Source: a virus
Length of the DNA stretch: 64,000 bases
Reading direction: 5' to 3' (one strand)
IMG/VR virus record: IMGVR_UViG_3300045971_000409
Location: 1-64,000 of that record
In this document: in pieces, positions 1-64,000 of the stretch
How positions within the stretch are numbered: position 1 is the stretch's first letter
How the letters are laid out: each line of letters starts with the position of its first letter
Translations under genes and position numbers: made by a program
Notes under the pieces: model-generated
What the model was told of the DNA's origin: nothing
Databases searched by the model: none
Seen by the model: the letters and a program-made list of their open reading frames with translations, nothing else

Positions 1-29
1 GGGCAGGAGATACTCCCGAGCTGGCCGTT

Positions 30-617
30 ATGCTCAACACGATTTCGGTTCATGTTGCCCTCATGTTGCAGTCGGCCTTGCGGGCCTCGTTTGCCCGTGT
101 ACCCCTGCAAACTGACTACTTCATGGTAGACCCTGCCACGGCCACGGCCCTGACCCCGGTACTAAAACTGTCCCGTGGGTTTTTGTCGGCGGACCCCGTA
201 TTAACCCCCTACAGTAATGTTGCAGATATGTTGGCCAAAACGGGAGCTTCTACTTCCGCACTGACCACCCGCACTGACAATACCCTGGGGGCAGTCAAAA
301 TATTTTCGTACGCATCCACCTCCTATTGCGTGTCAGCAGAGTACACCTCTGGCTTCGTGTCCGCGGCCGACAGCGAAGACTCCCAGATGGATAACCCCTC
401 CCCCATTTACTTAGGGGTTCCAGAGTGGCTATCCTCCGTGGCTATCGTCGCTATCATGGATATGTACAAGGCCATGAAACTGTGGAATACCGACATGAAA
501 AAGAGCAAAGACTCAAAACTGGTTTCGGCCTTGCAGCAGTATGGGTTACCCCCCTCGGTGCTGTTATCCATCAACCCATACATTCGGTATGTACCCTCGG
601 GGATTCTGCCGCTATGA
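30..617 (+). CDS. Putative head-tail connector/adaptor protein (probably 5'-truncated by the window edge)
   Basis: Frame is open back to position 3; 'VSAEYTSGF...VPEWL' resembles gp6-like adaptors; lies upstream of the tail genes. Confidence 0.5.
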   Translation: MLNTISVHVALMLQSALRASFARVPLQTDYFMVDPATATALTPVLKLSRGFLSADPVLTPYSNVADMLAKTGASTSALTTRTDNTLGAVKIFSYASTSYCVSAEYTSGFVSAADSEDSQMDNPSPIYLGVPEWLSSVAIVAIMDMYKAMKLWNTDMKKSKDSKLVSALQQYGLPPSVLLSINPYIRYVPSGILPL

Positions 618-1132
618 GAATCGAGACTCTACAATCTGCGAATCTTATGCGAAGGATTGTGCGAGAATTTGCCACGGGTAAATTTGAGAAGCAAATCAAT
701 GGGGAGAGTCTGCGTCGTAAGACAGCCATTCTGGTGAAGGGGTTGTTACAGCAACGAATGTTGGCGGGACTTGGCCCTGATGGATTACCGTTCACTGTGT
801 CCAAGCGTTCCATCAAGATGCACACCCGCACCCTACTGGATACCATGACCCTGGCCGGTAGCTTCGCTTACGAGCTGCATAACAATGGCTTCTCTGTGAC
901 ATCCAATGCCACGGTAGGGCAACGCTGGGCCGCAGAGGTGGCCATGGGTAGAAACAGGGACCCGAAAAAAGCACCCAAAACACCAGGGTACAAGTACGCC
1001 GGGGACATTATCGGATACTCTCTGACCGGTGGGAAAAACTGGGACTTCCTGGCCCTGACCCAGAGTGATTTGACCTCGGTAAAAGACCTGATAGCCAACG
1101 AAGTGAGGGAATTCCGTGGATTTGGTAAATAG
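614..1132 (+). CDS. Virion morphogenesis / tail completion protein
   Basis: ATG 614 overlaps the upstream stop (ATGA); basic protein ending 'FLALTQSDLTSVKDLI', like virion morphogenesis proteins; synteny. Confidence 0.55.
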   Translation: MRIETLQSANLMRRIVREFATGKFEKQINGESLRRKTAILVKGLLQQRMLAGLGPDGLPFTVSKRSIKMHTRTLLDTMTLAGSFAYELHNNGFSVTSNATVGQRWAAEVAMGRNRDPKKAPKTPGYKYAGDIIGYSLTGGKNWDFLALTQSDLTSVKDLIANEVREFRGFGK

Positions 1133-1952
1133 CTGCGCCAAAGACTTGAAAGCCAAACTGACCAAGGCGTCGGGCACTGCCAAGACGTTCTACGTCTACG
1201 ATCAGGATGCGCTTATAGCTCGAACCGAAGGCATGATCCCACCCTACGCGGGAGTAACCTACATGGGCTTATCACCCAGTAGCAACTCGCCCTACGTGTT
1301 CTTGCTTCGGTTCGGAATAATGCTGACCACCGGGGATGAGGACGCCGCGTATTCGGATGCGGGTCGGGGCATGACGGAAGAGCATACTCGCCTGCTGGAT
1401 AGCATCCGCGGGGGAGTGCTTAACACCGCGGCCCCCACCGGCAAACCGTGGCGCTTCGTGAGTGAGAACCCTATCGAGTCCGACAAACTGGGCATCAACT
1501 TCCTCCAGGTCTGGGAATCCGACACGTATCTTACCCCTGGGACGCCCCAGTTTGCCTCTGGGGCCTCTTTGGATGGCATACCCTTACCAGTGCTTACCAT
1601 ACACAACGAGTTCGGCTGGTGCGGGATTATCGGTAGTGCTTCCAAACTTATTGGGCAGGGTCATGCGTATGCCGGAGAGAGCAGGACTCTGGATTGGCCG
1701 GTAGACTTGGTGGGATCGGATAGTCCCGAGACCTACGCCACCAGATACACGCTTCGTACCCTGCGGGACAAAGCTAAAGTGCTGCATGCACAGTACGTAT
1801 TGACATACGGAGCCCGCCGGTTTACTATCCGTTTCCGACACGAGGAGTCGCCCGTAATCAGTGCTGACCCCGTTTTGCAATTAATTGCACCGACAGACAC
1901 AGACCTCTACCAAAATGTGGCTATACGCCTCATGGTTCTCGAAGAGCTGTAA
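1116..1952 (+). CDS. Putative tail terminator with an extra C-terminal domain
   Basis: Directly before the tail tube gene; the N-terminal ~140 aa has terminator-like size and pattern; a second domain follows 'TPGTPQFASG'. Confidence 0.45.
   Translation: MDLVNSCAKDLKAKLTKASGTAKTFYVYDQDALIARTEGMIPPYAGVTYMGLSPSSNSPYVFLLRFGIMLTTGDEDAAYSDAGRGMTEEHTRLLDSIRGGVLNTAAPTGKPWRFVSENPIESDKLGINFLQVWESDTYLTPGTPQFASGASLDGIPLPVLTIHNEFGWCGIIGSASKLIGQGHAYAGESRTLDWPVDLVGSDSPETYATRYTLRTLRDKAKVLHAQYVLTYGARRFTIRFRHEESPVISADPVLQLIAPTDTDLYQNVAIRLMVLEEL
1876..1890 (+). repeat. Dispersed motif TGCAATYAAYTGCAC, copy 1 (intragenic)
   Basis: TGCAATTAATTGCAC. Confidence 0.9.
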
Positions 1953-1979
1953 TAACCTCACACCAAAAAGGAGAAGCGT

Positions 1980-3257
1980 ATGCCACAAGCACAAGGATCA
2001 TTTTCTCAAATCATTATGCAGATGGAGTCCGCGTTCAATGGAACGGCCCCCTCCACCACCGCCACCCAGGATGCGAAAAAAATCTATTTTTCCTCTGAGG
2101 GTTTAGCCCTCAATCAGGATTTAGTAGACTCCCTCCTCATCCGAGGTAATCGTCATGCTTCCGCCCCCATGAGGGGTAAGCTGGATATTGCGGGCAATAT
2201 CACCACGGAACTCATGGCCCAAACCCCACTGTACTACGCTGCTTTTGGGTCTATGGATACCGTACAGACGGGGGGCTCTATGGGAACGGCCCTCACTACC
2301 CCGGTCTTCACTACAGTGGATGCCATAAACCAGACCATCCTCATCACTGCCACGGCCCACGGCCTGGTATGCGGGGACAGCGTGGAAATTACCACCATAA
2401 CCTCCCCTGTTTCAATGAACGGCAAAGTATACCCCGTGGTGTCCGTACCAACGGCAAACACGTTTGTAATCCGTATCCCCATGGGTCTGGCCGCTCAGAC
2501 TTTCACGTTTACAGGTGGGGCTATTAAAAAAGTAACCACCCCCGGCACTATCTTCACCCACACCCTCAAGGCGGGAGGAGCTTTACCCTCCTACTTGATC
2601 GAGAAGGGGTTCCTCGACATAAGCCAGTACTTCCTGTACAAGGGGTGTAAGCTGGATAAATTCGGCTTCACGTTGGGTGCTGATGGACTCATTACCGTTA
2701 CTACTGACTGGATGGGAGCTTCTGAGGCCGTAGCCGTCACCTCCTACGAAATACCCGCCAATGTCCTGGACCTGGGCAAGAGCGGCTTTGATGGCCTTTC
2801 CGCGGGGGCACCAGGCTTCATAAAAGAAAATAACGTCGCCATCGCCACCGTAACCGAGATAAGCTCCTTCTTGCTGGAAAATCAGTTGGATGGGGATACC
2901 TTCATTGTCGGTGGGGGCGGGGTCCGATCTGCGGTCAACCCCGGCATCTACAAGGTATCGGGAACACTCAAAGCTCTATTCATGGACATGGCTCTATACA
3001 CCAAGGCCAAGAACCTCACGCCATCCAGTCTTGATTTCAAATTGTCCCGTAGTGCCACGGGTGATGGTACAGTAGGTAACGAAACCATCCAGTTCTTCAC
3101 CCCGGAACTTGTCTTCAAGCCCAAGTCTCCCGCCATCACCGGACCCAAGGGCGTTTTTGTTGAATTGGGTTTTGTGGGATACTACAACACCAACTCGGAT
3201 GTTACCGGACTTAAAATGACTCTGATGAATGCTACTCCTCCGGGTCAGATGGTCTAA
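1980..3257 (+). CDS. Major tail (tube) protein with an inserted beta-domain
   Basis: AAGGAG RBS; tube-like motifs ('LPSYLIEKGF..QYFLYKGCK', 'VSGTLKALF'); followed by chaperone and tape measure genes. Confidence 0.8.
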   Translation: MPQAQGSFSQIIMQMESAFNGTAPSTTATQDAKKIYFSSEGLALNQDLVDSLLIRGNRHASAPMRGKLDIAGNITTELMAQTPLYYAAFGSMDTVQTGGSMGTALTTPVFTTVDAINQTILITATAHGLVCGDSVEITTITSPVSMNGKVYPVVSVPTANTFVIRIPMGLAAQTFTFTGGAIKKVTTPGTIFTHTLKAGGALPSYLIEKGFLDISQYFLYKGCKLDKFGFTLGADGLITVTTDWMGASEAVAVTSYEIPANVLDLGKSGFDGLSAGAPGFIKENNVAIATVTEISSFLLENQLDGDTFIVGGGGVRSAVNPGIYKVSGTLKALFMDMALYTKAKNLTPSSLDFKLSRSATGDGTVGNETIQFFTPELVFKPKSPAITGPKGVFVELGFVGYYNTNSDVTGLKMTLMNATPPGQMV

Positions 3258-3301
3258 TTTTGCTTCAAGAGGGGCTGTAACCCAGCCCCTCCACAAAAAT
3301 T

Positions 3302-3316
3302 TGCAATTAATTGCAC
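3302..3316 (+). repeat. Dispersed motif, copy 2 (intergenic)
   Basis: TGCAATTAATTGCAC. Confidence 0.9.
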
Positions 3317-3328
3317 ACGGGGTAAATC

Positions 3329-3823
3329 ATGGAAAACACTGTAGAAAAAAGTTACAACATCGGGGGACGCACGTATCTACAACGCGAACTGGTCTACGGG
3401 CAAATCAAGCAGGTAAAAGCGTTTCTATCCAACCTGAATCTTGATTTTGATAACCCGGAGCAGCTCATAAACTCCGTAATTGAGCAGGGACTCATACCTC
3501 AAGCCTGCGCCATCGTCCTAACCCAAAAAGATGCCGAAATCAAAAGCAAGAACCTGAGTGATGAGGCCGAGTTTTTCGAGTATAACCTGCCCCTCAGCAC
3601 GGGGGTGGCCGCCCTGCAAGATTTTTTCGAGGTTACCCCCGTAGTCTCGCTGTACAACATGGTGAGTCAGATTCTGCTCGGGGTAAGCTCGACCATATCC
3701 ACGATGACGGGCGTAACTGGGTTGACGAACTCGTCGCCCTCTTATGTGGCGGAGACATTACCAAACGAGACGCAATCCTCTGGGGATACACCCCCCGAGA
3801 GTCCGAGCCCTTCATCCGTGTAA
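3329..3823 (+). CDS. Tail assembly chaperone (gpG-like)
   Basis: Between tail tube and tape measure; contains the slippery site GAT TTT TTC (DFF). Confidence 0.75.
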   Translation: MENTVEKSYNIGGRTYLQRELVYGQIKQVKAFLSNLNLDFDNPEQLINSVIEQGLIPQACAIVLTQKDAEIKSKNLSDEAEFFEYNLPLSTGVAALQDFFEVTPVVSLYNMVSQILLGVSSTISTMTGVTGLTNSSPSYVAETLPNETQSSGDTPPESPSPSSV

Positions 3824-4020
3824 AGGAGCGTGAAGCCTTATACCAGGAGGGTATACTCAGTTTCTTGGGGATAGATAGGGGGGGTGGAAAAACACCCCCA
3901 ACCCCAAAGACACCAGAAGCCAAATACTGTGCAGCATGCAAAAAATTGCCGGGGTACAAAGTAGAAGACTGTACCGCCTGCACCCAGGAGATAAAAACAC
4001 ATGAGCAGCTATCAGAGTAA
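3622..4020 (+). CDS. -1 frameshift extension of the chaperone (gpGT-like; fusion 3329-3628 joined to 3628-4020, ~230 aa)
   Basis: Heptamer T TTT TTC at 3622-3628; the -1 frame is open 3586-4020 with no ATG and encodes 'VDELVALLCGGDITKRDAILWG...CAAC...CTAC'. Confidence 0.75.
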   Translation, partial: FFRGYPRSLAVQHGESDSARGKLDHIHDDGRNWVDELVALLCGGDITKRDAILWGYTPRESEPFIRVKEREALYQEGILSFLGIDRGGGKTPPTPKTPEAKYCAACKKLPGYKVEDCTACTQEIKTHEQLSE

Positions 4021-7000
4021 AATCGGCTTGGTCATGGAGCTTTTGGGCCAGCAGGACGCATCCTACACGGCGATGCAGACCACTCTGCAAAACCTCGTAA
4101 CGCAGCTTCAAACTATCACCTCCACGTCGAACAACACTGGATCGGCCATCAATAAACTCACGCAAGCCTCTACCCAGGGGTTTGCGGGAGTTACTTCCGC
4201 CGTCAATCAATCCACACAGGCCATCAACAACATGGGGGCGGGTTTAGGGAAAACCCTGACCACGCTCACCGTGCAGCTCAATACGGTAAACCACCAACTC
4301 AACCAATTGAAAAGTGGCCTCTCTGCCCAGTCTTACCAGATGGGGCAAGGGTTCAATATGCTTAATGGTAGCCTCGGCAATATCAACACCAGCATCAATA
4401 CGGTGAAGGGTAGTGCCGGGGGTATGGGGGGAACTGTAACCAGTAATGCTCGTAGTATGACCACGGGCCTCAACAGCGTACATACCTCTCTGCATGGTAT
4501 CTACCGCTTTATGGTACTGATTGCCGCGCACCAGGGTCTCCAGCTTCTAGGCCATTCGTTTATTCAGTATAATCAGACGATGGAGACCACCAAGCTCGGT
4601 ATCGCGGCCATCTACACGTCCATCGGCACCATTACGGAAAAAATGGATGCCCATGGCCAGGCCACTGATAGGGTACTCAATGGTTACGAGAAATGGCGGG
4701 TAGCCTCTCGTATGGCCGGGGATGCCCAGCTAAAATTGCAGAATATGGCCATGTCTTCCCCGTCCACCTACATGGAACTTTTGGAGGTCTATCAGGGGCT
4801 GCTTGCCCCGGCCATGTCCGCCAAAATGACCATGCAGCAGACGTTAGAGATAGCCCTGACCATGACCAACGCGGTCAAGGCTGTAGGCTTACCCTTCAAC
4901 CAGATTAAGTCCGAGGCAAGGGAAATTTTACAGGGTGGTATTCGCCCGCAGGTTTCTACCCTCGGCACGGCGCTGGGGCTTACCAATGACAAAATCAAAG
5001 AGTGGCGGGCGGCTGGCCCTGGGGTATTATTCGATGAACTCAACAAGCGTATGGAGGGTTTCGTTTTTGCCACCAGGGAATTTGACCGTACCTTGATAGG
5101 GTCCTGGTCCAACCTCAAGGACGTAGCCCAGCGTACTCTGGGGGTAGGGCTCGGCAATCTTTTCGAGACAGTCAAAAACCAAATTAGGGGTATTACCAAT
5201 CAACTTGTTGATGTAAAAAAGGATAATAATGGCATGGTGGTAGGTATCACCATGAAGCCGGAAGCCCTCCAGGCCATCAGAGACATGGGGGCAAATCTAA
5301 GTGCTGCCCTAAAGATTGCGGTAGAATTTGTCACCTTTTTGGGAACAAATTTTTCCGTAGTTATAGGCACCGTTGTAGCTGGTGCTTTTATACGGATGGG
5401 TACCGGTATCATGCAAGTTGTTACGAGCATGAAGGCCCTACAAGCCGCAGGGGTGGCAGTAACCACGGCAGGGTGGATTGGTGCCTTGGTGGCTATCGCG
5501 GCCACTATCTCCTCCATCACCTATTTCCGGTATAAAAAGGCGGAGGCCGCAGAGGAAAACAGGGTCACGTATCGTAAAGATATGGAATCGGCAGTAGACC
5601 ACAAATCTGTTCAGGATGAAAAAGGAAAGTACCTGACGGGGGACGCCCTTACTGCCAACGTAAAGGCCAATCGGGAGAAATATCTACCCACCATTAAGAG
5701 CCTTAATGATACCACGTTGGACTACTTCCAGACTAAATTATTAACCCCGGAGCAGGTGCTAGAGGGTATAGATGAAGGATGGATACGTAAGTCGCGGGTG
5801 GGGGTATCTAAGCCTATCATGGGGCACGCCAGTCAGTCTGCGGCTATCAAAGGAGAAAAGGGGGTAGCTGTAGGATCGGGTTGGGATAGTTACAAAGATG
5901 AATGGAATATAGATGAGGCCAAACGACTGGAAGCGACATCTAAGCGATTCCAGATTAAAGCAAGGGATGAAGAAGACCCTCAGCTCAAAGAAATAAATAA
6001 GAAAATGCAGGCGGCCAAAACTCTCTTCGAGGAGCAAGAAGCAAAGATAGACACCTTGAAGGAAAAGGAAAAAGCGGCCGCTAAAGAGAAATATGATGTT
6101 GAGGAAGATTTAAACGCCAAGGGTGAACGTACTGCGGAACAAATGAGTGCCGCAAAAATCACCCTGATAAAAGAAGAGGCCGAAGCAGAACTTAAAGCGG
6201 CTGGGTCTGTCCACCAGGCTCTAGCTGTGTATCGCGCCGCGGGACTAGGTCAGTTAGGTCGAAAAGCCAGTACCATGGCCGAAGAGATAAAGATATTCAA
6301 AAACCAAGTAGACAAGATAGAGGAGACCAAAGTAACTCAGGCTAAACAGAAGGCAACCAACACCCAAACCCATGCCCTTAGTCAAGAGGATTCCAGGTAC
6401 ACCAAGGAAGTCTACACAGGGTATAAGACTGAATTAGATAGTCAAATCAACGATGAAAAAACAGCAGTGGCGGGAAGAAAAGAAAATCTGGAGAGAGCCT
6501 ACCAGGAGCGCACCATTACTGCCGTTCAAAAAGTAAACGCGGAGTATGAAGACCAAAATCATTTACTGGAATACACCCTGTCTATTCAGCGTAGTTTGGC
6601 GGAATTGGCCAGTAAGAGTACCCGTGGGGCCATCAATAAGGAAATAGAGGCTACAGAGGCAACACAGCGGAAACTAAAAGATACCCAACCTTCTAAAGTA
6701 CAAAAGGCTGAATTTCAGACAGTAATTGACACTAAGACCCAAGAGATAGAAACCGCCAAAGAACTCGTCAGTCTTTATGATGAGCTGCACGAGTATGACA
6801 AAAAACACCTGGCCGAAGTAAAACTCATAACAGCCGAGTATGATAAACAAATTGCCCTAGATAAGTCACGTAATAAAGGCCAAAATGTAGATACACTAGA
6901 ACAGATCAAGCAGGAAAAACTGGATGCGGCCAACTCTCTGGTAACCCCCGGTCTTGATACTATGGCCGAGGGTTGGAACTCCACGGTCAAAAAATATAAG

Positions 7001-7936
7001 GATGTCTCTACCCAGTTGCGGGACATATCCGCGTCTACCGCCGAAAGTATGACCCAGGCTTTCTCCAGTACTTTCTTTGACGTGATGAAAGGAAATTTCA
7101 AAGACCTGCAAAGCGTGGCCCTGGCCTTCGTAGATGCCGTACTCAAGCAGCTCACCACCCTGATGGCCAAGATGGCTATGGTCAAGATGCAAGATTCGGC
7201 CTCCAGTGATAGTGGCTGGCTCAATATAGCGGGTAAGGGCATTTTGGCTGTAGCTGGGATGGCTATGGGTAGTGGGGGTGTATCCGGCTCTATGGAGGGG
7301 GGTATGGCCACTACCGGCATGACAGTGGGCTCATCTCCTGCTGAATTTGGGGGCCTGGATACTGCGCCAGTTATGGATCGTATAAGCACGGGAGGAGGGG
7401 CTTCCTTTGGCAACTACTGGCAGCCTCGGGCTAAGGGCGGCCCAACAGCTAAAGGTAGCACCTATATGGTGGGGGAAGAGGGACCAGAGATATTTGTCCC
7501 CACGGAGAATGGCACCATTGTCCCCAACAATCTGCTCAAAGAGTTCAATCTCTTCACAAAAAGAATGAAAAACGGTGGAAATCGTGGTAAGTTCAATTTG
7601 CAGGGAGATATACCCCTGGCAGGACACCGTGAGTCGGGCGGCTCCGTCCGCAAGGGATTAGCCTACTTGGTGGGGGAAAAAGGTACCGAGGGGTACATCT
7701 CAGCCACTACCAATAACGCCACTACGAACATAAAGGCGGGCAACAAGAACACCGATATCCTGGTGCATGCCCCCGTAACTATCGAGGGTAACGGCCAGGG
7801 AAATAACAACAAAGATCAGAGTAATAGTAACAACATAGGGGACAGCATGGCCCAGTTTTCCGACCTGCTCAAAAGTAAGATAATCGAGACCATTACCTCG
7901 GAAAAACGGCCTGGAGGGCTTTTAAGTTATGTCTAG
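4001..7936 (+). CDS. Tail tape measure protein
   Basis: 1311 aa, helical/coiled-coil with central hydrophobic segments; lambda gpH-like C-terminus 'RAKGGP..GSTYMVGEEGPEIFVP'. Confidence 0.92.
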   Translation: MSSYQSKIGLVMELLGQQDASYTAMQTTLQNLVTQLQTITSTSNNTGSAINKLTQASTQGFAGVTSAVNQSTQAINNMGAGLGKTLTTLTVQLNTVNHQLNQLKSGLSAQSYQMGQGFNMLNGSLGNINTSINTVKGSAGGMGGTVTSNARSMTTGLNSVHTSLHGIYRFMVLIAAHQGLQLLGHSFIQYNQTMETTKLGIAAIYTSIGTITEKMDAHGQATDRVLNGYEKWRVASRMAGDAQLKLQNMAMSSPSTYMELLEVYQGLLAPAMSAKMTMQQTLEIALTMTNAVKAVGLPFNQIKSEAREILQGGIRPQVSTLGTALGLTNDKIKEWRAAGPGVLFDELNKRMEGFVFATREFDRTLIGSWSNLKDVAQRTLGVGLGNLFETVKNQIRGITNQLVDVKKDNNGMVVGITMKPEALQAIRDMGANLSAALKIAVEFVTFLGTNFSVVIGTVVAGAFIRMGTGIMQVVTSMKALQAAGVAVTTAGWIGALVAIAATISSITYFRYKKAEAAEENRVTYRKDMESAVDHKSVQDEKGKYLTGDALTANVKANREKYLPTIKSLNDTTLDYFQTKLLTPEQVLEGIDEGWIRKSRVGVSKPIMGHASQSAAIKGEKGVAVGSGWDSYKDEWNIDEAKRLEATSKRFQIKARDEEDPQLKEINKKMQAAKTLFEEQEAKIDTLKEKEKAAAKEKYDVEEDLNAKGERTAEQMSAAKITLIKEEAEAELKAAGSVHQALAVYRAAGLGQLGRKASTMAEEIKIFKNQVDKIEETKVTQAKQKATNTQTHALSQEDSRYTKEVYTGYKTELDSQINDEKTAVAGRKENLERAYQERTITAVQKVNAEYEDQNHLLEYTLSIQRSLAELASKSTRGAINKEIEATEATQRKLKDTQPSKVQKAEFQTVIDTKTQEIETAKELVSLYDELHEYDKKHLAEVKLITAEYDKQIALDKSRNKGQNVDTLEQIKQEKLDAANSLVTPGLDTMAEGWNSTVKKYKDVSTQLRDISASTAESMTQAFSSTFFDVMKGNFKDLQSVALAFVDAVLKQLTTLMAKMAMVKMQDSASSDSGWLNIAGKGILAVAGMAMGSGGVSGSMEGGMATTGMTVGSSPAEFGGLDTAPVMDRISTGGGASFGNYWQPRAKGGPTAKGSTYMVGEEGPEIFVPTENGTIVPNNLLKEFNLFTKRMKNGGNRGKFNLQGDIPLAGHRESGGSVRKGLAYLVGEKGTEGYISATTNNATTNIKAGNKNTDILVHAPVTIEGNGQGNNNKDQSNSNNIGDSMAQFSDLLKSKIIETITSEKRPGGLLSYV

Positions 7937-8276
7937 TTCCGATAGATTTGATTGGGTTCCCTCCTACCAACTTGATATAGAGGTTGCTCCCCGGATACGC
8001 TCGGTAAAATTTGGCGATGGGTATGAGCAGCGCATGAAAGATGGCATCAACAATATCGTGACCACCTGGAGTCTGTTGTTTAAGGGTAGGGCCGACGTGG
8101 AAGCTGATGCCATCAATGCCTTCCTGGTGGCTCGGGCTGGGTGGGACTACTTCCTGTTCAAGCCGCCGGGTAGTGCCGTATATGTTAAGGTAAAATGCAC
8201 CAAATGGAAGAAGTCCTACGTTGGGCCCGGCAATAACCTAATTACCACCACTTTTGAACAGGTATTCGATATATGA
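7929..8276 (+). CDS. Minor tail protein, lambda gpM-like (distal tail)
   Basis: 'VKFGDGYEQRMKDGINN', 'FLFKPPG', 'TTFEQVF'. Confidence 0.92.
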   Translation: MSSSDRFDWVPSYQLDIEVAPRIRSVKFGDGYEQRMKDGINNIVTTWSLLFKGRADVEADAINAFLVARAGWDYFLFKPPGSAVYVKVKCTKWKKSYVGPGNNLITTTFEQVFDI

Positions 8277-9256
8277 TAGCCCTCAGCGGACCCGCAAGTA
8301 ATTTATCATCTTTGGTCGTAAACAAGCTCCTGACCAACTATGCCCCGATCACCGTATCAGGCTCTGTGGGGGCTACTTACGTTTCCGTATCCGCGGGTAG
8401 TTTGCCGGTAGGCTTGAATGTCCAACTGGCCAGTAGCACCGTAATAAATTTCTACGGAACCCCCTCTGCGATAGGAACCTACCCCTTCACGTTAAAGGTG
8501 CAGGACAACAATGGACCCGTGTACTTGTCCTATACCTTTACCGTGGCCAGTAGCATGCTGGCCGCAGACTCCCAGCACCTGGCCCTGGACACCCTGCTGG
8601 AGCTGTATGAGCTGGATACCTCCCCTATTGATGGCGGAAGCATCCACTACTATTTCTACGCTGGGGTTGTAAATAGTCAAGCCGTAGTATGGCAGGGCAA
8701 CACCTACACGCCCTGGCCTATACTGGTGACTGGATTCGAGGTTGATGGTCGAGGTAAAGCTCCCAGGCCCCGGCTACAGGTCTCCAATAGGGACAGGATG
8801 GTCACTACCCTTAACCTGTCTCTCCAGGACCTTATAGGGGCCAAAATCATTCGTCGTCGCACCTATTACCGCTATCTGGATGCAGTCAATTTTACCGGCA
8901 ATGTCAACCCCACTGCTGACGCCACGGCCCACTACCCAGATGATTTGTACTTTGTGGAGCAGAAGATAAAAGAGGACAAAAATAGCGTAGAGTATGAGTT
9001 GGCGGGGGTGTACGATCTAACCAATCTGCTGCTCCCCCTCCGTAAAATAAACTCGGACTACTGCTCTTGGACTTACAAGGGAGTGGAGTGCGGCTACATT
9101 CGCCCCGTGTATTTCACGGCTTATGATGCCCCCACTACCGATGTAAACGCTGACGCCTGTGGTAAGCGTCTGAGCAGTTGCCGTCTACGCTTTAGTATTG
9201 CTGGTGAGTCCCTGCCGTTTGGTGGATTCCCAGGGGCCGGAAAATACGCTATATGA
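8273..9256 (+). CDS. Minor tail protein, lambda gpL-like, with an N-terminal Ig-like domain
   Basis: 'VVWQGNTYTPWP', 'RRRTYYRYLDAVNF', Cys cluster 'CSWTYKGVECGY..CGKRLSSC', 'LPFGGFPG'. Confidence 0.92.
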   Translation: MIALSGPASNLSSLVVNKLLTNYAPITVSGSVGATYVSVSAGSLPVGLNVQLASSTVINFYGTPSAIGTYPFTLKVQDNNGPVYLSYTFTVASSMLAADSQHLALDTLLELYELDTSPIDGGSIHYYFYAGVVNSQAVVWQGNTYTPWPILVTGFEVDGRGKAPRPRLQVSNRDRMVTTLNLSLQDLIGAKIIRRRTYYRYLDAVNFTGNVNPTADATAHYPDDLYFVEQKIKEDKNSVEYELAGVYDLTNLLLPLRKINSDYCSWTYKGVECGYIRPVYFTAYDAPTTDVNADACGKRLSSCRLRFSIAGESLPFGGFPGAGKYAI

Positions 9257-9969
9257 TCTTTGAATCCGTGTACCTGGACATAAAAGCCCACGCCCAAACC
9301 CAGGTACCCCATGAGGCGTGTGGATTTATAGTCTTGAATAATGATGGGGATTTGGAAGTAGTAACCTCCCCCAACATCAATCTCGACCCCCGTAATAGAT
9401 TCACCACCAGTCCCGAGTCTTACCTGCGAGCAAAGAAATTGGGTAGTATTGTGGGATTGTATCATTCCCACCCCCAAGATTCATCAGAGCCCACGGCGGC
9501 CGACAGAATAATGCACAAAATAGCCAAGGTTCCGGGGGTGATATATTCCGTAGGTCAAGATACCTTTACCGAGGTGTCAACGGATACCCAAGATTACCCC
9601 CTCATGGGTAGAGAATTTGTCTGGGGTATTTTTGATTGCGGAACTCTGATACGAGACTATTACCGGGATAAAGTGGGTATAACATTGGAGGCTGAACACC
9701 CCACAGAGCATGAATGGATAACAGGAGCCAGGACATATTTGCCCTACCTTTACGCCAACAATTTTACGATAGTACCCCCTATCAGCATGAAATTGCACGA
9801 TATTATTCTTGTGCAATTAACTGCACAGCATCCTAACCACGCGGGCATCTACATAGGAGCCAACACAATCTTCCATCACCTGCACCAGCGTCTTTCGACT
9901 GAGGATATTTACGGTGATTATTGGCGAGACAGAACCACCCATGTACTACGCCACAAGGAGTTACTATGA
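9253..9969 (+). CDS. Tail assembly protein, lambda gpK-like (JAB + NlpC/P60)
   Basis: 'PHEACG', 'YHSHP..PTAAD', 'GIFDCG', 'PNHAGIYIG...HH'. Confidence 0.92.
   Translation: MIFESVYLDIKAHAQTQVPHEACGFIVLNNDGDLEVVTSPNINLDPRNRFTTSPESYLRAKKLGSIVGLYHSHPQDSSEPTAADRIMHKIAKVPGVIYSVGQDTFTEVSTDTQDYPLMGREFVWGIFDCGTLIRDYYRDKVGITLEAEHPTEHEWITGARTYLPYLYANNFTIVPPISMKLHDIILVQLTAQHPNHAGIYIGANTIFHHLHQRLSTEDIYGDYWRDRTTHVLRHKELL
9812..9826 (+). repeat. Dispersed motif, copy 3 (in the gpK-like gene)
   Basis: TGCAATTAACTGCAC. Confidence 0.9.
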
Positions 9970-10601
9970 GGACCATACAGCTACATGGAGAAGTGGGGGA
10001 TTTGTACGGCGCAGAGTGGAATTTGGACGTAGCTACCCCTGCGGAAGCCATTATCGCTATCGAGGCCAATCGCCCTGGATTCCTCCAGTATCTACAGGAC
10101 ACGGAGAACAAGGGAGTAGAGTACACCATTAAATTGGGGTCTTACGAGATAGAACCTGAGCGTATAAAGGGTCCTTTTTCCAAGGCGGAGATATTCCATA
10201 TCATACCTCAGATGAGTGGAGCATCCTCAAAAGCCGGGGCAACCGCCAAGATAGTCGTAGGGGCCATCTTAGTTATCGTGGCTATGATCGCCTCCTCAGG
10301 CCAAGCTGGATGGGGCATGCCCGTAATAGCGGGCTCAACATGGGCCCCCACGGCCGGAGCCACTCTCATGTTCGGGGCTACTCTCATGCTGGCGGGGGTA
10401 TCCAGCCTGCTCACCAAAACACCTCAAACTGAAAATAAATCGTCAGAGGCTGAACGATTGAAGGGGCACTATTTTTCTGGACCCGTGAACACCATAGCCG
10501 AGGGCGGGCCTGTCCCCCTGGGCTATGGCAGATTACTCGTCGGCGCGGTGGTTGTCAGCTCAGGTATCGAGGTGCGTACTGATGTCTCAATCAGAGTCTA
10601 A
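9966..10601 (+). CDS. Tail assembly protein, lambda gpI-like
   Basis: AAGGAG RBS before ATG 9966; 'YFSGPVNTIAEGGPVPLGYGRLLVG'. Confidence 0.92.
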   Translation: MRTIQLHGEVGDLYGAEWNLDVATPAEAIIAIEANRPGFLQYLQDTENKGVEYTIKLGSYEIEPERIKGPFSKAEIFHIIPQMSGASSKAGATAKIVVGAILVIVAMIASSGQAGWGMPVIAGSTWAPTAGATLMFGATLMLAGVSSLLTKTPQTENKSSEAERLKGHYFSGPVNTIAEGGPVPLGYGRLLVGAVVVSSGIEVRTDVSIRV

Positions 10602-13600
10602 TTTACCCGTAGTATACTCCGGGGCTGGTAAGGGTGGCGGTGGCGGACAAAGTAGCACCCCCATAGAAATACCCGAAAATTTACGCTCCACGGGTAAAAT
10701 AAAACTTATAGATGTAATTTGCGAGGGAGAGATTGAGGGTCTGGTAAACTCTGACAGGTCCATCTATATCAATGATGCCCCTCTCCGCAACAACAAGATG
10801 GATTACGCCACCTGGCAGACCTACATTCGTAACAACCCGCAGAATATGGGGTTGGATATGAACTACACAGGGTTAGAGTGGCAATTCTTCACGGGCACTC
10901 TCACTCAAGAGGCCATAGACCCCAAAAAACTGGCCATTTCTGATGTTACCACGGAATACGCTCATTCTACTGAGGTAATGTCAGGGTACACCGAGCAAGA
11001 TGTTTTGTCCCTGGTAGACCCCTGGGGTACGGCCAAATTGTCAGGGGCCATAACCACGGCTATGAGATATGCTAATGCTGTGGCCCTATCCATTACTAAC
11101 CCCAACGTGGACCAGATAGAGCTACGTCTGAGTGTACCCTCCTTGTGGGAGACCAACCCCTTCCTGAACTATATTGGCCCCACCAAGGTAGTGTATGGAG
11201 TAGAGATAAAAAGTAGTATCACGGGGGATACCTGGAATCCCTTGTACAGTAGTAACCCCCCCATGGTTATGGGTAGACGGATAGATAATACTCATTTCGT
11301 GTTCGATGAGTACACTCTGGCCCTTACCCTCACCTTCACCGCCGAAGCCTATATGAAGCCCATATACGACACGGAGGGTATTCAGGTAGATGTGTCCATG
11401 TGGCAGGGGGCCGCAGGTTTTATTCAGGTAACCTATAAACTCTTGGCGGATACTGAGTGGCTGAATGGACCTTTGGTGAAACTTACCTCGTGGTCAGGGC
11501 AGTATACTGCGGTACTTGGCGACCTTATTTTGGGGAAATACGAAGTAAAAATAGCGTACGTGCAGGATACGATATACCAGAGCGACGCCCAGACCCTCAA
11601 CATAGAGTCTCTAACTGGTTACGGGTCAACCCCCAACTCTTACATAGATTACTTCGAGGGACTTACGTACAGTAAATACGAAAGGGCAGTCAAAGTAGTG
11701 CTGCCTTTTAGGGATGGAATACCCAGGCAAGATCACATGCCCTGGAGTCTTCGGATTTACCGTATAACCCCTGACAACCTGAGTACAAAAAGAAGTAATA
11801 AGCTGAATCTGGACTCGTACACCGAGCACACTCTGGTCCGTTTGCGTTACCCAAATACGGCCTACTGCGCCATGACGGCCCACGCTGAACAATTCAGCTC
11901 CGTGCCCTCCAGGGCTTACGACCTAAAACTATTAAAGATAAAAATACCCACCAACTATGAGCCCACAGCCCACACCTACAATAGGGCCTCCAATGGAACC
12001 CTGGTTTTTGATGGTAATGGGTTACCGGTAGAGCAGATATGGGATGGGCAGTTCTACGTTGCCTGGTCTGATAATCCGGCCTGGTGCTTTTACGATCTAC
12101 TGTCCCATCGGCGTTATGGTCTAGGCAGTTTCCTGGATACGTCCTACATCAACAAGTGGTCCCTGTACACCATAGGTAAGTACTGTGATGGCAGGGTCCC
12201 CAGCGGTAAACTTGAAAATGCGGTGGCCTACGCCCCTGCTACCTCTTACCCTGCGGGTAGTGTGGCCGTGTACAATAATAAGTGGTATCGAAATACCAGT
12301 AACCCCGCAGTAACCCTCGTGGGGGTACTGCCCACCAATACGGCCAGTTGGACTGAGATAGCGGTAAATACCCCTATCTATGAGCCTAGATTTACCCTCA
12401 ATGCGTATATAGCCTCCTCGGTAGAAGCCTACAAATTACTACAGGATATGTCCTCAGTATTTCGGGGCATGATTTACTGGGCCGCCAACTCGGTTATAGC
12501 CGTCCAGGACTCCCCTCAGCCACCCGTGGCCGTGTTCTCCAACGCCAATGTTATAGGAGGCATGTTCACCTACGTGGGGTCGGCGCGAAGAGCCCGTAGG
12601 ACCGTAGCCCTGGTCACCTGGAATGACCCCCAGAATCTCTACCGTAAGGCTATTGAATATGTGGAGAATAGAGAGGCCATGCTTCGGTATGGCTACAACT
12701 CCACGGAAATAATTGCTTTTGGTTGTACCTCCCGTGGACAAGCGCACCGGCTAGGTCGTTGGCTGCTTTATTCCGAGTCCAACGAGACCGAGGTTGTTAC
12801 CTTTCAGGTAGGGGCGGATTCTACCCTGATACAGCCCAATAACATCATCAAAGTTCAAGATGAAAGCCGAAACCTCAACCGTATGGCGGGACGTATCATT
12901 CGGGCTACCGCCACCAGTATTATCACCGACAGTAAATTAACCACGCTGGCCCTGCCTGCTACTCTGGACATTATACTGTCGGATGGCAGTCTATTCTCTA
13001 CGCCCATAGCGTCATTCAGTCACACGAACATAGTGCCTCCCATAGATAAAGGGGCTTGGGTATCGGGCACCTACTACAACGCGGGCGAGATGGCCACCTA
13101 CGCTACGATACAGTATGTGTGCATATCTCCCATACCCATAGTACCGGCCAGTAACCCCACGGTAGATACTGCCAACTGGATGACCTATACCGCTTACGTA
13201 GCCCAGGCGGGTAGCCCGTGTACCACCCTGAACTGGTCAGGCCCAATACCAAGTACCCCGGTACCCGAGTCTATGTGGCTGGTAACAGCCGCTGGAGTCT
13301 CTAATTGGCTCTACCGGATAGTGGGCATAAAGGAGATAGACACCCTCTCCTACGAGATATCGGCGGTAGCCCATTATCCCCAAAAATTCGACTTGATCGA
13401 GAACAATCTGGCCCTATCCGTGGACAGCGGAACTATTAACGCGGACTTGACAACAGTTAGTCCCCCACGGAATATCACCTTCACCGAGGAGGTATACTCA
13501 CCCACCCCTGGCACCTCAGCTATTCGCCTGGTAATAAGCTGGGAGGCCCCTGAGAACAAGTACGTCTATCAGTACAAAGGGCAGGTTCAGCACCCGGATG

Positions 13601-16600
13601 GGTCCTTCCAGATGTTCAATACCCCTGATGCCAAGCTCACCGTAGTCGTGGCATCTTCGGGTACCTACACGATAAACGTCAGAACTGTTACCTTTAGCAA
13701 TATGGTATCAGCTCCCGCCACAGCATCATACTTGCTGGTACTGCACTCAAAGGTACCCGTGCCCAATGTGACCGGGCTTGACCTATACCCTGGCAATAAC
13801 TACCGGTACTTCAATACGAAAGACTGCCACCTCATCTGGCACACCCCCCAGGCGTACTCTGATACCCCCCTGGCGGATGCCCAGCCTTTATCCCAGGTAC
13901 CCCTGGAGATGTGGTTCAAGCAGTATGTTATCCGCATCTACAATATGGATAACTCGCTTCGCAGGACGGACTACTCAAAGACCCCGGAGTACTTCTACAC
14001 TCACGAGAAAAACTATGCGGACGGGGGAGAAGCCTTCATCCTTGCCCGCGAGTTTATTGTGGGGGTTGTGGCCGAGGATACCGCGGGAAACTGGTCTGAG
14101 GTAGAAGCGAGAATAATCGTATCCAATCCAGCCCCGGCGGCCTTACCGGCCCCCACCCTCAATGGCTTTATCGGGTCTTTCATGGCGGCCTGGAATCCAT
14201 CTCCTGAGGTGGATGTGGTCGGGTATGTAGTGCATGCAGTGTTGGGCTCGGACTTTACTCCGGGGCCTACCAACCTGAAAAACACCGGGCCAGAAACGGT
14301 ATTTACCTACACCAAGGCTGCGGCCGGCACTTGGTACGTAAAAATTGCCGCTTACGATGTGTTTGACAAGACCGGATTAAATTACTCCCCGGCGGCCACC
14401 ATAGATGTGGCTGGAACCATCGCGGATATAATGACGGCCCTTGAGGGCAGCATCACCCGGTCTCAATTATTGCCTGCATTGCGAACCAGTATTGACACCA
14501 TAGACGACCCCTCCACGGGACTTACCGTACGGCTAGGGGCGGCCTTAACCCAAATAGATAGTATCAATGGCCAACTCGCGGGATTAACCGTCAGTACCTA
14601 CACGGCATCCCTTACCTATGCCATTGGTGTATTGGTACGCGGAACGGACGGCCTCACCTATAAGGCAAAAATAGCGGTACCCATAAATACCGCACCACCC
14701 AACCTCACCTACTGGGAGCCGGTAGTGGGTGTCGTAAGTCTTGCCCAGGCCATTACGGATGAGACAACGGCCCGACAACTAGCAGACAGTAATGAAATAT
14801 CCAGGGTTAATGCTCTACTGGCCACCCTGCAAAATACCACGGTACCGGGCCTCATAGTTACGGCAACAAATGGCTCCATAAAAGATGCCTACGTCGCGGC
14901 AGATGGTGCCCTAGCTACGGACTATAACTTCAAGATAGCTAGTATAACCCAGCCCGTCACAGGTAGTATAGCTTCCGCAATTACAGCCTCAGAGACAGTG
15001 ACCACGGGGCTTATCAACACCACCGCCAATGCGGTTACCACTTTGCAATCTCGGGTGGATGGGATTGAATCCTTATTTGGAGCCTATAACTCCTGGAACT
15101 TTGACACCACGGTAGAGGGTTTTATCGCCGGGGGTACGGGTGGCTCTCTGGCCTGGGTACGGGATTCTGGTAATGGGTCCTTAAACTACACCACTGTAGC
15201 GGGGGGAGTATCTCCTACGATCAACATTACAGGTCTGTCCGTCCCCAGTAAAAACAATGTTGTTCGGATGAAAATAAAACGAATATCGGGTACTGCTACA
15301 GACTGGGTGGGGTCTATGATGTACTCCACGGCGGCCAATCCAACCCCCAGTTTAAGTCGTTACAAGGCGGCCCCTTCCTTGGTGGGCGGCCTACCTCCAG
15401 GCAAGGATATGGTCTTTGAGTGGGATATGTCCGCTCTCACCGTGGGGGGTACCGATTGGCTTACCCAGCCCACCATCACTGGGCTATCCATTATCCTGGC
15501 CCCCAATAATACGGTAGGGCAGTTCTATATTGACTGGATTGTCATAGGGTCCAAAGCACCCCCCGCAAGTATGGCCTACCTGGAAGATGTACGTTACACT
15601 TTAGCCCAGGTGGATATAGCCGAAGCAGGGTTGCGCACTACCTTGGCGGCGCGAGTACTCAATACTGAGCAGCTATTCGACCCCATTGTGACCTGGAACT
15701 TTTTGTCTTCTTTCGAGGGGTGGAATCGTGTCGCAACCGATGTGACTCTTTCCGTCACCAGCACAGGGGGTAAAACCACCCTCAATATGGCAACCTTTAC
15801 CACCAATACAGTACAAATCTACGTTCCTACCTCGGGGGTAGATGGGACCAAGTACACACTGGTAAGAGCCAAAATAAAAAATACAGGGTCGATAGATATA
15901 ACGCGCTTCCAGTGCTATTACGCTAATGCCGTCCATGCCACATACACGGTCAGTTACTACAAGAATCTGGTCCTCACCTTAAAACCAGGGGAAGAATCTA
16001 TCGTTGAGTGGGATATGACGGCCCTAACTGCTGGGGGTGCTGACTGGACCAACCCGGCTAACCCCATCAATGGCATAGCTCTGGGATTGGGGGGTATTGG
16101 AGCCACTCTGGAAATCGACTGGATAACGATAGGACGTAAAGCCCCGGCGGCCAGTACCGCGGCCATTGAAACGGAACAATCAGTTCGGGCTCAGACGGTA
16201 GGAAAAGACTATTCGGCAACAACGGCATTTCCCACCAAGAGTATCTGTCTTTACAATGGGGTCCTTTACCGCAACACGGTCGTACCTGCAAGAACTCTAC
16301 TGGGTGAGCCACCCCCTGATGCGGCAAAATGGACCCCAGTAACCAGTAATGCCTACGCCCAGTATACCTTGAAACTAGAGGTAGATGCTGGGGGTACTAA
16401 GTATGTGAGTGGTTTCGGACTTTCTAATGATGGAGAAACTTCAGACTTCATCGTAGTGGCGGACAAGTTCGCCATAATGGCTCCGATAGCTGATGCCTTA
16501 ATTACGGACCCGTTAAAAAAGAAACTCATACCCTTTGCGGTGGCAAGGGTAAACAATACCTGGACAGTGGGCATTAATGGGCAATTAGTAGTGGATGGCT

Positions 16601-19600
16601 CCATCAATGCTCGGGCTATTGATGTCACCAGTCTGCACGTAGGGCCGGGCGGAATCAGTATAGACGAAAATGCCCTCATAACCTTCGGCCAGGTTATGAA
16701 TGCAGTACCTACACTGGACCCCGCCATAAAGGACATGCTCCAGCAGGAAATAGAGCCCTACCTGCCCTCCCCGGTATACTCCAGGGCCTCCACCGCGTAC
16801 TATGAGGGGTCCGCCGAAATAGCCCTGGTAGACACTCCCCGTATTGTAAAAACTACCCATGATGGGGCCAGGGTGACGGGAGAAAATGCCATACTCATGG
16901 AACCCGCAGCTACCAACTGGCTGGCGGCTAACCTACCCACCCACCTGGCCCTTACAGCCTGTACTTTAAACGGTGGAGCCACCTTAGGGTCTATAACCCC
17001 CGGCCAGTCTGACCCCTTCGGGGGTATGAATGCTGTGCGCTACTATGTCACTTCGGATGGCATTACCTCTCGTCGTAAATTCTGGCTAGGTGGGGTTGTA
17101 GTACCTGCTGGTGTCAATGGCTGTCAGCAGGTATGGGTACGTAATCGGTCAATCACCGTCATAACAGTTACCGCTAATATCGGGCTCTCTTCCGTCAGTA
17201 TTCCCGCCAGTTCGGGATGGATACTGGTGCAGCACAACAACGTACTGGGGGATGGTGTAGCTCAGATGCACCTGGATTTCGCTACTACCCTGGTCGGTGA
17301 AAGTATAGATGTAGATTTGTTCCGTCCCATGCAAGACATAGTGAACACCATATCTTACACCTCATGGACCAACTCTACCCGAGCTTTAGATACTTTGAGT
17401 GTCTCCGCGGTCAACATGGGCACCAAGTGGTCCATAGAATGTTGGGCCAAAAGTAATACCATAGGTACTATAAATAAGTGGGTATTCTCCTCCTGGACTA
17501 AATTTGGGGTGGGTATAGGTGGTGGATCTGATACAACCAAAGATGGCTACCCCCTCTTCGCGTACTATGATGGGACCAATACCCGACAGAATGTTTACGC
17601 CTCCGCCCCCCTGGCGGCCCCTAAAGGATGGAATCACTGGGCAACCACTTTTGATGGGACCACCGTAAAAGTTTATGTGAATGGCGTAGTGGTTATAGTC
17701 GTCACCACCCCCCTTCCTCAGGCATGGAATAGTAACGCTATACAGATCGGCTGCGGTATATACTGGGCGGGCTATATCTCCAAATTCCGTACCCTTAATT
17801 TTGTCATGACCCCAGCCCAAGTAACCAATGCGTACCAGTTCGCGTTTGTGCGCGGCGATTTCTCTGGGGCCTCCCTTTATGAGCTGGATTTCAACAACAC
17901 CTCAATGTGGAAGCAAACCAGTACTGGGAAGCTCTACAGCTACAATGGGGTAGCGTGGGTTTTGGCCTCCACGGTGGGAGCCCCTGCGGGTACCCTGGTG
18001 GGCAATAAAGAAGCGACAGCTTTAGCCTTATCGGTAACCCTATCGGAAACCGCTATAAGTGATCTTACCAGCGATGATATTTTATCCCCCGTGGAAAAAC
18101 AGGCTCTTTTGACTGAGTGGTACAATGTCTATTATGAGTGGGCAAATGTCTTAGAGCCGAATGCGGCCGCTAAACTGGGCACGGGGCATATTGCATACAC
18201 CAATTACCTGGGTAAGATTGCTACCCTGAACGCCTTCATCAATTCAGCCCCGGTCAATATATTAAATAAAACAGTAAGTACCGCACTGTCGGTAACAACT
18301 CTTGATGGGATAGTACCTCCCAACGTAACAGGCACCGTCTTACGTAACTTTCTCTGGGGTTTTTATCAGACCCGCGGAGCCCTCATCACCGCCCTCACGG
18401 ATAAAGCGGGCACCACAGCTTTATGGTCCGGCATCCCTACGGGTACGGGTAAGGCCGCGGATTATGCTACGGTTGGGGCTGATGCTACGAATCTACAGGT
18501 AGGTCTTTCCAGCAACATGATTGTTGATGCTGACTTTCGTAACTGGGCCAACCACCCGCTGACTCTATGGAACAGTATCACAGGACTTAGTGCTGAGGCT
18601 GGTATCAATTTTGGATCCATTTGGAGACTACCAGCCCCAAGTAATACACCATACCTCAAGCACCCGAATAACATTCCGCCAGAAACTGCGTACTCGGCCT
18701 TTTACACGGAGTATTACACGGTAGCCTCTGACTCTTGGTACGAATTGTATGCCTACACTGGTGCTCGTAGGTGCAAGGTTCAAATCACGGTGGCCGAGTA
18801 TAATGGGGCGGGTGCTTTTAATCTGTCCACCACGTTATCCATAATAAATGATGGTGAGGCTGCGGGGGGCGTTACCCTGAATGTCTACAAGAAAACGGGT
18901 GGCTTCTTCAAGACTCAGGGCACCACGGCGAGTATATACATCACTATTGCCAAGTTCTGCACTAAGACCGGTCAAGCCGATAGTTATCTTTTTCTCGGCC
19001 CGATGTATCTCGGCAAAGCACTATCGGCCCAGGTCACTTCTGGGGTATTCTCCGATTGGAGTCCTGGCCCTGCGGGGTACGCGGGTCAACTTAATGCCAC
19101 CAATGGCGCCCCCACGGGTACCTATGTCGGGGGTACCGAAGCAAGTGCCTTATCAACATCAGCAGCAACATCAGCAGCAAGTATTGGGCAGATGGCAGAT
19201 GATACTATCCTCTCACCTATAGAAAAACAGGCATTGCTCAAGGAGTACTATGACGTCTACTATGAATGGGTTAATGTTTTAGCACCCAATGCTGGGACTA
19301 AAATAGGAACTGGGGCGACAGCCTATGTAGACTATTCCACTAAAATGTCGCAACTTATTACGTTTATAAACTCTGCGGCAGTTAATATAGGCAGTGTAGG
19401 CACAAGTACCTATTTGTCCACAACAACCCTAGCCGGAGTAACTCCGGTAACAGGTAATAGTTTCCGGTCATTTTTCTTTGATTTCTACCAAAAAAGGGCT
19501 GCCCTCTATACCGCCCTTTCGGACAAGGCGGGTACCATAGCTGATTGGGATAAACTCAACGGCACTATGCCTGCAAATATAGTGACAGGCTCCGGTACCG

Positions 19601-20175
19601 AGATCGCAAGTACCTGGATATACACTGGTACCTTGTATGCAGAAAAAGTGAGTTCTCGTCTGGGTACCTACGATGAATTATATGTAGGTGGGCATGTTGT
19701 CTCTGACCCCAAACAAGCTACAGGCCCCGCTACAGACACTAGGGCTTATCAGAATTATAATGCAGCGGGAGTTATGATATCATCCCCGCGGACCCATGTA
19801 GACCTTGGAGGGCAGGCTATAGATCACACCATAATGGCTGTCCTGGCCATAGAAATTATAGGGCAGTCAACCTTCACTTGGACTGGATTTTTGACGGGGT
19901 ACACTTCGGTAGCGGGAGCTAAAGTAATAATCGAGTTGTTTAGAGTGGATACCTACGGTGGAGAAGCCTTAGTAAAAACATTCTCCACCTTAGATTTAAC
20001 CTCAGGAACTCACATGATACCCGTACAGTACACTGATAGGGCCACTGGTGGTTATTTGTATCGTATAAAAGTTAAGGGTACAGTTGGTAATATGGATGTA
20101 ACTGGTATTCCTACGCTAGGCTGTCGGGCTAATACCTGTAGTATTGTAGTTATGACTACCAAAGGGGGGGCTTAA
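10582..20175 (+). CDS. Tail tip / host-specificity protein, lambda gpJ-like (~3200 aa, multidomain)
   Basis: 'GAGKGGGG', 'CEGEIEGL', 'WSDNPAWCFYDLL', 'FGCTSRGQAHRLGRWLLYSE'; FN3-like, DUF1983-like and LamG-like segments. Confidence 0.93.
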   Translation: MSQSESNLPVVYSGAGKGGGGGQSSTPIEIPENLRSTGKIKLIDVICEGEIEGLVNSDRSIYINDAPLRNNKMDYATWQTYIRNNPQNMGLDMNYTGLEWQFFTGTLTQEAIDPKKLAISDVTTEYAHSTEVMSGYTEQDVLSLVDPWGTAKLSGAITTAMRYANAVALSITNPNVDQIELRLSVPSLWETNPFLNYIGPTKVVYGVEIKSSITGDTWNPLYSSNPPMVMGRRIDNTHFVFDEYTLALTLTFTAEAYMKPIYDTEGIQVDVSMWQGAAGFIQVTYKLLADTEWLNGPLVKLTSWSGQYTAVLGDLILGKYEVKIAYVQDTIYQSDAQTLNIESLTGYGSTPNSYIDYFEGLTYSKYERAVKVVLPFRDGIPRQDHMPWSLRIYRITPDNLSTKRSNKLNLDSYTEHTLVRLRYPNTAYCAMTAHAEQFSSVPSRAYDLKLLKIKIPTNYEPTAHTYNRASNGTLVFDGNGLPVEQIWDGQFYVAWSDNPAWCFYDLLSHRRYGLGSFLDTSYINKWSLYTIGKYCDGRVPSGKLENAVAYAPATSYPAGSVAVYNNKWYRNTSNPAVTLVGVLPTNTASWTEIAVNTPIYEPRFTLNAYIASSVEAYKLLQDMSSVFRGMIYWAANSVIAVQDSPQPPVAVFSNANVIGGMFTYVGSARRARRTVALVTWNDPQNLYRKAIEYVENREAMLRYGYNSTEIIAFGCTSRGQAHRLGRWLLYSESNETEVVTFQVGADSTLIQPNNIIKVQDESRNLNRMAGRIIRATATSIITDSKLTTLALPATLDIILSDGSLFSTPIASFSHTNIVPPIDKGAWVSGTYYNAGEMATYATIQYVCISPIPIVPASNPTVDTANWMTYTAYVAQAGSPCTTLNWSGPIPSTPVPESMWLVTAAGVSNWLYRIVGIKEIDTLSYEISAVAHYPQKFDLIENNLALSVDSGTINADLTTVSPPRNITFTEEVYSPTPGTSAIRLVISWEAPENKYVYQYKGQVQHPDGSFQMFNTPDAKLTVVVASSGTYTINVRTVTFSNMVSAPATASYLLVLHSKVPVPNVTGLDLYPGNNYRYFNTKDCHLIWHTPQAYSDTPLADAQPLSQVPLEMWFKQYVIRIYNMDNSLRRTDYSKTPEYFYTHEKNYADGGEAFILAREFIVGVVAEDTAGNWSEVEARIIVSNPAPAALPAPTLNGFIGSFMAAWNPSPEVDVVGYVVHAVLGSDFTPGPTNLKNTGPETVFTYTKAAAGTWYVKIAAYDVFDKTGLNYSPAATIDVAGTIADIMTALEGSITRSQLLPALRTSIDTIDDPSTGLTVRLGAALTQIDSINGQLAGLTVSTYTASLTYAIGVLVRGTDGLTYKAKIAVPINTAPPNLTYWEPVVGVVSLAQAITDETTARQLADSNEISRVNALLATLQNTTVPGLIVTATNGSIKDAYVAADGALATDYNFKIASITQPVTGSIASAITASETVTTGLINTTANAVTTLQSRVDGIESLFGAYNSWNFDTTVEGFIAGGTGGSLAWVRDSGNGSLNYTTVAGGVSPTINITGLSVPSKNNVVRMKIKRISGTATDWVGSMMYSTAANPTPSLSRYKAAPSLVGGLPPGKDMVFEWDMSALTVGGTDWLTQPTITGLSIILAPNNTVGQFYIDWIVIGSKAPPASMAYLEDVRYTLAQVDIAEAGLRTTLAARVLNTEQLFDPIVTWNFLSSFEGWNRVATDVTLSVTSTGGKTTLNMATFTTNTVQIYVPTSGVDGTKYTLVRAKIKNTGSIDITRFQCYYANAVHATYTVSYYKNLVLTLKPGEESIVEWDMTALTAGGADWTNPANPINGIALGLGGIGATLEIDWITIGRKAPAASTAAIETEQSVRAQTVGKDYSATTAFPTKSICLYNGVLYRNTVVPARTLLGEPPPDAAKWTPVTSNAYAQYTLKLEVDAGGTKYVSGFGLSNDGETSDFIVVADKFAIMAPIADALITDPLKKKLIPFAVARVNNTWTVGINGQLVVDGSINARAIDVTSLHVGPGGISIDENALITFGQVMNAVPTLDPAIKDMLQQEIEPYLPSPVYSRASTAYYEGSAEIALVDTPRIVKTTHDGARVTGENAILMEPAATNWLAANLPTHLALTACTLNGGATLGSITPGQSDPFGGMNAVRYYVTSDGITSRRKFWLGGVVVPAGVNGCQQVWVRNRSITVITVTANIGLSSVSIPASSGWILVQHNNVLGDGVAQMHLDFATTLVGESIDVDLFRPMQDIVNTISYTSWTNSTRALDTLSVSAVNMGTKWSIECWAKSNTIGTINKWVFSSWTKFGVGIGGGSDTTKDGYPLFAYYDGTNTRQNVYASAPLAAPKGWNHWATTFDGTTVKVYVNGVVVIVVTTPLPQAWNSNAIQIGCGIYWAGYISKFRTLNFVMTPAQVTNAYQFAFVRGDFSGASLYELDFNNTSMWKQTSTGKLYSYNGVAWVLASTVGAPAGTLVGNKEATALALSVTLSETAISDLTSDDILSPVEKQALLTEWYNVYYEWANVLEPNAAAKLGTGHIAYTNYLGKIATLNAFINSAPVNILNKTVSTALSVTTLDGIVPPNVTGTVLRNFLWGFYQTRGALITALTDKAGTTALWSGIPTGTGKAADYATVGADATNLQVGLSSNMIVDADFRNWANHPLTLWNSITGLSAEAGINFGSIWRLPAPSNTPYLKHPNNIPPETAYSAFYTEYYTVASDSWYELYAYTGARRCKVQITVAEYNGAGAFNLSTTLSIINDGEAAGGVTLNVYKKTGGFFKTQGTTASIYITIAKFCTKTGQADSYLFLGPMYLGKALSAQVTSGVFSDWSPGPAGYAGQLNATNGAPTGTYVGGTEASALSTSAATSAASIGQMADDTILSPIEKQALLKEYYDVYYEWVNVLAPNAGTKIGTGATAYVDYSTKMSQLITFINSAAVNIGSVGTSTYLSTTTLAGVTPVTGNSFRSFFFDFYQKRAALYTALSDKAGTIADWDKLNGTMPANIVTGSGTEIASTWIYTGTLYAEKVSSRLGTYDELYVGGHVVSDPKQATGPATDTRAYQNYNAAGVMISSPRTHVDLGGQAIDHTIMAVLAIEIIGQSTFTWTGFLTGYTSVAGAKVIIELFRVDTYGGEALVKTFSTLDLTSGTHMIPVQYTDRATGGYLYRIKVKGTVGNMDVTGIPTLGCRANTCSIVVMTTKGGA

Positions 20176-20176
20176 C

Positions 20177-20713
20177 ATGGGGTACATCGCAGTATATAAC
20201 ACTTATGATGGAAAGATAGTACGCAATATCCAGGAATATACCCGAGGTATTGAGTTAGAGGCGGGAGAAGGGGAAGCCTTATATATGGGAGATGCTCTTG
20301 GGTACTCCCATATTATCGGTGGGATTCCTGTATTAATCCCAGAAATAATCCCATTGCCTCAGCTTAAAGGGTCTAAAATAAGTATGATAACTTCGGCCTT
20401 CGAGTACTCTCTCGTCAGTAGGCAAACCAGTTACACCACTACGGGCTTAACGCCCAATATAACTGTAAATGCTGCCTCCCGCGATTTAGATAATGCCAAA
20501 GAATTACGGGACAAGATGATAGAGGAGACCATTGCAAATCTCCCCTTTAAGTGCTTCGATAATACCTATGTGCTACTCACCTTAGCGGATGTAAAACAGC
20601 TCATCACTGAGATGCGTAATTACGGTTTTTGGCTCTACCAGCATAAATGGGAATTATTGGCGGCAGTAGAAGCCGCAACCACCGCCGAAGAATTAGAGGC
20701 AATCGTGTGGTAG
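20177..20713 (+). CDS. Tail-fibre-associated protein (DUF4376-like)
   Basis: C-terminal 'KWELLAAVEAATTAEELEAIVW' is typical of tail fibre assembly proteins; follows gpJ. Confidence 0.6.
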   Translation: MGYIAVYNTYDGKIVRNIQEYTRGIELEAGEGEALYMGDALGYSHIIGGIPVLIPEIIPLPQLKGSKISMITSAFEYSLVSRQTSYTTTGLTPNITVNAASRDLDNAKELRDKMIEETIANLPFKCFDNTYVLLTLADVKQLITEMRNYGFWLYQHKWELLAAVEAATTAEELEAIVW

Positions 20714-20723
20714 TAATTGTTTG

Positions 20724-20738
20724 TGCAATCAATTGCAC
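20724..20738 (+). repeat. Dispersed motif, copy 4 (intergenic)
   Basis: gtttgTGCAATCAATTGCACaaac. Confidence 0.9.
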
Positions 20739-20830
20739 AAACTTATTTACAAACCACCAGGACTGGGGTATATACAGGGCATCACCTCAAAATTATACGG
20801 TCCACCCGCCCTCGTAAAAGGAGTTATTGT

Positions 20831-21748
20831 ATGCAGTATTCCATAGGTACGGTGGCAGTAACCCACGATAGTGCCACAGTAGTGGGCACTGGTACCCAGT
20901 TTCTACTGGTAGTACAAGTGGGGCACTCCTTCAAGCTAGACCTGGACTCTGTGGTTTATACCATAGCGGCCGTAGTATCCGACACCCAGCTCACTTTATC
21001 CGTACCATGGCAGGGATTAACGGGCTCGCTCAAAGGATACAGTGTTGGCATCAGTTACACCCCCAACTTCAATCTTTACGAGGTATCCGCCTCCGATAAA
21101 GATTGGGCGGCCCACCTCACCCAGAATACTATCCGTAAAATTGACAATCTCCTGCGGCTCACCCCAGGGGTAACACGGACAGGAATAGTGGCCCCTACGG
21201 CCCTAACCCCCGCGTGTGTGGGCGAGGTATATCAGAACACGGTCACCGGCATAACCTACGTGGCCAACACGGTAACCGTGGGCGGCTACAAAGAACAAGT
21301 AGGGGTAGTAGCCACCCAAACCCTGACCAATAAAACCCTCACCGCCCCCGTACTCAACGGCCTGGTAGCCTTACAGGGCCTCTATAATAATGCTCTCAAG
21401 CTCGGGGCTTACTACTTCTGGATGTCTGCCGCGGGCAAGTATTTCATGAAGAGCACGGCTCCTGCCAGTGAAACTGATGGCTTTGTTATCCCCCAGCAAA
21501 TAGAAGGTAGCGTGGTATATGACCCGCCCAGTATCGCTATTGGTGGGCTACTGACCACCACCCTGGTCGTATCAGGATGCGCCATGGGGGACTACGTACA
21601 GGCATCATTCTCTCTTGATCTGCAAGGCATAACCTTGACTGCTTACGTTTCCGTAGCTGGAACCGTTACTTTTAGTTTTTTCAATGGCACAACTACCGCC
21701 AAAGACCTTGCTAGTGGTACTTTGCGGGCCAGGGTAACCAAACAGTAG
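20831..21748 (+). CDS. Tail fibre-like protein
   Basis: AAGGAG RBS before ATG 20831; 'YSIGTVAVT..SATVVGTGTQF', 'TQTLTNKTLTAP' fibre motifs. Confidence 0.7.
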   Translation: MQYSIGTVAVTHDSATVVGTGTQFLLVVQVGHSFKLDLDSVVYTIAAVVSDTQLTLSVPWQGLTGSLKGYSVGISYTPNFNLYEVSASDKDWAAHLTQNTIRKIDNLLRLTPGVTRTGIVAPTALTPACVGEVYQNTVTGITYVANTVTVGGYKEQVGVVATQTLTNKTLTAPVLNGLVALQGLYNNALKLGAYYFWMSAAGKYFMKSTAPASETDGFVIPQQIEGSVVYDPPSIAIGGLLTTTLVVSGCAMGDYVQASFSLDLQGITLTAYVSVAGTVTFSFFNGTTTAKDLASGTLRARVTKQ

Positions 21749-21773
21749 TTTTCCAAGGAAGGAGAATACCCAA

Positions 21774-22544
21774 ATGGAACCCACTATTAGGCCCACAGGA
21801 GGTACTTTCGACATGAGTTCTGAGGATGTGGATTCCCGGCTTCGGTCCATAGAGAAGAATCAGGCTTTACATAAAGCTCAGGAAGAGCATCTGACCAAGA
21901 CGGTAGATACTATCCAGGAGGAATTGGCTGAATTTATCAATCTGGCTCGTCAGTGTGAGTTGGTAAATGAAACAGATAAAAAAGTTATAGCCTTACATTT
22001 CCGTGTAGATAAAGTAGCCCAGGACCTAGCCGTACTACATTCCCAACATGAGGCATGTATGAAAACGGGCGATAAGGACACAGCAACCCTCCTAGCCATA
22101 CAGAAGGACGTAATGAGTTTGACCCTCAAGTTCGATCAGTTCAATGGTATGAGGGCCACCGTAGAGGCCAACAAATCTGATATTGAAGCCTTGAAAACCT
22201 CGGTGAATGGCTTGAACTTATCCAAAGACAAGACCGAGAAGTTTGTTATGGGGCGCATGGGTAATCTATTTGATGCAGGATTCAAAATCTTGGTGTCCTG
22301 CATGTTAGGCTGGTACGTTTATTCTAACGGTATCAGAACCCAGCAACCTCCCATTGCAATAGCACCTGTACCCGCCCAAGTACAGGTTCACAACAATCCT
22401 GGTGGTCCTGATGATGACCATGATAATCCCTACAAAAAGAAGTTGGAAGAACATCAGGAGCAAGATCGTAGATTCCAGATTGAGCTTTTGGAGAAACTGA
22501 AAACCAAAGGTATTACTATCCCACCTATACCCTCAATGCCGTAA
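21774..22544 (+). CDS. Hypothetical coiled-coil protein with one hydrophobic segment
   Basis: Strong RBS; ORF track; 'AGFKILVSCMLGWYVY'. Confidence 0.55.
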   Translation: MEPTIRPTGGTFDMSSEDVDSRLRSIEKNQALHKAQEEHLTKTVDTIQEELAEFINLARQCELVNETDKKVIALHFRVDKVAQDLAVLHSQHEACMKTGDKDTATLLAIQKDVMSLTLKFDQFNGMRATVEANKSDIEALKTSVNGLNLSKDKTEKFVMGRMGNLFDAGFKILVSCMLGWYVYSNGIRTQQPPIAIAPVPAQVQVHNNPGGPDDDHDNPYKKKLEEHQEQDRRFQIELLEKLKTKGITIPPIPSMP

Positions 22545-22556
22545 CAGGAGACCATC

Positions 22557-22880
22557 ATGATTTTCGATAAACAGGACAAAGTGGCAGGTTATCGTCGGGC
22601 CAAGCAGGTTGTTATCGACAACCCCAAAGATGGTGTTCCTCGCCTGACTTTCGTGCTGGAGTGGGTTGTTGAAGTTGATGGGAAAACAGTCTCCATTCCC
22701 GCAGGAGAGCTGTCAGAGGATCTCATTGACATGAGTGATCCACTGATAATCTACAACCCCATTGATGATAGTGTCATTATGCCTGCCAACAGTGGATTTT
22801 TGCAGGCGGTCATTTACAGTGACTATATGCGGCGGGTAGCGCGGGAAGCGGCGGAGAAAGCTGCTGAGGCGGTGATCTAA
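22557..22880 (+). CDS. Hypothetical protein (late region)
   Basis: AGGAG RBS; coupled to the next gene. Confidence 0.6.
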   Translation: MIFDKQDKVAGYRRAKQVVIDNPKDGVPRLTFVLEWVVEVDGKTVSIPAGELSEDLIDMSDPLIIYNPIDDSVIMPANSGFLQAVIYSDYMRRVAREAAEKAAEAVI

Positions 22881-23281
22881 TGTCTCTTGCTCATACGGTA
22901 GCACCTGTCCAGTGGGGGGGACTCAATACAGCCACTTTAGCATCTGGCGTATTTCAACAGTCCGACACCTTTGACGTTCTGGCTGCGACAGTAGCAGGAG
23001 TCGCTATTGGTCTATCCCTCCAGATTGACTGCTCCTGTAGTGCCCACGCTCGTCTGGATACGATAGAGATACTGTCCTCCGCAGACGGAATAACCTGGGA
23101 TACTACCGGTAATGCCTACGCCTCAAACTCTTTGCAGGGCATAGCCAGTCAGCACGTAGGGGTAACAATCCCTCTGGCCTATGCTGAGGTACTTCGCTAC
23201 TTCAAGGTGAGGATTACACCAGCGGTATTGATAGGTAGTTCTTACGTCTACACCATCACTTGTAATAAGGTCACTGCGTAA
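22880..23281 (+). CDS. Hypothetical beta-rich virion-associated protein
   Basis: TAATG coupling at both ends. Confidence 0.55.
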   Translation: MSLAHTVAPVQWGGLNTATLASGVFQQSDTFDVLAATVAGVAIGLSLQIDCSCSAHARLDTIEILSSADGITWDTTGNAYASNSLQGIASQHVGVTIPLAYAEVLRYFKVRITPAVLIGSSYVYTITCNKVTA

Positions 23282-25977
23282 TGGCGATTAAGACCATCTC
23301 CAATGCTGGCGGGTTATGGAGTGCTACGACTACTTGGGTGGGTGGTATTATCCCTACTGCTGCCGATGATGTAGTGGCCACAGCAACATCCGGTCCAGTG
23401 ACTATCGGTGCTGCGGCGGTCTGCGGGAGTATCGACCTATCTCTCTACACGTCTACGTTGACCCATAACGCCTTCTCTTTGACGGTGGGTAGCGCCACTG
23501 CTGGTGCTTTGAATTTCTCAGGGGCATGGACTTACACTCCTGCGGTATCAACAGCTTGCAGCATTATTCTTACCTCTTGGTCTGCAACTTATTGGGACGT
23601 ACAATTTGGTGTAGGAGTGCAGCAGAAGCACCCCTATTATATCAGCTTTAATAATAGTTCTGGGCACTGGACGCTGGTAGATGATGTGGCTATGTATGAT
23701 ACCACAGGAACTTATTTTACTCTAGCCAACGGCGCTTTGAACGCTACCGGCAGAACCATCTCTACTGGTATTTTTCAGACAAGTGGTACTTCCACTGTAA
23801 ATCTCACCAATGCCGTTTTAAATGTCGGTTATTCCTCCTCAGTAACCAACGCCCTTCAACTAGGGTCTGCTTCTGTTGTAACTACTACTGGATTGACTAT
23901 TAATTATATTGGTACTGGAAGCGCCACAACATACTCAACCTTGCTGTATTTGAATACGGCGGTAATACCCACACTCAACATTCTAAACGTCCAGAATAAG
24001 CTCTCGCTCAGTGGTACAGCTATCAATATAACCAATCTCAACTTGGGGGCTACAGGACCAGCGGCAACATTGATTATGGGTTTCAGTAGCAACATTGGCA
24101 CTCTTACCTGCACCGGCAGTAACCAAAACAAGGTGTTTATCCGAAGTGGTGTCTACGGCACACCAGTTACCATGACGGTTGGGGATACCACCGGAGTAAC
24201 TTACGCCAACTTTCAGGATATTACGGCGGCGGGAGCAGCAACGTGGAACTTCATTGACGGCAGCGACGTTGACCCGACTCGTGGCACCGTTGGAGATTGT
24301 CTCGGTAATGATGGCGGTATTGCTATCGCCTTCCCCCCTCTCAGAGAGTTAAAGATATTTCAAGTAAGTGGCACAGTATTGAATTACTGGCATTGGAATC
24401 ATACCGGAATAAACCCTGACGTTTACTGGAGACTAGCTGATGGGACTACCCCGGCCAGGGTTGCCCTGCCTCATGATAATGTAACCGTGGCGGCCATAGC
24501 CAATCCCAGAAGATTGATTATAGATATCCCTAATGCCTGCGCCAACCTAACTTGTGTTGGCATACCTTCTGGTAATTTTTACCCCAGCGAAGCTCGCGCC
24601 GTAAATTATTATGGCAACATCAACATAGACAACGTGGGTGGCCTTAGCAGAGGTGGGTATGGTATGGTACTGTGTGGTAGAGGCGATCACACCCTTTCTA
24701 TAAAAAATTTCTTAACTGATAGCACCGCTGCTGGGATAACCATCAACTCGGTCGGAGGTTCATATACACTAGCCGCAGACCTGACGTTAGCTAATCCATC
24801 TAGCAGTAACTTTTTATCTGTAACACTAGGTAAGTTCGTCACCGATGGTTTTACTTATACTGCCTCGTCTTTCCAGTCTATAGGTACTTTGACCCGTACT
24901 ATTGATATTAGCAACTCGACATTGAACTTGGTATCTGGGGGAGGTGGCGCTGCTCCTATCAATCTCACCAACACCGGACTAACTTTCATCTGCGGTAAAT
25001 CAACAATTAAGTTTGGTTACTCAGGAGCAGTAAGTCACGCAGTGAATAGTGCAGGAATGGTTTTTGACACCATCAACTTTACGGGTACTCACACTGGAAC
25101 CGTGACACTAAACAGTATGACGGTGAACAATCTCCTATCGAATGGTACGCCGCGTATCCTGACGATTCCTGTTTCCAACACGGTAACGGTCCTCAAGAAC
25201 TTCAAACTGCAAGGGAACTCGACAGGTAAGGCACAGATTATAGGAGCAGGGAATCTCGTTATAGCGTGCCCAACTCCGCAATCAGTATCCAATATGAATC
25301 TGACTAGGGTGCGTTCCATTGGCCCGGCCCTCTACGCAGATAAATCAATCAACAGCGGTAGCAATATCAATGTCAACTTCTACCCTGCTGATACGTGGAG
25401 CACGGCGAAGACGTTGGAAGCGTGGGGTTTTAATATACCTGACCCCAATCAAATCATATCCGCGGGGCTGCTTGTTGCATCCTATCAATCACCAGGCGCA
25501 AGTTTATCTATAGGTAGCACTTTAACACCAGCAGCATTGTCCGGCATATACGCCGTTCTGGCCGCTACTACTTTACAGAACAGTAACTTTAGTATTACCG
25601 CAGGGGTACAGTCAATTGTTGCCACCGCTCTTCACCCAGACCTAGTGACCGATTATAGAATCACCGTGGGAAGTGTATCGGCTGCTTTCTCCGTGTGGTC
25701 TACAACCACTTCTCAAGGTGCTAGTATATCTCCCGCAACGCAGAGTGCAGTGTGGGATGCTTTGAGCAGGACTGTTGTAACAGATTCTGTCCTTACACCT
25801 GCTACAATTACGGCTTTGTTCTCCGCACTTCATCCATTTATTGACGTGACAGGGGCAATTGGGTTAATATCCGTCCTGTTTCAATCCGCAACTGTGGATA
25901 GAGTATTTTCCGATTATACCCAGGAAAAAACATTCATAGAGCCTAGCACGGTAAAAGTTTTTACGGAGGTAAACTAA
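23281..25977 (+). CDS. Large T/S/G/N-rich beta-structured fibre/appendage protein
   Basis: 898 aa; 'GGLWSATTTWVGGIIPTAADDV' N-terminus; adhesin/beta-helix-like composition. Confidence 0.6.
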   Translation: MAIKTISNAGGLWSATTTWVGGIIPTAADDVVATATSGPVTIGAAAVCGSIDLSLYTSTLTHNAFSLTVGSATAGALNFSGAWTYTPAVSTACSIILTSWSATYWDVQFGVGVQQKHPYYISFNNSSGHWTLVDDVAMYDTTGTYFTLANGALNATGRTISTGIFQTSGTSTVNLTNAVLNVGYSSSVTNALQLGSASVVTTTGLTINYIGTGSATTYSTLLYLNTAVIPTLNILNVQNKLSLSGTAINITNLNLGATGPAATLIMGFSSNIGTLTCTGSNQNKVFIRSGVYGTPVTMTVGDTTGVTYANFQDITAAGAATWNFIDGSDVDPTRGTVGDCLGNDGGIAIAFPPLRELKIFQVSGTVLNYWHWNHTGINPDVYWRLADGTTPARVALPHDNVTVAAIANPRRLIIDIPNACANLTCVGIPSGNFYPSEARAVNYYGNINIDNVGGLSRGGYGMVLCGRGDHTLSIKNFLTDSTAAGITINSVGGSYTLAADLTLANPSSSNFLSVTLGKFVTDGFTYTASSFQSIGTLTRTIDISNSTLNLVSGGGGAAPINLTNTGLTFICGKSTIKFGYSGAVSHAVNSAGMVFDTINFTGTHTGTVTLNSMTVNNLLSNGTPRILTIPVSNTVTVLKNFKLQGNSTGKAQIIGAGNLVIACPTPQSVSNMNLTRVRSIGPALYADKSINSGSNINVNFYPADTWSTAKTLEAWGFNIPDPNQIISAGLLVASYQSPGASLSIGSTLTPAALSGIYAVLAATTLQNSNFSITAGVQSIVATALHPDLVTDYRITVGSVSAAFSVWSTTTSQGASISPATQSAVWDALSRTVVTDSVLTPATITALFSALHPFIDVTGAIGLISVLFQSATVDRVFSDYTQEKTFIEPSTVKVFTEVN

Positions 25978-26276
25978 TGTTTTCATTCAGTAAGCAGCCA
26001 GGAGAAACTATTATCGGGGTAGGCATAGATTTCTCTCCCCGAATTAATGCGTCGGAAACTCTGACAGTACTCACCGTAACCTCTGTTCTTTTGTCGGGGG
26101 TTGAAACTGTTGGTAGTGCTTTAACCATCACCAACAAGGCTGTATCTGGCAGTATTGCCGCGTGTACTCTAAGTGGGGGGTACGATAGTTGCACCTACAA
26201 ACTGACCTACAGGGTAACAGGAACAGAGGGTAGTGTTCTCGAATCGGAAATCAAACTAAAGGTAAAGGAGATTTAA
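25977..26276 (+). CDS. Putative fibre adaptor protein
   Basis: 'FSKQPGE....IDF', 'YKLTYRVT..G..LESEI'; coupled to the fibre gene. Confidence 0.5.
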   Translation: MFSFSKQPGETIIGVGIDFSPRINASETLTVLTVTSVLLSGVETVGSALTITNKAVSGSIAACTLSGGYDSCTYKLTYRVTGTEGSVLESEIKLKVKEI

Positions 26277-26277
26277 C

Positions 26278-26724
26278 ATGGCAGACGTAATTTACAACGC
26301 CTTTAAGGTCAATCAGATGAAGGCCAAATTTCCAGATTTGAGTGTGGGGACTAATATCAAAGTGGCTTTGGTCAATGCTACCTATGCTGCCATCGCAGAC
26401 GAGGTCAAGAAAGACACCCACACCACCTTTGCTGATGTCGTAGCCAATGAAATCACTGGTACGGCTTACACCGCCAGGGGTCAGCAAATAACAAGTCCTA
26501 CAGTGACACAGGATGATACCAACAATCTGGCAAAGTTCGATTTTGCTGATACTACTTGGGCAGCATCGACCATCACTGCCAATGGGGCGGTAGTCTACCT
26601 GGACAGCGGTGTAAACTCCACCAGCTACCTGATTGCTTATATTGATTTTGTCGGTACAAAGTCTTCAAGCGCGGGCAATTTCACAATTCAGTGGAATGCT
26701 GGGGGCGTGGTGACCTTAACGTAA
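26278..26724 (+). CDS. Putative virion structural protein
   Basis: 'IKVALV', 'FDFADTTW..STITANGAVVY', 'LIAYIDF..SSSAGNFTIQW' pattern common in phage structural modules. Confidence 0.6.
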   Translation: MADVIYNAFKVNQMKAKFPDLSVGTNIKVALVNATYAAIADEVKKDTHTTFADVVANEITGTAYTARGQQITSPTVTQDDTNNLAKFDFADTTWAASTITANGAVVYLDSGVNSTSYLIAYIDFVGTKSSSAGNFTIQWNAGGVVTLT

Positions 26725-26749
26725 TCAACCCAAGCAAAAGGAGATCAAG

Positions 26750-27250
26750 ATGAAACCACAGTTTCAGAATGGTAGCATTGATGGATGGAACCTCATTCTA
26801 AACGTCTGCTCGTTGAATGGTACCCAGTACCCGGCCAAGCCGGTTGCTGATCCTCCGAAATTTGAATTTCCACACATGCCAAGTGGCAAACCGGGGTTAC
26901 TTCTGCATCCCGGAAAGTATCTCATGCTGAAAAATGGGCCGACCAGCCCTGAACACAATGAAACCAATAAGTACATCATTCAGCAGATGGTCAACACCAA
27001 GGGTGGCGAGGTGAGTCTCAAAGTACTCTGTGCCAGTCCCAACAATGGCTTCATGAGCGTACTCCTCAAGACAGAGAAGTTCGAGGAAGAGGGGTGGGGC
27101 AAACAGGTAGCCACCGGTTACACTACCAAATGGATGCCACTCAAGTTCACCATACCGCCAGGTCAGTGTCTCATCACGCTGTTTTTCGGCGGGGACGCAA
27201 ATCAAACTGGTGCCAATATGTGCATCGACGAGTTTTACCTCCCCGAGTAA
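26750..27250 (+). CDS. Hypothetical protein (possible carbohydrate-binding jelly-roll)
   Basis: Strong RBS; 'FQNGSIDGW'...'CIDEF' termini. Confidence 0.5.
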   Translation: MKPQFQNGSIDGWNLILNVCSLNGTQYPAKPVADPPKFEFPHMPSGKPGLLLHPGKYLMLKNGPTSPEHNETNKYIIQQMVNTKGGEVSLKVLCASPNNGFMSVLLKTEKFEEEGWGKQVATGYTTKWMPLKFTIPPGQCLITLFFGGDANQTGANMCIDEFYLPE

Positions 27251-27259
27251 GGAGGCACC

Positions 27260-27379
27260 ATGAACACCATCTGTCCTTACGCAGGGTACACTGAACACTG
27301 CCCTAAATGCGCTAACTTCGGAATTGCTTGGCACCTGTATCATTGCCCCCTGCGGAGGACAGTAGATGAAAAAAATTAA
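27260..27379 (+). CDS. Small Cys/His-rich protein (39 aa), absent from the ORF track
   Basis: TAAGGAGG RBS; MNTICPYAGYTEHCPKCANFGIAWHLYHCPLRRTVDEKN. Confidence 0.5.
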   Translation: MNTICPYAGYTEHCPKCANFGIAWHLYHCPLRRTVDEKN

Positions 27380-27599
27380 GTTGTACCTCAGGAACCACCT
27401 GCTAGTTAGGGACTTAACCCTGAATGTTTGGTTAGGGGGGTCTCCCTATGAGCCCATCAGTTCAAGGGTGTGGCGTAACAGGGATAAGCGGGGGATGCGT
27501 TACGTGGTCTATCTGATTGACCTAATATTTGGGGCCAATCACTGCATGGCCTCAGCAAAACGAGTTGAATACTATGAAGGGTACGAGGTGATTCGATGA
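27366..27599 (+). CDS. Hypothetical phage protein adjacent to the lysis genes
   Basis: GGAGG RBS; 'GGSPYEPISSRVWR...IDLIFGANHC'. Confidence 0.6.
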   Translation: MKKIKLYLRNHLLVRDLTLNVWLGGSPYEPISSRVWRNRDKRGMRYVVYLIDLIFGANHCMASAKRVEYYEGYEVIR

Positions 27600-28072
27600 G
27601 AATGTCCCCCAAAGGCAAAGACCTCCTGATTCAGTGGGAGGGTTTCAAGGCCCACGCCTACAAAGATACTGCAAATAAATGGACTATTGGGGTGGGCCAC
27701 CTCCTCCTACCCGAAGAAAGAGAGACGGATATCATTTACATCAACGCGGCCCCGGTTGATATCTCTAAGGGGCTTGGTTCTGATTTAGTATACTCCCTCC
27801 TGGAGCAAGATTTAGTGCCAAGGGAGGGTGCTGTCACTGATTCTGTATCCGTACCGTTGAATCAAGATCAATATGATACCCTGGTCTCCTTCGTCTTTAA
27901 TGTAGGTGAGCCGCGCTTCAAGTCTTCCACCTTGTTACGACTCCTCAATGATGGAGATTATACTTCTGTTCCCGCCCAGTTAATGCGCTGGAACAAAGCT
28001 GGCGGCCGAGTGGATAAAGGACTAAACAACCGACGAAGCAATGAGGTAGCCTTATGGCTGAGTCAGCTATAA
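27596..28072 (+). CDS. Endolysin, GH24 phage lysozyme
   Basis: Catalytic E-x8-D-x5-T in 'WEGFKAHAYKDTANKWTIGVGH'; 'GLNNRRSNE'. Confidence 0.93.
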   Translation: MRMSPKGKDLLIQWEGFKAHAYKDTANKWTIGVGHLLLPEERETDIIYINAAPVDISKGLGSDLVYSLLEQDLVPREGAVTDSVSVPLNQDQYDTLVSFVFNVGEPRFKSSTLLRLLNDGDYTSVPAQLMRWNKAGGRVDKGLNNRRSNEVALWLSQL

Positions 28073-28545
28073 CCCATCTCACCATACCAGAGATGCTCAT
28101 CGTCATTGCGTATCTTCTCTCTGCCTGGTATTTAGTTCGGACTGGCATGCTGACCCAATTCCTTCTTGATGATAGCGGTAAACTCAGCAACTCCAAACTC
28201 TGGAGTTTCGTTGCCAATGCCGTCGGTTCATATGTGGTCATTCACTACACCATGGACGGTAAACTGACCTCAGAGTTTTTTCTGATCTACATGGGTGTTG
28301 TTGGTAGCGGTGCGGTAGCCAACAAATTGATTGCTTTCAAATACGGTGGAGCTACCGACGCTCCTTCTGCTTCCCACGAGGTACCCGATGCCAATCCTGC
28401 AAATCCTAAACGCAATCCTGTCGATCAAGATAGTCCAGTACCTAATGCTGATACTCCTGACGATCCTGATAGTAATGACAACGTATCTCGGAATAAGAAA
28501 CAAGTGGATAGCCAAAGACCTAGAAGTTACGGGACAACAACTTAA
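28054..28545 (+). CDS. Putative holin
   Basis: 2-3 hydrophobic segments; lies between endolysin and spanins. Confidence 0.55.
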   Translation: MAESAITHLTIPEMLIVIAYLLSAWYLVRTGMLTQFLLDDSGKLSNSKLWSFVANAVGSYVVIHYTMDGKLTSEFFLIYMGVVGSGAVANKLIAFKYGGATDAPSASHEVPDANPANPKRNPVDQDSPVPNADTPDDPDSNDNVSRNKKQVDSQRPRSYGTTT

Positions 28546-28777
28546 AGGGTATAAGGCGGCCACCGCCTTGCAGAATGAGGGTATCTTGCAGATGCAGAAA
28601 GCGGGAGAACAGGCCAAGATAGATGCCCAGGTAGCACGCGAAAAAATGCTCACGGCCATGGCGGACAGCAAGAAAAGAACTGATCGCATTATGTCGGTTC
28701 CGCCCCCTAAAGCCTGTGAGGATGCTCGTAAGTATGGTCTTGAGTTGGCCCGTAAATTAGTAGGGGGTTTACTGTGA
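28388..28777 (+). CDS. Inner-membrane spanin (Rz-like)
   Basis: GAGGT RBS before ATG 28388; N-terminal TM segment, then coiled coil and a C-terminal Cys. Confidence 0.7.
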   Translation: MPILQILNAILSIKIVQYLMLILLTILIVMTTYLGIRNKWIAKDLEVTGQQLKGYKAATALQNEGILQMQKAGEQAKIDAQVAREKMLTAMADSKKRTDRIMSVPPPKACEDARKYGLELARKLVGGLL

Positions 28778-29064
28778 AAACAGCACTACTGAGAACCATC
28801 ATGTATTTTGTGGGACTACTTCTCGCGTCCGCCATCACCCTGCTAATCATGATTACCATGACCAGTTGCGCCCCTAACGTAGTTTACGTTCCAACCCCGG
28901 TCCCCTGTGTGCGCCCCACCCTCCCAGAACGTCCTGTATGGCCCATCAGTGCATTTAAGGGCACCGAGACCTACGGTGAGATCATTCAGGGCTTTGGGGC
29001 CTCTCTGAGCGCGGAGAAAGGGTATTCAGATAGTCTGCGGATACTCATCGAAGGTATAAAGTAA
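28774..29064 (+). CDS. Outer-membrane spanin lipoprotein (Rz1-like)
   Basis: Signal peptide plus lipobox-like 'MTSC', then Pro-rich 'VPTPVPCVRPTLPERP'. Confidence 0.75.
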   Translation: MKTALLRTIMYFVGLLLASAITLLIMITMTSCAPNVVYVPTPVPCVRPTLPERPVWPISAFKGTETYGEIIQGFGASLSAEKGYSDSLRILIEGIK

Positions 29065-29087
29065 CAATCAACCCCAAGGAGGTTAGT

Positions 29088-29411
29088 ATGCCAGCATATC
29101 AAGCAGTAAAATTCTACAGTTCGGCCACTGATGGTGCTCAGTCCAAAGCCATGAGCAAAGTTACCCAGCTCTTGTCAGAGGCCGCCGTGCCCGTAGGAAC
29201 CACCTTTCAGCTCCAAGTTCGTTTGTCCCCCCTGGCTCCGTGGGTGGACCTGCCCAATGCCAGCGTCTTCGGCACTACGCTGTTTGCAGGTACAGCCTTC
29301 ATAATCTGGACTCTTCCAGGTAACTTCCCGTACAACGAGATACGCCTCAATCGCTCGGTAGGTGCCGGTGATGTTAATGTTTGGGCGCAAGGGGCCAACG
29401 AGACCTACTAA
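29088..29411 (+). CDS. Hypothetical protein, last late gene
   Basis: AAGGAGGT RBS; ORF track. Confidence 0.6.
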   Translation: MPAYQAVKFYSSATDGAQSKAMSKVTQLLSEAAVPVGTTFQLQVRLSPLAPWVDLPNASVFGTTLFAGTAFIIWTLPGNFPYNEIRLNRSVGAGDVNVWAQGANETY

Positions 29412-29417
29412 TTTTTG

Positions 29418-29432
29418 TGCAATTAATTGCAC
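29418..29432 (+). repeat. Dispersed motif, copy 5 (intergenic)
   Basis: tgTGCAATTAATTGCACa. Confidence 0.9.
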
Positions 29433-29487
29433 AGAAGTACTTGCCTCAGCAAAGACCTCATGGCATAATAACGGCACAGTAGCTATT

Positions 29488-29521
29488 ACCCTCCGCCCTG
29501 GTACGGCGGGGGGTCTTTTTT
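29488..29521 (+). terminator. Rho-independent terminator ending the late operon
   Basis: ACCCTCCGCC-ctggtac-GGCGGGGGGT followed by C and T6. Confidence 0.85.
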
Positions 29522-29531
29522 ATGAATTTAT

Positions 29532-29560
29532 TTGACAAAACCATATACATATAATATACT
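29532..29560 (+). promoter_or_regulatory. Sigma70-like promoter
   Basis: TTGACA-17-TATACT. Confidence 0.85.
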
Positions 29561-29593
29561 ATAACCATCACACACCCTACATGGAGGTATATT

Positions 29594-30841
29594 ATGGATT
29601 TAAAGTTGGCCATTAATGCCCGTATCCCGCTTATATCGGTGGAAACCACGGACACCATCAACATCCTGGAGGTACTGACCCACTACGCAGGTATGCCCAT
29701 CACAGAATACCCACTGAAAGGAGAAATTATGGCGGGAAACCTACTCGCCATAACCAAGAAGGAGGGAAATAAGATAGGGTCTATATTCTACTCCTACAAC
29801 CCCATCTCGGGGGCCATCCCCAAACTGTACACTCGCCTGTCTGAATATGCCCAGAGTATTATTTTCATCAATGTTGAGGATCAGGAGGGCAGTTTTGCAG
29901 TCGGCATGGTGTTTCCCGACTATGACCTCGTGAAGTCCAATTTGGCCCCGCATCTACCCGCCACTCAAGTTGAAGAATTTACCCCCTACCTAGTGGGGCA
30001 CACTCTCAAGGAGATAACGGAAATTATCCGTATCCTCATGGAGATAAAAGGTACCAATGCCACACTGACTGATCTGCTTGCCGTCAAGAAAATGCTCTCT
30101 CCCCCCGTGAGAGGGGCCACAATGGTTAATACTACTCTCCCATACAACCACCCCAATACGGCACTGGAATTGTGGCTCCAAACTGATGGTCCTATATTCC
30201 TACACTGTAGAGAGACTCGTCTGCGGCCGCGTGGATTATTATTTTACGGCACTCCAGGGACGGGTAAGACTCAGGGGGCCAAGTACCTGGCCACCCAACT
30301 GGGCCTGCCACTCTACGCCCTAGAGGTGGGAGACTCCCTGGGAAAGTATGTTGGTGAATCAGAGGGTATGTTTGCAAAGGCTCTTCGGCATATCGACGCA
30401 GAGGAACCCTGTGTGGTCCTGCTGGATGAGGTAGAAAAGATATTCAAAGTGGGGGATGATTCCACCGGGGCAGTACAGCGCATCCTCTCCCGTCTACTCT
30501 GGTGGCTGCAAGAGAGAACGTCCAAGACTCTGGTAATCATGACTACCAACCTCTTGGAGGCCCTGCCCACTGAGCTATATCGCCCCGGTCGTATTGATTA
30601 CACCATGCGTTTCGAGGGTCTGCATTTACCAGAAGGGCTAGATTTAGTAACTGGATTGATTAATTCGTTCCCACATTTGGGAGAATTGGTACCATCCTTG
30701 CATAACTTTACGATAAATGTTCATGGTCATGTGACGCAGTTTCTTTACAAATCGGGAGGCAGAGCCACTCCGTCGGACATAACGCAACTGGTTTTCAAGT
30801 ACATCAAACTAGAGTACCTGAAAGCTATACCAAAAGAATAG
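29594..30841 (+). CDS. AAA+ ATPase
   Basis: Walker A GTPGTGKT, 'GKYVGESE', Walker B VVLLDEVEK, SRH 'TTN..LPTELYRPGRID'. Confidence 0.9.
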   Translation: MDLKLAINARIPLISVETTDTINILEVLTHYAGMPITEYPLKGEIMAGNLLAITKKEGNKIGSIFYSYNPISGAIPKLYTRLSEYAQSIIFINVEDQEGSFAVGMVFPDYDLVKSNLAPHLPATQVEEFTPYLVGHTLKEITEIIRILMEIKGTNATLTDLLAVKKMLSPPVRGATMVNTTLPYNHPNTALELWLQTDGPIFLHCRETRLRPRGLLFYGTPGTGKTQGAKYLATQLGLPLYALEVGDSLGKYVGESEGMFAKALRHIDAEEPCVVLLDEVEKIFKVGDDSTGAVQRILSRLLWWLQERTSKTLVIMTTNLLEALPTELYRPGRIDYTMRFEGLHLPEGLDLVTGLINSFPHLGELVPSLHNFTINVHGHVTQFLYKSGGRATPSDITQLVFKYIKLEYLKAIPKE

Positions 30842-30879
30842 TCAATAATTACAGTAGGTTATATACCTAAAGAATAATC

Positions 30880-30908
30880 TTGACAAAACTTTCTACTTAT
30901 TATATACT
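30880..30908 (+). promoter_or_regulatory. Sigma70-like promoter
   Basis: TTGACA-17-TATACT. Confidence 0.85.
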
Positions 30909-30967
30909 CTTTCTATCAATTCAACCAACCGGTAACCCCAACCGGCAACCACGCAAGGAGGCAACAA

Positions 30968-31684
30968 ATGGAAGACGAAGATTTGAGCTACGGAACCAAG
31001 GAGACCGAGGTAGACAACCCCAACATCATCCCCGTGGAGAGCAAGGACCTGACCATCGCGGGCAACGCGGACTGTCTGCCCCAGGCCGTCATGTTCAACA
31101 ACACCAAGGGCAATCGGGAACAGTTGGCCGTACCTGCCGACTTCCCCTACCCAGCGCTGTTCATCAACGGTACCTACGAGCCCCAGAGTTATCTGGTACT
31201 GGGTGACATTGCCAACCGAGCGTTTCGAGTTGCGATCCGTCCCCTGTACTCGTACTACCAGTCAGAATTCCGGGTCCGTATCGTGCCTATCTACGAGGGT
31301 GCGGACGTTTTGAATGTCCCGGAAGAATTCCCTCGGCTGCCTTTTGTGGGCAAGAAATCCAGTCATGTGCGTATCTCCAAAGTATTCACCGATGAGGTCG
31401 ATACTAAGGGGGTTCGTAAGGATGAAAGTATGGAGCGCACCTTGACTCGATTCTTCTCCGACTCCCACATAGCCACCATCGAAAAGCTCTACTCCTGCTT
31501 CGGTAACACCGAATGGATAGTACCTCTGGATGGTCTGTACGCCTACCTCCAGACTTATGTGGCTCAGAATTGCGTGGACCATTTCAAACAGAGTCACGCG
31601 GGGAAAAACGATGAAACCCCGATGGTCTCCGATGAACCTGAATTTGCGGATAATGGACAAGGGCCTGATGACGATGAGTACTAA
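30968..31684 (+). CDS. Hypothetical protein
   Basis: AAGGAGG RBS; ORF track. Confidence 0.7.
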   Translation: MEDEDLSYGTKETEVDNPNIIPVESKDLTIAGNADCLPQAVMFNNTKGNREQLAVPADFPYPALFINGTYEPQSYLVLGDIANRAFRVAIRPLYSYYQSEFRVRIVPIYEGADVLNVPEEFPRLPFVGKKSSHVRISKVFTDEVDTKGVRKDESMERTLTRFFSDSHIATIEKLYSCFGNTEWIVPLDGLYAYLQTYVAQNCVDHFKQSHAGKNDETPMVSDEPEFADNGQGPDDDEY

Positions 31685-32210
31685 AACCAACCGCCTGGTA
31701 GGCACTGATGGAGCCCCGGACTACCTCATTATCCATGCGTGTAATGGGCTGGCCCTGGGCGTGAAACCCCTCCTGCTCCCCGTGGTAGGAGATGAACAGG
31801 CAAAAGTACTAGGGATACGGGTTCGCGTAGCCCGAGACCCCAACAGTGCTATCGCCGTCACCAATGTCCAAGCCTGCGCGGCCATAAACTACGAGATAGG
31901 ATTCTCCAAGCGCGATGCCAATCGGTGCAGTCTCAATCTCACCGCCATGATTCCTGATCTGAGTATGGCCACGCTGGAAGACTTCAAGACTCAAGTAGTA
32001 GCCGGTATTCAGGGGGCCATAACCAAGACCCTGGCCAGTTACATAGAGAGTCCTGGAGCCACCGTGGGACTGGATGAAATACAGAAATTTGTTGAAGAGA
32101 CTCTGTGTGCCGAGTTCCTGAGTGTCTACCCGGACCACAAACCCCAAGCCAAAGAAGCCATTACTGGTAAGGAGGGCAAGGTAATACAGGTCAACTTCGG
32201 CAAGAAATAA
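31674..32210 (+). CDS. Hypothetical protein
   Basis: Overlaps the upstream stop; start chosen at 'MSTKTN'. Confidence 0.6.
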   Translation: MSTKTNRLVGTDGAPDYLIIHACNGLALGVKPLLLPVVGDEQAKVLGIRVRVARDPNSAIAVTNVQACAAINYEIGFSKRDANRCSLNLTAMIPDLSMATLEDFKTQVVAGIQGAITKTLASYIESPGATVGLDEIQKFVEETLCAEFLSVYPDHKPQAKEAITGKEGKVIQVNFGKK

Positions 32211-32280
32211 TCACCGACCCATTGTGATTTTACCCCCCCCCTGGCCCATGTCAGGGGGGCATTTCCGTAAGGAGATTTTT

Positions 32281-32535
32281 ATGGCTCACGATATACACCA
32301 CCAGATAACTGCAATGACCGGGCTCACAGTTTACGAAAAATTAGTACTCTGGTCCCTGGCGGACCACTACAACAAGAAGACAAAAAAATGCTGTCCCTCG
32401 TGGGAAACAATCATAGCTGAAACAAGTACGAGTAGTTCATCAGTACACAGAGCTATGGTATCGTTAAAGAAAAAAGGATTGATAGAATCCCTACGGAGTA
32501 AAAATGCAGCACAGTATAACCTTCTCTTTATCTGA
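32281..32535 (+). CDS. Small winged-HTH protein (paralogue of the initiator N-terminus)
   Basis: TAAGGAG RBS; 'EKLVLWSLADHYN....CCPSWETI..ETSTSSSSVHRAM..L..KGLI'. Confidence 0.8.
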   Translation: MAHDIHHQITAMTGLTVYEKLVLWSLADHYNKKTKKCCPSWETIIAETSTSSSSVHRAMVSLKKKGLIESLRSKNAAQYNLLFI

Positions 32536-32564
32536 CACCTCGTAACCACAGTGAGGGACTTTTT

Positions 32565-33599
32565 ATGGCTTTTGACCACCACAAGCAGATACAAAAACTG
32601 GTAGAACTCAGCAGTAAGGAAAGCCTAGTTTTGAGAGTACTGGCCGACCACGCTAACCATCACACAAAAAAATGCTGCCCCACATGGGAAACCATAACCA
32701 GAGAAAGTGGATTAAGTAGGGCCTCGGTGCATAGGGCTTTGGTTCTTTTGCGAGATAAAGGATACGTGACCCCCACCAAATCAGACCGCAAAGTCCAATA
32801 CAATCTGGAACTGACAAACCCAAAACCACCCCAAGTAGCCATCGAATTGAAAGTAGCAGCAGTAGAGCAACGTCTCATCGGGGGAGTTTCCAAGGGCGCA
32901 GTCACGTCTCAGCTTGAGACCTGTCGCGTCTCACCGGGGGAGTTACCTATACTTAACCTAAAAGATAATAAAAAAGAAATTCTTGGCAAACAAGTTTGCA
33001 GTTCGCAAGCTCACAAAAAATCAGAGGAGAAAATTATGAAATTTCCAGAAGGTACTTCATCCTCTGATGTATTAGGGCTAGTAGAAAAATTGAAAAACCA
33101 GAAGAAAAAGAAAACCAGTCAAGTGGGAGAAATACACACCCCCCTGAATTTTTCTCTGGCCAAGGCAGATTTACTTTGGCGGAATCATATTCCGAAAATC
33201 TATCCGCAGATAACCATGGTCTGCCTGACGGTGAAACAAAAGGGGCAACTCAAGTATCTGTTGACTCTGTTCACTCAAGGGCATTTGGAGGAGGACTATG
33301 CCCTCACCACGATAATCGAAAAATGGGTGGAGTTTTGTATCTACCTCAAGGGGCACTTCAACGTGTTCTATTCTCCCGCCCTACCTGACATGGGATTCCT
33401 GTTGAAGAATGGGGCCAATGCTGTCAACTTCATAATTCAGTACCAAAATGCCACCGTAGCTCCAGTGCAATTAATTGCACAAAAACCATTCAAGGTTACT
33501 ATGAAGGAAATCATACCCATAACATTGCCACCCGCAGAAGATTCTGTTACTCTGGAAGATATCTTTAAGTGGGAGAAACTGCAAAGTAAGGCGGGCTAG
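32565..33599 (+). CDS. Putative replication initiator (N-terminal wHTH)
   Basis: 'LVLRVLADHAN....CCPTWETI.RESGLSRASVHRAL..L.DKGYV'; followed by DnaC-like and DnaB genes. Confidence 0.75.
   Translation: MAFDHHKQIQKLVELSSKESLVLRVLADHANHHTKKCCPTWETITRESGLSRASVHRALVLLRDKGYVTPTKSDRKVQYNLELTNPKPPQVAIELKVAAVEQRLIGGVSKGAVTSQLETCRVSPGELPILNLKDNKKEILGKQVCSSQAHKKSEEKIMKFPEGTSSSDVLGLVEKLKNQKKKKTSQVGEIHTPLNFSLAKADLLWRNHIPKIYPQITMVCLTVKQKGQLKYLLTLFTQGHLEEDYALTTIIEKWVEFCIYLKGHFNVFYSPALPDMGFLLKNGANAVNFIIQYQNATVAPVQLIAQKPFKVTMKEIIPITLPPAEDSVTLEDIFKWEKLQSKAG
32871..32983. repeat. Iteron-like repeats plus an A-rich tract (putative origin)
   Basis: CGTCTCAYCGGGGGAGTT at 32871 and 32927; CGTCTCAGCTTGAGAC at 32905; AT-rich run follows. 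Confidence 0.55.
33466..33480 (+). repeat. Dispersed motif, copy 6 (in the initiator gene)
   Basis: gTGCAATTAATTGCAC. Confidence 0.9.
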
Positions 33600-33611
33600 A
33601 AGGAGGGCACT

Positions 33612-34208
33612 ATGAAAGTTTTAACCGAGATAGAAAAGCATGTAATCCACTACCCACAGTATTACGTGCCGGGGGGTATACTCCAGCCGGAAACTCATTA
33701 TCGACTGGCGGTAGATATCCCACGCTTTGCTCAGAGAGCCCGTATTCTACCCAAGTTCATTTACACGTCCATGGTGTCGATTTGTGGTCAGGATGAGGTA
33801 GCATGGTTCAAGAGCATGAACACGCACGTTGACTCTGGTATTGCTGGTCTCATGTTTACGGGACTTATTCCGCACGTAGAGGACCGGATGCAAGCCATTG
33901 CTGGGGCGTGTATCCGTAACTTCATTGACGCTAGGGTTTACACCCTACAGGAGGTAATTGAGGACCAGAAGGAGGGCTCAGTGCCTGATTGTAAGGTGCT
34001 ACTCATTCCCAATTTTTACCTGAACACGGAAAGTGGGTCCAAAATAGCCGCATGGCAGTCTACTAGCCTGTTGGGATTATTGTACACTCGGTATCAGCGG
34101 GGATGCCAGACGGTAATATACGTAGAAAATATGACCTCTATGGCCAAGAGCTATGGAGGGGCCTTTAAAGCTCACTTCGACGAGCATTACACCTGTATCT
34201 CGGGTTAA
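33612..34208 (+). CDS. Degenerate DnaC/IstB-like helicase loader
   Basis: Between initiator and DnaB; 'GLMFTG', 'VLLIPNF', 'LLYTRYQRGCQTVI' follow the DnaC layout but lack the Walker residues. Confidence 0.55.
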   Translation: MKVLTEIEKHVIHYPQYYVPGGILQPETHYRLAVDIPRFAQRARILPKFIYTSMVSICGQDEVAWFKSMNTHVDSGIAGLMFTGLIPHVEDRMQAIAGACIRNFIDARVYTLQEVIEDQKEGSVPDCKVLLIPNFYLNTESGSKIAAWQSTSLLGLLYTRYQRGCQTVIYVENMTSMAKSYGGAFKAHFDEHYTCISG

Positions 34209-34218
34209 GGGGTGGTTT

Positions 34219-35472
34219 ATGATTTTGGAATTCTACTCGGCTGTGCTACAAGAGAACAAGATAAACGCCTACTTCAATTTACACCTGCTACCCGCTTATT
34301 TTCGCCAGTCTGAGACACCGCTATTCCAGTTTTTCAATGGACATTGTCAGCAGTATGGTTCTCTACCCTCCATCAATCTGGTAAACGAGTTTTTGGCGGG
34401 AACCACCGGAGACTTCCTACCTCCACCTGAAAACTGCCCGGAGTTTTATCGGGACCAACTTCGTAATCGTTTTATAGTGGATAGCCTCAAGGAAATAGCT
34501 CAAGAGACCAAACAGAGTCTCGCCACCAAGGACCCTGAGGCAGTACTCGCTACCCACTCTGACCGTATCATCAACCTGCACCTGGAAGCCAGTGGTACCA
34601 CCATCATCGACTTTCGAGACGCGGCGGACCACATCGTAAAGGAGTACAAATCAAAATTATTGCAGGGGAGCAATTACGGCATCAATATGGGTTGGCCCTA
34701 TCTGGATGATATGTGTGGGGGACTACAACCGGGCGACGTGGTATCCTATCTAGGACGTCCAGCCGCAGGCAAGACCTTTATGATGCTCTATTCGGCCCAC
34801 CACGCATGGTACAATCAAGGAAAACGTACCTTGTTGATATCCATGGAGATGAAACCCATCATCCTGGAGCAGCGGGTAGCAGCCATGCACACCCACTATA
34901 ATCTGACCAAGCTGAAAAATGCGGCCATGTCTACCTCGGCCTTCAACAAGGTCGTCAAAGAGCTAACCCTCCTGAAAGGACACCCCGAACCACTATATAT
35001 TGTGGATGGAAACCTGACTGCCACTATTGAGGACATTTGGCGGCTGTGTCGGCAACTCAAACCAGAAGTAGTTTACATTGATGGGGCTTATCTGGTACGC
35101 ACCAAAGATAAAATGAGTCGCTGGGACAAGATAGCCTACGTAGCAGAAAATCTCAAAGCGGCCATTGCCGGGGATATCGGTACCCCCTGCGTGGCCAGTT
35201 ATCAGTTTGGTCGGGACGTGGTAAAAAAGGCCAAGAAAAATGAGGAGCCAGGACTCGAAGATATTTTCGGCGGAGATGCGGTAGGACAGGTATCTTCGGT
35301 AGTCATTGGCTTCCTGGAGGATGATTCAGTCGAGACCCTAATACGACGGCGGGCGGATATCCTCAAGGGTAGAAGTGGGGAAGTAGGTCGCTTCTACATA
35401 AAGTGGCGGTTCGATTCTATGGATTTCGGCCAGTGGACAGAAGAGAAGCTGGAATCACTCCAATTTGTGTAG
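34219..35472 (+). CDS. dnaB: Replicative helicase, DnaB-like
   Basis: 'GRPAAGKT', 'ISMEM', 'VYIDGAY', 'SYQFGR', 'KGRSGE'. Confidence 0.92.
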   Translation: MILEFYSAVLQENKINAYFNLHLLPAYFRQSETPLFQFFNGHCQQYGSLPSINLVNEFLAGTTGDFLPPPENCPEFYRDQLRNRFIVDSLKEIAQETKQSLATKDPEAVLATHSDRIINLHLEASGTTIIDFRDAADHIVKEYKSKLLQGSNYGINMGWPYLDDMCGGLQPGDVVSYLGRPAAGKTFMMLYSAHHAWYNQGKRTLLISMEMKPIILEQRVAAMHTHYNLTKLKNAAMSTSAFNKVVKELTLLKGHPEPLYIVDGNLTATIEDIWRLCRQLKPEVVYIDGAYLVRTKDKMSRWDKIAYVAENLKAAIAGDIGTPCVASYQFGRDVVKKAKKNEEPGLEDIFGGDAVGQVSSVVIGFLEDDSVETLIRRRADILKGRSGEVGRFYIKWRFDSMDFGQWTEEKLESLQFV

Positions 35473-35494
35473 CATCGGTACTCAAAGGTTTTTC

Positions 35495-35523
35495 TTGACA
35501 AAACTTTCAACCTATTATATACT
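35495..35523 (+). promoter_or_regulatory. Sigma70-like promoter
   Basis: TTGACA-17-TATACT. Confidence 0.85.
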
Positions 35524-35564
35524 CTTTCCATAAACAACCAACCACCCCACGGAGGTACAACATC

Positions 35565-36068
35565 ATGGCAGTCACCAAAGTCGTCGTCAAAACGGGAGTC
35601 AAAGCGGCCACCAAGAACGTGGAAGCGGAGCAGGTAGCCCAGGCCGCCAAGCAGCAGGAAGACCTGACTCTCATGCGCCAGAGCATCGAGGTCTACGGGA
35701 CCCTCATGGATGAGGTAGCCAAGATTAAGCCCACCATGGATAAAGCGGATATCGTAAAAAAAGAATTACTGGCTTTCGCGGACGAATTATTTGACCCCGC
35801 GGATAAGCCCACGGTTACATCCGACCACTACGTTCTCTCCATCGGCCAGAAGGGTAATATGTCGGAACTGGTACCCAACGGGGCAGCCATGGTTCTGGAG
35901 AAATTGCAGAAGCAGCATGACCCCAAGGAAGGTCTCGCCATCTTCCTGCAACTGGTCAGTATCACCATGACCGACCTCAAAAAGTATTTTACTGAGGTGG
36001 AACTGGCCTCCCTGCTCAAAACAGAGCGCAGGAAAGCTCGCACCCTTTCTGTATCGCCCAAGCTGTAA
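35565..36068 (+). CDS. Hypothetical protein
   Basis: GGAGGT RBS behind a promoter. Confidence 0.75.
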   Translation: MAVTKVVVKTGVKAATKNVEAEQVAQAAKQQEDLTLMRQSIEVYGTLMDEVAKIKPTMDKADIVKKELLAFADELFDPADKPTVTSDHYVLSIGQKGNMSELVPNGAAMVLEKLQKQHDPKEGLAIFLQLVSITMTDLKKYFTEVELASLLKTERRKARTLSVSPKL

Positions 36069-36093
36069 TCACTACCCCCCAAAGGAGAATAGT

Positions 36094-36240
36094 ATGAAGG
36101 GATCAGAGGACGTAAAAACGGTCATGTTCACCCCGCACGAGAAAAAACACACCATCACCGAACTGAAATCTGTACTGGCTGGGCTGGGCAAGGGTAACAA
36201 CCCGTATCTGGAAAAACTGTTGAAGGAACTTGAATCCTGA
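36094..36240 (+). CDS. Small hypothetical protein (48 aa), absent from the ORF track
   Basis: AAGGAG RBS; MKGSEDVKTVMFTPHEKK...LLKELES. Confidence 0.55.
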   Translation: MKGSEDVKTVMFTPHEKKHTITELKSVLAGLGKGNNPYLEKLLKELES

Positions 36241-36352
36241 TTAAGGGGTGCGCCAGTCACAACGGTAGGCGATAAATGGGGTGTGTACCACCAGCCTCTC
36301 AGATTACAACTACAGGAGTATTATCGTGTGTACTTATCGGTCAGAAGTAATA

Positions 36353-36511
36353 ATGTCCCTCATCGTTTTGCTCTTCGCGTTTCTTATGCTGTTTCTTTTG
36401 TACCATGTAAATAGGTCCCGCGTGAACATGCCAGATGCGTGTGCCGCCCGTGGCGGGATAGTTGTGCAGACCAACCACGGATATATGTGCCTGGACGTAA
36501 AACCCAAATAA
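36353..36511 (+). CDS. Small membrane-anchored protein
   Basis: N-terminal TM segment; 'C..RGG..V......C'. Confidence 0.5.
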   Translation: MSLIVLLFAFLMLFLLYHVNRSRVNMPDACAARGGIVVQTNHGYMCLDVKPK

Positions 36512-36518
36512 CCCAATT

Positions 36519-36533
36519 TGCAATTAATTGCAC
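36519..36533 (+). repeat. Dispersed motif, copy 7 (intergenic)
   Basis: TGCAATTAATTGCAC. Confidence 0.9.
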
Positions 36534-36553
36534 AAGAACTACACGGAGGTACC

Positions 36554-36868
36554 ATGGGCAGCCCAAGACCCCAAGGAAATCGGGACTATAAGACCCGAGT
36601 AGTTTACACTGACCAGCCGCGCTACTGTGCTTACACCAAATGTGGACTTTTGCTCGTTCAGCGGGAAGGGGAAAACCCCTCTCGATTTTACGGCCGAGAG
36701 ACCTGTAACCGGGTGTGCGGGCATGGTTTATCCGCGGAAAGAAAAGCAGAAGCCATGCACATCCAAAACACACCCACACCCCGAGCAGAAGTCTTATCCC
36801 TGGAATCGGCACCACAACACGTTCAAGATGCCATAGCGCGTAGACGTCAACAAGGAGCCCTTCGGTAA
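36554..36868 (+). CDS. Hypothetical Zn-binding protein
   Basis: GGAGGT RBS; 'CAYTKC...CNRVC'. Confidence 0.65.
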   Translation: MGSPRPQGNRDYKTRVVYTDQPRYCAYTKCGLLLVQREGENPSRFYGRETCNRVCGHGLSAERKAEAMHIQNTPTPRAEVLSLESAPQHVQDAIARRRQQGALR

Positions 36869-37830
36869 TGTTACTCCCGGCAGTAGAGCATCTGCTCTCT
36901 ATCCTCGGGGTTAAGGACCACGGCTTACGTCCTGGCTGGGTGACCTTCTCGTGTCCGTTTGCCTTCTGGACTCACGCGGGCAGTACGGATAGTAGTCCTT
37001 CCTTCGGCATATCCTTTGAGGCCAACAGTCGAGCACACTGTTTCTCGTGCCCCGAGACTGGCAGTGCCTTGGGTATGGTCATGCGTTTGGTTGAGTGGCA
37101 GAAGAAACAGCCCAATCCGCGGTATACCAATGAGCAACTCAAAGAGGCGGTAGAATTCGTGTCCCAAGAGGAGCCGGAGGATTCTACCTCTGAATTCGAT
37201 TTCCCGTCCTTCGATTCTCTGCAAGAAATCAATACGGTCAAACCGTTGATACCCTTCCCCGAGGATTGGCTATCATCCTTCCTCTCAGGAGCTAATCATG
37301 TCTATCGAGTCAGTAGAGGCATCTCCCTGGAAACTGCCTACCGTTTCGATATCAGGTATGACACCCTACTCAAGCGACTATGCTTCCCCCTCCGCAGTAT
37401 TACCGGAACCCTCTATGGGATGCAGGGCCGTGATGTTACTGGAAAACAGCAACCCAAGTACCATTTTTACGATTACAAGGGCATCAAGAATCCTGTGGTG
37501 TGGGGTAACGAGCAGCACGTAGACCTGTCAGAGCCACTCATCATCACCGAGGGTTTCCCGGACGCGGCCAAGATAGATACGGCTGGTTTCCGTAACGTGG
37601 TGGCCTGTCTCACGTCTAAATTCAGTCGTCACAAATACGAGCGACTCCAAGATGCCAAGAATATCATTACCTTCTTCGATTATGGTACCGGTGGGGACAC
37701 AGGCAGACTCCTGGTGGAACGCTATTGGAAGCACGCCCACGTCATGCACGTTATACCCGACGAGGAAGAAAAAGACGCGGGCAACATGAGCGTAGAAGCA
37801 ATACAGGAGGTACTACATGGACTCGTCTGA
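36868..37830 (+). CDS. DNA primase (Zn finger + TOPRIM)
   Basis: 'CPF..H...SPSF...CFSC'; TOPRIM 'IITEGFPDA', 'FFDYGTGG', 'KDAG'. Confidence 0.88.
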   Translation: MLLPAVEHLLSILGVKDHGLRPGWVTFSCPFAFWTHAGSTDSSPSFGISFEANSRAHCFSCPETGSALGMVMRLVEWQKKQPNPRYTNEQLKEAVEFVSQEEPEDSTSEFDFPSFDSLQEINTVKPLIPFPEDWLSSFLSGANHVYRVSRGISLETAYRFDIRYDTLLKRLCFPLRSITGTLYGMQGRDVTGKQQPKYHFYDYKGIKNPVVWGNEQHVDLSEPLIITEGFPDAAKIDTAGFRNVVACLTSKFSRHKYERLQDAKNIITFFDYGTGGDTGRLLVERYWKHAHVMHVIPDEEEKDAGNMSVEAIQEVLHGLV

Positions 37831-38122
37831 TTGGATACCTGTTACCCAGAAATTCCCCGAGAGTGGTAAAAAAGTAATCGCCTATTACGAAAATGAACTA
37901 GGGAAGCCTCGTCGTATCATGGCGTACTACGCGGCCAAGTACGATGTAGAATCTGACATGGGGGACCAAACCGACGTATACGAGTATTGCGAAGAAAAAG
38001 ACCTGTATTTTTTGGTTCCTGGGTGGTACGAGAATAACGAGTTCGATGAGGTAAATTACGCGGTCACAGCGGAGATAACTCACTGGATGAGTCTACCCCC
38101 ACCGCCCAAAAAAAGAACCTAA
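37817..38122 (+). CDS. DUF551-like phage protein
   Basis: 'WIPVTQKFPE'...'ITHWMSLPPPP'. Confidence 0.8.
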   Translation: MDSSDWIPVTQKFPESGKKVIAYYENELGKPRRIMAYYAAKYDVESDMGDQTDVYEYCEEKDLYFLVPGWYENNEFDEVNYAVTAEITHWMSLPPPPKKRT

Positions 38123-38131
38123 AGATATATC

Positions 38132-38160
38132 TTGACAAAACTTTCAGGCTATATTATACT
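38132..38160 (+). promoter_or_regulatory. Sigma70-like promoter
   Basis: TTGACA-17-TATACT. Confidence 0.85.
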
Positions 38161-38216
38161 TTTACCATCACCACCCCCCATAGGGGACAAACGCCCATCG
38201 GGCAATGGAGGCCATC

Positions 38217-39002
38217 ATGGCACTAATTAAGACCATCGGTAGTAAGGCAATCACACCAGCAACACCGGCAGAGACCAAGAAGTTCGCACCATCCGCCCCG
38301 CCCACAGGTATCCCCAAGTGGGGAGTAACTGGCAAGGCGGCCCAAGCTAAAATGGCCGAAGAGCAGGCCAAGTTCGACAAGAAGACAGAAGAAATGAAGC
38401 GCATGTGGCGTTTCTGGATGAATGGGGGGGAATCAGGGCAGATCACCTTCCTCGACGGCATGCTGGATGAGTTTGGTGTCCTCCAGGGCCTCACGTTCTA
38501 CGAGCACAATCTCAAACTCAACGGCAAGTGGGGCAACTACTTCATTTGCATCGGGGAGTGGGAGCCCTGCCCGATTTGCGAGGGCGGCGACGAATCTCGA
38601 CTGGTCACGGCTTTCACTATCATCGACCACCGCGAGTACAAGGGCAAAAAGGCTGTCTACAAGGATACCCGCAAGCTCTACGTCTGCAAAAAAGGTACTC
38701 TGGAAATCCTCCAGAAGCGGGCCTCCAAACAAGGAGCCACTGGTCTCGCGGGATGCACGTTCGACCTTACCCGTACCAGTGCTGATGAGGTCAATGTCGG
38801 CAATGATATCGAGTTCGTGGTCAAGCGGTCCAAGGACGAGCTTATCAAAGCCTACCCGTCCCTCAAGGATGAAATGATGCCCGCGGACTACAATGCTGAA
38901 ATCCCGTATCACAACCGGGAAGAATTACTGGCCCTGGGCTTCGGTACCACTGGCCACGTAATCGGCAAAGAGACCTCGGCTCCGGGTAACTACAACTTCT
39001 AA
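38217..39002 (+). CDS. Putative single-stranded DNA-binding protein (gp32-like)
   Basis: 'RFWM...ITFLD', 'EH...C....CPIC' Zn motif, 'FDLTRT'; replication context. Confidence 0.55.
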   Translation: MALIKTIGSKAITPATPAETKKFAPSAPPTGIPKWGVTGKAAQAKMAEEQAKFDKKTEEMKRMWRFWMNGGESGQITFLDGMLDEFGVLQGLTFYEHNLKLNGKWGNYFICIGEWEPCPICEGGDESRLVTAFTIIDHREYKGKKAVYKDTRKLYVCKKGTLEILQKRASKQGATGLAGCTFDLTRTSADEVNVGNDIEFVVKRSKDELIKAYPSLKDEMMPADYNAEIPYHNREELLALGFGTTGHVIGKETSAPGNYNF

Positions 39003-39085
39003 CCGACAAGGCGGGTCTGCTTTTGCAGCCCCCATAGAAGGGGACTTGGCCCCTTGCCCGCCTCGTTGTATTACATGGAGGTACC

Positions 39086-39307
39086 ATGCTCAACGATACT
39101 TGCGTGCTTTACAAGGTAGGAGATACCCCCTACGTGGGACCGGATGCAGACTCAGGACCGGGCTACCCTATTGGAACTCAGGTGCGGATTATAGAAGTGT
39201 ATCCCGAGGATAACCACTATCAGGTAGAGCCGGTTGACCCCGAGCTTCACCGACTGTACCGACACTGGTACTATGCAGATTATGAACTGCGTACGGAGAT
39301 ACCATGA
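39086..39307 (+). CDS. Hypothetical protein (SH3-like?)
   Basis: GGAGGT RBS; 'YKVGD...GTQVRIIEV...YQVE'. Confidence 0.6.
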   Translation: MLNDTCVLYKVGDTPYVGPDADSGPGYPIGTQVRIIEVYPEDNHYQVEPVDPELHRLYRHWYYADYELRTEIP

Positions 39308-39564
39308 TAGAGATTGATCTAAGCAGCGTAGATAAGCCCATCATCAAGGTAGAAGGGGTTGAAGTACAAGATATATGTACTTCTCTCAATCTATCCGTAG
39401 ACGCAAAGACTTTAATGCCTACTGTAAAATTGCAATTAATTGCACCGACCATGAGCCCTATTCATGTAGACCGGTATCAAATTATTTTTGATTTGTCGGG
39501 TACCAGTTTGCAGGTAGCAAAAGCACTTAATACCGCCGTTCGAGAGAGGCTAGGACTTAGTTGA
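39304..39564 (+). CDS. Hypothetical protein
   Basis: ATGA coupling; GGAG RBS. Confidence 0.55.
   Translation: MIEIDLSSVDKPIIKVEGVEVQDICTSLNLSVDAKTLMPTVKLQLIAPTMSPIHVDRYQIIFDLSGTSLQVAKALNTAVRERLGLS
39431..39445 (+). repeat. Dispersed motif, copy 8 (intragenic)
   Basis: TGCAATTAATTGCAC. Confidence 0.9.
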
Positions 39565-39565
39565 T

Positions 39566-40078
39566 ATGAATTACTGGGTAACAGCAGACACGCATCTGGG
39601 GCACATGGCCATGATTGAAAAATGTGGCCGTCCCGACGACTTCTCCCGCAGGATTGTAAATAATACCGCGGCTATAGTACAAGAGGGGGACGTGCTCATA
39701 CATCTTGGAGACTTCTGCCTGTATGCGGACGAGTTCTGGAATGAGCAATTCTCCTCCAAGGTACTAGGCAAGCACTGGCTAGTCAGGGGGAATCATGACC
39801 GCAAGACCTCTTCGTGGTATCTCTCTCGGGGGTGGGATTGCGTAGTAGAACGCTTGGATATGTCCCTTTTTGGGGTGGATATAGCCTTCACCCACCGGCC
39901 AGTGTGGCCCCACATGCTTGAGGCGGGCCAACTGAATATCCACGGGCATCACCACAACACTCGGCACCACCCCGAAGATGAAGTTACCTTCCAGCATCGC
40001 TGCATTAATGTTGAGGACAACAACTACGGGCCGATAAATTTACGCAGGGTGATAGAAACCTGGGGGAAGAAATGCTAG
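39566..40078 (+). CDS. Calcineurin-like metallophosphoesterase
   Basis: DTHLGH, HLGDF, RGNHD, FTH, HGHHH. Confidence 0.9.
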   Translation: MNYWVTADTHLGHMAMIEKCGRPDDFSRRIVNNTAAIVQEGDVLIHLGDFCLYADEFWNEQFSSKVLGKHWLVRGNHDRKTSSWYLSRGWDCVVERLDMSLFGVDIAFTHRPVWPHMLEAGQLNIHGHHHNTRHHPEDEVTFQHRCINVEDNNYGPINLRRVIETWGKKC

Positions 40079-42339
40079 GGCAACCACTCATGACCGCTGC
40101 GGCGGCAATCTACCCTTACAAGACGGGCATGGAGAAGAAGTACACCCATGTGTCCCGCTACGGTGACCCCTTCGTCACTTACAAGTTGTCGGGGTACGGG
40201 GGCAACGCCTCCATCCACCTGCCACGGGCCATTTGTCCTATCGGCAAACTGGATAAGCGAGTAGTGGGGATACCGGTGTCCTTCCCCAAGGCCAACTTCA
40301 TTCCCCGTAATGAGGACCAGTCTGAGGCCGTAGATTACTGCTCCCAACTGCTACAAGGGGACGAGTCACACATCCTGGAAGCCCCCACGGGATGTCTTGT
40401 GGGTAGTACCGAGATAATTGTAAACAGGGCGGGGAAATCCGTAAGGACTACTCTGGAAGAAGCCTACCGCCACACGCACCCACCAACACCTGTACCTGAG
40501 GGCTATTGTTTTTGTGGGTGCGGAGGAAAGACAACAGTACCCGAGAGAACTAGAAGTCCAAAACGTCCCAAGGGAGTACCCTCTAAGTTTTTATTCAAGC
40601 ATGAGGGTAGAGTTCGTCAATGGAAAAACAGCATGCAGGTACGGTCTTTTTTAGGTACCCATATAGGGCTAAACAAGGCTAATGCGGTAGTACAATCGGG
40701 GGTGAAAGAGGTATACCGCCTTACTCTAGGGGATTGTAATTTTTTGGTGGGAACTAAAGACCACCCCATAATGACTACAGAAGGTTTCGTGCCTCTGGGG
40801 GACCTAACCCCTGACCACATGGTTATGTGTGATCGAGTACGCCCCACAAAGCAGGTAACTAAGGCCCCCAAAGTACGAGACAAGTATATCAATAACATGT
40901 GGAAGCACCCGTTTGCTGTACGCATAAGGACCACAAAAGAGGCCCGAGGGTACACCCGCAGAGTAGCCCTGCACGTAGCGATATTTGAGGCCAGGACCAA
41001 TAAATTGTCACTGGATGATTACATCACCGTATGCAGACTAGGTAAGACGTCCAATCTTGATTTGGTAGACCCTTCGATTTACGTGATACACCATAAGGAT
41101 GGTAACCACAGCAACAATAGTATTGATAATTTGCAAAAGATGTTGAGGGAAGACCACTACAGCCACCATGCTTCACCGCAGAATTTTGGAAATATGGTAC
41201 CTTATTACGTTCCTGTGGAGTCAGTTGTGTATGTGGGTGAGGAAATGACCTACGACATACAGTGCGAGGCCCCTCACCACAATTTTGTAGCCAATGGTAT
41301 TGTAGTACACAATTCCGGCAAGACTTTCATGGGTATGGCCATTGCCGCCAACATGGGGCTCTGTACCCTAGTCGTGGTACCCAAGACTGACCTCGTGGAC
41401 CAGTGGATAGTGGCAGCCAAAGGAGTGCTAGGACTCACCGATTCAGAGATAGGCATTGTCAAAGGGGACAAGTGTTCCTATGAGGGCAAGAAGCTGGTCA
41501 TTGGGTTGGTACACTCTCTGTGCAAAGAGGGTCGTTATCCAGACGCGCTCTACCGTCAATTCGGCCTCATCATCTTCGATGAAGTACACGTTATGGGAGC
41601 AGAAACCTTCTCCGAATTGGTCTGGCTATTCCCTGCCAAGTACCGACTGGGACTGTCGGCTACCCCCTACCGTAAAGATGGACGAGAGAGGCTGTTTACG
41701 GACCACATCGGGCAAGTCCTAGTGCGTATCGAGGGTAATGAATTACCCTTCCGTATTTTCCGCAAAGAGACCGGCTGGAAAGTACCCCGAGTCAAAAAGA
41801 AAAATCCCCAGACGGGAGCCTACGATATCATTCAACTGCCCCACAGTGCTGGAAAGCTCATGCACATTTTCAAGCTCATGGCAGGCAACGAGAAACGTAA
41901 TTCGATCATTGGGGACTTCGTGGCCAAGGCTTATACCGCAGGGAGAAACATTCTGGTAGTATCGGACCTCAAGGAAGATCACCTGGACCGACTCTACGCC
42001 CTCTTCGCCAAGCTCGGAGTGGCTCGTAAGGACATGGGCTACTACGTGGGCACCATGTCTAAGAAAGACTTGGAGATTTCCAAAGCCAAGCAGGTAATAC
42101 TGGCTACGTACGGGATGATTAACTTCGGGACCAATATCCCGTGGCTAGATACTCTAGTAATGGCTACCCCCAGGTCGGACGTAGTACAAATCGTGGGACG
42201 TATTCTGCGGGAATATCCTGACAAATCGGTACCCATAGTCTTCGACCCGGTAGATAGTGATAGTTCAGTAATGGCCAGTTATGCGGCCACTAGAAGAAAA
42301 TGGTACCTCAGCAAAGAAACCACGATAGAAGAGCATTGA
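40072..42339 (+). CDS. SF2 DEAD/DEAH-like helicase containing an intein
   Basis: Split Walker A APTG|SGKT, 'IIFDEVH', 'GLSATP', 'QIVGRILR'. Confidence 0.92.
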   Translation: MLGQPLMTAAAAIYPYKTGMEKKYTHVSRYGDPFVTYKLSGYGGNASIHLPRAICPIGKLDKRVVGIPVSFPKANFIPRNEDQSEAVDYCSQLLQGDESHILEAPTGCLVGSTEIIVNRAGKSVRTTLEEAYRHTHPPTPVPEGYCFCGCGGKTTVPERTRSPKRPKGVPSKFLFKHEGRVRQWKNSMQVRSFLGTHIGLNKANAVVQSGVKEVYRLTLGDCNFLVGTKDHPIMTTEGFVPLGDLTPDHMVMCDRVRPTKQVTKAPKVRDKYINNMWKHPFAVRIRTTKEARGYTRRVALHVAIFEARTNKLSLDDYITVCRLGKTSNLDLVDPSIYVIHHKDGNHSNNSIDNLQKMLREDHYSHHASPQNFGNMVPYYVPVESVVYVGEEMTYDIQCEAPHHNFVANGIVVHNSGKTFMGMAIAANMGLCTLVVVPKTDLVDQWIVAAKGVLGLTDSEIGIVKGDKCSYEGKKLVIGLVHSLCKEGRYPDALYRQFGLIIFDEVHVMGAETFSELVWLFPAKYRLGLSATPYRKDGRERLFTDHIGQVLVRIEGNELPFRIFRKETGWKVPRVKKKNPQTGAYDIIQLPHSAGKLMHIFKLMAGNEKRNSIIGDFVAKAYTAGRNILVVSDLKEDHLDRLYALFAKLGVARKDMGYYVGTMSKKDLEISKAKQVILATYGMINFGTNIPWLDTLVMATPRSDVVQIVGRILREYPDKSVPIVFDPVDSDSSVMASYAATRRKWYLSKETTIEEH
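40393..41313 (+). mobile_element. Intein (307 aa) with an HNH homing endonuclease
   Basis: Begins CLVGST; block B 'GTKDHP'; ends 'TYDIQC..HHNFVANGIVVHN' with +1 Ser; HNH 'IHHKDGNHSNNSIDNL'. Confidence 0.93.
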
Positions 42340-42364
42340 CAAAACTGTCAACACTAGGTACACT
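42336..42364 (+). promoter_or_regulatory. Sigma70-like promoter with an inverted repeat over the -35
   Basis: TTGACA-17-TACACT; TTGACA-aaac-TGTCAA. Confidence 0.75.
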
Positions 42365-42392
42365 CCGGGTATCTATTTTCAAGGAGGACAAT

Positions 42393-42839
42393 ATGCAAGA
42401 TAGAAACGCCTCATGGAGTGCCTGGTATAAGAAAAATTCGCAAAAGTATAACGCCCAGCGTAAAGCTCGATACCACACGGACCCTGAGTACCGGGAGAAG
42501 ATTCAAACCATAGCCCGAGAAAGTAAACGAGTACGGACGGCCAAACTAGAAGGCTCAGTCTTTCGAGTATGGGATGGTAAGCGTATCCTTGTCCACCGTA
42601 TAGGGGCTATTGCCGTGGCGGCCGGAGTAAATGTAGACTTCATTCGTCGCTTGGAGGAGAATGGTACCATCCCCAAACCTTCGTTCTCTGGCACCCAACG
42701 AGTGTACACGCAGTCTCAGGCTGATCTGATTCGCACGCTGGCTTACAAGTTGAAAACCACTTCGTCTCGCAAACTGTTTGCGAGCATTTGCTCCCAAGAG
42801 AGCATCAAAATCAAGGCCCAATGGCTTAAAGAAATTTGA
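42393..42839 (+). CDS. MerR-like HTH DNA-binding protein
   Basis: 'RIGAIAVAAGVNVDFIRRLEENGTIPKP....QRVYT'. Confidence 0.75.
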   Translation: MQDRNASWSAWYKKNSQKYNAQRKARYHTDPEYREKIQTIARESKRVRTAKLEGSVFRVWDGKRILVHRIGAIAVAAGVNVDFIRRLEENGTIPKPSFSGTQRVYTQSQADLIRTLAYKLKTTSSRKLFASICSQESIKIKAQWLKEI

Positions 42840-42864
42840 GCCCAACCCAGAGGAGGACATTGTT

Positions 42865-43224
42865 ATGGCAATCGTAAAAGGCGCAGCAAAACCGGTAGCG
42901 GCCCCACCCGTAGCGAACATCGAAACGGCCCAGGCCAAGGTAAACACCACCGTTGTGGAGAAATCCGGGGCCGTGGAAACCAGTGTCACGGAAGCAAATG
43001 AGCCCGTGGGGGACGTAATTGTCTCTGCGGAACCCATGGCCAATGTCGGCATCGGTCTGTCTGTAACCCGTAATCTCGGGGACTACAACTCCATCAAGAT
43101 GTCGGTGGATATCCACATCCCCTGCGCGGCCACCGAAGAGGGCATCCAGGAAGCCTACGAAGTCGGCAAGGCTTTCGTGGAAGACAAACTGAATGGTCTC
43201 ATTGTCGAGAACTGCGGCGAGTAG
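42865..43224 (+). CDS. Hypothetical protein
   Basis: GAGGAGG RBS; 'TRNLGDYNSIKMSV'. Confidence 0.7.
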   Translation: MAIVKGAAKPVAAPPVANIETAQAKVNTTVVEKSGAVETSVTEANEPVGDVIVSAEPMANVGIGLSVTRNLGDYNSIKMSVDIHIPCAATEEGIQEAYEVGKAFVEDKLNGLIVENCGE

Positions 43225-43263
43225 GGTAAGGTAGCTGGCTTAGAACGACGATGCCAGTACCCC

Positions 43264-43388
43264 AGGGGGGCAGTCATTGAGGGGCATTGATAGGACGTGT
43301 TATATAGGACAGTCGGGGGCTGCGCTCCTGCACACAAAGGTTCGAGTCCTTTAGCCCGTGTAGATGTAGTGACCTGAGCTGCCCCCCT
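43264..43388 (+). ncRNA. Candidate structured RNA with a tRNA T-arm-like element
   Basis: 10-bp closing stem AGGGGGGCAG/CTGCCCCCCT; AAAGG-TTCGAGT-CCTTT; GGGCT/AGCCC; no full cloverleaf. Confidence 0.4.
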
Positions 43389-43393
43389 TTATT

Positions 43394-43408
43394 TGCAATT
43401 AATTGCAC
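43394..43408 (+). repeat. Dispersed motif, copy 9 (upstream of recA)
   Basis: TGCAATTAATTGCAC. Confidence 0.9.
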
Positions 43409-43424
43409 ACACCAGAGGTGACGT

Positions 43425-44504
43425 ATGGCAGTTCTCGCAGTAGAGCAACCCAAGAAGGCCAAGGAATTCAAAGCAGATGAACTTATCAAGTCCTTCACCA
43501 AGAACATGGGGAAGGGCATCGTTTCTCTCGGCGGGCATCTGGTAGATATTGAGCGTCTACCCACCGGAGTATTCCCTTTCGATCTGGCTTCGGGTGGGGG
43601 CTTCCCTCTCGGCAAAATAGCCATTGTTTACGGACCCGAATCCAGCGGTAAGACCAACCTTCTACTCAGGGCTATGGCCATGTTCCAGTTCATCGCCCCC
43701 CACCTATCTATCGTATTCGTTGACCTGGAGCATGCCTGGGACCCGGTGTGGGCTGTTCTCATGGGGGTAGATGCCTCCAAGATTATTGTCATTCGCCCCG
43801 AGTATGCAGAACAAGCTGTGGATATCGTGGAAGGATTCATGCAGGCCGTGGATATTGGTCTGGTGGTTGTGGATTCTATCTCCGCATTCATCACGGAAAA
43901 TGAATCAGCCTCGTCGGCGGAAAAAGCCATAGTCGGGGGTTCTGCGGGGGTAGTTGGTAAGCTCCTGCGGAAAACAGTTGCCGTACAGAGTCGCATGGCT
44001 ATACTGGAACGATACCCCACCCTTCTCTGCACCAGTCAGACCCGCATGAAAATTGGGGTACTTCATGGTGACCCGGAAACCATGACTGGTGGACAGGCCC
44101 CCAAGTTCTACTCCTCCATGACTACTCGCTTGTATGGTAAGAACATCGTGGAAAAAGCTATCAACCCGAATCTCCCTGCCTACAAAGAGACCAGCATCAT
44201 CATCAAGAAATGGAAAGTACCTATCGTGGCTACGGCTGCATCGTACCAGATGAACATGATACCATGCCCCTCCGGTCCTGTCGGCTTTGTGGATGATTGG
44301 GCCACAGTCCAAACCTACGCCAAGAACTATGGTATCTTCGCCAAGGCAGATAAAGGGCCAGGATGGAAAGTAGGCACCACCCTATTCCCCACACTGGATG
44401 CTATACGCTCCCAAATGGACCTGGACCCTCACTATCGCAATGCCATTCGAGAAGAGATTTGCTCATTGGCACTGCAAGACCACACAGTAGCCCCCCAATC
44501 CTGA
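43425..44504 (+). CDS. recA: RecA-like recombinase
   Basis: 'GPESSGKT', 'FVDLEHAWDP', 'VVVDSI', 'GDPETMTGGQAPKFYSS'. Confidence 0.92.
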   Translation: MAVLAVEQPKKAKEFKADELIKSFTKNMGKGIVSLGGHLVDIERLPTGVFPFDLASGGGFPLGKIAIVYGPESSGKTNLLLRAMAMFQFIAPHLSIVFVDLEHAWDPVWAVLMGVDASKIIVIRPEYAEQAVDIVEGFMQAVDIGLVVVDSISAFITENESASSAEKAIVGGSAGVVGKLLRKTVAVQSRMAILERYPTLLCTSQTRMKIGVLHGDPETMTGGQAPKFYSSMTTRLYGKNIVEKAINPNLPAYKETSIIIKKWKVPIVATAASYQMNMIPCPSGPVGFVDDWATVQTYAKNYGIFAKADKGPGWKVGTTLFPTLDAIRSQMDLDPHYRNAIREEICSLALQDHTVAPQS

Positions 44505-44863
44505 TGGCCAGGGACCATACAGCCAAGTTTTTTGGTGGGACGGGGCAACACGAACACGGCCAACGCTCAGAGAAGAGACTGGCCAAATCCTTTCAAGCCC
44601 GGCTTACCCCCGCCTCGGGGGCTCTGTCTGGGGCCAAGAGCGATTTCGTGTTGCCCTCGTTTCGTTTCGAGGCCAAGTCAACCGTCAACAACAGCTTCTC
44701 CGTAAAGCTCGAAGTACTGGAAAAGATTACGCGGGAAGCAATGGAGACCAATCGGGAGCCGGTAGTAACCGTATCCTTTGTCACAGGCAATGGACAACCC
44801 AGACTATTCGGTGACTGGGTACTCATCCCTCAACACGTCTTCCGAGAACTCACCGAGGAGTAA
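44504..44863 (+). CDS. PD-(D/E)XK nuclease, Holliday-junction-resolvase-like
   Basis: 'G..SEKRLA', 'SGA..GAKSD', 'FEAKST'. Confidence 0.7.
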   Translation: MARDHTAKFFGGTGQHEHGQRSEKRLAKSFQARLTPASGALSGAKSDFVLPSFRFEAKSTVNNSFSVKLEVLEKITREAMETNREPVVTVSFVTGNGQPRLFGDWVLIPQHVFRELTEE

Positions 44864-44865
44864 GC

Positions 44866-45780
44866 ATGCCCATCCACTTCGTCAAGAAATTTGCGCCCGA
44901 AGCCACCATATCCCTGAAAGGACTTCTCCACTCGGAGATTGCAGGCTTTGAGAACGCACGCTGTCATAAGACTCTCCATGCCTCTGATGTTACGCGGGAA
45001 GAAAAAGAATTCTGTCCGCGGGAATTTGCTCTGATGGATATGACCGGGAAGAAACCCAAAGGTCAGTTTATCGGTACCTCCCTTCGCACTACCTTCGATT
45101 CAGGAGATGCCCTCAGTGATTTGGTACGGGAAAAATGGCTTCGTCGTCATGCCGTGGGCTCGTGGCGTTGCTTGAAGTGCGGAGTAATCCACAGCTTCTG
45201 TCTAGTACCAACCAAATGCGGGATAGAAAACTGCAACTCCCGGCTGTTCAAGTATAAGGAAGAGGTATTCATCAATCCTGTAACTGGACTCTCCGGCTCC
45301 CTTGACCTACTGGTAGCATTCCCCAAGGTACCCTTGCTCTTCATGGTGGAAGTAAAAACCATCGACAAAGACCAGTTCAAAGAATTACTGGTCCCTAAAG
45401 CAGAACACCGCACGAGGACCAATCTGTACCTGCGGCTTATCGAGAACTCTTTACACCCCAAGAAGCATCGCATAAATACCTCTAAGGCCGCCGTGCTTTA
45501 CGTCTGCCGGGGTTTTGGGGTCAAGGACACTACTCTGCATGGCTTGGGAGTCAAAGACGCTGCATTTACCCCTTTCAAGGATTATTGGGTTAAGCGGGAC
45601 GACGAGGAAACCGACTATCTTTGGGGTAGAGCTGCCCAGCTTCAAATCTTTCGTAAGCATGGAATCATCCCCGGTCGTATATGCCCTTCGTTCATGTGCA
45701 AGCGGGCACAGGGCTGTAACATGACCCATGAGTGTTTTACCGACCAGTACCCCCCTGATTATACGTGGTCCTTCACCTAA
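44866..45780 (+). CDS. Cas4-like PD-(D/E)XK exonuclease
   Basis: 'HASD...FCPRE', 'SGSLDLL', 'VEVKT', C-terminal Cys cluster; no CRISPR context. Confidence 0.75.
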   Translation: MPIHFVKKFAPEATISLKGLLHSEIAGFENARCHKTLHASDVTREEKEFCPREFALMDMTGKKPKGQFIGTSLRTTFDSGDALSDLVREKWLRRHAVGSWRCLKCGVIHSFCLVPTKCGIENCNSRLFKYKEEVFINPVTGLSGSLDLLVAFPKVPLLFMVEVKTIDKDQFKELLVPKAEHRTRTNLYLRLIENSLHPKKHRINTSKAAVLYVCRGFGVKDTTLHGLGVKDAAFTPFKDYWVKRDDEETDYLWGRAAQLQIFRKHGIIPGRICPSFMCKRAQGCNMTHECFTDQYPPDYTWSFT

Positions 45781-45789
45781 AGAATAATA

Positions 45790-45818
45790 TTGACAAAACT
45801 AGCAATATAACATATACT
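45790..45818 (+). promoter_or_regulatory. Sigma70-like promoter
   Basis: TTGACA-17-TATACT. Confidence 0.85.
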
Positions 45819-45850
45819 CATACTATACACACACTACAAGGAGGTACCTA

Positions 45851-46057
45851 ATGCCTTATACAGAGAAATGGTGGCTACTCGTCTTCGTAACTTATTTGGG
45901 AGGGGAAGTATATGGTCAAATGCTTTGGGACTCTTCCCTTACTTGTTGGATATTGGGTCATAAGGGTTCCATTTTAGTAGCGGCCCACCCCCTCACCCGA
46001 CAAGAGTACCAAATCATATTTAAGGAGTGGGGTGGATCGGAGGGGCCATGCCTATAA
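45851..46057 (+). CDS. Hypothetical protein
   Basis: AAGGAGGT RBS behind a promoter. Confidence 0.6.
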   Translation: MPYTEKWWLLVFVTYLGGEVYGQMLWDSSLTCWILGHKGSILVAAHPLTRQEYQIIFKEWGGSEGPCL

Positions 46058-46338
46058 TCATAAAAAAAGGCGTAGTATCTCTATCCAAAGTAAAAGAGCT
46101 ACTCCAAGAGATTACAGTCCCCAAACCCCCACCCGACTTGAAAATGCTTTGCGCTGGGGTAGGTAAACCGGTCGGTCCTGATTGGGTCATGACCCCCTGG
46201 GGTGCTTGGTGCCCTGTGTGTGGCTATAGAAGCTACTGGAATCTGGCGGCTCGTATCCATATAGGATTATCCGTTAATTGTCCCGTTATGGATTGCACCG
46301 CCCAACTTGTAGACCCTATTACGGAGAGCAAGTCATGA
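46048..46338 (+). CDS. Hypothetical Zn-finger protein
   Basis: GGAGG RBS; CPVC...CPVMDC. Confidence 0.55.
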   Translation: MPIIIKKGVVSLSKVKELLQEITVPKPPPDLKMLCAGVGKPVGPDWVMTPWGAWCPVCGYRSYWNLAARIHIGLSVNCPVMDCTAQLVDPITESKS

Positions 46339-46742
46339 CTGATTACATTCGACCATCAGGGCTAGGCACTATGAATTACCGTAATATTGCCTTAGCCATC
46401 GCCTGCGGGGCTCTCATTGAGGTAGAAAAAGAAGTTCAATCTCATAGTGCTATAGGCAGGGCGGCCAACAAAGCCAACGAGGCATTAGCCAAGGTACTGC
46501 AACTACTTCCAGATCGAATGAGTACTGAGGAAGTAGTTGCGGCCGGTAAACTCTTCTTCGTTATGGAAGCCCTTATCATCCACGCTAAGTCTGATGAATT
46601 TGCGGACATGGTAAAAGAAACTGCCAAGATTTTATGTAAGTGCAAAGACTGCGGATATAAGGGTAACAAAGAGCACTGCAAGACCTGTAACGATACACAC
46701 TATCATGGGGGGTGGGGGCCAAAATGGGACGATTCAAAGTAG
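46335..46742 (+). CDS. Hypothetical protein with a C-terminal Cys cluster
   Basis: ATGA coupling; CKDC...CKTC. Confidence 0.6.
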   Translation: MTDYIRPSGLGTMNYRNIALAIACGALIEVEKEVQSHSAIGRAANKANEALAKVLQLLPDRMSTEEVVAAGKLFFVMEALIIHAKSDEFADMVKETAKILCKCKDCGYKGNKEHCKTCNDTHYHGGWGPKWDDSK

Positions 46743-46924
46743 AGGTAGAAAACAGTCGCTTTGATTTATACGAGGAAAGCATAACAGGTACCTGTATTGT
46801 TCGTCATAATGAAAAATTCATTACGGCAGTACTTCTACAGGAGAAAGCAGATAAGAAGGAAGCGTTCTCCTACCCCTATTTTGAGGATTATGATTGGGAT
46901 GAAAAAATGGTTGTAAATCAGTAG
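46724..46924 (+). CDS. Hypothetical protein
   Basis: ORF track; tight packing. Confidence 0.45.
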   Translation: MGRFKVEVENSRFDLYEESITGTCIVRHNEKFITAVLLQEKADKKEAFSYPYFEDYDWDEKMVVNQ

Positions 46925-46945
46925 GTTATCAGTTAGTCTAGGCGG

Positions 46946-47281
46946 GTGCCCCGGTATATGCTGCGCGTTACCGGGTTGCCCTCCTGGACTTACCCCCCAC
47001 GGAGGGCCTTTTTTATGGTAGAACAAGAAGGAATACTGGCCAAAGTATACACCCGATCTTACAGCAATAAACTTTGCAAGGTAAAAAGCACCCACTGGTT
47101 TTATACCAATGATCTAAAAGAAGTTCATATCCAAATGGGCCGGGCAGGGTATGACATATCCCGGTACGAAGTAGAACCTTTCTACTATACAGCTACCCCC
47201 GAGCGAAAGTTCCTGCCGGTAGATCGCGTGCAATCAATTGCACACGTTTTACACGAAGGGGGAGTACCTATCTATGGATAA
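46946..47281 (+). CDS. Hypothetical protein
   Basis: ORF track. Confidence 0.5.
   Translation: MPRYMLRVTGLPSWTYPPRRAFFMVEQEGILAKVYTRSYSNKLCKVKSTHWFYTNDLKEVHIQMGRAGYDISRYEVEPFYYTATPERKFLPVDRVQSIAHVLHEGGVPIYG
47229..47243 (+). repeat. Dispersed motif, copy 10 (intragenic)
   Basis: gTGCAATCAATTGCAC. Confidence 0.9.
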
Positions 47282-47468
47282 CCCCATTGCAGTATGGATT
47301 GTTAGGCTGGATGCCGATTGCCCTGGCTGTGGTGACTCCGTAGACCTTACTGATGCTTCTGATTTTTGGGATGCAGACAATCATATCCAACCTGCGGAAA
47401 CTCGTTATGATTACGAAGTAGTATGCCCCAGGTGCGGACACGAATTCAAAGTTGACACACTATACTGA
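47274..47468 (+). CDS. Small Zn-ribbon protein
   Basis: GGAG RBS; CPGC...CPRC. Confidence 0.6.
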   Translation: MDNPIAVWIVRLDADCPGCGDSVDLTDASDFWDADNHIQPAETRYDYEVVCPRCGHEFKVDTLY

Positions 47469-47471
47469 GTC

Positions 47472-47681
47472 GTGCTACTAGGTAATTCCATGATACATCC
47501 AGAACTGCCATTCTATCTGTACCCACGATGGGCACGTAAAGCTGCCGAAAGGAAGTACGCACATGCAGATTCCACCCTCAACTCCGTTGCCCACGCTATG
47601 CGAGCCTATGCCCGAGAACTTGTGGATAAAGAAACTTCTAAACGAGACTCTAAGATTGGAAGTCGGCATGTCATTTTATGA
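47472..47681 (+). CDS. Hypothetical protein
   Basis: ORF track; fills the gap. Confidence 0.4.
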   Translation: MLLGNSMIHPELPFYLYPRWARKAAERKYAHADSTLNSVAHAMRAYARELVDKETSKRDSKIGSRHVIL

Positions 47682-48069
47682 TCGACTCCGAGGCTGGCTG
47701 ACTGAAACGGTTTGGAAAGGTCACACTCGCCCCCAAGAGTGGGTCATTCGCCAGGAGAAGATCAAAGAGGAGGACCGGGAAGCCCAAGAGGCTATGTCCA
47801 ACTTTGAGATGTGCCCTACCGAGGCCAACAAGATAGCCCTCATCAAAGAGGTGAGTGATAAAATCATCGCTTCTCTGGCTATGATTGAATTCCTGGGGGT
47901 GCGAAGCGAGGTAGCCCTGGGTCTGGTGCTGGACAACAATATCAAGCGGGCAGAGTGCGGTGGGATGTCTGATGGCATCTACCTCCACAGTCCTGAGGAT
48001 AAAATGGCCTTCAAGATTCAAATCCACGAAGAATTATCCGCGGCCTCAAGAAATACCTTGCAAGTTTAA
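47668..48069 (+). CDS. MazG-like nucleotide pyrophosphohydrolase
   Basis: 'KIKEEDREAQEA...IKEVSD' acidic EExxE...ExxD pattern; 'NNIKR'. Confidence 0.5.
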   Translation: MSFYDRLRGWLTETVWKGHTRPQEWVIRQEKIKEEDREAQEAMSNFEMCPTEANKIALIKEVSDKIIASLAMIEFLGVRSEVALGLVLDNNIKRAECGGMSDGIYLHSPEDKMAFKIQIHEELSAASRNTLQV

Positions 48070-48086
48070 AAGGAATATCCTATACT
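48058..48086 (+). promoter_or_regulatory. Sigma70-like promoter (TTGC class)
   Basis: TTGCAA-17-TATACT, continuing TACACTATA. Confidence 0.75.
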
Positions 48087-48133
48087 TACACTATAAACAT
48101 TCACCAGCGACACTACACGGAGGTAATTGACTA

Positions 48134-50266
48134 ATGCAACCCAAGAAGCTGTACAGTACTATTACCGAAGGCGATCTTTTCGAGACCATGAATCTCGGAG
48201 AGGCCAAAGAGTTATTGGGGGGCAAGGCTTCCGGCCTGTTCGTCATGACTCAACTCGGTATCCCTGTACCCCCCGCAATGACTATCCCAACCGTAGAATG
48301 TATCAAGTTCTTATCTGAGGCAAAGGAAGAGTCAGTACAGACCAGACTCAATTTTCTGGTAGATGAAGTCCTCACCGCGATAAAGACCGATATCGTTCCG
48401 CAGTTCGGATACACCCCGTTGTTCTCCGTTCGTTCCGGGGCTCGGGTGTCAATGCCAGGTATGATGGATACCATTCTCAACGTGGGACTGACCCCGGATA
48501 CCTTGGAAGAGTGGTTTCCGCGTATCGGGGAGTGGGCCTCCTGGGATAGCTACCGTCGCCTCATTCAGATGATGGCTTCTGTGGCCCTTGAAGTTCCGAT
48601 GTCTCAGTTTGAAGAGGCCCTCACGGACGCGAAAAAAGAAGAGAATGTGACTGAGGATACCGCCCTTTCAGTATCCGCCCTTCGCAAACTGGTTATCCGT
48701 TACAAGAAACTGGTCAAGGCCCATACCGGTAACGATTTCCCCACCACCCTTCGGGGGCAGTTATTGCTGGCCATCAAGTCGGTATTTCAATCGTGGGACA
48801 ACCCCCGCGCCCATACGTACCGCGCATTGAACAATATCCCCTACGATTGGGGCACCGCGGTAACAGTACAAGCCATGGTCTTCGGAAATCGTAACGAGCA
48901 GTCTTGCTCTGGTGTTCTCTTCACCCGAGACCCATCCACCGGGGATGATAATCTGGTAGGGGAGTTCCTACCTAACGCCCAGGGTGAGGACGTTGTTGCG
49001 GGAATCAGAACCCCTCTGCCCTTTGACGAACTGGAAAAATGGAACCCCAAGGTATGTTCTGACTTGAAGGCCGTCGCTGTTCGACTGGAAGATCACTACC
49101 GGGACATGCAAGACATAGAGTTCACGGTAGAGAATGGAAAGTTATATATCCTCCAGACCCGTAATGCCAAGCGATCACCAGAAGCAGCTCTCAGGGTAGC
49201 GGTAGACATGTACCACGATGAGCTGATTACTCTGTCTGATGTATCTCGAAGGCTCACCCCGGAATTGCTCTTGGGGTCCGACCACGTCAGTATCGACCCG
49301 GCTTATACGGGAAAACCTGCGGGGGTGGGCATCCCTGGGGGTGGTACCATCGTCAGTGGTGTCGCGGTATATACCTCTGAGGAAGCTATCGCCTGCAAAG
49401 AGCCCTGCATCCTGGTCTCCAAGGAAACTACCCCCGATGATATTGGGGGGATGCACGCCGCAGTGGGTATTCTCACCGCAACTGGGGGCTTAACTTCTCA
49501 CGCGGCCGTGGTGGCTCGGGGTATGGGTAAAACCTGCGTCGTCGGTTGTGGGGACCTGGGTAAAATCGGCTTTGTGTGGAAACTGGGAGAGACCCTGCTC
49601 CCCAAGAATGAATGGCTAACCATCAACGGTCTCACGGGGGAAGTATGGAAGGGGAAGGTACCACTGGTGACCAAGGGCATCAGTCCTGCGGCCCAGCAGA
49701 TAATAAGTATTCTGACCAAGGGTTATTCTCCGTTACTACTGGATGGGACCTTCGACTCACGCTTACGACTACCTTCGGTATGTGTGACCCCCGCCATAAC
49801 GAGTACCAACCTGAGACACGCGGCCCTACAGCATGATACAGTAGTTATCAATGGTACCGCCACAGTGAAACAACTGCATGTCGAAGACGATAAAGTACTC
49901 TCTGAATTGTTTAGTATTGATATCGCGGCCAGGGCTGAATATCAGGCTATAGGGGCAAAATTGAAGCAACTGCACACTTTAACTGCCCCAGACGTGGCAA
50001 TTTATGTTACAGTACCCCCCGACTCAGGCATTAATGTCAAGGATATGCCCAAGTTTAAAACGGTGCCTTCCGCCAATACGATAACCGATATCCTGAACTC
50101 GTCGGGATTGGTTGAATTACCCGCGGACACCTGTAAGACTTTATTCGAGGACCAGACGGGATTGCAATTGTTCCTAGATATGGCTGAAATGGCTGGCCGT
50201 AAGTTTAATATCCTACCCCCGGCTCAAACGTACACCGAGTTTATCCACCGCGTTTTGGGAGAGTAA
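48134..50266 (+). CDS. PPDK-like dikinase (ATP-grasp + phospho-His swivel domain; no pyruvate-binding barrel)
   Basis: 'LLGGKA', 'SVRSGARVSMPGMMDTILN', 'QGEDVVAGIRTP', 'QDIEFTVE...LQTR', 'GGLTSHAAVVARG'; unrelated ~200-aa C-terminus. Confidence 0.88.
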   Translation: MQPKKLYSTITEGDLFETMNLGEAKELLGGKASGLFVMTQLGIPVPPAMTIPTVECIKFLSEAKEESVQTRLNFLVDEVLTAIKTDIVPQFGYTPLFSVRSGARVSMPGMMDTILNVGLTPDTLEEWFPRIGEWASWDSYRRLIQMMASVALEVPMSQFEEALTDAKKEENVTEDTALSVSALRKLVIRYKKLVKAHTGNDFPTTLRGQLLLAIKSVFQSWDNPRAHTYRALNNIPYDWGTAVTVQAMVFGNRNEQSCSGVLFTRDPSTGDDNLVGEFLPNAQGEDVVAGIRTPLPFDELEKWNPKVCSDLKAVAVRLEDHYRDMQDIEFTVENGKLYILQTRNAKRSPEAALRVAVDMYHDELITLSDVSRRLTPELLLGSDHVSIDPAYTGKPAGVGIPGGGTIVSGVAVYTSEEAIACKEPCILVSKETTPDDIGGMHAAVGILTATGGLTSHAAVVARGMGKTCVVGCGDLGKIGFVWKLGETLLPKNEWLTINGLTGEVWKGKVPLVTKGISPAAQQIISILTKGYSPLLLDGTFDSRLRLPSVCVTPAITSTNLRHAALQHDTVVINGTATVKQLHVEDDKVLSELFSIDIAARAEYQAIGAKLKQLHTLTAPDVAIYVTVPPDSGINVKDMPKFKTVPSANTITDILNSSGLVELPADTCKTLFEDQTGLQLFLDMAEMAGRKFNILPPAQTYTEFIHRVLGE

Positions 50267-50267
50267 T

Positions 50268-50582
50268 ATGGCATTGATATTGGGATTAAAAAAGGGATGT
50301 TCCATGTACATAGGTGACACACGGGTCACCCTACACACGATTATAGGCCCCGAGGCGTTCCGCATCCAGGTATTCCAGAACAAGAAGAAACCCCACTACC
50401 TGCCCATAACCGGGGAAGAGAGTACAGAAATACTCCCTTCGGTATTTGTGTCTGCGGGCAACGGGGATTTAGAGACCGCACGGGTAGTAGTTGATGCCCC
50501 CCGCAGCATCACCATCCTTCGGGAAGGCCCGTACAAAAGGCATATCAATGGACAGACGTCAAAACTACCGCTTCACGAATAG
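50268..50582 (+). CDS. CsrA/RsmA-like RNA-binding protein with a tandem-duplicated fold
   Basis: N-terminal 'MALILGLKKGCSMYIGD' and C-terminal 'ARVVVDAPRSITILRE' match CsrA '[16 protein letters not shown]' and '[16 protein letters not shown]'. Confidence 0.75.
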   Translation: MALILGLKKGCSMYIGDTRVTLHTIIGPEAFRIQVFQNKKKPHYLPITGEESTEILPSVFVSAGNGDLETARVVVDAPRSITILREGPYKRHINGQTSKLPLHE

Positions 50583-51015
50583 TGCTTTACGACAAGCCGA
50601 AGAGTTATTCGGGGTCCTCAGTTTAGAGGACTTGCAGCACAAAATGGAGTTCTCAGCCCGAGTAACCCACGCCCACGGCAACCGACGCTTTCACAACTAC
50701 GTCTTCAATTTAGTAGGGGATGATTTAGTGACAGGAATCTACAGGTATATCGCGGGTGTGCATAAAAAGCAGGAAGGATGCCCTGTATGTGGGGGCTCCA
50801 AAAAATTGATTGTTTATGATGTGTGCGACTGTGTCTACAACCCACCACAAGGAGAATGTAAACTATGCAAGGGAATGAAGGAAGTAAAAACGGAACATAC
50901 CTGCACCTATTGCGGGTCGGATTCAAAGCCTTCAAGGATGGACTGCGCGAGGCCAAGAGAAGCTACTACGCGGGACAAGTTGAGAGCGTTCCAGCAGAGT
51001 TACAACCGGCGGTAA
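50548..51015 (+). CDS. Hypothetical protein with a DnaJ-like CxxCxG Zn finger
   Basis: CPVCGG, CKLCKG, CTYCG. Confidence 0.6.
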   Translation: MDRRQNYRFTNSALRQAEELFGVLSLEDLQHKMEFSARVTHAHGNRRFHNYVFNLVGDDLVTGIYRYIAGVHKKQEGCPVCGGSKKLIVYDVCDCVYNPPQGECKLCKGMKEVKTEHTCTYCGSDSKPSRMDCARPREATTRDKLRAFQQSYNRR

Positions 51016-51527
51016 GCAACGCGGACCTTAAGGCTATCCAGCGCAAGGCTCTGCTACACACCCTGGTCAAAGGTACTATGGATTTTCAGTTGGGTTCCAT
51101 CAAAGGTACGATATACGGGGGCCCTTATCGTAGCAAGCCTTCTGATATTATTCACGGGGTCAACATGGCCAAGGAAATCAAGGCTCACGCCACTATCTAT
51201 GTGCCTACCGTGGATTTTAGTATCCCCGACTCGAATACCTTTCTGCTTGGCCTCATTCGTGGGGTGTTGGTTCTCAGGGAGCACGGGGAGATTTACGTGG
51301 GCTGTATGGGTGGTATCGGGCGCACCGGACTCTATCTCGGGGGCCTTGCCAAGATTATGTACTTGGCGGGAGAACTGGACGTAACCCCGGACGGACAACT
51401 CGCCCCCTATGTGAAGTACGTACGGGATAATTATTATGGCCACGCCATAGAAACTATTGAACAACTGGATTTCCTGGCCCGGTTGGATGTGAGTGGTATC
51501 ACCAAAGAATTACACTCCATAGCCTAG
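50865..51527 (+). CDS. Cys-based (PTP/dual-specificity) phosphatase (true start may be 51078)
   Basis: CX5R loop 'YVGCMGGIGRTG', 'VDFSIP', 'AIETIEQ'. Confidence 0.85.
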   Translation: MQGNEGSKNGTYLHLLRVGFKAFKDGLREAKRSYYAGQVESVPAELQPAVSNADLKAIQRKALLHTLVKGTMDFQLGSIKGTIYGGPYRSKPSDIIHGVNMAKEIKAHATIYVPTVDFSIPDSNTFLLGLIRGVLVLREHGEIYVGCMGGIGRTGLYLGGLAKIMYLAGELDVTPDGQLAPYVKYVRDNYYGHAIETIEQLDFLARLDVSGITKELHSIA

Positions 51528-51545
51528 CTATCCTACAAGAATTTC

Positions 51546-51574
51546 TTGCAAAATCACGTGGGAATCTATATACT
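51546..51574 (+). promoter_or_regulatory. Sigma70-like promoter (TTGC class)
   Basis: TTGCAA-17-TATACT, continuing TACACTATA. Confidence 0.75.
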
Positions 51575-51618
51575 TACACTATATAAATTCCCACGTGGTA
51601 CTTACAGGGAGGTAAACG

Positions 51619-52659
51619 ATGAACGTGTATCAGTACAATCAGCGGGCGTTAAAGAAGAATTTGAACTTCGGAGGAACGCCCGCCGAGCATTTAGCCACAG
51701 CCTTCAAGAACCGGCAGTACCATAACTCTATGCACCACACCAAGCAAACCCCCGAAGTGGATGCCCTGAATTTTTATCTGGGCAACCACATTTACGCGGT
51801 ACTAGCTGGTAGCCGTGACCTTTATGCCCCCCTGACCCAAGAAGAGCGTTACTTAGCCGATACGTACTTCACAATGACCCTGCCAATGGTTCATCGGGCC
51901 TTTTCGTATTTGTTCCTTATCTGCATGCGGGAAGCGCGTCACGTCAAAATATCGGACGGGACGTGGTGGCCTAAAATGCAGGCCAAGTTTACCCCGGCAG
52001 TAGTGCAATTCATGCAGAAGATTCAGCCTATGAGTAATGGGGTACACGTAGTATCTGCTTTTGTGAGTACGCCCCCGGAACACGTAAGTATCGGGGAACT
52101 CACCGAGGCGTTCATGTTCACTTACAAGAATGGCAAGTTTTCCCCCTCGTACGGAGGGCCCAAGTGGGGAGTAATTGCCGAAGTGTTGCACAATTACACC
52201 GTGGGTATCACGTCAGCGGAGATAATGCTTGATATAGTGTGGTCTCTGGCCCACAATACCGCGTCCATCTTCAATAAGGGGGTAGTATACGAGGGTAGTG
52301 GTGGGACCTTAGGCAGCATCCTGGATATTCAGCGGGCAGGACAGATACCACAGTTATTGAGCGAGCTACAGAAGCTAGGCCCCAACTACCTCAGCCTACC
52401 TGGGTCGTGGACCACCCAAGTACAAATGTCCCTGCTTACCGCGGCTCGCAAGCTATACCCGGAACTTGGTAGCTTGGTAAATTGGCCAGCAGTGGGTAAA
52501 TCTGCTATTGGAGGAGTGGCTTGGGTCAACTACAAACAAAAGCAAGAACAACATTACGGTGCGACTTCGGTTATTAACGCATCCAATGGAAGTAATGTCT
52601 TCTACGTGTCGAGTAAGGAGCAGTACAAAATCCTGACTCGGGCGCAACTCGCAGCATAG
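51619..52659 (+). CDS. Hypothetical protein, possibly an enzyme
   Basis: Own promoter and RBS; motif-like segments 'ICMREARH', 'SYGGPKW', 'LAHNTASIFNKG'. Confidence 0.75.
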   Translation: MNVYQYNQRALKKNLNFGGTPAEHLATAFKNRQYHNSMHHTKQTPEVDALNFYLGNHIYAVLAGSRDLYAPLTQEERYLADTYFTMTLPMVHRAFSYLFLICMREARHVKISDGTWWPKMQAKFTPAVVQFMQKIQPMSNGVHVVSAFVSTPPEHVSIGELTEAFMFTYKNGKFSPSYGGPKWGVIAEVLHNYTVGITSAEIMLDIVWSLAHNTASIFNKGVVYEGSGGTLGSILDIQRAGQIPQLLSELQKLGPNYLSLPGSWTTQVQMSLLTAARKLYPELGSLVNWPAVGKSAIGGVAWVNYKQKQEQHYGATSVINASNGSNVFYVSSKEQYKILTRAQLAA

Positions 52660-52679
52660 CCCCTTACATGGAGGTAACA

Positions 52680-53513
52680 ATGGGAAAGCCCACAGTAAAA
52701 TGTAATCTAAAATTGGAGTTCAAGGTGCAAGACGAAGACCGGGATGATGTGATAGTAACTCCCTTATCGGCCACGGGAGCACCCCTTGAGTCGTATGTAA
52801 CTACCGGTAAAATGGCCCCTGCCAGTCAGCGATCTAACGTAGTGCCCTTCACCCCCAAAGGGGCATCGACTAAATCGACACAGCCAAAGTGCCACCATTC
52901 GCATCCGGGGTTACCCATCCTTTGTTCTGATGGGATAACTCGTTTGGTGTATGGGGGCTCGTGCCTTGACCCTGTAATCAAAGACATGGATATATTCATT
53001 GGCTTAGATGGCGGGATGCAACACACAAAGAGACGTTATCCGTGGGAACCGGGCCTGGAGTATCTCTTCCCTATCCCTGACATGGGCGTACCTCCCGACC
53101 TGAGCTTGTTCAAGTCCCTGATTCAATATCTGTCTGAGCAGATTATGCTGGACAAAAAGATATTTATTGGGTGTATCGGTGGGCATGGCCGAACAGGATT
53201 AGTTCTATCGGTTCTTGTGCAATCAATTGCACAGGAAGCTGATGCGGTAACTTATGTGCGGGAGCATTATTGTAAAAAGGTAGTCGAGTCCTCCGTGCAA
53301 GTTGAGTGGCTAAACAAGAACTTTGGGATAACCAAAGTATCAGCGTCTAAGACAGGCCACACCGCAGCATCCCTATCCGCAACCGTCGGCTATAAGTCCT
53401 CGCTAGAGAGCTACAGTTCGTCGGCCTATCTGCCCAGCAACAATTCACCCAAGAAAGAAGTCCATCCCGTGTCTAGCAAGGGGTGTATATGGACGGGTAA
53501 TACACTGAAATAA
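52680..53513 (+). CDS. Cys-based (PTP/dual-specificity) phosphatase
   Basis: 'IPDMGVP', CX5R 'FIGCIGGHGRTG', 'VVESSVQ'; GGAGGT RBS before ATG 52680. Confidence 0.88.
   Translation: MGKPTVKCNLKLEFKVQDEDRDDVIVTPLSATGAPLESYVTTGKMAPASQRSNVVPFTPKGASTKSTQPKCHHSHPGLPILCSDGITRLVYGGSCLDPVIKDMDIFIGLDGGMQHTKRRYPWEPGLEYLFPIPDMGVPPDLSLFKSLIQYLSEQIMLDKKIFIGCIGGHGRTGLVLSVLVQSIAQEADAVTYVREHYCKKVVESSVQVEWLNKNFGITKVSASKTGHTAASLSATVGYKSSLESYSSSAYLPSNNSPKKEVHPVSSKGCIWTGNTLK
53218..53232 (+). repeat. Dispersed motif, copy 11 (in a phosphatase gene)
   Basis: tgTGCAATCAATTGCACa. Confidence 0.9.
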
Positions 53514-53514
53514 C

Positions 53515-53543
53515 TTTACTTTCACCCCGGAATACTCTATAAT
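53515..53543 (+). promoter_or_regulatory. Sigma70-like promoter
   Basis: TTTACT-17-TATAAT. Confidence 0.65.
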
Positions 53544-53579
53544 CTTCTTAATACATACCACTACAAGGAGGTAATCATT

Positions 53580-54362
53580 ATGTCAGTAATTTATGGGGGT
53601 GCTTTGGATATCGGTAAAGTATTCACTGCCTTCCACTTGGAGGGGGAATACGAGGCCCTCAAGAATAATGGGGTACAGGTTAAGAGCGGGGTAAACAAGC
53701 TCTTGTTTATTAAGTACGGGTCCACCCTCAAGACCGTTACCCTACCGGGGGGCAGCATTGATCAGGCTATGAAAGGGGAACTTATGCCTCTTTCGTTTAG
53801 CCATCTCAAAGGGCAGTTGGAAACGGCTATCGAACAGGCTCTTGCTATGGCCAATACGACACCGGGGTCTACGCCATCAACCCCTAAGAAGAAATGGACT
53901 TCTTCTTACGGTGCGACCCCAAACCCCAAGCCCAATTTTACCCCGCCCCCAGGGGCTTCGGGACCCGAACCAAGCCAGTTCGCTACGCCTACGACGCTTT
54001 CGTTTGGCCATCCTTCTAAGTATGGGGAACCGGACTGTACTCTGTACAGCGCACTGGCCCTCTACCAGAAGGTACCGGGCACCACCGCAGGCAGTCTCTA
54101 CACGGTAGTAGCCATGGGACCGGGTATCAATATGGCGGCCAGGGTACAAGGGCAGAAGGTATCTATTCGGGTACAGGGGTCGAATTTCCAGCAGTACAAG
54201 CCCATGTTCCTGGCTAATGATTTCACGGTGCATGAGTCTCACGCTTCCATCCACATTGACTGTGAAACTTCGGTTCGAGTTGGGCGGGTAATAGGGGCGG
54301 TAATTATGGGGCTAGGAATCTTTCAGTCACCGTTACCTGACCTCAAAAAACTGGTAGCATAG
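53580..54362 (+). CDS. Hypothetical two-domain protein with a Pro/Thr linker
   Basis: AAGGAGGT RBS; ORF track. Confidence 0.7.
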   Translation: MSVIYGGALDIGKVFTAFHLEGEYEALKNNGVQVKSGVNKLLFIKYGSTLKTVTLPGGSIDQAMKGELMPLSFSHLKGQLETAIEQALAMANTTPGSTPSTPKKKWTSSYGATPNPKPNFTPPPGASGPEPSQFATPTTLSFGHPSKYGEPDCTLYSALALYQKVPGTTAGSLYTVVAMGPGINMAARVQGQKVSIRVQGSNFQQYKPMFLANDFTVHESHASIHIDCETSVRVGRVIGAVIMGLGIFQSPLPDLKKLVA

Positions 54363-54370
54363 GGGGTATT

Positions 54371-54610
54371 ATGAGTGAACTTATCGACTTCGCCAATGCC
54401 GTGAAAGACATGAATCTAGGGGATGTGTTCAGCGTGGGCACCCCCTTTCCTCCGTTGAGCGCGGAGCCTTTAGAGTGGTCCTGCATTGCCGTGAAAGAGA
54501 GGGACGGACTGCCGGTAAAAACCTTTGTCCTACATTGGTTAGGGGTTCTAATCGACTCACGGGAATTAATCGTCAATACGGATGGTAGCGTACGCTGCAA
54601 GGGAGTATAA
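54371..54610 (+). CDS. Hypothetical protein
   Basis: ORF track; tight packing. Confidence 0.55.
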   Translation: MSELIDFANAVKDMNLGDVFSVGTPFPPLSAEPLEWSCIAVKERDGLPVKTFVLHWLGVLIDSRELIVNTDGSVRCKGV

Positions 54611-54613
54611 ACC

Positions 54614-55027
54614 ATGCTGAATCCTACTACGTTTTACAAGATGGCGGACCTTCTGGGAATGACTCTGAGCCTGGAGAAAGGTAGAGTCTACGGGTCTGTG
54701 GGTGTGGCCGTAAAAGATACCCCTTACAAACTGAACATGACCGTGATAGATTACGCCAACCTGAAAGACGAGGACACCAAAGCCAGTGGGGTACATTGTC
54801 TGCTCATCAACATAGGCAGTAAGGGCTACTTCCTTTTGACGGATAATAGTCGCAGCAACTCTCTGGTATTTGTGAACTCGGACAAACTGCCCATCAGTCT
54901 CGCCACCCTAAAGCTCGCCAAGTGTGCCTCTACTCCCCGCGAGTTATTCGCCTATTTGAAGCCGGGCATTGTAGCCGCCTGGAAATTCAATCGGGGCACT
55001 GAGGTATGGGACCCCCTGCCATGCTGA
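54614..55027 (+). CDS. Hypothetical protein
   Basis: GGAG RBS; ORF track. Confidence 0.6.
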   Translation: MLNPTTFYKMADLLGMTLSLEKGRVYGSVGVAVKDTPYKLNMTVIDYANLKDEDTKASGVHCLLINIGSKGYFLLTDNSRSNSLVFVNSDKLPISLATLKLAKCASTPRELFAYLKPGIVAAWKFNRGTEVWDPLPC

Positions 55028-57486
55028 TTATCTGGACTACTGCTAAAACAGGAAGAGTGCGGGAGGCCATAGGTTCTGTGATAAAACAGCACCATGGTCT
55101 GCCGCACAAGATTATCTCGGACTTCACCAAGCTACCCGACTCTGAACCGGGGGATATCATCATAGCGTGTGGGACCAAGGCGGTAGAAGTGCTATCGTCT
55201 TTCCAGATATGCCCCAAGAACAGAACCGTCACTTCCATGCGGGGCAAGCCCCTAACCAATAATGGGCGGACCTTCCTCTGCACCTTTGATGCGAATATCC
55301 TGGATAAGGAGCCCGCCTTGGTGGACTCTATCAACTGGGATGCACAACTAGCCATAAGACTTCTCAAAACCGGACAGATGGAACCCATCCTGGGCAAGTA
55401 TACCTGGGTGGATGATTTTCTTGACGTGATCCTTTACGTTGAGCAGCAGTATGCCAAGACTCGGAAACCAGTACCAGTGGCCCTTGACCTTGAGACTATG
55501 GGCCTGGATTACATGAACAGTTCCAAGAGGATAGTTTCGATAGCTTTTACGGCGAGACCCAAAACGTCCCAACTGTTGTACCTGGATTTATCCGGCAAGC
55601 CCTCCCCCGAAGTCCTCCGACAGATCGAGTGGCTCATAACCAGTCCGCTGGTAACGCTTCGCGGGGCCAACCTTAAATACGATAGTCTCTGGATACAGTC
55701 CAAATGGGGCATACGCATAGAGAATTTCTGGTTTGACACCACCCTGGTCGGCTCCCTGCTCAACGAGAATCGTAGCAACAGTCTGAATAACCACACCAAG
55801 ATATATGTTACTGAGCTGGGGGGCTATGATGATGCCTTCAGCTTGAAATATGATAAAGCTCACATGGAACTGGTGCCCAAGGACGACCTGCTCACCTACG
55901 CTGGGGGGGATACTGATGCTTGTTTGCGGGTTTCTGAGGCGTTACGGGAAGAGCTAGTGGAAGACCCCAAGCTGGCCAACTTCTACCAGAAGTGTCTTCA
56001 CCCTGCGGCACGTGCTTTTGAGGATTTGGAGCTGGAAGGGGTACTGGCCGACTATGACTACTACATGCACCCGGAAATTGTGTACAAGAAGAATGAAAAT
56101 GGTCATATCAAATACGACAAGAACGGGCTGCCGGACATTGAAAAGGGATTGGATAAACTGCTGGACAAGACCATCCAAGACCTTACGGATACCTTGCTCG
56201 GACTCATACCGGCCAAGATACGCTACAAATACGCGGACAAGTTAAAGCTCGGTACCAAAGGGGTATTGCAAGACTACTTCTTCTCCCCGCTCGGGTTCAA
56301 CCTCAAGCCCCTGATACTAACGGACAAAACCAAACAGCCTTCCACAGCGATGAAGCATCTTCTCCAATTCGATGAAGTACCAGAAGTCAAGAACTTCGTC
56401 ACCATCCTCAAGCGATTGAATTCAGCCACCAAAACCAAGACCACATACATTACGGGCTTCTTCAAGTTCCTGCGGGAAGACGGCAGATTCCATGGCTCAT
56501 ACATTCTGCATAAGGGTGGCGTTGAAGGCGGAGACAACGATCAGGAAGCAGGGACCGATACTGGACGTTCCAGTTGCAAGGACCCGGCCCTGCAAACGGT
56601 ACCCAAGCATACCATCTGGGCCAAGAAACTGCGGCGAGGATTCATAGCCCCTGAGGACTGTATTATCGTCAACATCGACTACTCCCAGGGGGAGTTGAAG
56701 ATTGCGGCGTGTCTCGCCAACGAGACCACCATGATTCAGGCGTACCTCAATGGCATCGACCTGCATCTGGTTACCGGGGGACGGGCTTCGGGCTCCACAC
56801 TGGAAGACCTGCTGGCCATGAAGAAATACGCGGATGAGAATCCCGACAGTGATGAGGCTGCTCTCTTCGCGGAGATACGCCAAAAGGGCAAGGCTGGTAA
56901 CTTCGGCTTCATCTATGGGATGGGACCGGAGGGGTTCATGTCCTACGCCAAGTATAATTACGGGGTGATATTCTCCCTGCAAGAGGCGGTAGATTTTCGT
57001 AATGGCTATTTCGCCACCTACCCTCGACTCCTGGAGTGGCATAAAGAGTGCAAGGCTATTGCCAAGCGGGATGGGCAAATACGTTCTCCCCTGGGCCGAC
57101 TACGCCATGTACCTCACATCTACTCTCCCGACCAGGGGGTACGGTCTCTGGCGGAAAGACAGTCGGTAAACTCCCCGGTACAGGGGACCTTGTCGGACAT
57201 GGCTTCTATGGCTCTAGGCATATTCAAAGAGCAATACGGTAGGCCCGCCAATTGTCGCCCCTTCCTCATGACCCATGACGCCAATACCTTTTACATGCAC
57301 AAGAGTGAAGCAGGCGTCTGGATTCCTCGGGTCGTAGATATCATGGAAAATCTGCCGTTGGAGGAGAATTTCGGTTGGCGGGCGCAGCTTAAATTCACGG
57401 TAGATGTGGAAACCGGATTGAACATGGCGGAGCTTAAAAAATACCCTCACAAATACAATCCACCCCCACAAGGAATTATACTGTGA
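55006..57486 (+). CDS. polA: Family A DNA polymerase with 3'-5' exonuclease and a degenerate UDG-like N-terminus
   Basis: Exo 'LDLET', 'NLKYD', 'YAGGD'; motif A 'DYSQGEL', motif B 'RQKGKAGNFGFIYG', motif C 'THDA'. Confidence 0.93.
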   Translation: MGPPAMLIIWTTAKTGRVREAIGSVIKQHHGLPHKIISDFTKLPDSEPGDIIIACGTKAVEVLSSFQICPKNRTVTSMRGKPLTNNGRTFLCTFDANILDKEPALVDSINWDAQLAIRLLKTGQMEPILGKYTWVDDFLDVILYVEQQYAKTRKPVPVALDLETMGLDYMNSSKRIVSIAFTARPKTSQLLYLDLSGKPSPEVLRQIEWLITSPLVTLRGANLKYDSLWIQSKWGIRIENFWFDTTLVGSLLNENRSNSLNNHTKIYVTELGGYDDAFSLKYDKAHMELVPKDDLLTYAGGDTDACLRVSEALREELVEDPKLANFYQKCLHPAARAFEDLELEGVLADYDYYMHPEIVYKKNENGHIKYDKNGLPDIEKGLDKLLDKTIQDLTDTLLGLIPAKIRYKYADKLKLGTKGVLQDYFFSPLGFNLKPLILTDKTKQPSTAMKHLLQFDEVPEVKNFVTILKRLNSATKTKTTYITGFFKFLREDGRFHGSYILHKGGVEGGDNDQEAGTDTGRSSCKDPALQTVPKHTIWAKKLRRGFIAPEDCIIVNIDYSQGELKIAACLANETTMIQAYLNGIDLHLVTGGRASGSTLEDLLAMKKYADENPDSDEAALFAEIRQKGKAGNFGFIYGMGPEGFMSYAKYNYGVIFSLQEAVDFRNGYFATYPRLLEWHKECKAIAKRDGQIRSPLGRLRHVPHIYSPDQGVRSLAERQSVNSPVQGTLSDMASMALGIFKEQYGRPANCRPFLMTHDANTFYMHKSEAGVWIPRVVDIMENLPLEENFGWRAQLKFTVDVETGLNMAELKKYPHKYNPPPQGIIL

Positions 57487-57660
57487 ACCATCCATATTTC
57501 AGTTCTACCAAGATGGAACTCCTCAACCTATACCCTACCCTCACCCCTTTTATTCAAAAAGGCCCAAAAAGGATTATAACCGGAGCATTTTCTCGAAAAA
57601 AGTAGCATTTCTCCGGCCCCTCTGCTATGGTTTGACAAACACACTTAGGAGGTACTACCC

Positions 57661-59223
57661 ATGGCAGAACCAACCCCATTGAAAGGAAAACTAACCGCCA
57701 TCAAAAAGCCCCCGGTTAGTGGCTCGGTAGTACCCCAAAACTCTTCGTTTATCGAGGATAGTTTTGCTCAGTTCTACCTATCGGCGGGTAGTTCTTATGG
57801 GGTGCTACAGCCCCCCTACGACTACAACGATCTGGCTTCCCGAGCAGAGGAAAACAATACCCTACCTCAGTGCATTGAGGCCATGGAAGTAAACATTGAT
57901 GGTACGGGACACGTCATTGAGGACCCAGCGAAAACCAATTCAGCCACCGACCCCACCGCCATAAAACTGAGTGACTTTTTCAAAGAGCCTTATCCGGGGG
58001 AGACTACGGTAGCCATTCGTCGCAGGCTACGTAATGACCTGGAAAAAATGGGGGGTGGGTACTTGGAGATTCTGCGGACCATAACGGGAGATTTGGTGGG
58101 CTTCCGGCGCGTGGACCCCACCCTCATGAGGCTGGTACGTCTGGACCCCGCGGTACCTGTAAAAAAGACTCTACGCCGGGGAGGGGCAGATGTTGAATTT
58201 ACCATGTATGTCCGAGACCGTCGTTTTGTGCAGATACTCAACGGCACCAACCTCACTTATTTTGCGGAGTATGGGTCCTCTCGGGACCTAGACAAAACGA
58301 CAGGACTATGGGCACCCCAGGGTACAACCCTGCCAGCCGACAAGCGGGCCACGGAAATGCTCTACTTCCCCTGCAAAGTCACCCACAAAAGCCCCTATGG
58401 TATCCCCCGATGGATACCCCAAGCCCCTTCGGTAGTCGGCTCGCGCAAGGCCGAGGAATTCAATCTGGAGTTCTTCAACAATGGTGGCGTGCCTCCCTTC
58501 ATCGTGTTCCTCTCCGGCGGACAGCTTCTTGACGAATCCCGCAAGGCCATGGAAGGTATGCTCAATGGGGCAGCAAAAAAGAAACAACGAGCCTTTATCT
58601 TCGAGATTGCCCCCACCGGAGGTTCCCTTACTGACGCAGCCCGAGCTGATGTTAAGGTAGAACGCTTTGGCGGCGAGCGTACCCAGGATGCCATGTTTCT
58701 CAAGTATGATGCCAACTGCGAGTCCCATGTTCGCAGTGGTTATAGGTTACCCCCACTCTTCATCGGCAAGGCTGAGGACTACTCCTACGCCTCTGCCTAC
58801 GCATCCTACATGGTAGCTGAGGCCCAAGTATTCAGCCCTGAGCGCATTGCTTTCGATGATCGTATCAATGCCACCCTAATGCGGGAACTGGACCCCACCG
58901 GGAAGTATCTTTTCCGTTCCAAGTCCATCACTGTCATTGATATCCAGAACAAGCTCAAGGCAATTGAGGTGGCCACTCCCAACATGGACGGACGGGACGT
59001 GATTGATGCCATCAACGAAGCAACCTCTATGGACTTGAAGTACACCAAGCCCAAGGAGCCCATCATTCCCAAAGGTGGAGCTAATCCTTTGGACCCCAAT
59101 GCCCCACCCACACAAAATCCTATCACGGCAGACGGCGGGACGGATTCCAATACCGAGGGGAAGCCCCGTCCAGTAGTGGGTAAACCGACAGACGATAAGA
59201 AACTGAAACCCGCGGGGCACTAA
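57661..59223 (+). CDS. Portal protein (PBSX-like family)
   Basis: 'QPPYD', 'GGGYLEI.R', 'PYGIPRW', 'FFNNGGVP', 'LPPLFIG...YSYASA'. Confidence 0.85.
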   Translation: MAEPTPLKGKLTAIKKPPVSGSVVPQNSSFIEDSFAQFYLSAGSSYGVLQPPYDYNDLASRAEENNTLPQCIEAMEVNIDGTGHVIEDPAKTNSATDPTAIKLSDFFKEPYPGETTVAIRRRLRNDLEKMGGGYLEILRTITGDLVGFRRVDPTLMRLVRLDPAVPVKKTLRRGGADVEFTMYVRDRRFVQILNGTNLTYFAEYGSSRDLDKTTGLWAPQGTTLPADKRATEMLYFPCKVTHKSPYGIPRWIPQAPSVVGSRKAEEFNLEFFNNGGVPPFIVFLSGGQLLDESRKAMEGMLNGAAKKKQRAFIFEIAPTGGSLTDAARADVKVERFGGERTQDAMFLKYDANCESHVRSGYRLPPLFIGKAEDYSYASAYASYMVAEAQVFSPERIAFDDRINATLMRELDPTGKYLFRSKSITVIDIQNKLKAIEVATPNMDGRDVIDAINEATSMDLKYTKPKEPIIPKGGANPLDPNAPPTQNPITADGGTDSNTEGKPRPVVGKPTDDKKLKPAGH

Positions 59224-59274
59224 GTTCCACAGTCGGCATGACGTTTTACGTCACCGAGGCAGGAGTATGATTGA

Positions 59275-59820
59275 ATGAAGATTATGGGTATCGACACGGG
59301 TAAAACCTCTGGGGTATGCGTAGTAGAGTGTACCCAAATGAATAAGCCGGAACTGCTCATGGCGGGGGTAATCAAAGCCCCCGCCAAACTCAAACGATTT
59401 GCCCGGTTTGTCCGTCAGGTAGAGCAGATTGCGGAGGCAATACACGAACACAAACCAGACCAGATTTGGATAGAGGGATATGCTGTAAAATTCCGTGGGG
59501 CGGCTATCAACCTCATTGAGTATGGTGGGGTTCTTCGGTATGAATTGCACATGGCCGACATTTCCTGGCAGGAAGTGGCCCCCACTTCTGCCAAGCTCTT
59601 CGCGGCCGCCTACGGAAAGGCTACTAAAGAGCAACTGGCCGAGGCTATCAAAGGCACATGGGGCCTTGAGCATCCCGACTACAACGTAACGGACTCCATA
59701 GGAATAGCCCTATTTGGGCTGGCAGTGCATGGCAGGCTCATCAATTCGGCGGCCCAAATGTCACCTGTCTACACCTGGATGGAAAAGAATTCTGCGACAC
59801 TTAACGGAGTAACTATCTGA
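59275..59820 (+). CDS. ruvC: RuvC-like Holliday junction resolvase
   Basis: 'IMGIDTG', 'IWIEGY', 'GKATKEQ', 'NVTDSIGIA'. Confidence 0.85.
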   Translation: MKIMGIDTGKTSGVCVVECTQMNKPELLMAGVIKAPAKLKRFARFVRQVEQIAEAIHEHKPDQIWIEGYAVKFRGAAINLIEYGGVLRYELHMADISWQEVAPTSAKLFAAAYGKATKEQLAEAIKGTWGLEHPDYNVTDSIGIALFGLAVHGRLINSAAQMSPVYTWMEKNSATLNGVTI

Positions 59821-59826
59821 TTTAAT

Positions 59827-59855
59827 TTGCGATTTAATCCAGTACCCTATATACT
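59827..59855 (+). promoter_or_regulatory. Sigma70-like promoter (TTGC class)
   Basis: TTGCGA-17-TATACT. Confidence 0.7.
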
Positions 59856-59901
59856 ATAACCATATCAACCACCACAACAGCACAATACAAGGAGGTACAC
59901 C

Positions 59902-60033
59902 ATGGATGCGTCACAAGGAATGAAAAGATGGTATGATTTTCTAAAAAGCCGCAGTAAAACCACAAAGACCTTCACCCTCAACGATATTATGATTTGGGAA
60001 AAGGAGGTACACAATGACAGCACTACCGATTGA
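59902..60033 (+). CDS. Small early protein (43 aa), absent from the ORF track
   Basis: AAGGAGGT RBS behind a promoter; MDASQGMKRWYDFLKSRSKTT... Confidence 0.6.
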   Translation: MDASQGMKRWYDFLKSRSKTTKTFTLNDIMIWEKEVHNDSTTD

Positions 60034-60337
60034 CAGGTGGAAAAAATGGGAAGCCGCATCTAATGTAAAAGAGATACTCACTGAGCGCGGAATAGAACCC
60101 AACCCCAACTATGTAGAGACAATATACCCCCACCAAAGACAAAAACAGAGGCAGGAATTCAAGAGAAAGAATGAAAAACTTGTACCTTTCGACCAACTTG
60201 ATTTTCCCAGTCAGTGCATGTCCGTATTCCTTATATTTGGTAATATATTGTGGGCAATTATCACAGGGGTGGCGCTAGTCCTTTCTGTTGTTGTCCTATT
60301 ATTTATGGGGGGCGGCGGCGGGGGAAGGCATGAGTGA
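60014..60337 (+). CDS. Hypothetical membrane protein
   Basis: AAGGAGGT RBS; C-terminal hydrophobic segment. Confidence 0.65.
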   Translation: MTALPIDRWKKWEAASNVKEILTERGIEPNPNYVETIYPHQRQKQRQEFKRKNEKLVPFDQLDFPSQCMSVFLIFGNILWAIITGVALVLSVVVLLFMGGGGGGRHE

Positions 60338-60989
60338 ACAACCGGATTGCGTAATAGGAAGGCACAACACTGATCTAACCGGGCTCCGATGGCCCAAGCG
60401 TATCATTGGTCGATCTCGTCTGCATAAGTGCTACACTCTCCGGGGCATGACCCATTGGATTTTCGCCTGGGATGAGAAGGACGCTATTGCCCTGATGGTT
60501 CACTTTAAATTGGTGACAGACCCCAAGTATGTGACCAAAGTTCGCAACTACTGGGACAGTAACACCAAGATGCCTGAACTCTACGACTCCACCAAACTCA
60601 TCGCTAAACTCGGGGTGCGGGGCATGGGGGAGCCTATAGCCACGCCTGATGGGGAATCCTTTTGGCGACTTACGGATTTTGTGGATGGCAGGGAACATGA
60701 CATGCTGCCCAACCTACTCGAAGAGGGGGCATTTAGTTACCTGTACCAGCCCAAGTCTGAACAGCCCAAAGTACCCAAAGAAATCCCCACTGGAGTTGAA
60801 GAACTGGCCAAGAAGTTCATGACGTACCTACAGCGGGAAAAGCCAAAGCTAATGGTAGAAGAAATGGAAGAGCTGTGGAAGGTGTACCAGGAGGGGGCTT
60901 ATGGCGGCTTGAGTATGCCTCCGGTACCACGGGACCGCTTCAAAAGACACTACCGCAAATATCTGAGCGAGAAAAAGAAACAAGATTAA
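60330..60989 (+). CDS. Hypothetical protein
   Basis: Overlapping start; ORF track. Confidence 0.65.
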   Translation: MSEQPDCVIGRHNTDLTGLRWPKRIIGRSRLHKCYTLRGMTHWIFAWDEKDAIALMVHFKLVTDPKYVTKVRNYWDSNTKMPELYDSTKLIAKLGVRGMGEPIATPDGESFWRLTDFVDGREHDMLPNLLEEGAFSYLYQPKSEQPKVPKEIPTGVEELAKKFMTYLQREKPKLMVEEMEELWKVYQEGAYGGLSMPPVPRDRFKRHYRKYLSEKKKQD

Positions 60990-61003
60990 GCACTTACGTT
61001 TTG

Positions 61004-61018
61004 TGCAATTAACTGCAC
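61004..61018 (+). repeat. Dispersed motif, copy 12 (intergenic)
   Basis: ttgTGCAATTAACTGCACaa. Confidence 0.9.
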
Positions 61019-61043
61019 AAGATTCATTTTCAAAGCATTTCAC

Positions 61044-61072
61044 TTGCGTACTTTCGCGGACCCCACTATACT
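61044..61072 (+). promoter_or_regulatory. Sigma70-like promoter (TTGC class)
   Basis: TTGCGT-17-TATACT, continuing TACACTATA. Confidence 0.7.
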
Positions 61073-61106
61073 TACACTATATCATCCACACACAAGGAGG
61101 TACCCA

Positions 61107-61388
61107 ATGATTATCAAGCGGGCTTTGCAGGTAGCGGAAGAATCAGAGAACAGAACAGTAAAGGCCCTGGCGGCTGAGGTAATCAGTTTGCGGGAATTGG
61201 TGACTGACTTCAATCAGCACATGATCGTTATGCAGGCGGACTGCGAAAAGTATCTGGTACCCGATAGCGGTTGCAGCATAGAATGGCTGACCAATCGCAC
61301 CATCTGGAATCTGGACGGCCCGGTACAGCGTACTCTGCAAGAGAGGGCCAAACACGCGGAAACAGGGCTCTCCGACCCAAGACCCTAA
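61107..61388 (+). CDS. Hypothetical protein
   Basis: AAGGAGGT RBS. Confidence 0.65.
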   Translation: MIIKRALQVAEESENRTVKALAAEVISLRELVTDFNQHMIVMQADCEKYLVPDSGCSIEWLTNRTIWNLDGPVQRTLQERAKHAETGLSDPRP

Positions 61389-61403
61389 TTTACAAGGTTT
61401 TTC

Positions 61404-61432
61404 TTGACAAAACTACAGGTATCACATATAAT
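61404..61432 (+). promoter_or_regulatory. Consensus sigma70 promoter
   Basis: TTGACA-17-TATAAT. Confidence 0.9.
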
Positions 61433-61507
61433 CAACTCATAAATAATTCTTGCTGGCCATCCAGCGAGACCCCCCCAGGGGGGCACACTACACGGAGGTA
61501 TCACATC

Positions 61508-61942
61508 ATGGCAATCGTCAAAGGCAAAACCACCCCGGCTACGGCCACCATCGAAGTTCCCGTTCACGACACCACCCAGGTCACCGGACCTGCCGACACC
61601 CCCGAGCCCACCCCGGCTCCGGTTGAGACCCCGGCCCCTGCGGCCATCGTCGCCCCCGCTACCCCGGCTGGCCCGTCCAGCGGCGAACTGCGGACGGCCT
61701 TCATCGCTCTGGTCTTCGGGGCCAACGGCTACAAGTTCTCCCCGCCCGCCGAGCGCCCGGCCATCATGGAGCAGGCTATCGCGGCCCGCGTAGCCTACGA
61801 AGCTCACCCCCACCACCGCAAGGACATCCTGGCCAAGATGGACCGCAACCTCGCCAACATCGACCGGGGTGCCAAGTCCTACCAGGAAGCGGCCCCTGTG
61901 GTTGAGGCCACCGACCCCGAGCCCATTGCGGCCGTCGGGTAA
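61508..61942 (+). CDS. Hypothetical protein, probably highly expressed
   Basis: Consensus promoter, GGAGGT RBS, C-rich third codon positions, downstream hairpin. Confidence 0.75.
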   Translation: MAIVKGKTTPATATIEVPVHDTTQVTGPADTPEPTPAPVETPAPAAIVAPATPAGPSSGELRTAFIALVFGANGYKFSPPAERPAIMEQAIAARVAYEAHPHHRKDILAKMDRNLANIDRGAKSYQEAAPVVEATDPEPIAAVG

Positions 61943-61951
61943 CACCCCCAA

Positions 61952-61984
61952 GGGGGCTGGGCTTCGGCCTAGCCCCCCACTTCA
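61952..61984 (+). terminator. UUCG hairpin, probable terminator
   Basis: GGGGGCTGGGC-TTCG-GCCTAGCCCCC; weak T tract. Confidence 0.55.
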
Positions 61985-62002
61985 CGTTCGAGGAGAATTA
62001 TC

Positions 62003-62275
62003 GTGGCCAATCCCAATGAAAAGATGTGTGTGAAATGCCCTATGCAGGACTACTCTCTCGGTATTGAACTGGGGAAGCGTAATCCTGATGGAACCGGCCC
62101 CAAACTGCGCGGGAAGCGGTACACCAAGTACATCACGGACGCAGAGAAGTGCCCCAAGTGCGATAGTAAACTGGTACCGTGGAAGCACGCCTCACCCTAC
62201 AACCCCACGGCCCAAGAGCCCCGCCCCACGACAGCCAAAGAACCGGACGCCCTGATCGACCAACTGGTAGATTAA
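62003..62275 (+). CDS. Hypothetical Zn-ribbon protein
   Basis: GAGGAG RBS; CVKC...CPKC. Confidence 0.6.
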   Translation: MANPNEKMCVKCPMQDYSLGIELGKRNPDGTGPKLRGKRYTKYITDAEKCPKCDSKLVPWKHASPYNPTAQEPRPTTAKEPDALIDQLVD

Positions 62276-62304
62276 TCTGCCACACTACAAGGAGGTATCA
62301 CGTT

Positions 62305-62817
62305 ATGCCAATCGTCAATATCACAGCCGCAGTGACTGGGAAAGGCCATCCTGCTTTATGGGAAGAGGGTGGATCAGCAGGCCAGTCAGGTTTCGCTCAG
62401 ATTATCAGCGGGCAGGACGGTAACAAACTGGCCCCCATCTTCGTAAAGAACTCGGGTCATAGGTCTTGCGCCGAGCATGCCCTCATCCCGGTAGCCAATA
62501 ACTACTACGTGGTACGAGTGATGCGAGTCCGCGGGTCTATTACCGTGGAAGTGATGAAAGTCCTACGTATCTACAAGGAAGTCACTGGCACCAAGCTGGC
62601 CATGAATCTCTTTGCGCGGACCAGTGCCCCGGAAACTGATGACCTCAGCGAGTGGGCGGAGTCCTTCTCCCACCAAGTACCCAAAGCTATCAAGGCCGCT
62701 ATCGCCAAATCGTTCGAGCATCATTGTCGGGAGCCGCGGTACACCAAGGATTTCATATCTGCGGCCGACTACGAGACTACGGAGGTTATCAATGGCGTAT
62801 CAGACCAACATCCTTAA
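62305..62817 (+). CDS. Hypothetical protein
   Basis: AAGGAGGT RBS; 'PALWEEGG..QSGFAQII', 'HHCREPRY'. Confidence 0.7.
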   Translation: MPIVNITAAVTGKGHPALWEEGGSAGQSGFAQIISGQDGNKLAPIFVKNSGHRSCAEHALIPVANNYYVVRVMRVRGSITVEVMKVLRIYKEVTGTKLAMNLFARTSAPETDDLSEWAESFSHQVPKAIKAAIAKSFEHHCREPRYTKDFISAADYETTEVINGVSDQHP

Positions 62818-63076
62818 CGGAGCAATAGCTACGGAGTCGGGACTTATTGTTGGCAAACACTACGAGGATTGTGTATTATGCCGGTCACCGCTGTCTTCTG
62901 ACGGGTGCTCCAATCCCAAGTGCTTTCAGTCCCGCCCCACCTACCCGCTACAAGAAGCCATGCGGAAAGTAGCAGCCACCAAAGACTTAAAGGGGGAACG
63001 TCGTGGGACAAGCCAAACGCAGGCCCAACCGGGTACAGGAAGCGATAGCCCGCCAGGAAGCCCAGGACCGAGCTGA
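62792..63076 (+). CDS. Hypothetical Zn-finger protein
   Basis: GGAGG RBS; CVLC...CSNPKC. Confidence 0.5.
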   Translation: MAYQTNILNGAIATESGLIVGKHYEDCVLCRSPLSSDGCSNPKCFQSRPTYPLQEAMRKVAATKDLKGERRGTSQTQAQPGTGSDSPPGSPGPS

Positions 63077-63263
63077 AGCTGATCGGCGGGACCAAGAGGC
63101 AGAGCGCGATTACCGTCACCAGTTGAAGATAGCTGAAGAATGGGCCAAGCTCACCCCCGAACAACAATCAGCTTGCCTGAAAAAGGCAGCACGAGAGGCG
63201 GAAGCAATGTCCTATCTGGCTTCTATATTCAATGTGACACGCTACGGGAGGTACTTTAGATGA
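63003..63263 (+). CDS. Hypothetical protein
   Basis: 'MGQAKRR' start; ORF track. Confidence 0.55.
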   Translation: MGQAKRRPNRVQEAIARQEAQDRAEADRRDQEAERDYRHQLKIAEEWAKLTPEQQSACLKKAAREAEAMSYLASIFNVTRYGRYFR

Positions 63264-63520
63264 GAGAAAAGATGCGGTGGGATACTCTCAGCTACAATAG
63301 TCGAATACGGATTACCACTTACTCATCATTTCTGGGTGGAGGACACTACCGGGTTCGTATTATGGTGGGCCCGCGTAATGAAGATGGAACTGATAATCTT
63401 GGTCCCAGGTCTAGGCCATACAGGGTGATCGAGGATATTACTGCGTCCAGTCATGACCATGTGTTTGAACAGTGCGCGGCCATGATACGCAAAGACCCCA
63501 ATTGGAAAGGAATCAAATAA
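63260..63520 (+). CDS. Hypothetical protein
   Basis: GGGAGGT RBS; ATGA coupling. Confidence 0.55.
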   Translation: MREKMRWDTLSYNSRIRITTYSSFLGGGHYRVRIMVGPRNEDGTDNLGPRSRPYRVIEDITASSHDHVFEQCAAMIRKDPNWKGIK

Positions 63521-64000
63521 CGAATTCCCCGGCGGTATTTTAGCTACAGAAAGGAGAGCCAGTTCTCACGAGGAAAACCCCTTGCTTAATGTTAGCGTTG
63601 TGGTTTGCTGGTACCGGAATTGGTGCTCTCATGAATAGGGTGGTCCTATTCTCTGGGTCTAGTCGTGACGATCCCTCCGGGGTCTTATTTTCAAAGGAGA
63701 TGCTATGCGGACAGTAGACCTACATTCCATTGCGTCTTTCTCTTCGGGTCTGGTACTCAACTTGGTGGAATGGATACCCGCCCGCTGGGGGTACAGAAGT
63801 GTGAGCTACCAGCAGTATTTTTTCCCCTCTATGGAGGGATAGTTTGCCAGGGGAATCAAGGACCACTGGTGGATAAGTAGTGTCGGAATAGGCCGACCGG
63901 GGTGTCGATGTAAAACAACTTCCAACCTGTCTGTGGACGCTATATTCATTTGAGCCATCTATTAACATCTTGGGCGACATCGGCACCCCCCTTATATCGT

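Follow-up and report, generated by a model that had tools for sequence, protein, structure and literature searches.

What reads a short palindrome that recurs, inside genes and between them, over most of a siphovirus genome, and to what effect? In a pond siphovirus contig (a 77,348-bp record, 62% complete; G000 below), the core TGCAATTAATTGCA is present 16 times, 12 of them in the window, the 64,000-nt stretch that was analysed, and four beyond it (at 65757, 70800, 75533, and 77121). The original prediction had described twelve oriented copies, and its starts, variant counts and T-to-C rule are all reproduced: 12 of 12 starts match TGCAATYAAYTGCAC on the + strand, and the core variants are TTAATT (seven copies), TCAATT (three) and TTAACT (two), every change being T-to-C on the + strand. 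Dinucleotide-preserving shuffles of the window (n = 100) gave zero matches to TGCAATYAAYTGCAC. The copies starting at 29418 and 33466 are perfect 16-mers, which are matched on the - strand too. With its flanks included, the consensus becomes an 18-bp palindrome, t-G-TGCAATTAATTGCA-C-a, and among the 16 copies these flanks are conserved to different degrees (T at -2 in 12/16, G at -1 in 11/16, C at +14 in 16/16, and A at +15 in 13/16).

Six of the window copies lie within genes and, as had been claimed and as their coordinates confirm, all six share one frame, with the first base at codon position 2 (xTG-CAA-TTA-ATT-GCA). Five are in frame 1 of a variety of genes: 1876-1890 (+) in gene 1116-1952, some 47 nt past the start predicted for a promoter at 1800-1828; the TTAACT variant at 9812-9826 (+) in the minor-tail gene 9253-9969; 39431-39445 (+) in the small gene 39304-39564; and two TCAATT variants, at 47229-47243 (+) in the last 55 nt of gene 46946-47281, 31 nt before the downstream Shine-Dalgarno (SD) sequence plus ATG, and at 53218-53232 (+) in gene 52668-53513. 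The sixth, a perfect 16-mer at 33466-33480 (+), is found at relative position 0.88 of a gene for an O-like initiator. Four other copies do follow a stop codon closely, at 7-15 nt. The TCAATT variant at 20724-20738 (+) starts 11 nt after the stop at 20713 and widens to a 24-bp palindrome (20719-20742) with a T-rich tail. The perfect 16-mer at 29418-29432 (+), upstream of an AAA ATPase gene, starts 7 nt after the stop at 29411 and is followed 9 nt further down by TTGCCT-17-CATAAT (29441-29469). The copy at 36519-36533 (+) starts 8 nt after the stop at 36511, with an SD plus ATG 20 nt on, upstream of a primase operon segment. The TTAACT variant at 61004-61018 (+) lies 15 nt after the stop at 60989, and the -35 hexamer of a promoter, TTGCGT-17-TATACT (61044-61072), follows 25 nt downstream. 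The remaining intergenic copies are in pre-SD contexts, one at 3302-3316 (+), with the ATG at 3329 beginning 13 nt later, and one at 43394-43408 (+), 17 nt before the RecA-like start at 43425; the Vibrio phages SIO-2 and KarBoss likewise carry a site just upstream of RecA.

Conservation in relatives, the check that had been proposed for these sites, was borne out. The same 14-mer occurs 16-49 times per genome (≤1 mismatch; 0-4 times in shuffles) in each of nine distant relatives, which include, in addition to SIO-2 and KarBoss, Stenotrophomonas phage DLP5, Rhodobacter phage RcZahn, and Rhizobium phage RHph_TM16 (TM16). These genomes have only 23-50% protein identity to the contig and GC contents of 45-61%, and the number and sequence of the motif are kept at 25-50% protein identity. 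Transcription is one-directional in 10/10 genomes, the contig included. In 7/10 genomes the AAA ATPase gene has a site no more than about 165 nt upstream of it, and in six (G000, G001, G002, G003, G005, and DLP5) there is one at 0.88-0.93 of the initiator gene. A second, unrelated group of HK97-like phages carries the palindrome in 2-4 copies per ≤15 kb. Such count and sequence conservation support the idea of a genome-wide mark, probably bound by a protein, as opposed to a single classical operator. No published account of this palindrome system was found in the searchable literature.

Placement was analysed for 314 sites in the ten genomes. Sites are enriched 4-8 times between genes, while 41% are intragenic, at any position within genes. 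Their spacing is more even than random (CV 0.46-0.72; P=0.004 for the contig), and in DLP5 no simulated CV reached the one observed. Two contexts recur. At 74 of the 314 sites an SD plus start codon follows within 0-30 nt, and the stop codon of the preceding gene often comes immediately before the palindrome; the SD of this class begins 1-10 nt past the site. In 45, the 14-mer is followed at 7-10 nt, mostly 8-9 nt, by a -35/-10 pair (control rate 2.5%), and just 7 have such a pair on the opposite side. Measured against predicted starts, site centres peak at -50 to -60, a position of about -51 being recurrent at sigma-70 promoters, and form a second, small cluster at -10 to +4; only about 5% of the sites overlap a predicted start. 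In every genome, most of the strong sigma-70-like promoters are without a palindrome, and of the 22 in the contig only 1 has one at a gap of 6-11 nt. The copies had been described as clear of the promoter hexamers. Read as independence from promoters, this stands for the window, where only 29418 has convincing promoter-linked geometry, but not for the family, in which a subset is fixed 8-9 nt upstream of sigma-70 -35 hexamers. The polarity attributed to the motif survives in a similarly reduced form, as a statistical bias of 28:7 in the orientation of asymmetric intergenic sites relative to transcription; the site itself is symmetric with a partial bias and not an asymmetric site.

A palindrome on the transcribed strand of every operon might form a hairpin in RNA or single-stranded DNA and serve as a terminator, processing site, mRNA stabilizer, or translational operator. 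At 20724 and 29418 the flanks do stretch the stem to 10-12 pairs (-14.5 and -12.6 kcal/mol, z about -4.7), and the T-rich tail at 20724 has been called terminator-like. Ordinary copies, however, show no folding advantage over shuffles (-3.2 and -6.9 kcal/mol, z near 0), most sites have no U-tract, and a search of Rfam families gave zero matches. Among the 299 stem cells that depart from the consensus in the family, 251 are broken, 47 are wobble pairs, and one is compensated, and either side tolerates a variant half-site, TGAAA or TTTCA. Because just 1/299 variant cells is compensated, the pattern of variation fits a dimer on duplex DNA and not a hairpin. The hairpin reading is thus already disfavoured, and we grant it very little probability.

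From these patterns in the sequence, the best explanation, to which we give about even odds, is that the sites are operators, scattered over the genome, of a symmetric dimer that the phage encodes and that represses or punctuates transcription. One two-fold symmetric protein, common to the whole lineage of large siphoviruses with unidirectional genes, would bind duplex DNA, each subunit reading a TGCAA half-site. Sitting at 16-50 roughly even places, it would act on the host RNA polymerase, mainly as a brake: elongation would be blocked at sites inside genes and at those fitted between a stop codon and the ribosome-binding site that follows, the start site would be occluded at a few promoters, and at a further subset of sigma-70 promoters the protein might touch polymerase from about -51. 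Transcription, which runs one way along the whole genome, would in effect be divided into units under separate control. Silencing on a genome-wide scale would suit a temperate phagemid, and the relatives DLP3 and DLP5 are temperate phagemids (PMC7326821, PMC5834331).

Of the roles originally proposed, a stoperator-like one fits best. As in the operator/stoperator system of cluster A mycobacteriophages, represented by L5 gp71 and the TipsytheTRex repressor (PMC9283540, PMC6550527), at least 20 copies of one short site are spread genome-wide, many in short gaps by stop or start codons and few at promoters, their orientation tracks the direction of transcription, and a phage RNA polymerase is uninvolved. 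The cluster A stoperator, however, is a 13-bp asymmetric site bound by a monomer with two DNA-binding domains, whereas the 14-18 bp palindrome described here would imply a symmetric dimer. Here, moreover, the orientation is just a 4:1 bias in the asymmetric copies, which are a minority, a protein like gp71 is not seen, intragenic copies are common, and the motif is unchanged over far deeper divergence and across host classes. In phage P1, the C1 repressor has 17 or more operators, which are asymmetric 17-mers and overlap promoters. The likeness to P1 would lie in one repressor acting on many scattered operons in large phages of the plasmid-prophage type (DLP3 and DLP5 are phagemids), and the difference in the symmetry of the present sites and their rarity at predicted starts, most strong promoters being site-free. 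Such a circuit would be of a known kind, yet with unusually deep conservation. Immunity operators usually diverge fast, and a motif identical across alpha- and gamma-proteobacterial phages is unlike them; an essential positive factor would fit this equally well.

Positive control deserves consideration on these grounds, although we regard it as rather unlikely. On this view a conserved activator made by the phage would bind the palindrome, or a polymerase that the phage encodes or modifies would recognise it, and so turn on middle or late units, with transcripts beginning at the site or immediately past it. Deep conservation across hosts and GC contents is what essential transcription signals show, a position near -51 at a fixed 8-9 nt from the -35 hexamer is a more typical place for an activator than for a repressor, the copies are oriented with transcription, and many lie directly upstream of genes. 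In addition, 7 of the 16 copies have the TGT-N12-ACA form of the 18-bp consensus, a form known from P2 Ogr/Delta sites. Nevertheless, the promoters that carry a site already have good -35 and -10 hexamers, the large intragenic fraction is not what activation would lead one to expect, and a start downstream of a pre-SD site would lose the ribosome-binding site. Furthermore, an RNA polymerase or sigma gene was not recognised in the contig or in the annotated relatives, the RcZahn protein labelled "Ogr/Delta-like" is scored as a zinc ribbon of the NrdR type, and the sole Ogr_Delta match in the contig has an E-value of 0.006. Could the reader instead be a conserved host protein, a nucleoid protein or global regulator exploited by phages? 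The identity of the motif in phages of Vibrio, Stenotrophomonas, Rhodobacter, and Rhizobium could point to a very conserved host machine, but we know of no alpha/gamma-wide regulator with this site. In a scan of species genomes, the matches listed were mostly single hits in scattered taxa and, as a weak argument, included none from Vibrio, Stenotrophomonas, or Rhodobacter, and the bacterial loci with multiple copies look like prophages. Since the motif is common to phages of alpha- and gamma-proteobacteria, a host factor, one of the binders first suggested, is highly improbable.

Two further readings start from the replicon. The palindromes might load a CTP-dependent sliding clamp of the ParB/KorB type for plasmid-prophage partition, long-range silencing, or both, which we judge quite unlikely. 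Their 14-16 bp have the size of parS or OB sites, and they are dispersed, evenly spaced, in and between genes. KorB, with 12 OB operators on plasmid RK2, provides a close precedent (PMC11790492). There too, palindromes of similar length are dispersed over a 60-100 kb replicon, some just upstream of -35, some distant from promoters, and some within genes, with a replicon-wide silencing role. The phagemids DLP3 and DLP5 have two ParB-domain proteins (PMC7326821). G001 and G002 have ParB_N proteins, and TM16, DLP5, and KarBoss have relatives of RcZahn gp1; in SIO-2, no homologue of gp1 was detected. KorB is a ParB-family CTPase, whereas ParB_N found no match at E ≤ 0.1 in the contig, at its 62% completeness, and the parS-like role of the original prediction is weakened by this. 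A ParB-like gene adjoining the terminase is a common phage arrangement that has nothing to do with partition. The class I operators of KorB lie just upstream of -35, at about -40, nearer the promoter than the -51 seen here, and neither the orientation bias nor the tight pre-SD placement is predicted for a clamp loader. Alternatively, and in our view improbably, an O-like initiator could bind the palindromes and load a DnaB-type helicase at many even, co-oriented secondary origins, or couple replication with transcription. The unidirectional genomes and the even spacing would suit this, as would the syntenic slot of an initiator-like wHTH (winged helix-turn-helix) protein in all ten genomes, its homologues in the HK97-like group, and a site that 6-7 genomes carry within the initiator gene or at its 3' end, the lambda origin lying likewise within the O gene. 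Iteron clusters or arrays of isolated half-sites were looked for and not found, the putative origin has a single site in place of a tandem array, and the tight relation of sites to -35 hexamers and SD sequences points to gene expression. The earlier suggestion of packaging or self-recognition signals is unsupported.

If the sites are operators of a phage-encoded dimer, as we prefer, the leading candidate for the binder is the O-like initiator with an N-terminal winged helix-turn-helix (wHTH; 344 aa, 32565-33599, +), its short stand-alone paralogue (103 aa, HTH_36, O-like; 32224-32535, +), or both. Initiator dimers such as lambda O-type proteins, plasmid RepE, pi, and RepA bind palindromes and repress transcription, and the candidate has both an O-like N-terminal winged helix and a site in its own gene. 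The usual targets of known O-like initiators are tandem iterons at a single origin and the initiator's own promoter, and to our knowledge none acts at 16-50 dispersed sites. The pair is nonetheless the best of the binders proposed at the outset. Among DNA-binding proteins, only the initiator-like wHTH occupies a syntenic position in 10/10 genomes (AAA - x - initiator - loader - DnaB), although the wHTH of the contig matches those of its relatives weakly (hhalign probability 29%, E 6e-4). By comparison, the MerR-like or Xis-like HTH protein (phrog_19880; 42300-42839, +), a weaker candidate, occurs in 4/10 genomes only (the contig, KarBoss, SIO-2, and DLP5); the MerR-like, Cro-like, and ParB candidates are each absent from part of the family. 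A stand-alone paralogue adjoins the initiator in G000 and G003, and the 103-aa one of the contig shares 52% identity with the initiator's N-terminus. Its model is a winged helix whose nearest, if weak, structural matches are MarR-family dimers (E ≥ 0.07, TM about 0.5). Operators of that family, such as those of OhrR (TACAATT-AATTGTA) and SlyA (TTAGCAAGCTAA), are also AT-centred palindromes of similar length and half-site shape. MarR regulators, however, have long dimerisation helices that the 103-aa protein lacks, and control one or a few local promoters, unlike the dispersed sites described here. The HK97-like group is linked to the present family by only three protein families, the wHTH protein, with homologues in 4 of 6 motif-bearing loci, a Cro-like HTH protein, and a tandem-HTH protein, the last of which matches G000 only.

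The palindrome is a real, family-wide and strongly non-random DNA element, most likely a regulatory one. The original prediction had listed twelve oriented near-palindromes in the window, and all twelve positions match TGCAATYAAYTGCAC, on the + strand each time, with no match in any of 100 dinucleotide-preserving shuffles. The core variants that it named were correct on re-reading, and four copies do lie 7-15 nt past a stop codon; when three mismatches were permitted, the extra matches were weak and at chance level only. The source record is an IMG/VR virus of 77,348 bp (here G000) with a CheckV completeness of 62%, of which the window is the first 64 kb, and the whole record holds 16 copies. 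Aligned with their flanks, these give the consensus t-(G/T)-TGCAATTAATTGCA-C-a, a palindrome of 18 bp at its full extent, whose 14-bp palindromic core has both half-sites conserved and is extended to 16-18 bp in G000. The polarity attributed to the site is real but partial: the asymmetries in G000 all point one way (11/11), and intergenic copies with an asymmetric centre are biased across the family (CA vs. TG, 28:7), but most copies are symmetric, and the orientation ratio of asymmetric intragenic copies is 35:22. The six intragenic copies of the window share one reading frame, as had been claimed, and this extends to the family, in which the frame xTG-CAA-TTA-ATT-GCA is found in 88 of 130 intragenic copies. 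The frame TGC-AAT-TAA is excluded because it contains a stop codon, and amino-acid tolerance plausibly accounts for the preference for frame 1. Avoidance of the half-sites was also considered and discarded, as the depletion seen under a mononucleotide expectation was gone with Markov expectations.

An exact-match scan of IMG/VR has revealed the 15-mer on many viral contigs, often in multiple copies on each. Four long contigs (G001, G002, G003 and G005) have 17-28 exact pattern matches each, both strands counted; their replication and portal genes have counterparts in the window at 23-50% protein identity, and their GC content is 57-61%, as compared with 50.7% here. Among isolated phages, forward-strand counts at <=2 mismatches were 25 for RcZahn, 34 for DLP5, 22 for SIO-2, 28 for KarBoss and 8 for RHph_TM16 (TM16), as compared with 0-1 for a control pattern read backwards. 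Scoring of the 12 outer positions in TGCAATnnATTGCA gave 19-55 sites per genome at <=2 mismatches and 16-49 at <=1 for all ten, G000 included, vs. 0-4 in shuffles; the conservation in relatives that had been named as a check on the original prediction is found in all nine relatives. The half-sites TGCAA and TTGCA are near-invariant among the ten, TM16 departing in the four central bases only and DLP5 favoring a TCAA center, and transcription is unidirectional in all ten. The motif is unmentioned in the searchable literature, a full-text search for it having returned unrelated primers only, and the papers on RcZahn and DLP3 mention no such repeat.

Placement of the sites with respect to genes is far from random. 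They are enriched 4-8-fold in intergenic regions (8 of 16 vs. 2.3 expected in G000, 30 of 46 vs. 7.5 expected in G001), with an intragenic share of ~41% across the family, and in most genomes their spacing is more even than random, with coefficients of variation (CV) of 0.50 in G000 (P=0.004) and 0.46 in DLP5, the latter matched by none of the simulated values. A sigma-70-type -35 element, with a -10 element at 16-18 nt, comes 7-10 nt (mostly 8-9) past the 14-mer at 45 of 314 sites, an arrangement present at 2.5% of random positions and on the opposite side of 7 of the 314 sites. This gap sets the palindrome center near -51, and in a family-wide histogram of sites relative to predicted start sites the maximum is at -50 to -60. 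A smaller class overlaps the -10 element or the start site (18/314, control rate 2.2%). Of the 314 sites, 74 lie 0-30 nt 5' of a Shine-Dalgarno sequence and start codon, often wedged straight after the upstream stop codon, with no space for a promoter. Two genes are recurrently marked, namely that of the AAA ATPase, with a palindrome within ~165 nt upstream in 7 of 10 genomes, and that of the initiator-like protein, with a palindrome at relative position 0.88-0.93 in G000, G001, G002, G003, G005 and DLP5.

In the window, clear promoter-linked geometry is found only at the copy starting at 29418, where TTGCCT-17-CATAAT starts 9 nt past the 14-mer, while the copies at 3302, 36519, 43394 and 47229 are of the type that precedes a Shine-Dalgarno sequence. 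The strong, near-identical sigma-70-type promoters of the non-structural half form a separate set, which alternates with the palindromes at ~1-1.4 kb with zero overlap; TTGACA-17-TATACT is found at 29532-29560, 30880-30908, 35495-35523, 38132-38160 and 45790-45818, and variants of it at 1800, 42336, 48058, 51546, 59827 and 61044. Between the weak promoter that follows 29418 and the strong one at 29532, a strong terminator-like hairpin (10 pairs, 8 of them GC, with a T-run) is present at 29488-29514, and it could insulate the late and early regions from each other or give rise to a very short transcript. Some gene starts, e.g., at 36540-36552, have their Shine-Dalgarno sequence within short inverted repeats of the TAC-ACGGAG-GTA type, several of them just 3' of palindromes.

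The protein that might bind the palindrome was sought among DNA-binding proteins whose distribution tracks the motif across the ten genomes. Of these, only an O-like winged helix-turn-helix (wHTH) initiator-type protein (HTH_36, E 7.5e-11; matches to PHROG 'replication initiation' families) is syntenic throughout the ten, in the order AAA ATPase, 225-254 aa protein, initiator, loader and DnaB. A second copy of its N-terminal winged helix is encoded by a small gene of its own directly upstream of the initiator gene in G000 (32224-32535, 52% identical to 32565-32810) and in G003 (locus L256, 6155-6484, 30% identical to 6456-6761). The AlphaFold model of the 103-aa stand-alone protein of G000 is a winged helix of modest confidence (pLDDT 69), and the nearest solved folds are MarR-family regulators, with weak Foldseek scores. 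The link between this wHTH and those of relatives is weak at the sequence level, and for that reason the initiator-type protein or its short paralogue is rated as the leading candidate only. A search for related loci with the wHTH alignment returned no contigs beyond the set already known.

Other proteins track the motif in part of the family. The MerR-like protein encoded at 42300-42839 (phrog_19880, E 2e-26) occurs only in G000, KarBoss, SIO-2 and DLP5; its gene overlaps by ~60 nt, in a different frame, that at 42778-43224 for a conserved acidic protein of 148 aa found in 8-9 relatives, and both look real. The 148-aa protein was set aside as a binder because it looks acidic and disordered. 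A Cro-like HTH_3 protein, with three flanking sites in G001, is confined to G001, G002, RcZahn and TM16. G001 and G002 encode ParB_N proteins, and TM16, DLP5 and KarBoss have relatives of RcZahn gp1; a gp1 homologue was sought in SIO-2 and not found. The gp66-like family phrog_17202, with a block (YRKAMYL...GWTKL) that may be an HTH, has homologues in nine genomes, always after a RuvC-like gene (G001, 71032-72240, i.e., locus L247 11032-12240), and 1-3 palindromes lie in tandem upstream of it in most of the nine, with no palindrome detected there in SIO-2. Neither HMM nor hhalign detected the family in the G000 contig, where other genes take its place (59.8-62 kb), and its Atlas leads, DUF3102 and ParB-HTH, are both sub-threshold. 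Pfam, PDB and PHROG searches with the conserved unknowns (the 148-, 238-, 233-, 223- and 167-aa ORFs and the gp66-like protein) gave nothing useful.

The IMG/VR scan, a further source of evidence on the binder, gave 56 loci with multiple sites, the majority of which belong to the SIO-2/DLP5/RcZahn family. Six loci (L045, L060, L065, L100, L102 and L122) come from HK97-like phages of 55-67% GC essentially devoid of family proteins, and they carry 2-4 palindromes per <=15 kb. Generic tail-protein matches aside, they have just three protein families in common with the SIO-2/DLP5/RcZahn phages; one is an initiator-like wHTH protein (hhalign 81%, E 1e-5), another a Cro-like HTH protein, and the third a tandem-HTH protein that resembles the product of G000 67359-67979 and has no match in the other family genomes. 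The palindrome lies ~240 nt 3' of the wHTH gene in L045, past an AT-rich stretch, and in L065 it is in the 5' part of the ORF after the wHTH gene, where it is read in the usual frame. That an unrelated second group of phages also has the palindrome suggests that a regulator and its sites are exchanged as a set among phages. Four viral loci of low GC content (36-37%; L072, L078, L085 and L097) have two palindromes each, ~2.55 kb apart, and may represent a third motif-bearing group.

By analogy, the closest functional likeness to the palindrome set seems to be the operator/stoperator system of cluster A mycobacteriophages, whose asymmetric 13-bp site is bound by a monomeric two-domain repressor (PMC9283540). 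The two have in common many dispersed copies (16 here, 16-49 in relatives) that are enriched in intergenic gaps near stop or start codons. Unlike stoperators, however, the element is a palindrome of 14-18 bp with both half-sites conserved. Orientation follows transcription in cluster A; here, most copies are symmetric, and the asymmetric ones have the partial bias described (28:7 intergenic, 35:22 intragenic). No gp71-like protein was noticed in Pfam and PHROG scans. One phage-encoded dimer on evenly spaced sites would act on the host RNA polymerase, mostly negatively, as on dispersed operators: it would block elongation at intragenic sites and at those preceding Shine-Dalgarno sequences, occlude the few start sites that are overlapped, and touch the polymerase from about -51 in the promoter subset. 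This reading is the favored one, and it fits the site contexts, the partial polarity, the even coverage and the plasmid-prophage lifestyle of DLP3 and DLP5 (PMC7326821; PMC5834331). Two features speak against a negative sign of the effect, namely that the motif is conserved very deeply, as fast-evolving immunity operators are not, and that its -51 position is activator-like.

These two features bring in the first of several rival explanations, an activator site or promoter element. The Ogr and Delta zinc-finger proteins of phages P2 and P4 recognize a TGT-N12-ACA dyad near -55 of activator-dependent promoters. Here, TGT-N12-ACA is found in only 7 of 16 G000 copies, and the center is near -51 in the promoter-linked subset. 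The sole Ogr_Delta match in G000 (E 0.006) fails the cut-off, and the scores place RcZahn gp96 with NrdR-type zinc ribbons. T7-like promoters are oriented sites of 17-23 bp that end at +1, whereas the site is palindromic and 41% of its copies are intragenic; no phage RNA polymerase was recognized among G000 ORFs, the giant 3216-aa ORF, considered as an N4-like virion RNA polymerase, being a tail fiber J-type protein. As a sigma-70 -35 or -10 element, the palindrome itself was rejected on reading the sequence, with poor hexamer matches and inconsistent spacing. An RNA hairpin would call for paired changes in the stem, and the 299 non-consensus stem cells over all sites divide into 251 that are broken, 47 that are wobble and 1 that is compensated; TGAAA/TTTCA, a common variant of the half-site, occurs on one side only. 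Typical copies fold like shuffled sequence; strong stems are seen only at 20724 and 29418, where the flanks lengthen the palindrome, and a T-rich tail with a terminator-like look only at 20724. With no match in Rfam either, an intrinsic terminator or structured RNA is disfavored, and the uncompensated stems and shuffle-like folding form the pattern expected of a symmetric dimer that reads two half-sites on duplex DNA. A host factor that binds the site is another rival, though an unlikely one. Among the matches listed in a scan of species genomes, most were single and at chance level.

Loading sites of the ParB/KorB type are another rival, as parS and OB sites are palindromes of the 13-16 bp class, to which the 14-bp core corresponds, and the OB sites of KorB on RK2 are dispersed, some of them upstream of -35 elements (PMC11790492). 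Those systems encode a ParB_N CTPase with an HTH on the same replicon; G001 and G002 have ParB_N proteins, and the G000 contig, which is 62% complete, has no match to PF02195 at E <= 0.1. The palindromes could instead be dispersed initiator or origin sites, since an O-like N-terminal winged helix lies beside the helicase loader and DnaB in 10 of 10 genomes, as at the lambda O-type origin. Unlike that origin, with its three or more tandem sites and AT-rich region, there is a single site at 0.88 of the initiator gene, and G000 is free of half-site and full-site clusters throughout, its closest two sites being 1426 bp apart. It is an improbable but far-reaching extension of that idea that the palindrome and the O-like initiator form a portable pair present in at least two unrelated lineages, in which the initiator, with its short paralogue as an antagonist, would bind 16-50 evenly spaced, co-oriented sites, gating transcription as well as loading the replicative helicase at multiple points, such that one protein-site code would coordinate the replication and expression of a one-directional genome of 80-100 kb. 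The dispersed-operator reading itself has likenesses in the C1 operators of P1, where one repressor serves many scattered operons, and in dimeric Rep or O-type initiators that act as repressors. By the features tested, the set is not a member of any of the systems compared. Its conservation over two proteobacterial classes, its occurrence in a second phage lineage, its even spacing and its three fixed geometries relative to expression signals stand out.

Phages like SIO-2, DLP5, RcZahn and RHph_TM16 have been isolated widely, and therapy is a proposed use of some. One 14-bp word at 16-50 places in each member, the same in hosts of two proteobacterial classes, would offer direct access to the lineage's master regulator, and several relatives are cultured, so that the element is open to direct tests. 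The sites could account for the silencing of a one-way genome of 100 kb as a plasmid-prophage, or for lytic timing, and the motif is a simple signature for family members and their prophages in metagenomes.

The phage that carries the site here comes from pond metagenomes, the stretch having been found in two pond-metagenome DNA runs only, with no RNA run among those listed as carrying it. A near-identity search with G000 against GenBank phages gave no match and no close relative, and the phage itself is therefore new; its DNA polymerase A is 41-45% identical to those of the Vibrio phages KarBoss, PG28 and SIO-2, Stenotrophomonas DLP5 and DLP3, Rhodobacter RcZahn and Rhizobium RHph_TM16. All G000 genes are on the + strand. 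They encode a portal protein, minor tail proteins, the 3216-aa tail fiber protein and, in a 1311-aa ORF, what is by position probably the tape measure, as well as a replication module with the AAA ATPase, two O-like wHTH proteins, DnaB, a primase, an intein-bearing helicase, a RecA-like protein and a Cas4-type nuclease. The intein interrupts the ResIII/DEAD helicase gene at 40072-42339 and includes an HNH endonuclease domain (Intein_splicing and HNH_3 matches, residues ~201-414). A PPDK-like dikinase is also encoded, within a module at 48134-54362 that comprises small proteins and two phosphatase-like proteins and is kept in nearly all relatives at 34-50% identity, the phosphatases being annotated as PTPc tyrosine phosphatases in RcZahn.

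Follow-up and report, generated by a model that had tools for sequence, protein, structure and literature searches.

CsrA-type hairpins over the Shine-Dalgarno sequences of operon-leading genes in a pond phage that encodes a CsrA-like protein

The genome of an uncultured pond phage (77,348 bp) repeats one short motif, TACANGGAGGTA, at the ribosome binding sites (RBSs) of its genes and codes for a CsrA-like protein, raising the question of whether the phage controls its own messengers with its own regulator. The stretch of 64,000 nt analysed here (the window) has 11 exact matches, all on the + strand and all those listed in a preliminary description of this DNA (Table 1), while dinucleotide shuffles give an expectation of 0.05 and a maximum of one in any shuffle. 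The whole genome has 16 copies, all on the coding strand, the five additional ones at genome positions 65453, 65777, 70460, 72151 and 73113; a whole-genome scan of the minus strand found no copy. Each site is followed, 4-11 nt past its end, by an ATG that opens an ORF, and GGAGG lies 4-11 nt 5' of the start codons, i.e. the hairpin overlaps the Shine-Dalgarno (SD) sequence of the downstream gene. The stem is invariably UAC/GUA in this phage and the hexaloop A-N-G-G-A-G sits directly on its 3 bp at all 16 sites. The loop base N is A in seven of them and C, T or G in three each, so that the earlier claim that it takes all four bases holds genome-wide.

Table 1. Coordinates of the hairpins, promoters and genes in the window
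Feature	Position	Strand	Context
SD hairpin TAC-ATGGAG-GTA	29578..29589	+	RBS of AAA-ATPase gene 29594-30841 (phrog_10401)
SD hairpin TAC-ACGGAG-GTA	36540..36551	+	RBS of 104-aa ORF 36554-36868
SD hairpin TAC-ATGGAG-GTA	39072..39083	+	RBS of 73-aa ORF 39086-39307
SD hairpin TAC-AAGGAG-GTA	45835..45846	+	RBS of 68-aa ORF 45851-46057
SD hairpin TAC-ACGGAG-GTA	48114..48125	+	RBS of dikinase gene heading dikinase/csrA-like operon
SD hairpin TAC-AGGGAG-GTA	51603..51614	+	RBS of 346-aa phrog_20946 gene 51619-52659
SD hairpin TAC-ATGGAG-GTA	52665..52676	+	RBS of PTP-like phosphatase gene 52680-53513
SD hairpin TAC-AAGGAG-GTA	53562..53573	+	RBS of 260-aa ORF 53580-54362
SD hairpin TAC-AAGGAG-GTA	59886..59897	+	RBS of small ORF at 59902
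SD hairpin TAC-ACGGAG-GTA	61489..61500	+	RBS of 144-aa ORF 61508-61942, behind consensus promoter 61404-61432
SD hairpin TAC-AAGGAG-GTA	62286..62297	+	RBS of 170-aa ORF 62305-62817
2-bp variant GC-AAGGAG-GC	30953..30962	+	RBS of 30968-31684, behind promoter 30880-30908
2-bp variant TC-AAGGAG-GA	42379..42388	+	RBS of 42393-42839, behind promoter 42336-42364
Short-loop variant TAC-AGGAG-GTA (without N)	37802..37812	+	RBS of 37817-38122
Short-loop variant TAC-GGGAG-GTA	63243..63253	+	RBS of 63260-63520
Sigma70-like promoter TTGACA-17-TATACT	29532..29560	+	Directly 5' of motif site; one of seven such
Promoter	45790..45818		Directly 5' of motif site
Promoter	48058..48086		Directly 5' of motif site
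Promoter	51546..51574		Directly 5' of motif site
Promoter	53515..53543		Directly 5' of motif site
Promoter	59827..59855		Directly 5' of motif site
Promoter	61404..61432		Directly 5' of motif site
PPDK-like dikinase	48134..50266	+	PPDK_N and PEP-utilizers mobile domain
Single-chain CsrA-like protein P0001, 104 aa (predicted)	50268..50582	+	Start codon one base past dikinase stop

The sites are SD hairpins of the first genes of many, mostly non-virion, operons. A sigma70-like promoter ends 16-56 nt upstream of 7 of the 11 window sites, for which most had earlier been said to follow such a promoter, and of 8 of the 16 in the genome; the hairpin at 45835 lies 16 nt downstream of the -10 of its promoter. 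Compensatory closing pairs had also been reported at 30953 and 42379, and both sites prove to be 2-bp variants behind strong promoters (TTGACA-17-TATACT/TACACT). A reported extension of the stem to TTAC/GTAA is present, only at 51602 and 52664, but does not exceed chance, and the covariation check in relatives lends no support to a fourth base pair. The hairpin at 36540..36551 is preceded by a palindrome, TGCAATTAATTGCAC.

Comparison with related phages identifies the motif as a real RNA hairpin whose 3-bp stem is backed by covariation at orthologous sites. At the orthologous dikinase RBS of 45 phages (alignment A3) the stem covariation score is 0.513, against 0.174 +/- 0.034 in shuffles, none of 500 attaining the observed value, and 0.05-0.15 when the partners are slid; one stem position is occupied by AU 12, GC 8, UA 8 and CG 3 times. 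Relatives carry x3-ANGGAG-y3 with different complementary stems on the same genes (dikinase, ATPase, phrog_20946 and PTP-like), and orthologues of phrog_25950 also keep hairpins with differing stems. The ATPase orthologue has GCC-AAGGAG-GGC in genome G001 and TCA-AAGGAG-TGG in G003, the phrog_20946 orthologue ACC-AAGGAG-GGT in G001 and RcZahn gp10 and TCG-AAGGAG-CGA in G003, and the PTP-like orthologue GCC-AAGGAG-GGC in G001 and GCC-ACGGAG-GGC in G002. In the loop, GGA is invariant in the relatives, A occupies the first position in at least 90% of sequences and N varies freely (A 52, T 26, C 24, G 4). The UAC/GUA stem of the pond phage is thermodynamically neutral (computed stability 0 to +0.3 kcal/mol), and a stem that is conserved yet unstable fits an element clamped by a protein. 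In relatives, GC-rich 3-bp stems by themselves come to -1.7 to -4.2 kcal/mol, with an MFE of -3.0 to -5.9.

The earlier proposal of CsrA/RsmE-type hairpins over the SD is borne out at the level of sequence, since an ANGGAX hexaloop placed directly on a stem is the published architecture of high-affinity CsrA/RsmE sites. At RsmE/CsrA sites (hexaloop rule of Duss et al. 2014, PMC4005645; RsmE-hcnA structure, PDB 2JPP), as in the phage, the stem is usually C-G closed, the hairpin overlaps the SD and N is free and looped out. The phage 12-mer UACANGGAGGUA is one position (U to G) apart from the CsrA SELEX consensus RUACARGGAUGU. RsmE/CsrA leaders have two sites, whereas the phage leaders carry one. 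A second GGA occurs within 40 nt in only 3 of the 16 leaders, and the leaders are G-poor (15% G vs 25% genome-wide), which fits a reader with one site. As for a sponge sRNA of the CsrB/RsmZ type, in which multiple GGA hairpins titrate the protein, the window had no Rfam match and no intergenic cluster of ANGGAN hairpins was seen, though a novel sponge may exist.

The product of ORF 50268-50582, P0001, had been described as CsrA-like and is, judged by its family, a genuine but atypical CsrA relative. P0001 alone matches the Pfam CsrA profile (PF02599) at E 9e-4 and 19.6 bits, for a cut-off of 27 bits, while 69 of 80 members of its family match at E<=0.01 (best 5e-8) and the family profile matches CsrA/RsmA/RsmE PDB chains at E 4e-4 to 1.5e-3. 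The family comprises about 190 clusters of proteins of ~95-105 aa linked to the dikinase. Its MALxLG aligns to CsrA MLILTR, and the beta1 and APR...ILR (Arg44-equivalent) signatures are kept: L3 is invariant and A77, P78 and R85, aligned to CsrA A36, P37 and R44, are at least 90% conserved. The members in RcZahn and RHph_TM16 are annotated as hypothetical.

The AF2 monomer of P0001 (pLDDT 94, pTM 0.82) is a self-contained fold of nine strands and one helix. The whole RsmA protomer 1vpz_A, 57 residues, is matched by residues 40-96 of the model (1.6 A, Z 5.1) and residues 1-39 provide only beta1-beta4, so that the model differs from CsrA protomers of five strands plus a helix, which interdigitate as a homodimer having two RNA sites. 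P0001 thus resembles a pseudo-dimer built from a single chain and probably has one RNA site, while CsrA/RsmE are symmetric homodimers with two. RsmN/RsmF (PDB 4KJI, 4K59) are also CsrA-fold variants of altered topology, and the P0001 model aligns to 4kji_A with Z 4.5 and an rmsd of 2.1 A over 50 residues. They are nevertheless still homodimers, with an internal helix, whereas the predicted P0001 fuses an N-terminal beta1-beta4 half-repeat to a full CsrA protomer.

The hairpins track the csrA-like gene across phages, a co-occurrence that had been put forward as a check. They make up 127 of 429 GGAG RBSs (30%) in loci with the gene, against 8 of 118 (7%) in dikinase loci without it and 24 of 303 (8%) in cellular loci (5 of 59 for GC-rich cellular genes); the association is phylogenetically structured, since the gene-bearing loci may be a single clade. 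The pond phage shares the hairpins with a broad set of siphophages of 80-105 kb, relatives of Rhodobacter phage RcZahn and Rhizobium phage RHph_TM16. Synteny is the same in Vibrio phages SIO-2 and J26, and the DNA polymerase distance of SIO-2 (42%) is similar to that of RcZahn (42.9%). Their 160-aa homologue has APR...ILR replaced by GSQ...INT, with loss of the key Arg, and no ANGGAG hairpins were found in them. Several loci (L003, L004, L015, L030 and L055) have no 3-bp hairpins though their csrA-like gene is intact. The csrA-like gene's own RBS usually has no hairpin.

On balance it is rather likely that P0001 reads the leader hairpins and represses the leading cistrons as a phage-private circuit. 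P0001, co-translated with the dikinase and predicted to keep one complete beta1 plus beta5/helix RNA-binding face, would clamp the hairpins of operon leaders and occlude the SD, so repressing the leading cistrons, including that of its own operon, at translation. The gene arrangement makes feedback through site 48114 plausible, with a single base between the dikinase stop and the csrA-like ATG. The outcome would be a translational feedback or shut-off circuit resembling T4 RegA in logic. T4 RegA represses many phage early mRNAs, including its own, at ribosome binding sites. The likeness is purely functional: the folds are unrelated, and RegA has a linear, AU-rich operator, unlike the candidate GGA hairpin.

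We infer binding by P0001, the repressive sign and a timing role such as the early-to-late switch that had been suggested. Late genes had been said to lack the motif: it is found on 0 of 28 tail/lysis genes (1-29.4 kb) vs 16 of 96 (Fisher p = 0.02) and is absent from the portal gene. The difference between early and late is here inseparable from that between operon-leading and internal genes, because at 14 of the 16 sites a gap of at least 40 nt precedes the gene, and genes of this kind number only about three in the late region. Hairpins also occur at gp20 (head module) and gp45 (lytic transglycosylase) of RcZahn, which argues against a strict early-only regulon.

Location on operon-leading genes, many directly behind promoters, leaves room for a protein-independent role in stand-alone initiation. 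The short stem might show the SD in its loop and insulate the RBS of the first cistron against RNA structure lying upstream, the CsrA-like protein acting on host mRNAs or elsewhere, e.g. with the dikinase/phosphatase module. RcZahn hairpin genes are likewise preceded by intergenic gaps, the GC-rich stems of relatives are stable unaided, some loci have the gene and no hairpins, and published proposals for phage CsrA homologues invoke host manipulation (PMC8450108). Display of the SD, however, does not require a conserved A at loop position 1, a loop of exactly 6 nt set directly on the stem or a variable N, which are all features of CsrA/RsmE recognition. The lack of intrinsic stability of the pond-phage stem, the rarity of hairpins in cellular genes and in dikinase phages without the gene, and their absence from the syntenic Vibrio phages with an Arg-less homologue also make this explanation unlikely.

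It is improbable that host CsrA/RsmA reads the hairpins, with the phage protein as a competitor or mimic that tunes it, even if the site equals the bacterial CsrA/RsmE optimum. Cultured relatives rich in hairpins infect Rhodobacter capsulatus and Rhizobium, a sample of 151 genomes from the class that includes a Hyphomicrobium MAG, presumably the Alphaproteobacteria, gave a CsrA match in only 29, and chromosomal csrA is reportedly missing from S. meliloti (PMC7366521). The hairpins follow the phage gene and are missing from SIO-2 and J26, although their hosts, Vibrio, possess CsrA (e.g. V. cholerae and V. alginolyticus).

Inactivation of early mRNAs at GGAG by a specific endoribonuclease in the manner of T4 RegB, or recognition by another factor, is very improbable. 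RegB cleaves GGAG in the SD of early genes, and an RNase E/G-like gene is annotated in J26, but no RegB-like gene was found among the proteins scanned and the covarying stem with its ANGGAX loop fits CsrA, a relative of which is present, much better. A mere SD consensus shaped by anti-SD pairing in the host, a chance pattern, or a promoter-RBS cassette that was recently duplicated would account for the single sequence shared by the 16 copies, and GGAGGT does pair with the 16S 3' end, but this is hardly credible and was rejected: the canonical anti-SD leaves both TACA and the A that follows GGAGGT unpaired, any base can stand at N, sequences 5' of the sites differ from one another, shuffles never match the observed covariation, and anti-SD pairing cannot explain the flanks, as had been argued, because several different complementary stems coexist within the genome and host of a single relative.

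If P0001 binds the hairpins, the phage has built a global translational regulon from the CsrA/GGA-hairpin system that targets its own operon leaders; unlike RsmE/CsrA repression, both regulator and targets would be phage-encoded. CsrA-family genes are known on other mobile elements (Campa et al. 2021, PMC8450108; Sobrero and Valverde 2020, PMC7366521; plasmid RsmQ, PMC9928087). Those homologues are canonical proteins of ~60-70 aa thought to reprogramme host mRNAs, e.g. cas genes, and none has a described operator-hairpin regulon on the element's own genes as proposed here. The literature searched treats phage CsrA homologues solely as possible host manipulators, and the search found no paper describing a phage CsrA-like protein with an SD hairpin regulon on its own genes. 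P0001 would be a natural monovalent single-chain CsrA from which the influence of valency on Csr regulation could be learned, and would be of use with its operator as a compact orthogonal repressor/operator pair. The system is directly testable since there are cultured relatives, Rhodobacter phage RcZahn and Rhizobium phages RHph_TM16 and RHph_Y1_11.

Conservation of the dikinase-CsrA-phosphatase synteny suggests a regulatory module that is yet to be explored. A bolder version, in which a private, host-independent Csr-like circuit of a widespread phage lineage, with a monovalent single-chain CsrA and one hairpin per operon leader, is gated by the invariably adjacent PPDK-derived dikinase and two PTP-like phosphatases by way of phosphorylation of the protein or of RNA 5' ends, would make it a phosphorylation-timed translational switch, though this is doubtful. 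A domain search of the dikinase found no PEP/pyruvate barrel.

Ribosome binding sites (RBSs) enclosed in hairpins of the type TAC-ANGGAG-GTA and a gene coding for a CsrA-like protein are real and linked features of this phage. The exact 12-mer noticed earlier at 11 RBSs of the window is confirmed: TACANGGAGGTA occurs there 11 times, always on the + strand, versus 0.05 expected, and 16 times in the whole genome, each copy ending 4-11 nt ahead of a start codon. Position N is free, as claimed, with all four bases represented in the 16 sites (A 7, C 3, T 3, G 3). The stretches ahead of the sites vary, showing that these are not copies of one cassette, and contain 15% G versus 25% genome-wide; a second GGA is found within 40 nt at only 3 of the 16. 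Two variants with 2-bp stems, also signalled in the preliminary description, lie behind strong promoters (Table), and versions with a shorter loop exist (TAC-AGGAG-GTA and TAC-GGGAG-GTA).

A sigma70-like promoter, noted earlier ahead of most sites, is found 16-56 nt upstream of 7 of the 11 sites in the window and of 8 of the 16 in the genome. The proposed restriction to early genes agrees with the absence of the motif from tail and lysis genes (0/28; Fisher p = 0.02), a difference that is confounded with operon-leading versus operon-internal position because genes preceded by a gap of at least 40 nt, as at 14 of the 16 sites, are almost absent from the late region. An early-to-late switch would be one possible reading among others.

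The stem is invariant in this phage and the hairpin must therefore be tested in relatives. The comparison set had 80 IMG/VR loci reached via the dikinase gene, 3 reached via the polymerase gene, three complete genomes (G001-G003) and the cultured Rhodobacter phage RcZahn. Matches to the loose pattern [AT]CA.GGA.G[TA] in the relatives are mostly coding sequence such as ATC-ATG-GAC-GAG; this pattern was dropped and its counts were replaced by counts anchored on RBSs. The RBSs of relatives recurrently read x3-ANGGAG-y3, the flanks being complementary and of many different types (GCC/GGC, ACC/GGT, TCC/GGA, AAC/GTT, ATC/GAT, CAC/GTG, GAC/GTC, AGC/GCT, CGC/GCG, GAA/TTC, TCA/TGA, GCA/TGC and TCG/CGA), several often together within one genome. 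The stem changes while the hairpin is kept at orthologues of the AAA-ATPase, dikinase, phrog_20946, PTP-like phosphatase and phrog_25950 genes. Dikinase RBSs aligned from 45 phages have a covariation score of 0.513 versus 0.174 +/- 0.034 for shuffles, none of 500 attaining it, and 0.05-0.15 for slid partners, with double changes at all three inner stem pairs. The extension to TTAC/GTAA put forward earlier finds no support, its fourth pair being at chance level in the same alignment. Loops of relatives keep the A in at least 90% of cases and GGA in all, and N varies freely. Pairing to the anti-Shine-Dalgarno sequence, as already argued, cannot explain the flanks, since they vary inside one phage with one host. 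In the relative G002 (L091-L092), ten consecutive small genes on the minus strand at 39.9-45.1 kb all have GAA-ANGGAG-TTC, unlike the GCC/GGC-type stems found elsewhere in this genome; the two kinds may represent two operator classes in one phage.

High-affinity Csr/Rsm sites are ANGGAX hexaloops set directly on a stem, in which the presence of N raises affinity irrespective of its identity, with both adenines stacking on a closing C-G pair (Duss et al., PMC4005645). The phage 12-mer UACANGGAGGUA agrees with this rule and with the CsrA SELEX consensus RUACARGGAUGU. No Rfam family was matched in the window. Unlike the stable GCC/GGC stems of relatives, UAC/GUA is thermodynamically neutral (0 to +0.3 kcal/mol); a conserved yet intrinsically unstable stem is expected of a protein-clamped element.

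The 104-residue product P0001 had been called CsrA-like, an assignment that its family bears out. By itself P0001 gives a sub-threshold Pfam CsrA match, while 69 of 80 aligned members of the family (~190 clusters at 50% identity, mostly 85-118 aa) match PF02599 and the family profile matches solved structures of CsrA, RsmA and RsmE. Residues 3-27 align with CsrA beta1-beta3 and residues 65-93 with CsrA 26-54; L3, A77, P78 and R85, the equivalent of CsrA Arg44, are conserved. AlphaFold predicts a confident self-contained monomer (pLDDT 94, pTM 0.82) with nine strands and one helix, whose residues 40-96 superimpose on all 57 residues of RsmA (1vpz_A; 1.6 A, Z 5.1) and whose residues 1-39 form extra strands beta1-beta4. 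A Foldseek search of the PDB with the model found nothing at E <= 0.001; RsmN and RsmF appeared only as weak rows. Generic viral beta-sandwich glycoproteins filled the top rows of a wide VIA search at Z under 8 and were regarded as non-specific. From the model, P0001 would be a single-chain pseudo-dimer with one predicted RNA site, to which the N-terminal half would contribute a CsrA-like beta1 and the C-terminal half its beta5 and helix; the second site would be without beta5.

The suggested co-occurrence of motif and gene across related phages was found. Of the 83 loci, 49 have a csrA-like gene detected by the family HMM, nearly always right after the dikinase gene. In raw locus counts that ignore phylogeny, three flanking pairs occur at 127/429 (30%) GGAG-type RBSs of loci with the csrA-like gene (shuffle mean 29.5 +/- 5.0), versus 8/118 (7%) in dikinase loci without it, 24/303 (8%) in 80 cellular loci and 5/59 in GC-rich cellular loci. 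Five loci with an intact gene have no 3-bp hairpins. Arg85 is kept in 44 of the 49 IMG/VR loci with the gene, and its loss thus offers no clean natural experiment. RcZahn, which infects Rhodobacter capsulatus, codes for a family member, gp7, annotated hypothetical, and has 24 hairpin RBSs, of which 22 lie outside the head/tail/lysis block, most after intergenic gaps, and two in the head and lysis modules.

Vibrio phages SIO-2 and J26 share with this phage the order dikinase-X-phosphatase-...-polymerase-portal, and the SIO-2 polymerase is about as close to that of this phage as the RcZahn enzyme (42% versus 42.9% identity), making their lineage a useful matched control. Their 160-aa gene X, annotated 'CsrA' in one paper (PMC12038007), is remotely homologous to the family (hhalign probability 82%, E 1e-5). 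J26 has GSQ...INT in place of APR...ILR, losing the key Arg, and the SIO-2 protein matches the family model only marginally (13 bits). Neither SIO-2 nor J26 has ANGGAG hairpins.

The hairpins may in some hosts be read by host CsrA: of 151 genomes sampled from the class containing a Hyphomicrobium MAG (presumably Alphaproteobacteria), 29 have CsrA, which so stays a candidate there. S. meliloti is reported to be without chromosomal csrA (PMC7366521). Regulation of the hairpin-led genes by the phage CsrA-like protein, which would bind the hairpins and repress translation, is the best-supported reading of these sequence comparisons and a moderately probable one. The csrA-like gene starts one base past the stop of the dikinase gene, whose RBS is itself a hairpin, so feedback of the protein on its own operon would be possible. 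Phage-borne CsrA homologues are known, with a proposed role in host manipulation (PMC8450108, PMC7366521); no description of a phage-internal Shine-Dalgarno hairpin regulon or of this single-chain family was found in full-text searches of the literature.

Features of the phage genome (window coordinates unless stated)
Feature	Position	Strand	Content or remark
Lambda-like tail module and lysis genes	1-29.4 kb	+	tape measure, minor tail proteins, 3216-aa central fibre, endolysin
3216-aa ORF	10525-20175	+	matches families of lambda-J-like central tail fibres and of host specificity
Replication, recombination and nucleotide genes, dikinase/phosphatase module, DNA polymerase, portal	29.5-59 kb	+
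Small genes without assigned function	59-77 kb	+	many
Conserved module	48134-54362	+	PPDK-like dikinase, CsrA-like gene, PTP-like phosphatase, conserved 346-aa ORF (phrog_20946), second PTP-like phosphatase, 260-aa ORF
Dikinase RBS hairpin	48114	+
CsrA-like gene (P0001)	50268-50582	+
2-bp stem variants	30953; 42379
TGCAATYAAYTGCAC copies	1876-1890; 3302-3316; 9812-9826; 20724-20738; 29418-29432; 33466-33480; 36519-36533; 39431-39445; 43394-43408; 47229-47243; 53218-53232; 61004-61018		directly upstream of an RBS at least at 3302, 36519, 43394
TGCAATYAAYTGCAC near-palindrome, genome	~65760		ahead of hairpin 65777
GC-rich stem-loops	61465-61488; 39040-39071
GC-rich stem-loops, genome	70440-70459; 72130-72150; 73090-73112

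The record is a single contig of 77,348 bp, the window being its first 64 kb, from a pond metagenome; all genes are on the + strand. The phage was present in two pond-metagenome DNA runs, with no RNA runs among those listed. Its DNA polymerase has its closest cultured relatives, at 42-45% identity, in Vibrio SIO-2-like and Stenotrophomonas DLP_5-like phages, RcZahn and Rhizobium RHph_TM16. Nucleotide searches of the phage collection by megablast and blastn gave no relatives, a metagenome scan with the alignment of P0001 and its closest homologue P0002 confirmed no locus, and a dikinase query of genome contigs retrieved mainly cellular PPDKs, without host information. The 3216-aa ORF, unusually long for a siphophage, suggested an N4-like phage, an idea rejected on its similarity to the lambda J fibre. 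The whole contig (1-77348) has portal and tail genes, but PHROG scans of its larger ORFs recognised neither a major capsid protein nor a large terminase. It starts inside an open frame and may be an incomplete record; alternatively, its head genes may have diverged too far to be recognised.

The dikinase has ATP-grasp and swivel His domains and, by Pfam, no PEP/pyruvate barrel. The order of its module is common to RcZahn, SIO-2 and J26, whose annotations for these genes are kinase, thymidylate synthase or pyruvate decarboxylase.

A GC-rich stem-loop without T-run (e.g. CCCCCCC-A-GGGGGG) stands immediately ahead of several hairpin RBSs and may be a processing, stabilising or attenuation element at operon starts. 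The near-palindrome TGCAATYAAYTGCAC has twelve copies in the window versus 0.01 expected, some of them intragenic, and may serve as an operator or as a promoter element specific to the phage; TTGCAATTA-like sequences also precede some J26 genes.

Follow-up and report, generated by a model that had tools for sequence, protein, structure and literature searches.

CsrA is the textbook case of an obligate, interlocked homodimer, and its two RNA sites are believed to be important in bridging two motifs and in capture by multi-site sponge RNAs. A small viral gene, located in a 64,000-nt stretch of DNA that was analysed as a whole (the window), raises the question of whether a single polypeptide can hold two CsrA-like units and, if so, how many RNA sites it would retain. 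The gene and its upstream neighbour are located as follows.

48134..50266, forward strand: PPDK-like phosphotransferase gene, 710 aa, with only the Pfam PPDK_N and PEP-utilizers swivel domains and a match to PHROG 18609 'kinase'
50268..50582, forward strand: CsrA-like gene encoding a 104-aa protein (P0001), from the ORF and its translation, stop codon included

Translation of 50268-50582 yielded a 104-aa protein identical to that quoted in the original prediction. The ORF begins with ATG, is preceded by GGGAGAG at 50257-50263, and starts one base downstream of the stop codon of the PPDK-like gene. A megablast search of the CsrA-like region against phage records returned no match, and homologues of the protein were found as 191 cluster representatives, nearly all 85-118 aa in length; the CsrA-like ORF is a genuine gene and is conserved. 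Phages of Rhizobium and Rhodobacter also carry members of the family. Some members carry the label "CsrA" from automatic annotation, for example in Vibrio phage J26.

Gene order was surveyed in viral loci (n = 80) collected with the PPDK-like neighbour as the query. A family member lay directly 3′ of the PPDK-like homologue, on the same strand, in 46/80 loci, and this order is common to phages RcZahn, RHph_TM16, RHph_Y1_11, DLP5 and J26, demonstrating the gene linkage in silico. The remaining 34/80 loci had no full family member; one of them (L018) ends in a fragment, and the several that were inspected have no phage-type module downstream and resemble cellular PPDK contigs. The module also carries two Cys-X5-Arg phosphatase-like genes.

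The E. coli CsrA sequence with which the original prediction had compared the protein is correct and agrees with the csrA translation of NC_000913. BLASTP against E. coli CsrA aligned residues 54-91 with CsrA 17-50 (E 1e-4) and residues 3-41 with CsrA 2-38 (E 0.007), and CsrA 17-38 is matched twice because both alignments span those positions. Using hhalign, residues 2-40 of the N half aligned with CsrA 1-39 (P 9e-5) and residues 51-102 of the C half aligned without gaps with CsrA 10-61 (P 2.7e-7), probabilities that are conservative because the CsrA profile was narrow, its sequences all sharing 88% identity or more with E. coli CsrA. An ungapped alignment of 45 residues proposed previously, which pairs H43 with CsrA L2 (offset 41) and contains 11/45 identities, has the same register as the hhalign and structural alignments; since both share offset 41, R85 is equivalent to R44, and A77-P78 to A36-P37. 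When the single sequence was compared with shuffled versions, the C half was clearly CsrA-like (P < 5e-4, 0/2000 shuffles) and the N half marginally so (P ~0.03, 58/2000 shuffles); the CsrA likeness of the N half appears convincing only with family profiles.

At the profile level, the family retrieved CsrA/RsmA/RsmE chains from the PDB sequences (E 8e-6 to 4e-4), with family residues 2-29 aligned to CsrA 1-29 and residues 68-104 to CsrA 26-63, and the CsrA-like PHROG 8397 matched residues 1-23 of the window protein. The Pfam CsrA model matched 117/136 aligned members at E<0.01 (best 2.5e-10). The window protein scored 19.6 bits against a cut-off of 27 (PF02599; residues 67-90 only) and was below the NCBIfam CsrA cut-offs (16.8 vs 73 and 12.6 vs 70.1; NF002469, TIGR00202), and relatives above the Pfam cut-off include P0061 (37.6 bits) and P0090 (28.1 bits). 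In fused relatives, the Pfam CsrA match lies within the C half and runs from profile positions 9-12 to 43-49. A phmmer search of the PDB with the single window sequence found no CsrA. Compared with each other, the two halves gave no BLASTP alignment and an hhalign probability of 0.4%; duplication is therefore inferred via CsrA and is not directly visible.

The AlphaFold2 (AF2) model of the protein (pLDDT 93.7, pTM 0.81) contains 4 + 5 strands and one helix, arranged in the following segments.

50268..50375, forward strand: repeat 1, residues 1-36, CsrA-like β1-β4 (AF2, hhalign, PDB profile, BLASTP, PHROG 8397)
50376..50393, forward strand: linker hairpin, residues 37-42, from β4 of repeat 1 to β1′ of repeat 2, a variable, gap-rich loop in the family
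50394..50561, forward strand: repeat 2, residues 43-98, complete β1′-β5′ and C-terminal helix (AF2, superposition, hhalign)

The strands of repeat 1 were modelled at residues 2-8, 12-15, 18-27 and 30-36, in keeping with the earlier assignment of residues 1-35 to CsrA β1-β4, and repeat 1 consists of these strands only, with neither β5 nor the helix. In repeat 2, strands at 43-48, 53-56, 59-63, 70-76 and 83-85 and a helix at 86-98 reproduce, in the predicted model, the CsrA protomer fold β1-β2-β3-β4-β5-helix. Complete solved CsrA chains superposed on residues 40-96 with rmsd values of 1.6-2.4 Å, including 1vpz_A (Z 5.1, rmsd 1.6 Å, 57/57), 5z38_H (Z 4.7, rmsd 2.0 Å, 56/56) and 7yr6_B (55/55). 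With BLASTP, hhalign and the AF2 model in agreement, the presence of two CsrA-like units per chain was borne out, and the CsrA homology and two-unit architecture are demonstrated in silico. Eleven BFVD viral models share the whole-chain fold (E<1e-3). A Foldseek search of PDB chains with the whole model returned nothing at E<0.001, as expected, since a CsrA chain on its own does not form a globular unit. The highest VIA rows for the whole model (Z 6-9), class II fusion proteins and the periplasmic domains of CcsBA/CcmF, were rejected as generic β-sandwich matches.

The relative arrangement of the two repeats was addressed by MI-APC coevolution analysis of 187 sequences. Pairs 12-86 (rank 1) and 14-86 (rank 10) connect strand β2 in repeat 1 to strand β5′ in repeat 2, and the listed pairs 34-44, 32-44 and 32-46 connect β4 in repeat 1 to β1′ in repeat 2 and fit an antiparallel β4/β1′ hairpin. 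In a CsrA dimer, we would expect both pairings to run from one chain to the other. The predicted placement of repeat 1 as the second protomer rests on the compactness of the AF2 model and on coevolution, which use overlapping sequence data and are hence not fully independent.

We consider it likely that the protein is a single-chain CsrA-fold pseudo-dimer with one surviving RNA-binding face, functioning as a single-site binder in a phage module. Repeat 1 (residues 1-36) would provide β1-β4 and lead through a short hairpin into repeat 2 (residues 43-98), a complete protomer, and the one chain would rebuild 9/10 strands that make up the interlocked sandwich of a CsrA dimer. Most probably, the gene arose when a CsrA unit was duplicated in tandem and fused, after which the first copy lost β5 and the helix. 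The surviving face would combine β1 of repeat 1 (L3, L5, K8) with three elements of repeat 2, its AP loop, β5′ and the beginning of its helix (A77, P78, I81, I83, R85). The other RNA-binding face would be unable to form, and the second RNA site is predicted to be gone because repeat 1 lacks β5 and the helix. Such a protein would be a self-sufficient single-site binder of the CsrA-type RNA motif (exposed GGA) and would act inside the conserved phage gene module, probably with a small, putatively RelE/ParE-fold partner from the overlapping downstream gene.

The two halves of the putative site map to the following positions.

50271..50291, forward strand: residues 2-8 (β1 of repeat 1), N-terminal half of the putative RNA site that survives (conservation; PDB-profile/hhalign register)
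50496..50522, forward strand: A77-P78 loop and β5′ to R85, residues 77-85, C-terminal half of the putative RNA site (conservation; AF2)

In β1, L3 is equivalent to CsrA L2, L5 to L4 and K8 to R7, and among 136 members L3 is conserved in 100%, L5 in 76% and K/R at position 8 in 55%; the position of CsrA R6 is hydrophobic here (L7). In the C-terminal half, A77/P78 are equivalent to CsrA A36/P37, I81 to V40, I83 to V42 and R85 to R44, with conservation among the same 136 members of 99% for A77, 96% for P78, 86% for I83 and 99% for R85. The AP motif and the R44-equivalent Arg, noted as retained in the original prediction, correspond to A77-P78 and R85 (96-99% conserved), and the single composite site that it proposed, from β1 of repeat 1 and β5 of repeat 2, is supported in that it is the most conserved part of the family, a conservation pattern demonstrated in silico. 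R85 lies at the β5′/helix junction of the AF2 model, and the essential R44 of CsrA sits at the β5/helix junction (PMC7366521). These conserved residues suggest that the CsrA-like protein may bind GGA-type RNA. No enrichment of GGA triplets in hairpin loops was found in the 64-kb window (157 vs 113-169 in shuffles), and there were no GGA-in-loop hairpins at the gene starts of the module and no candidate target in the window. The more distant Vibrio-phage branch (J26 ORF99) has neither the AP motif nor the Arg, so the canonical site is not shared by all branches. Chromosomal csrA is absent from alphaproteobacteria such as S. meliloti (PMC7366521); given the occurrence of the family in Rhizobium and Rhodobacter phages, a role set by the host Csr system is unlikely to be general across the family. 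The escape from CsrB/RsmZ-type sponges or FliW raised in the original prediction is speculative.

The gene immediately downstream, which the original prediction had overlooked, overlaps the CsrA-like gene and is sometimes fused to it.

50548..51015, forward strand: partner gene, 155 aa, with a 35-nt overlap with the CsrA-like gene

The partner consists of a ~70-aa N-domain with an invariant G-N-R-R-F/Y motif and a C-terminal DnaJ-like CxxCxGxG zinc finger. A homologous N-domain was present immediately 3′ of the family member in 41/51 loci, ~10/51 loci had a family member without the partner, and a single ORF encodes both as a fusion in P0027, P0028 and L050, fusions that are demonstrated in silico. 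Searches of Pfam, NCBIfam and the PDB with the partner sequence gave no match, and its homologues are all named 'hypothetical'. The AF2 model of the partner (pLDDT 86.9) has two helices and then a sheet of three to four strands; its VIA list is filled by RelE, ParE, YafQ, HigB, MqsR, YoeB, BrnT and colicin D RNase domains (Z 4-6.7), which also head the Foldseek list at modest values (E 0.5-5). The partner may thus have a RelE/ParE-like fold, a modest fold match. Complex prediction for the CsrA-like protein and the partner N-domain scored 0.29 against a mark of 0.32. Both the physical partnership with the downstream protein and the biological target are points that we infer.

A bolder version of the preferred reading, to which we assign a low probability, is that the single-site CsrA module forms the RNA-targeting half of a two-part phage effector, docking on an exposed GGA/Shine-Dalgarno-like motif and bringing the RelE/ParE-fold partner to the RNA. 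If true, this effector would cleave chosen mRNAs or block their translation, serving host takeover or the timing of phage gene expression, and both the use of the CsrA fold and the class of phage RNA effector would be new.

The same gene pair allows a different interpretation, in which a repurposed CsrA fold serves for protein binding: the CsrA-like protein would bind no RNA and would instead accompany the RelE/ParE-fold protein as an antitoxin-like or regulatory subunit. A small gene overlapping a downstream RelE/ParE-fold gene resembles a type II toxin-antitoxin pair, the β2′ edge left open by the missing β5 could in the model take up a partner strand, and the Vibrio-phage branch has lost R85 and AP while keeping the fold and a fused C-terminal domain. 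However, L3 (100%) and R85 (99%), which correspond to residues needed by CsrA for RNA binding (PMC7366521), are at the top of family conservation, natural fusions are easier to reconcile with a two-domain effector than with a labile antitoxin, the partner's assignment as RelE-like itself depends on a modest fold match, and the partner is missing in ~10/51 loci. We regard repurposing as improbable.

The free β2′ edge of the four-stranded sheet in the AF2 model bears equally on self-association of the single chain, for example through this exposed strand, which would restore two RNA sites. Two-site bridging is frequent in CsrA regulation; heterodimer studies by Mercante et al. in 2009 reportedly indicated that regulation by CsrA is often exerted in this way. 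The monomer model is nevertheless compact and confident, which is unexpected if a partner is needed for folding, and self-association is in our judgement rather unlikely. A monomeric state is suggested by this confident monomer model.

Less probable again is that a single CsrA domain was split by an inserted ~40-residue β-meander with no duplication, the N-terminal β1-β3 and the C-terminal β4-β5-helix deriving from one ancestor and residues ~30-67 being an unrelated insertion that replaces the partner protomer. The strongest matches are indeed collinear with one CsrA (2-29 = 1-29; 68-104 = 26-63), the Pfam and PHROG matches of the window protein are confined to 67-90 and 1-23, respectively, and the halves have no similarity to each other. 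Yet a complete CsrA chain superposes contiguously on 40-96, and β1′-β3′ are therefore placed relative to β4′-β5′ as within one protomer; hhalign extends back to CsrA 10 in the C half and forward to CsrA 39 in the N half; the Pfam matches of relatives span profile positions 9-49 inside the C half; and the collinearity is equally explained by stronger conservation of the retained binding-site elements. Finally, a chance likeness to CsrA or a spurious ORF, for which one might cite the absence of CsrA from the single-sequence PDB search and the sub-threshold Pfam score, has next to no probability and is effectively refuted by 191 representatives of matching length, profile-level CsrA matches, and synteny kept in isolated phages and 46 viral contigs.

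A natural, widespread single-chain, one-site form would provide a clean evolutionary case of an intertwined dimer becoming a monomer by duplication, fusion and trimming, and would allow the capability of a lone CsrA site to be tested with a protein that occurs in nature. Genes annotated as "CsrA" in phages of Vibrio, Stenotrophomonas, Rhizobium and Rhodobacter would not be ordinary CsrA, and the coupling to a predicted RelE/ParE fold, in a conserved module that also includes the PPDK-like kinase gene and the two phosphatase-like genes of Cys-X5-Arg type, points to an unstudied function in many phages of ~80-100 kb. We found no tandem, single-chain or pseudo-dimeric CsrA described in the literature, coverage of which was incomplete, so that a description may still exist; the two-unit CsrA architecture of the phage family is apparently undescribed so far.

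Canonical CsrA is a homodimer with chains averaging 65-75 aa and two identical RNA sites (PMC7366521). The phage protein resembles CsrA/RsmA/RsmE (PF02599) in the β1-β5 and helix order of repeat 2, the AP loop, the Arg at the β5/helix junction, the hydrophobic β1 residues (L2/L4 equivalents) and, as judged from the model and coevolution, the interlocked two-sheet sandwich. It differs in being one 104-aa chain of nine strands and one helix, with unequal units and one predicted site, and in scoring below the Pfam and NCBIfam CsrA cut-offs. Canonical CsrA/RsmA proteins of phages and plasmids have been described as closely resembling bacterial CsrA, with an occurrence that correlates with CsrA-bearing hosts (Sobrero and Valverde 2020, PMC7366521; Campa et al. 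2021, PMC8450108). They share with the window family carriage of CsrA-family genes by phages and a proposed manipulation of gene expression, whereas the window family is a divergent tandem form, is tied to the PPDK-like/phosphatase module, and also occurs where the host group may lack csrA. ORF99 of Vibrio phage vB_VneS_J26 was published as 'sRNA-binding carbon storage regulator CsrA' and treated as an ordinary CsrA, with no mention of a two-unit architecture (PMC12038007). Like the window gene it directly follows a PPDK-like gene, and its residues 1-97 match the family profile (E 3e-7), but it is 160 aa long, carries a C-terminal domain fused to it, has no AP motif and shows Thr at the R85 position.

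A single-chain, two-repeat CsrA-like sandwich is also seen in YqeH's C-terminal domain, where one chain with two structural repeats forms a CsrA-like β-sandwich (Andreeva and Murzin, PMC2954204). The YqeH repeats are compact and lie side by side, their topology is related to that of CsrA by segment swapping, and they have no CsrA sequence similarity (PMC2954204). Structures 3ec1 and 3h2y gave weak Foldseek rows with the model (E 0.15-0.2). The YqeH domain belongs to a large GTPase, whereas the phage protein appears to keep the interlocked wiring together with the CsrA motifs; the coevolving pair of β2 in repeat 1 and β5′ in repeat 2 favours interlocked wiring, unlike that of YqeH. A precedent for rewiring of the CsrA fold itself is given by Pseudomonas aeruginosa RsmN/RsmF (4kji, 4krw, 4k59), the chains of which align across the two halves of the model (residues 1-89, Z 4.5, rmsd 2.0 Å, ~50 residues, 26% identity). 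RsmN/RsmF is a homodimer in which two sites are kept and the helix has moved inside the chain, whereas the phage rewiring would be a fusion of two units with one site lost.

ORF 50268-50582 (+) translates to a 104-aa product identical to that of the original prediction. Its ATG, preceded by GGGAGAG, follows the stop codon of a 710-aa PPDK-like gene with a single base in between. Judged from its relatives and their gene order, the ORF is a real gene. The genes around it are as follows.

48134-50266 (+): PPDK-like gene, for which Pfam assigns only a PPDK_N ATP-grasp and a PEP-utilizers swivel domain, the last ~200 aa being without assignment
50268-50582 (+): CsrA-like gene, 104 aa
50548-51015 (+): partner gene, 155 aa, overlapping the CsrA-like gene by 35 nt
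51078-51527: first Cys-X5-Arg phosphatase-like gene, weak Pfam PTP/DSP matches
52668-53513: second Cys-X5-Arg phosphatase-like gene, weak Pfam PTP/DSP matches

When 1.84 billion cluster representatives were searched exhaustively with HMMER, 191 relatives came up (E ≤ 1e-3); almost every one is 85-118 aa long and aligns over its full length. By itself the window protein stays below threshold: Pfam CsrA matches it over residues 67-90 only and scores 19.6 bits where 27 are required; its match to the PHROG 'CsrA-like regulator' is confined to residues 1-23, and its NCBIfam CsrA scores are far under the cut-off. Pfam CsrA was matched by 117 of the 136 aligned family members (best 2.5e-10), and the family profile retrieved solved CsrA, RsmA and RsmE chains (E 8e-6 to 4e-4); taken together, the members leave no doubt that the family is homologous to CsrA.

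The protein had been predicted to consist of two fused CsrA-like repeats. BLASTP against genuine E. coli CsrA from NC_000913, whose sequence had been given correctly in that prediction, matched residues 54-91 to CsrA 17-50 and residues 3-41 to CsrA 2-38. When each half-profile was compared with the CsrA profile, hhalign aligned the N half with CsrA 1-39 (P 9e-5) and the C half, without gaps, with CsrA 10-61 (P 2.7e-7), and the ungapped register proposed earlier (offset 41) was recovered by both hhalign and structural alignment. Direct comparison of the two halves found no similarity and the N half alone is marginal against CsrA at the single-sequence level (P about 0.03), so the duplication is inferred via CsrA rather than seen directly. 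A single CsrA domain carrying an insertion would account for the family profile matches, which are collinear with one CsrA (2-29 with CsrA 1-29, and 68-104 with CsrA 26-63). Two units are favoured instead by the two BLASTP matches, which share CsrA 17-38, and by the hhalign extents, which overlap between CsrA 10 and 39. Two further results point the same way: in the longer relatives the Pfam CsrA match (profile positions 9-43 or 12-49) falls within the C half, and residues 40-96 of the model accommodate complete CsrA chains of known structure.

The AlphaFold2 model, built with the 136-sequence alignment (pLDDT 93.7, pTM 0.81), has four strands (2-8, 12-15, 18-27, 30-36), a short loop, and five strands (43-48, 53-56, 59-63, 70-76, 83-85) followed by a helix (86-98). 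VIA-align superposed 1vpz_A (Z 5.1, rmsd 1.6 Å, 57/57 aligned), 5z38_H (Z 4.7, 2.0 Å, 56/56) and 7yr6_B (Z 3.6, 2.4 Å, 55/55) on residues 40-96, and 5dmb_D (Z 4.3, 2.2 Å, 62 aligned) on residues 43-104. Taken alone, a CsrA chain is non-globular and extended, and so close a fit means that repeat 2 of the model has the shape of a protomer within the interlocked dimer. RsmN/RsmF chains span both halves of the model (residues 1-89, 26% identity), and the whole-chain fold is common to 11 independent BFVD viral models (E < 1e-3), among which one bears the name 'Carbon storage regulator'. Coevolution analysis (MI with APC, 187 sequences, Neff 176) coupled the β2 strand of repeat 1 to the last part of β5′ in repeat 2 (12-86, rank 1; 14-86, rank 10) and β4 of repeat 1 to β1′ (34-44, 32-44, 32-46), along with the intra-repeat hairpins β2-β3, β3-β4, β2′-β3′ and β3′-β4′. 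Between the chains of a CsrA dimer, β5 pairs with β2 and β1 with β4. Once repeat 1 had lost its β5 and helix, β4 would turn directly into β1′ as a hairpin, leaving one five-stranded and one four-stranded sheet in place of the two five-stranded sheets that the CsrA dimer forms from intertwined β1 and β5 (PMC7366521). The reading of the protein as a single-chain CsrA pseudo-dimer is supported, and we consider it probable.

Conservation among the 136 members is highest at L3 (100%), R85 (99%), A77 (99%) and P78 (96%), followed by V59, G64 and M1 (93% each) and I83 (86%). At offset 41, R85 corresponds to CsrA R44, A77-P78 to A36-P37, and I81 and I83 to V40 and V42, so that the AP motif and the RNA-binding Arg are both retained as claimed; in repeat 1, L3 and L5 correspond to CsrA L2 and L4, and K8 to R7. 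In the CsrA dimer, like elements of both chains build one composite RNA face. Here the conserved site elements are split between the two units and repeat 1 lacks β5, in agreement with the single intact site predicted; a second face would require this missing strand and β1′, which is without basic residues. The single site also explains why sequence searches register the protein at its ends and nowhere between: the ends are the parts that the binding site constrains. In silico, the protein is a CsrA homolog and single-chain pseudo-dimer that keeps one conserved CsrA-type face, including the equivalent of R44, which lies at the β5/helix junction and is essential to recognise the first G of GGA (PMC7366521).

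The window covers 64 kb of a 77,348 bp IMG/VR viral contig (estimated completeness 62%), and its large ORFs, all on the + strand, include a DnaB-like helicase, a UvsX-like recombinase, a DNA polymerase, a portal protein and a tail fibre J-like giant. The tail fibre J/host-specificity match is a single 3216-aa ORF (10525-20175; PHROG 31, E 2e-194), an unusual length for a siphophage-type tail tip protein. Rhodobacter phage RcZahn and Rhizobium phages RHph_TM16 and RHph_Y1_11 carry homologs in the equivalent position, in the order terminase, two small genes, PPDK-like, CsrA-like, small gene, phosphatase-like, ~350-aa gene and second phosphatase-like, with a DNA polymerase gene further downstream in RcZahn; Stenotrophomonas phage DLP5 and Vibrio phage J26 also have a family member there. 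With the PPDK-like protein as query, 80 viral contigs were retrieved, and a family member lies directly downstream on the same strand in 46; the other 34 hold no full member (one ends in a fragment), and several of these, having on inspection no phage-type downstream module, look like cellular PPDK contigs.

The PPDK-like gene has been published as a carbon-metabolism auxiliary gene (PMC12038007). No PEP/pyruvate-binding domain was detected in the 'pyruvate phosphate dikinase' that these phages encode, and the carbon-metabolism reading looks doubtful; the protein may be a His-swivel phosphotransferase acting on another substrate. The first phosphatase-like gene likely starts at ATG 51078, not 50865, and between the two phosphatase-like genes lies one for a 346-aa product (PHROG 20946, function unknown). 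The PHROG family of the phosphatase-like pair, 17568, carries the label 'thymidylate synthase', an annotation repeated in DLP5, and this looks like a mislabel.

The partner has a conserved N-domain (~70 aa) in which a G-N-R-R-F/Y motif is invariant, then a DnaJ-like CxxCxGxG zinc finger. In 41 of 51 loci the gene right after the family member encodes this N-domain, and the two are joined in a single ORF in two homologs (P0027, P0028) and one further locus (L050); the CsrA-like gene is, in silico, genetically coupled to this small partner within a conserved phage module. The partner sequence had no match in Pfam, NCBIfam or PDB, every homolog being 'hypothetical'; such homologs are present in genomes of Sinorhizobium, Brucella and Nitratireductor, where they may belong to prophages. 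Its AF2 model (pLDDT 86.9) matched almost exclusively RelE, ParE, YafQ, HigB, MqsR, YoeB, BrnT, colicin D RNase and CdiA toxin domains, with modest scores (VIA Z 4-6.7; Foldseek E 0.5-5), a lead towards a RelE/ParE-like fold for the N-domain. In DLP5 (6445-7571 of its locus) the partner homolog, gp081, is annotated 'transcriptional repressor', the family member gp082 has a ~20-residue insertion in repeat 1, and the gene just upstream of gp082 encodes a zinc-ribbon and winged-helix protein (gp083). A domain of this type is fused N-terminally to a family member in a 238-aa homolog (P0059).

Vibrio phage J26 carries a fused form of 160 aa (ORF99, 6539-7021 of its locus), published as an ordinary 'sRNA-binding CsrA' (PMC12038007). 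The AP motif and the R85 equivalent are absent from ORF99, as is the G-N-R-R motif from its fused C-terminal domain, and the canonical RNA site is probably non-functional in the Vibrio-phage branch. The joint loss, a single case, fits functional coupling and proves nothing.

The CsrA-like protein, likely monomeric from its model, would bind one exposed GGA-type RNA motif and act jointly with its partner; since it would lack a second site, it could not link two motifs in the manner of canonical CsrA; that it binds RNA at all is somewhat favoured by its conserved residues. The suggested escape from CsrB/RsmZ-type sponges and FliW is unsupported. Family hosts span Vibrio, Stenotrophomonas, Rhizobium and Rhodobacter, and because phages of the last two carry the family and S. 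meliloti is without a chromosomal csrA (PMC7366521), it is unlikely that the host's Csr sponges set the role of the family in general. Its targets would more plausibly be transcripts of the phage or motifs of Shine-Dalgarno type, but a search of the window found no candidate.

The literature, incompletely covered, yielded no account of a natural CsrA in tandem, single-site form. RsmN/RsmF rewire the CsrA fold and are still two-site homodimers. The YqeH C-terminal domain is a single-chain CsrA-like sandwich, but its repeats are compact, non-interlocked and without CsrA sequence motifs (PMC2954204). Phages are known to carry CsrA genes, but published accounts place these near the bacterial form (PMC7366521, PMC8450108). 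Unlike canonical CsrA, the protein described here falls under the score cut-offs and departs from the homodimeric two-site architecture; it is nevertheless a CsrA homolog and probably functions as a single CsrA site would.
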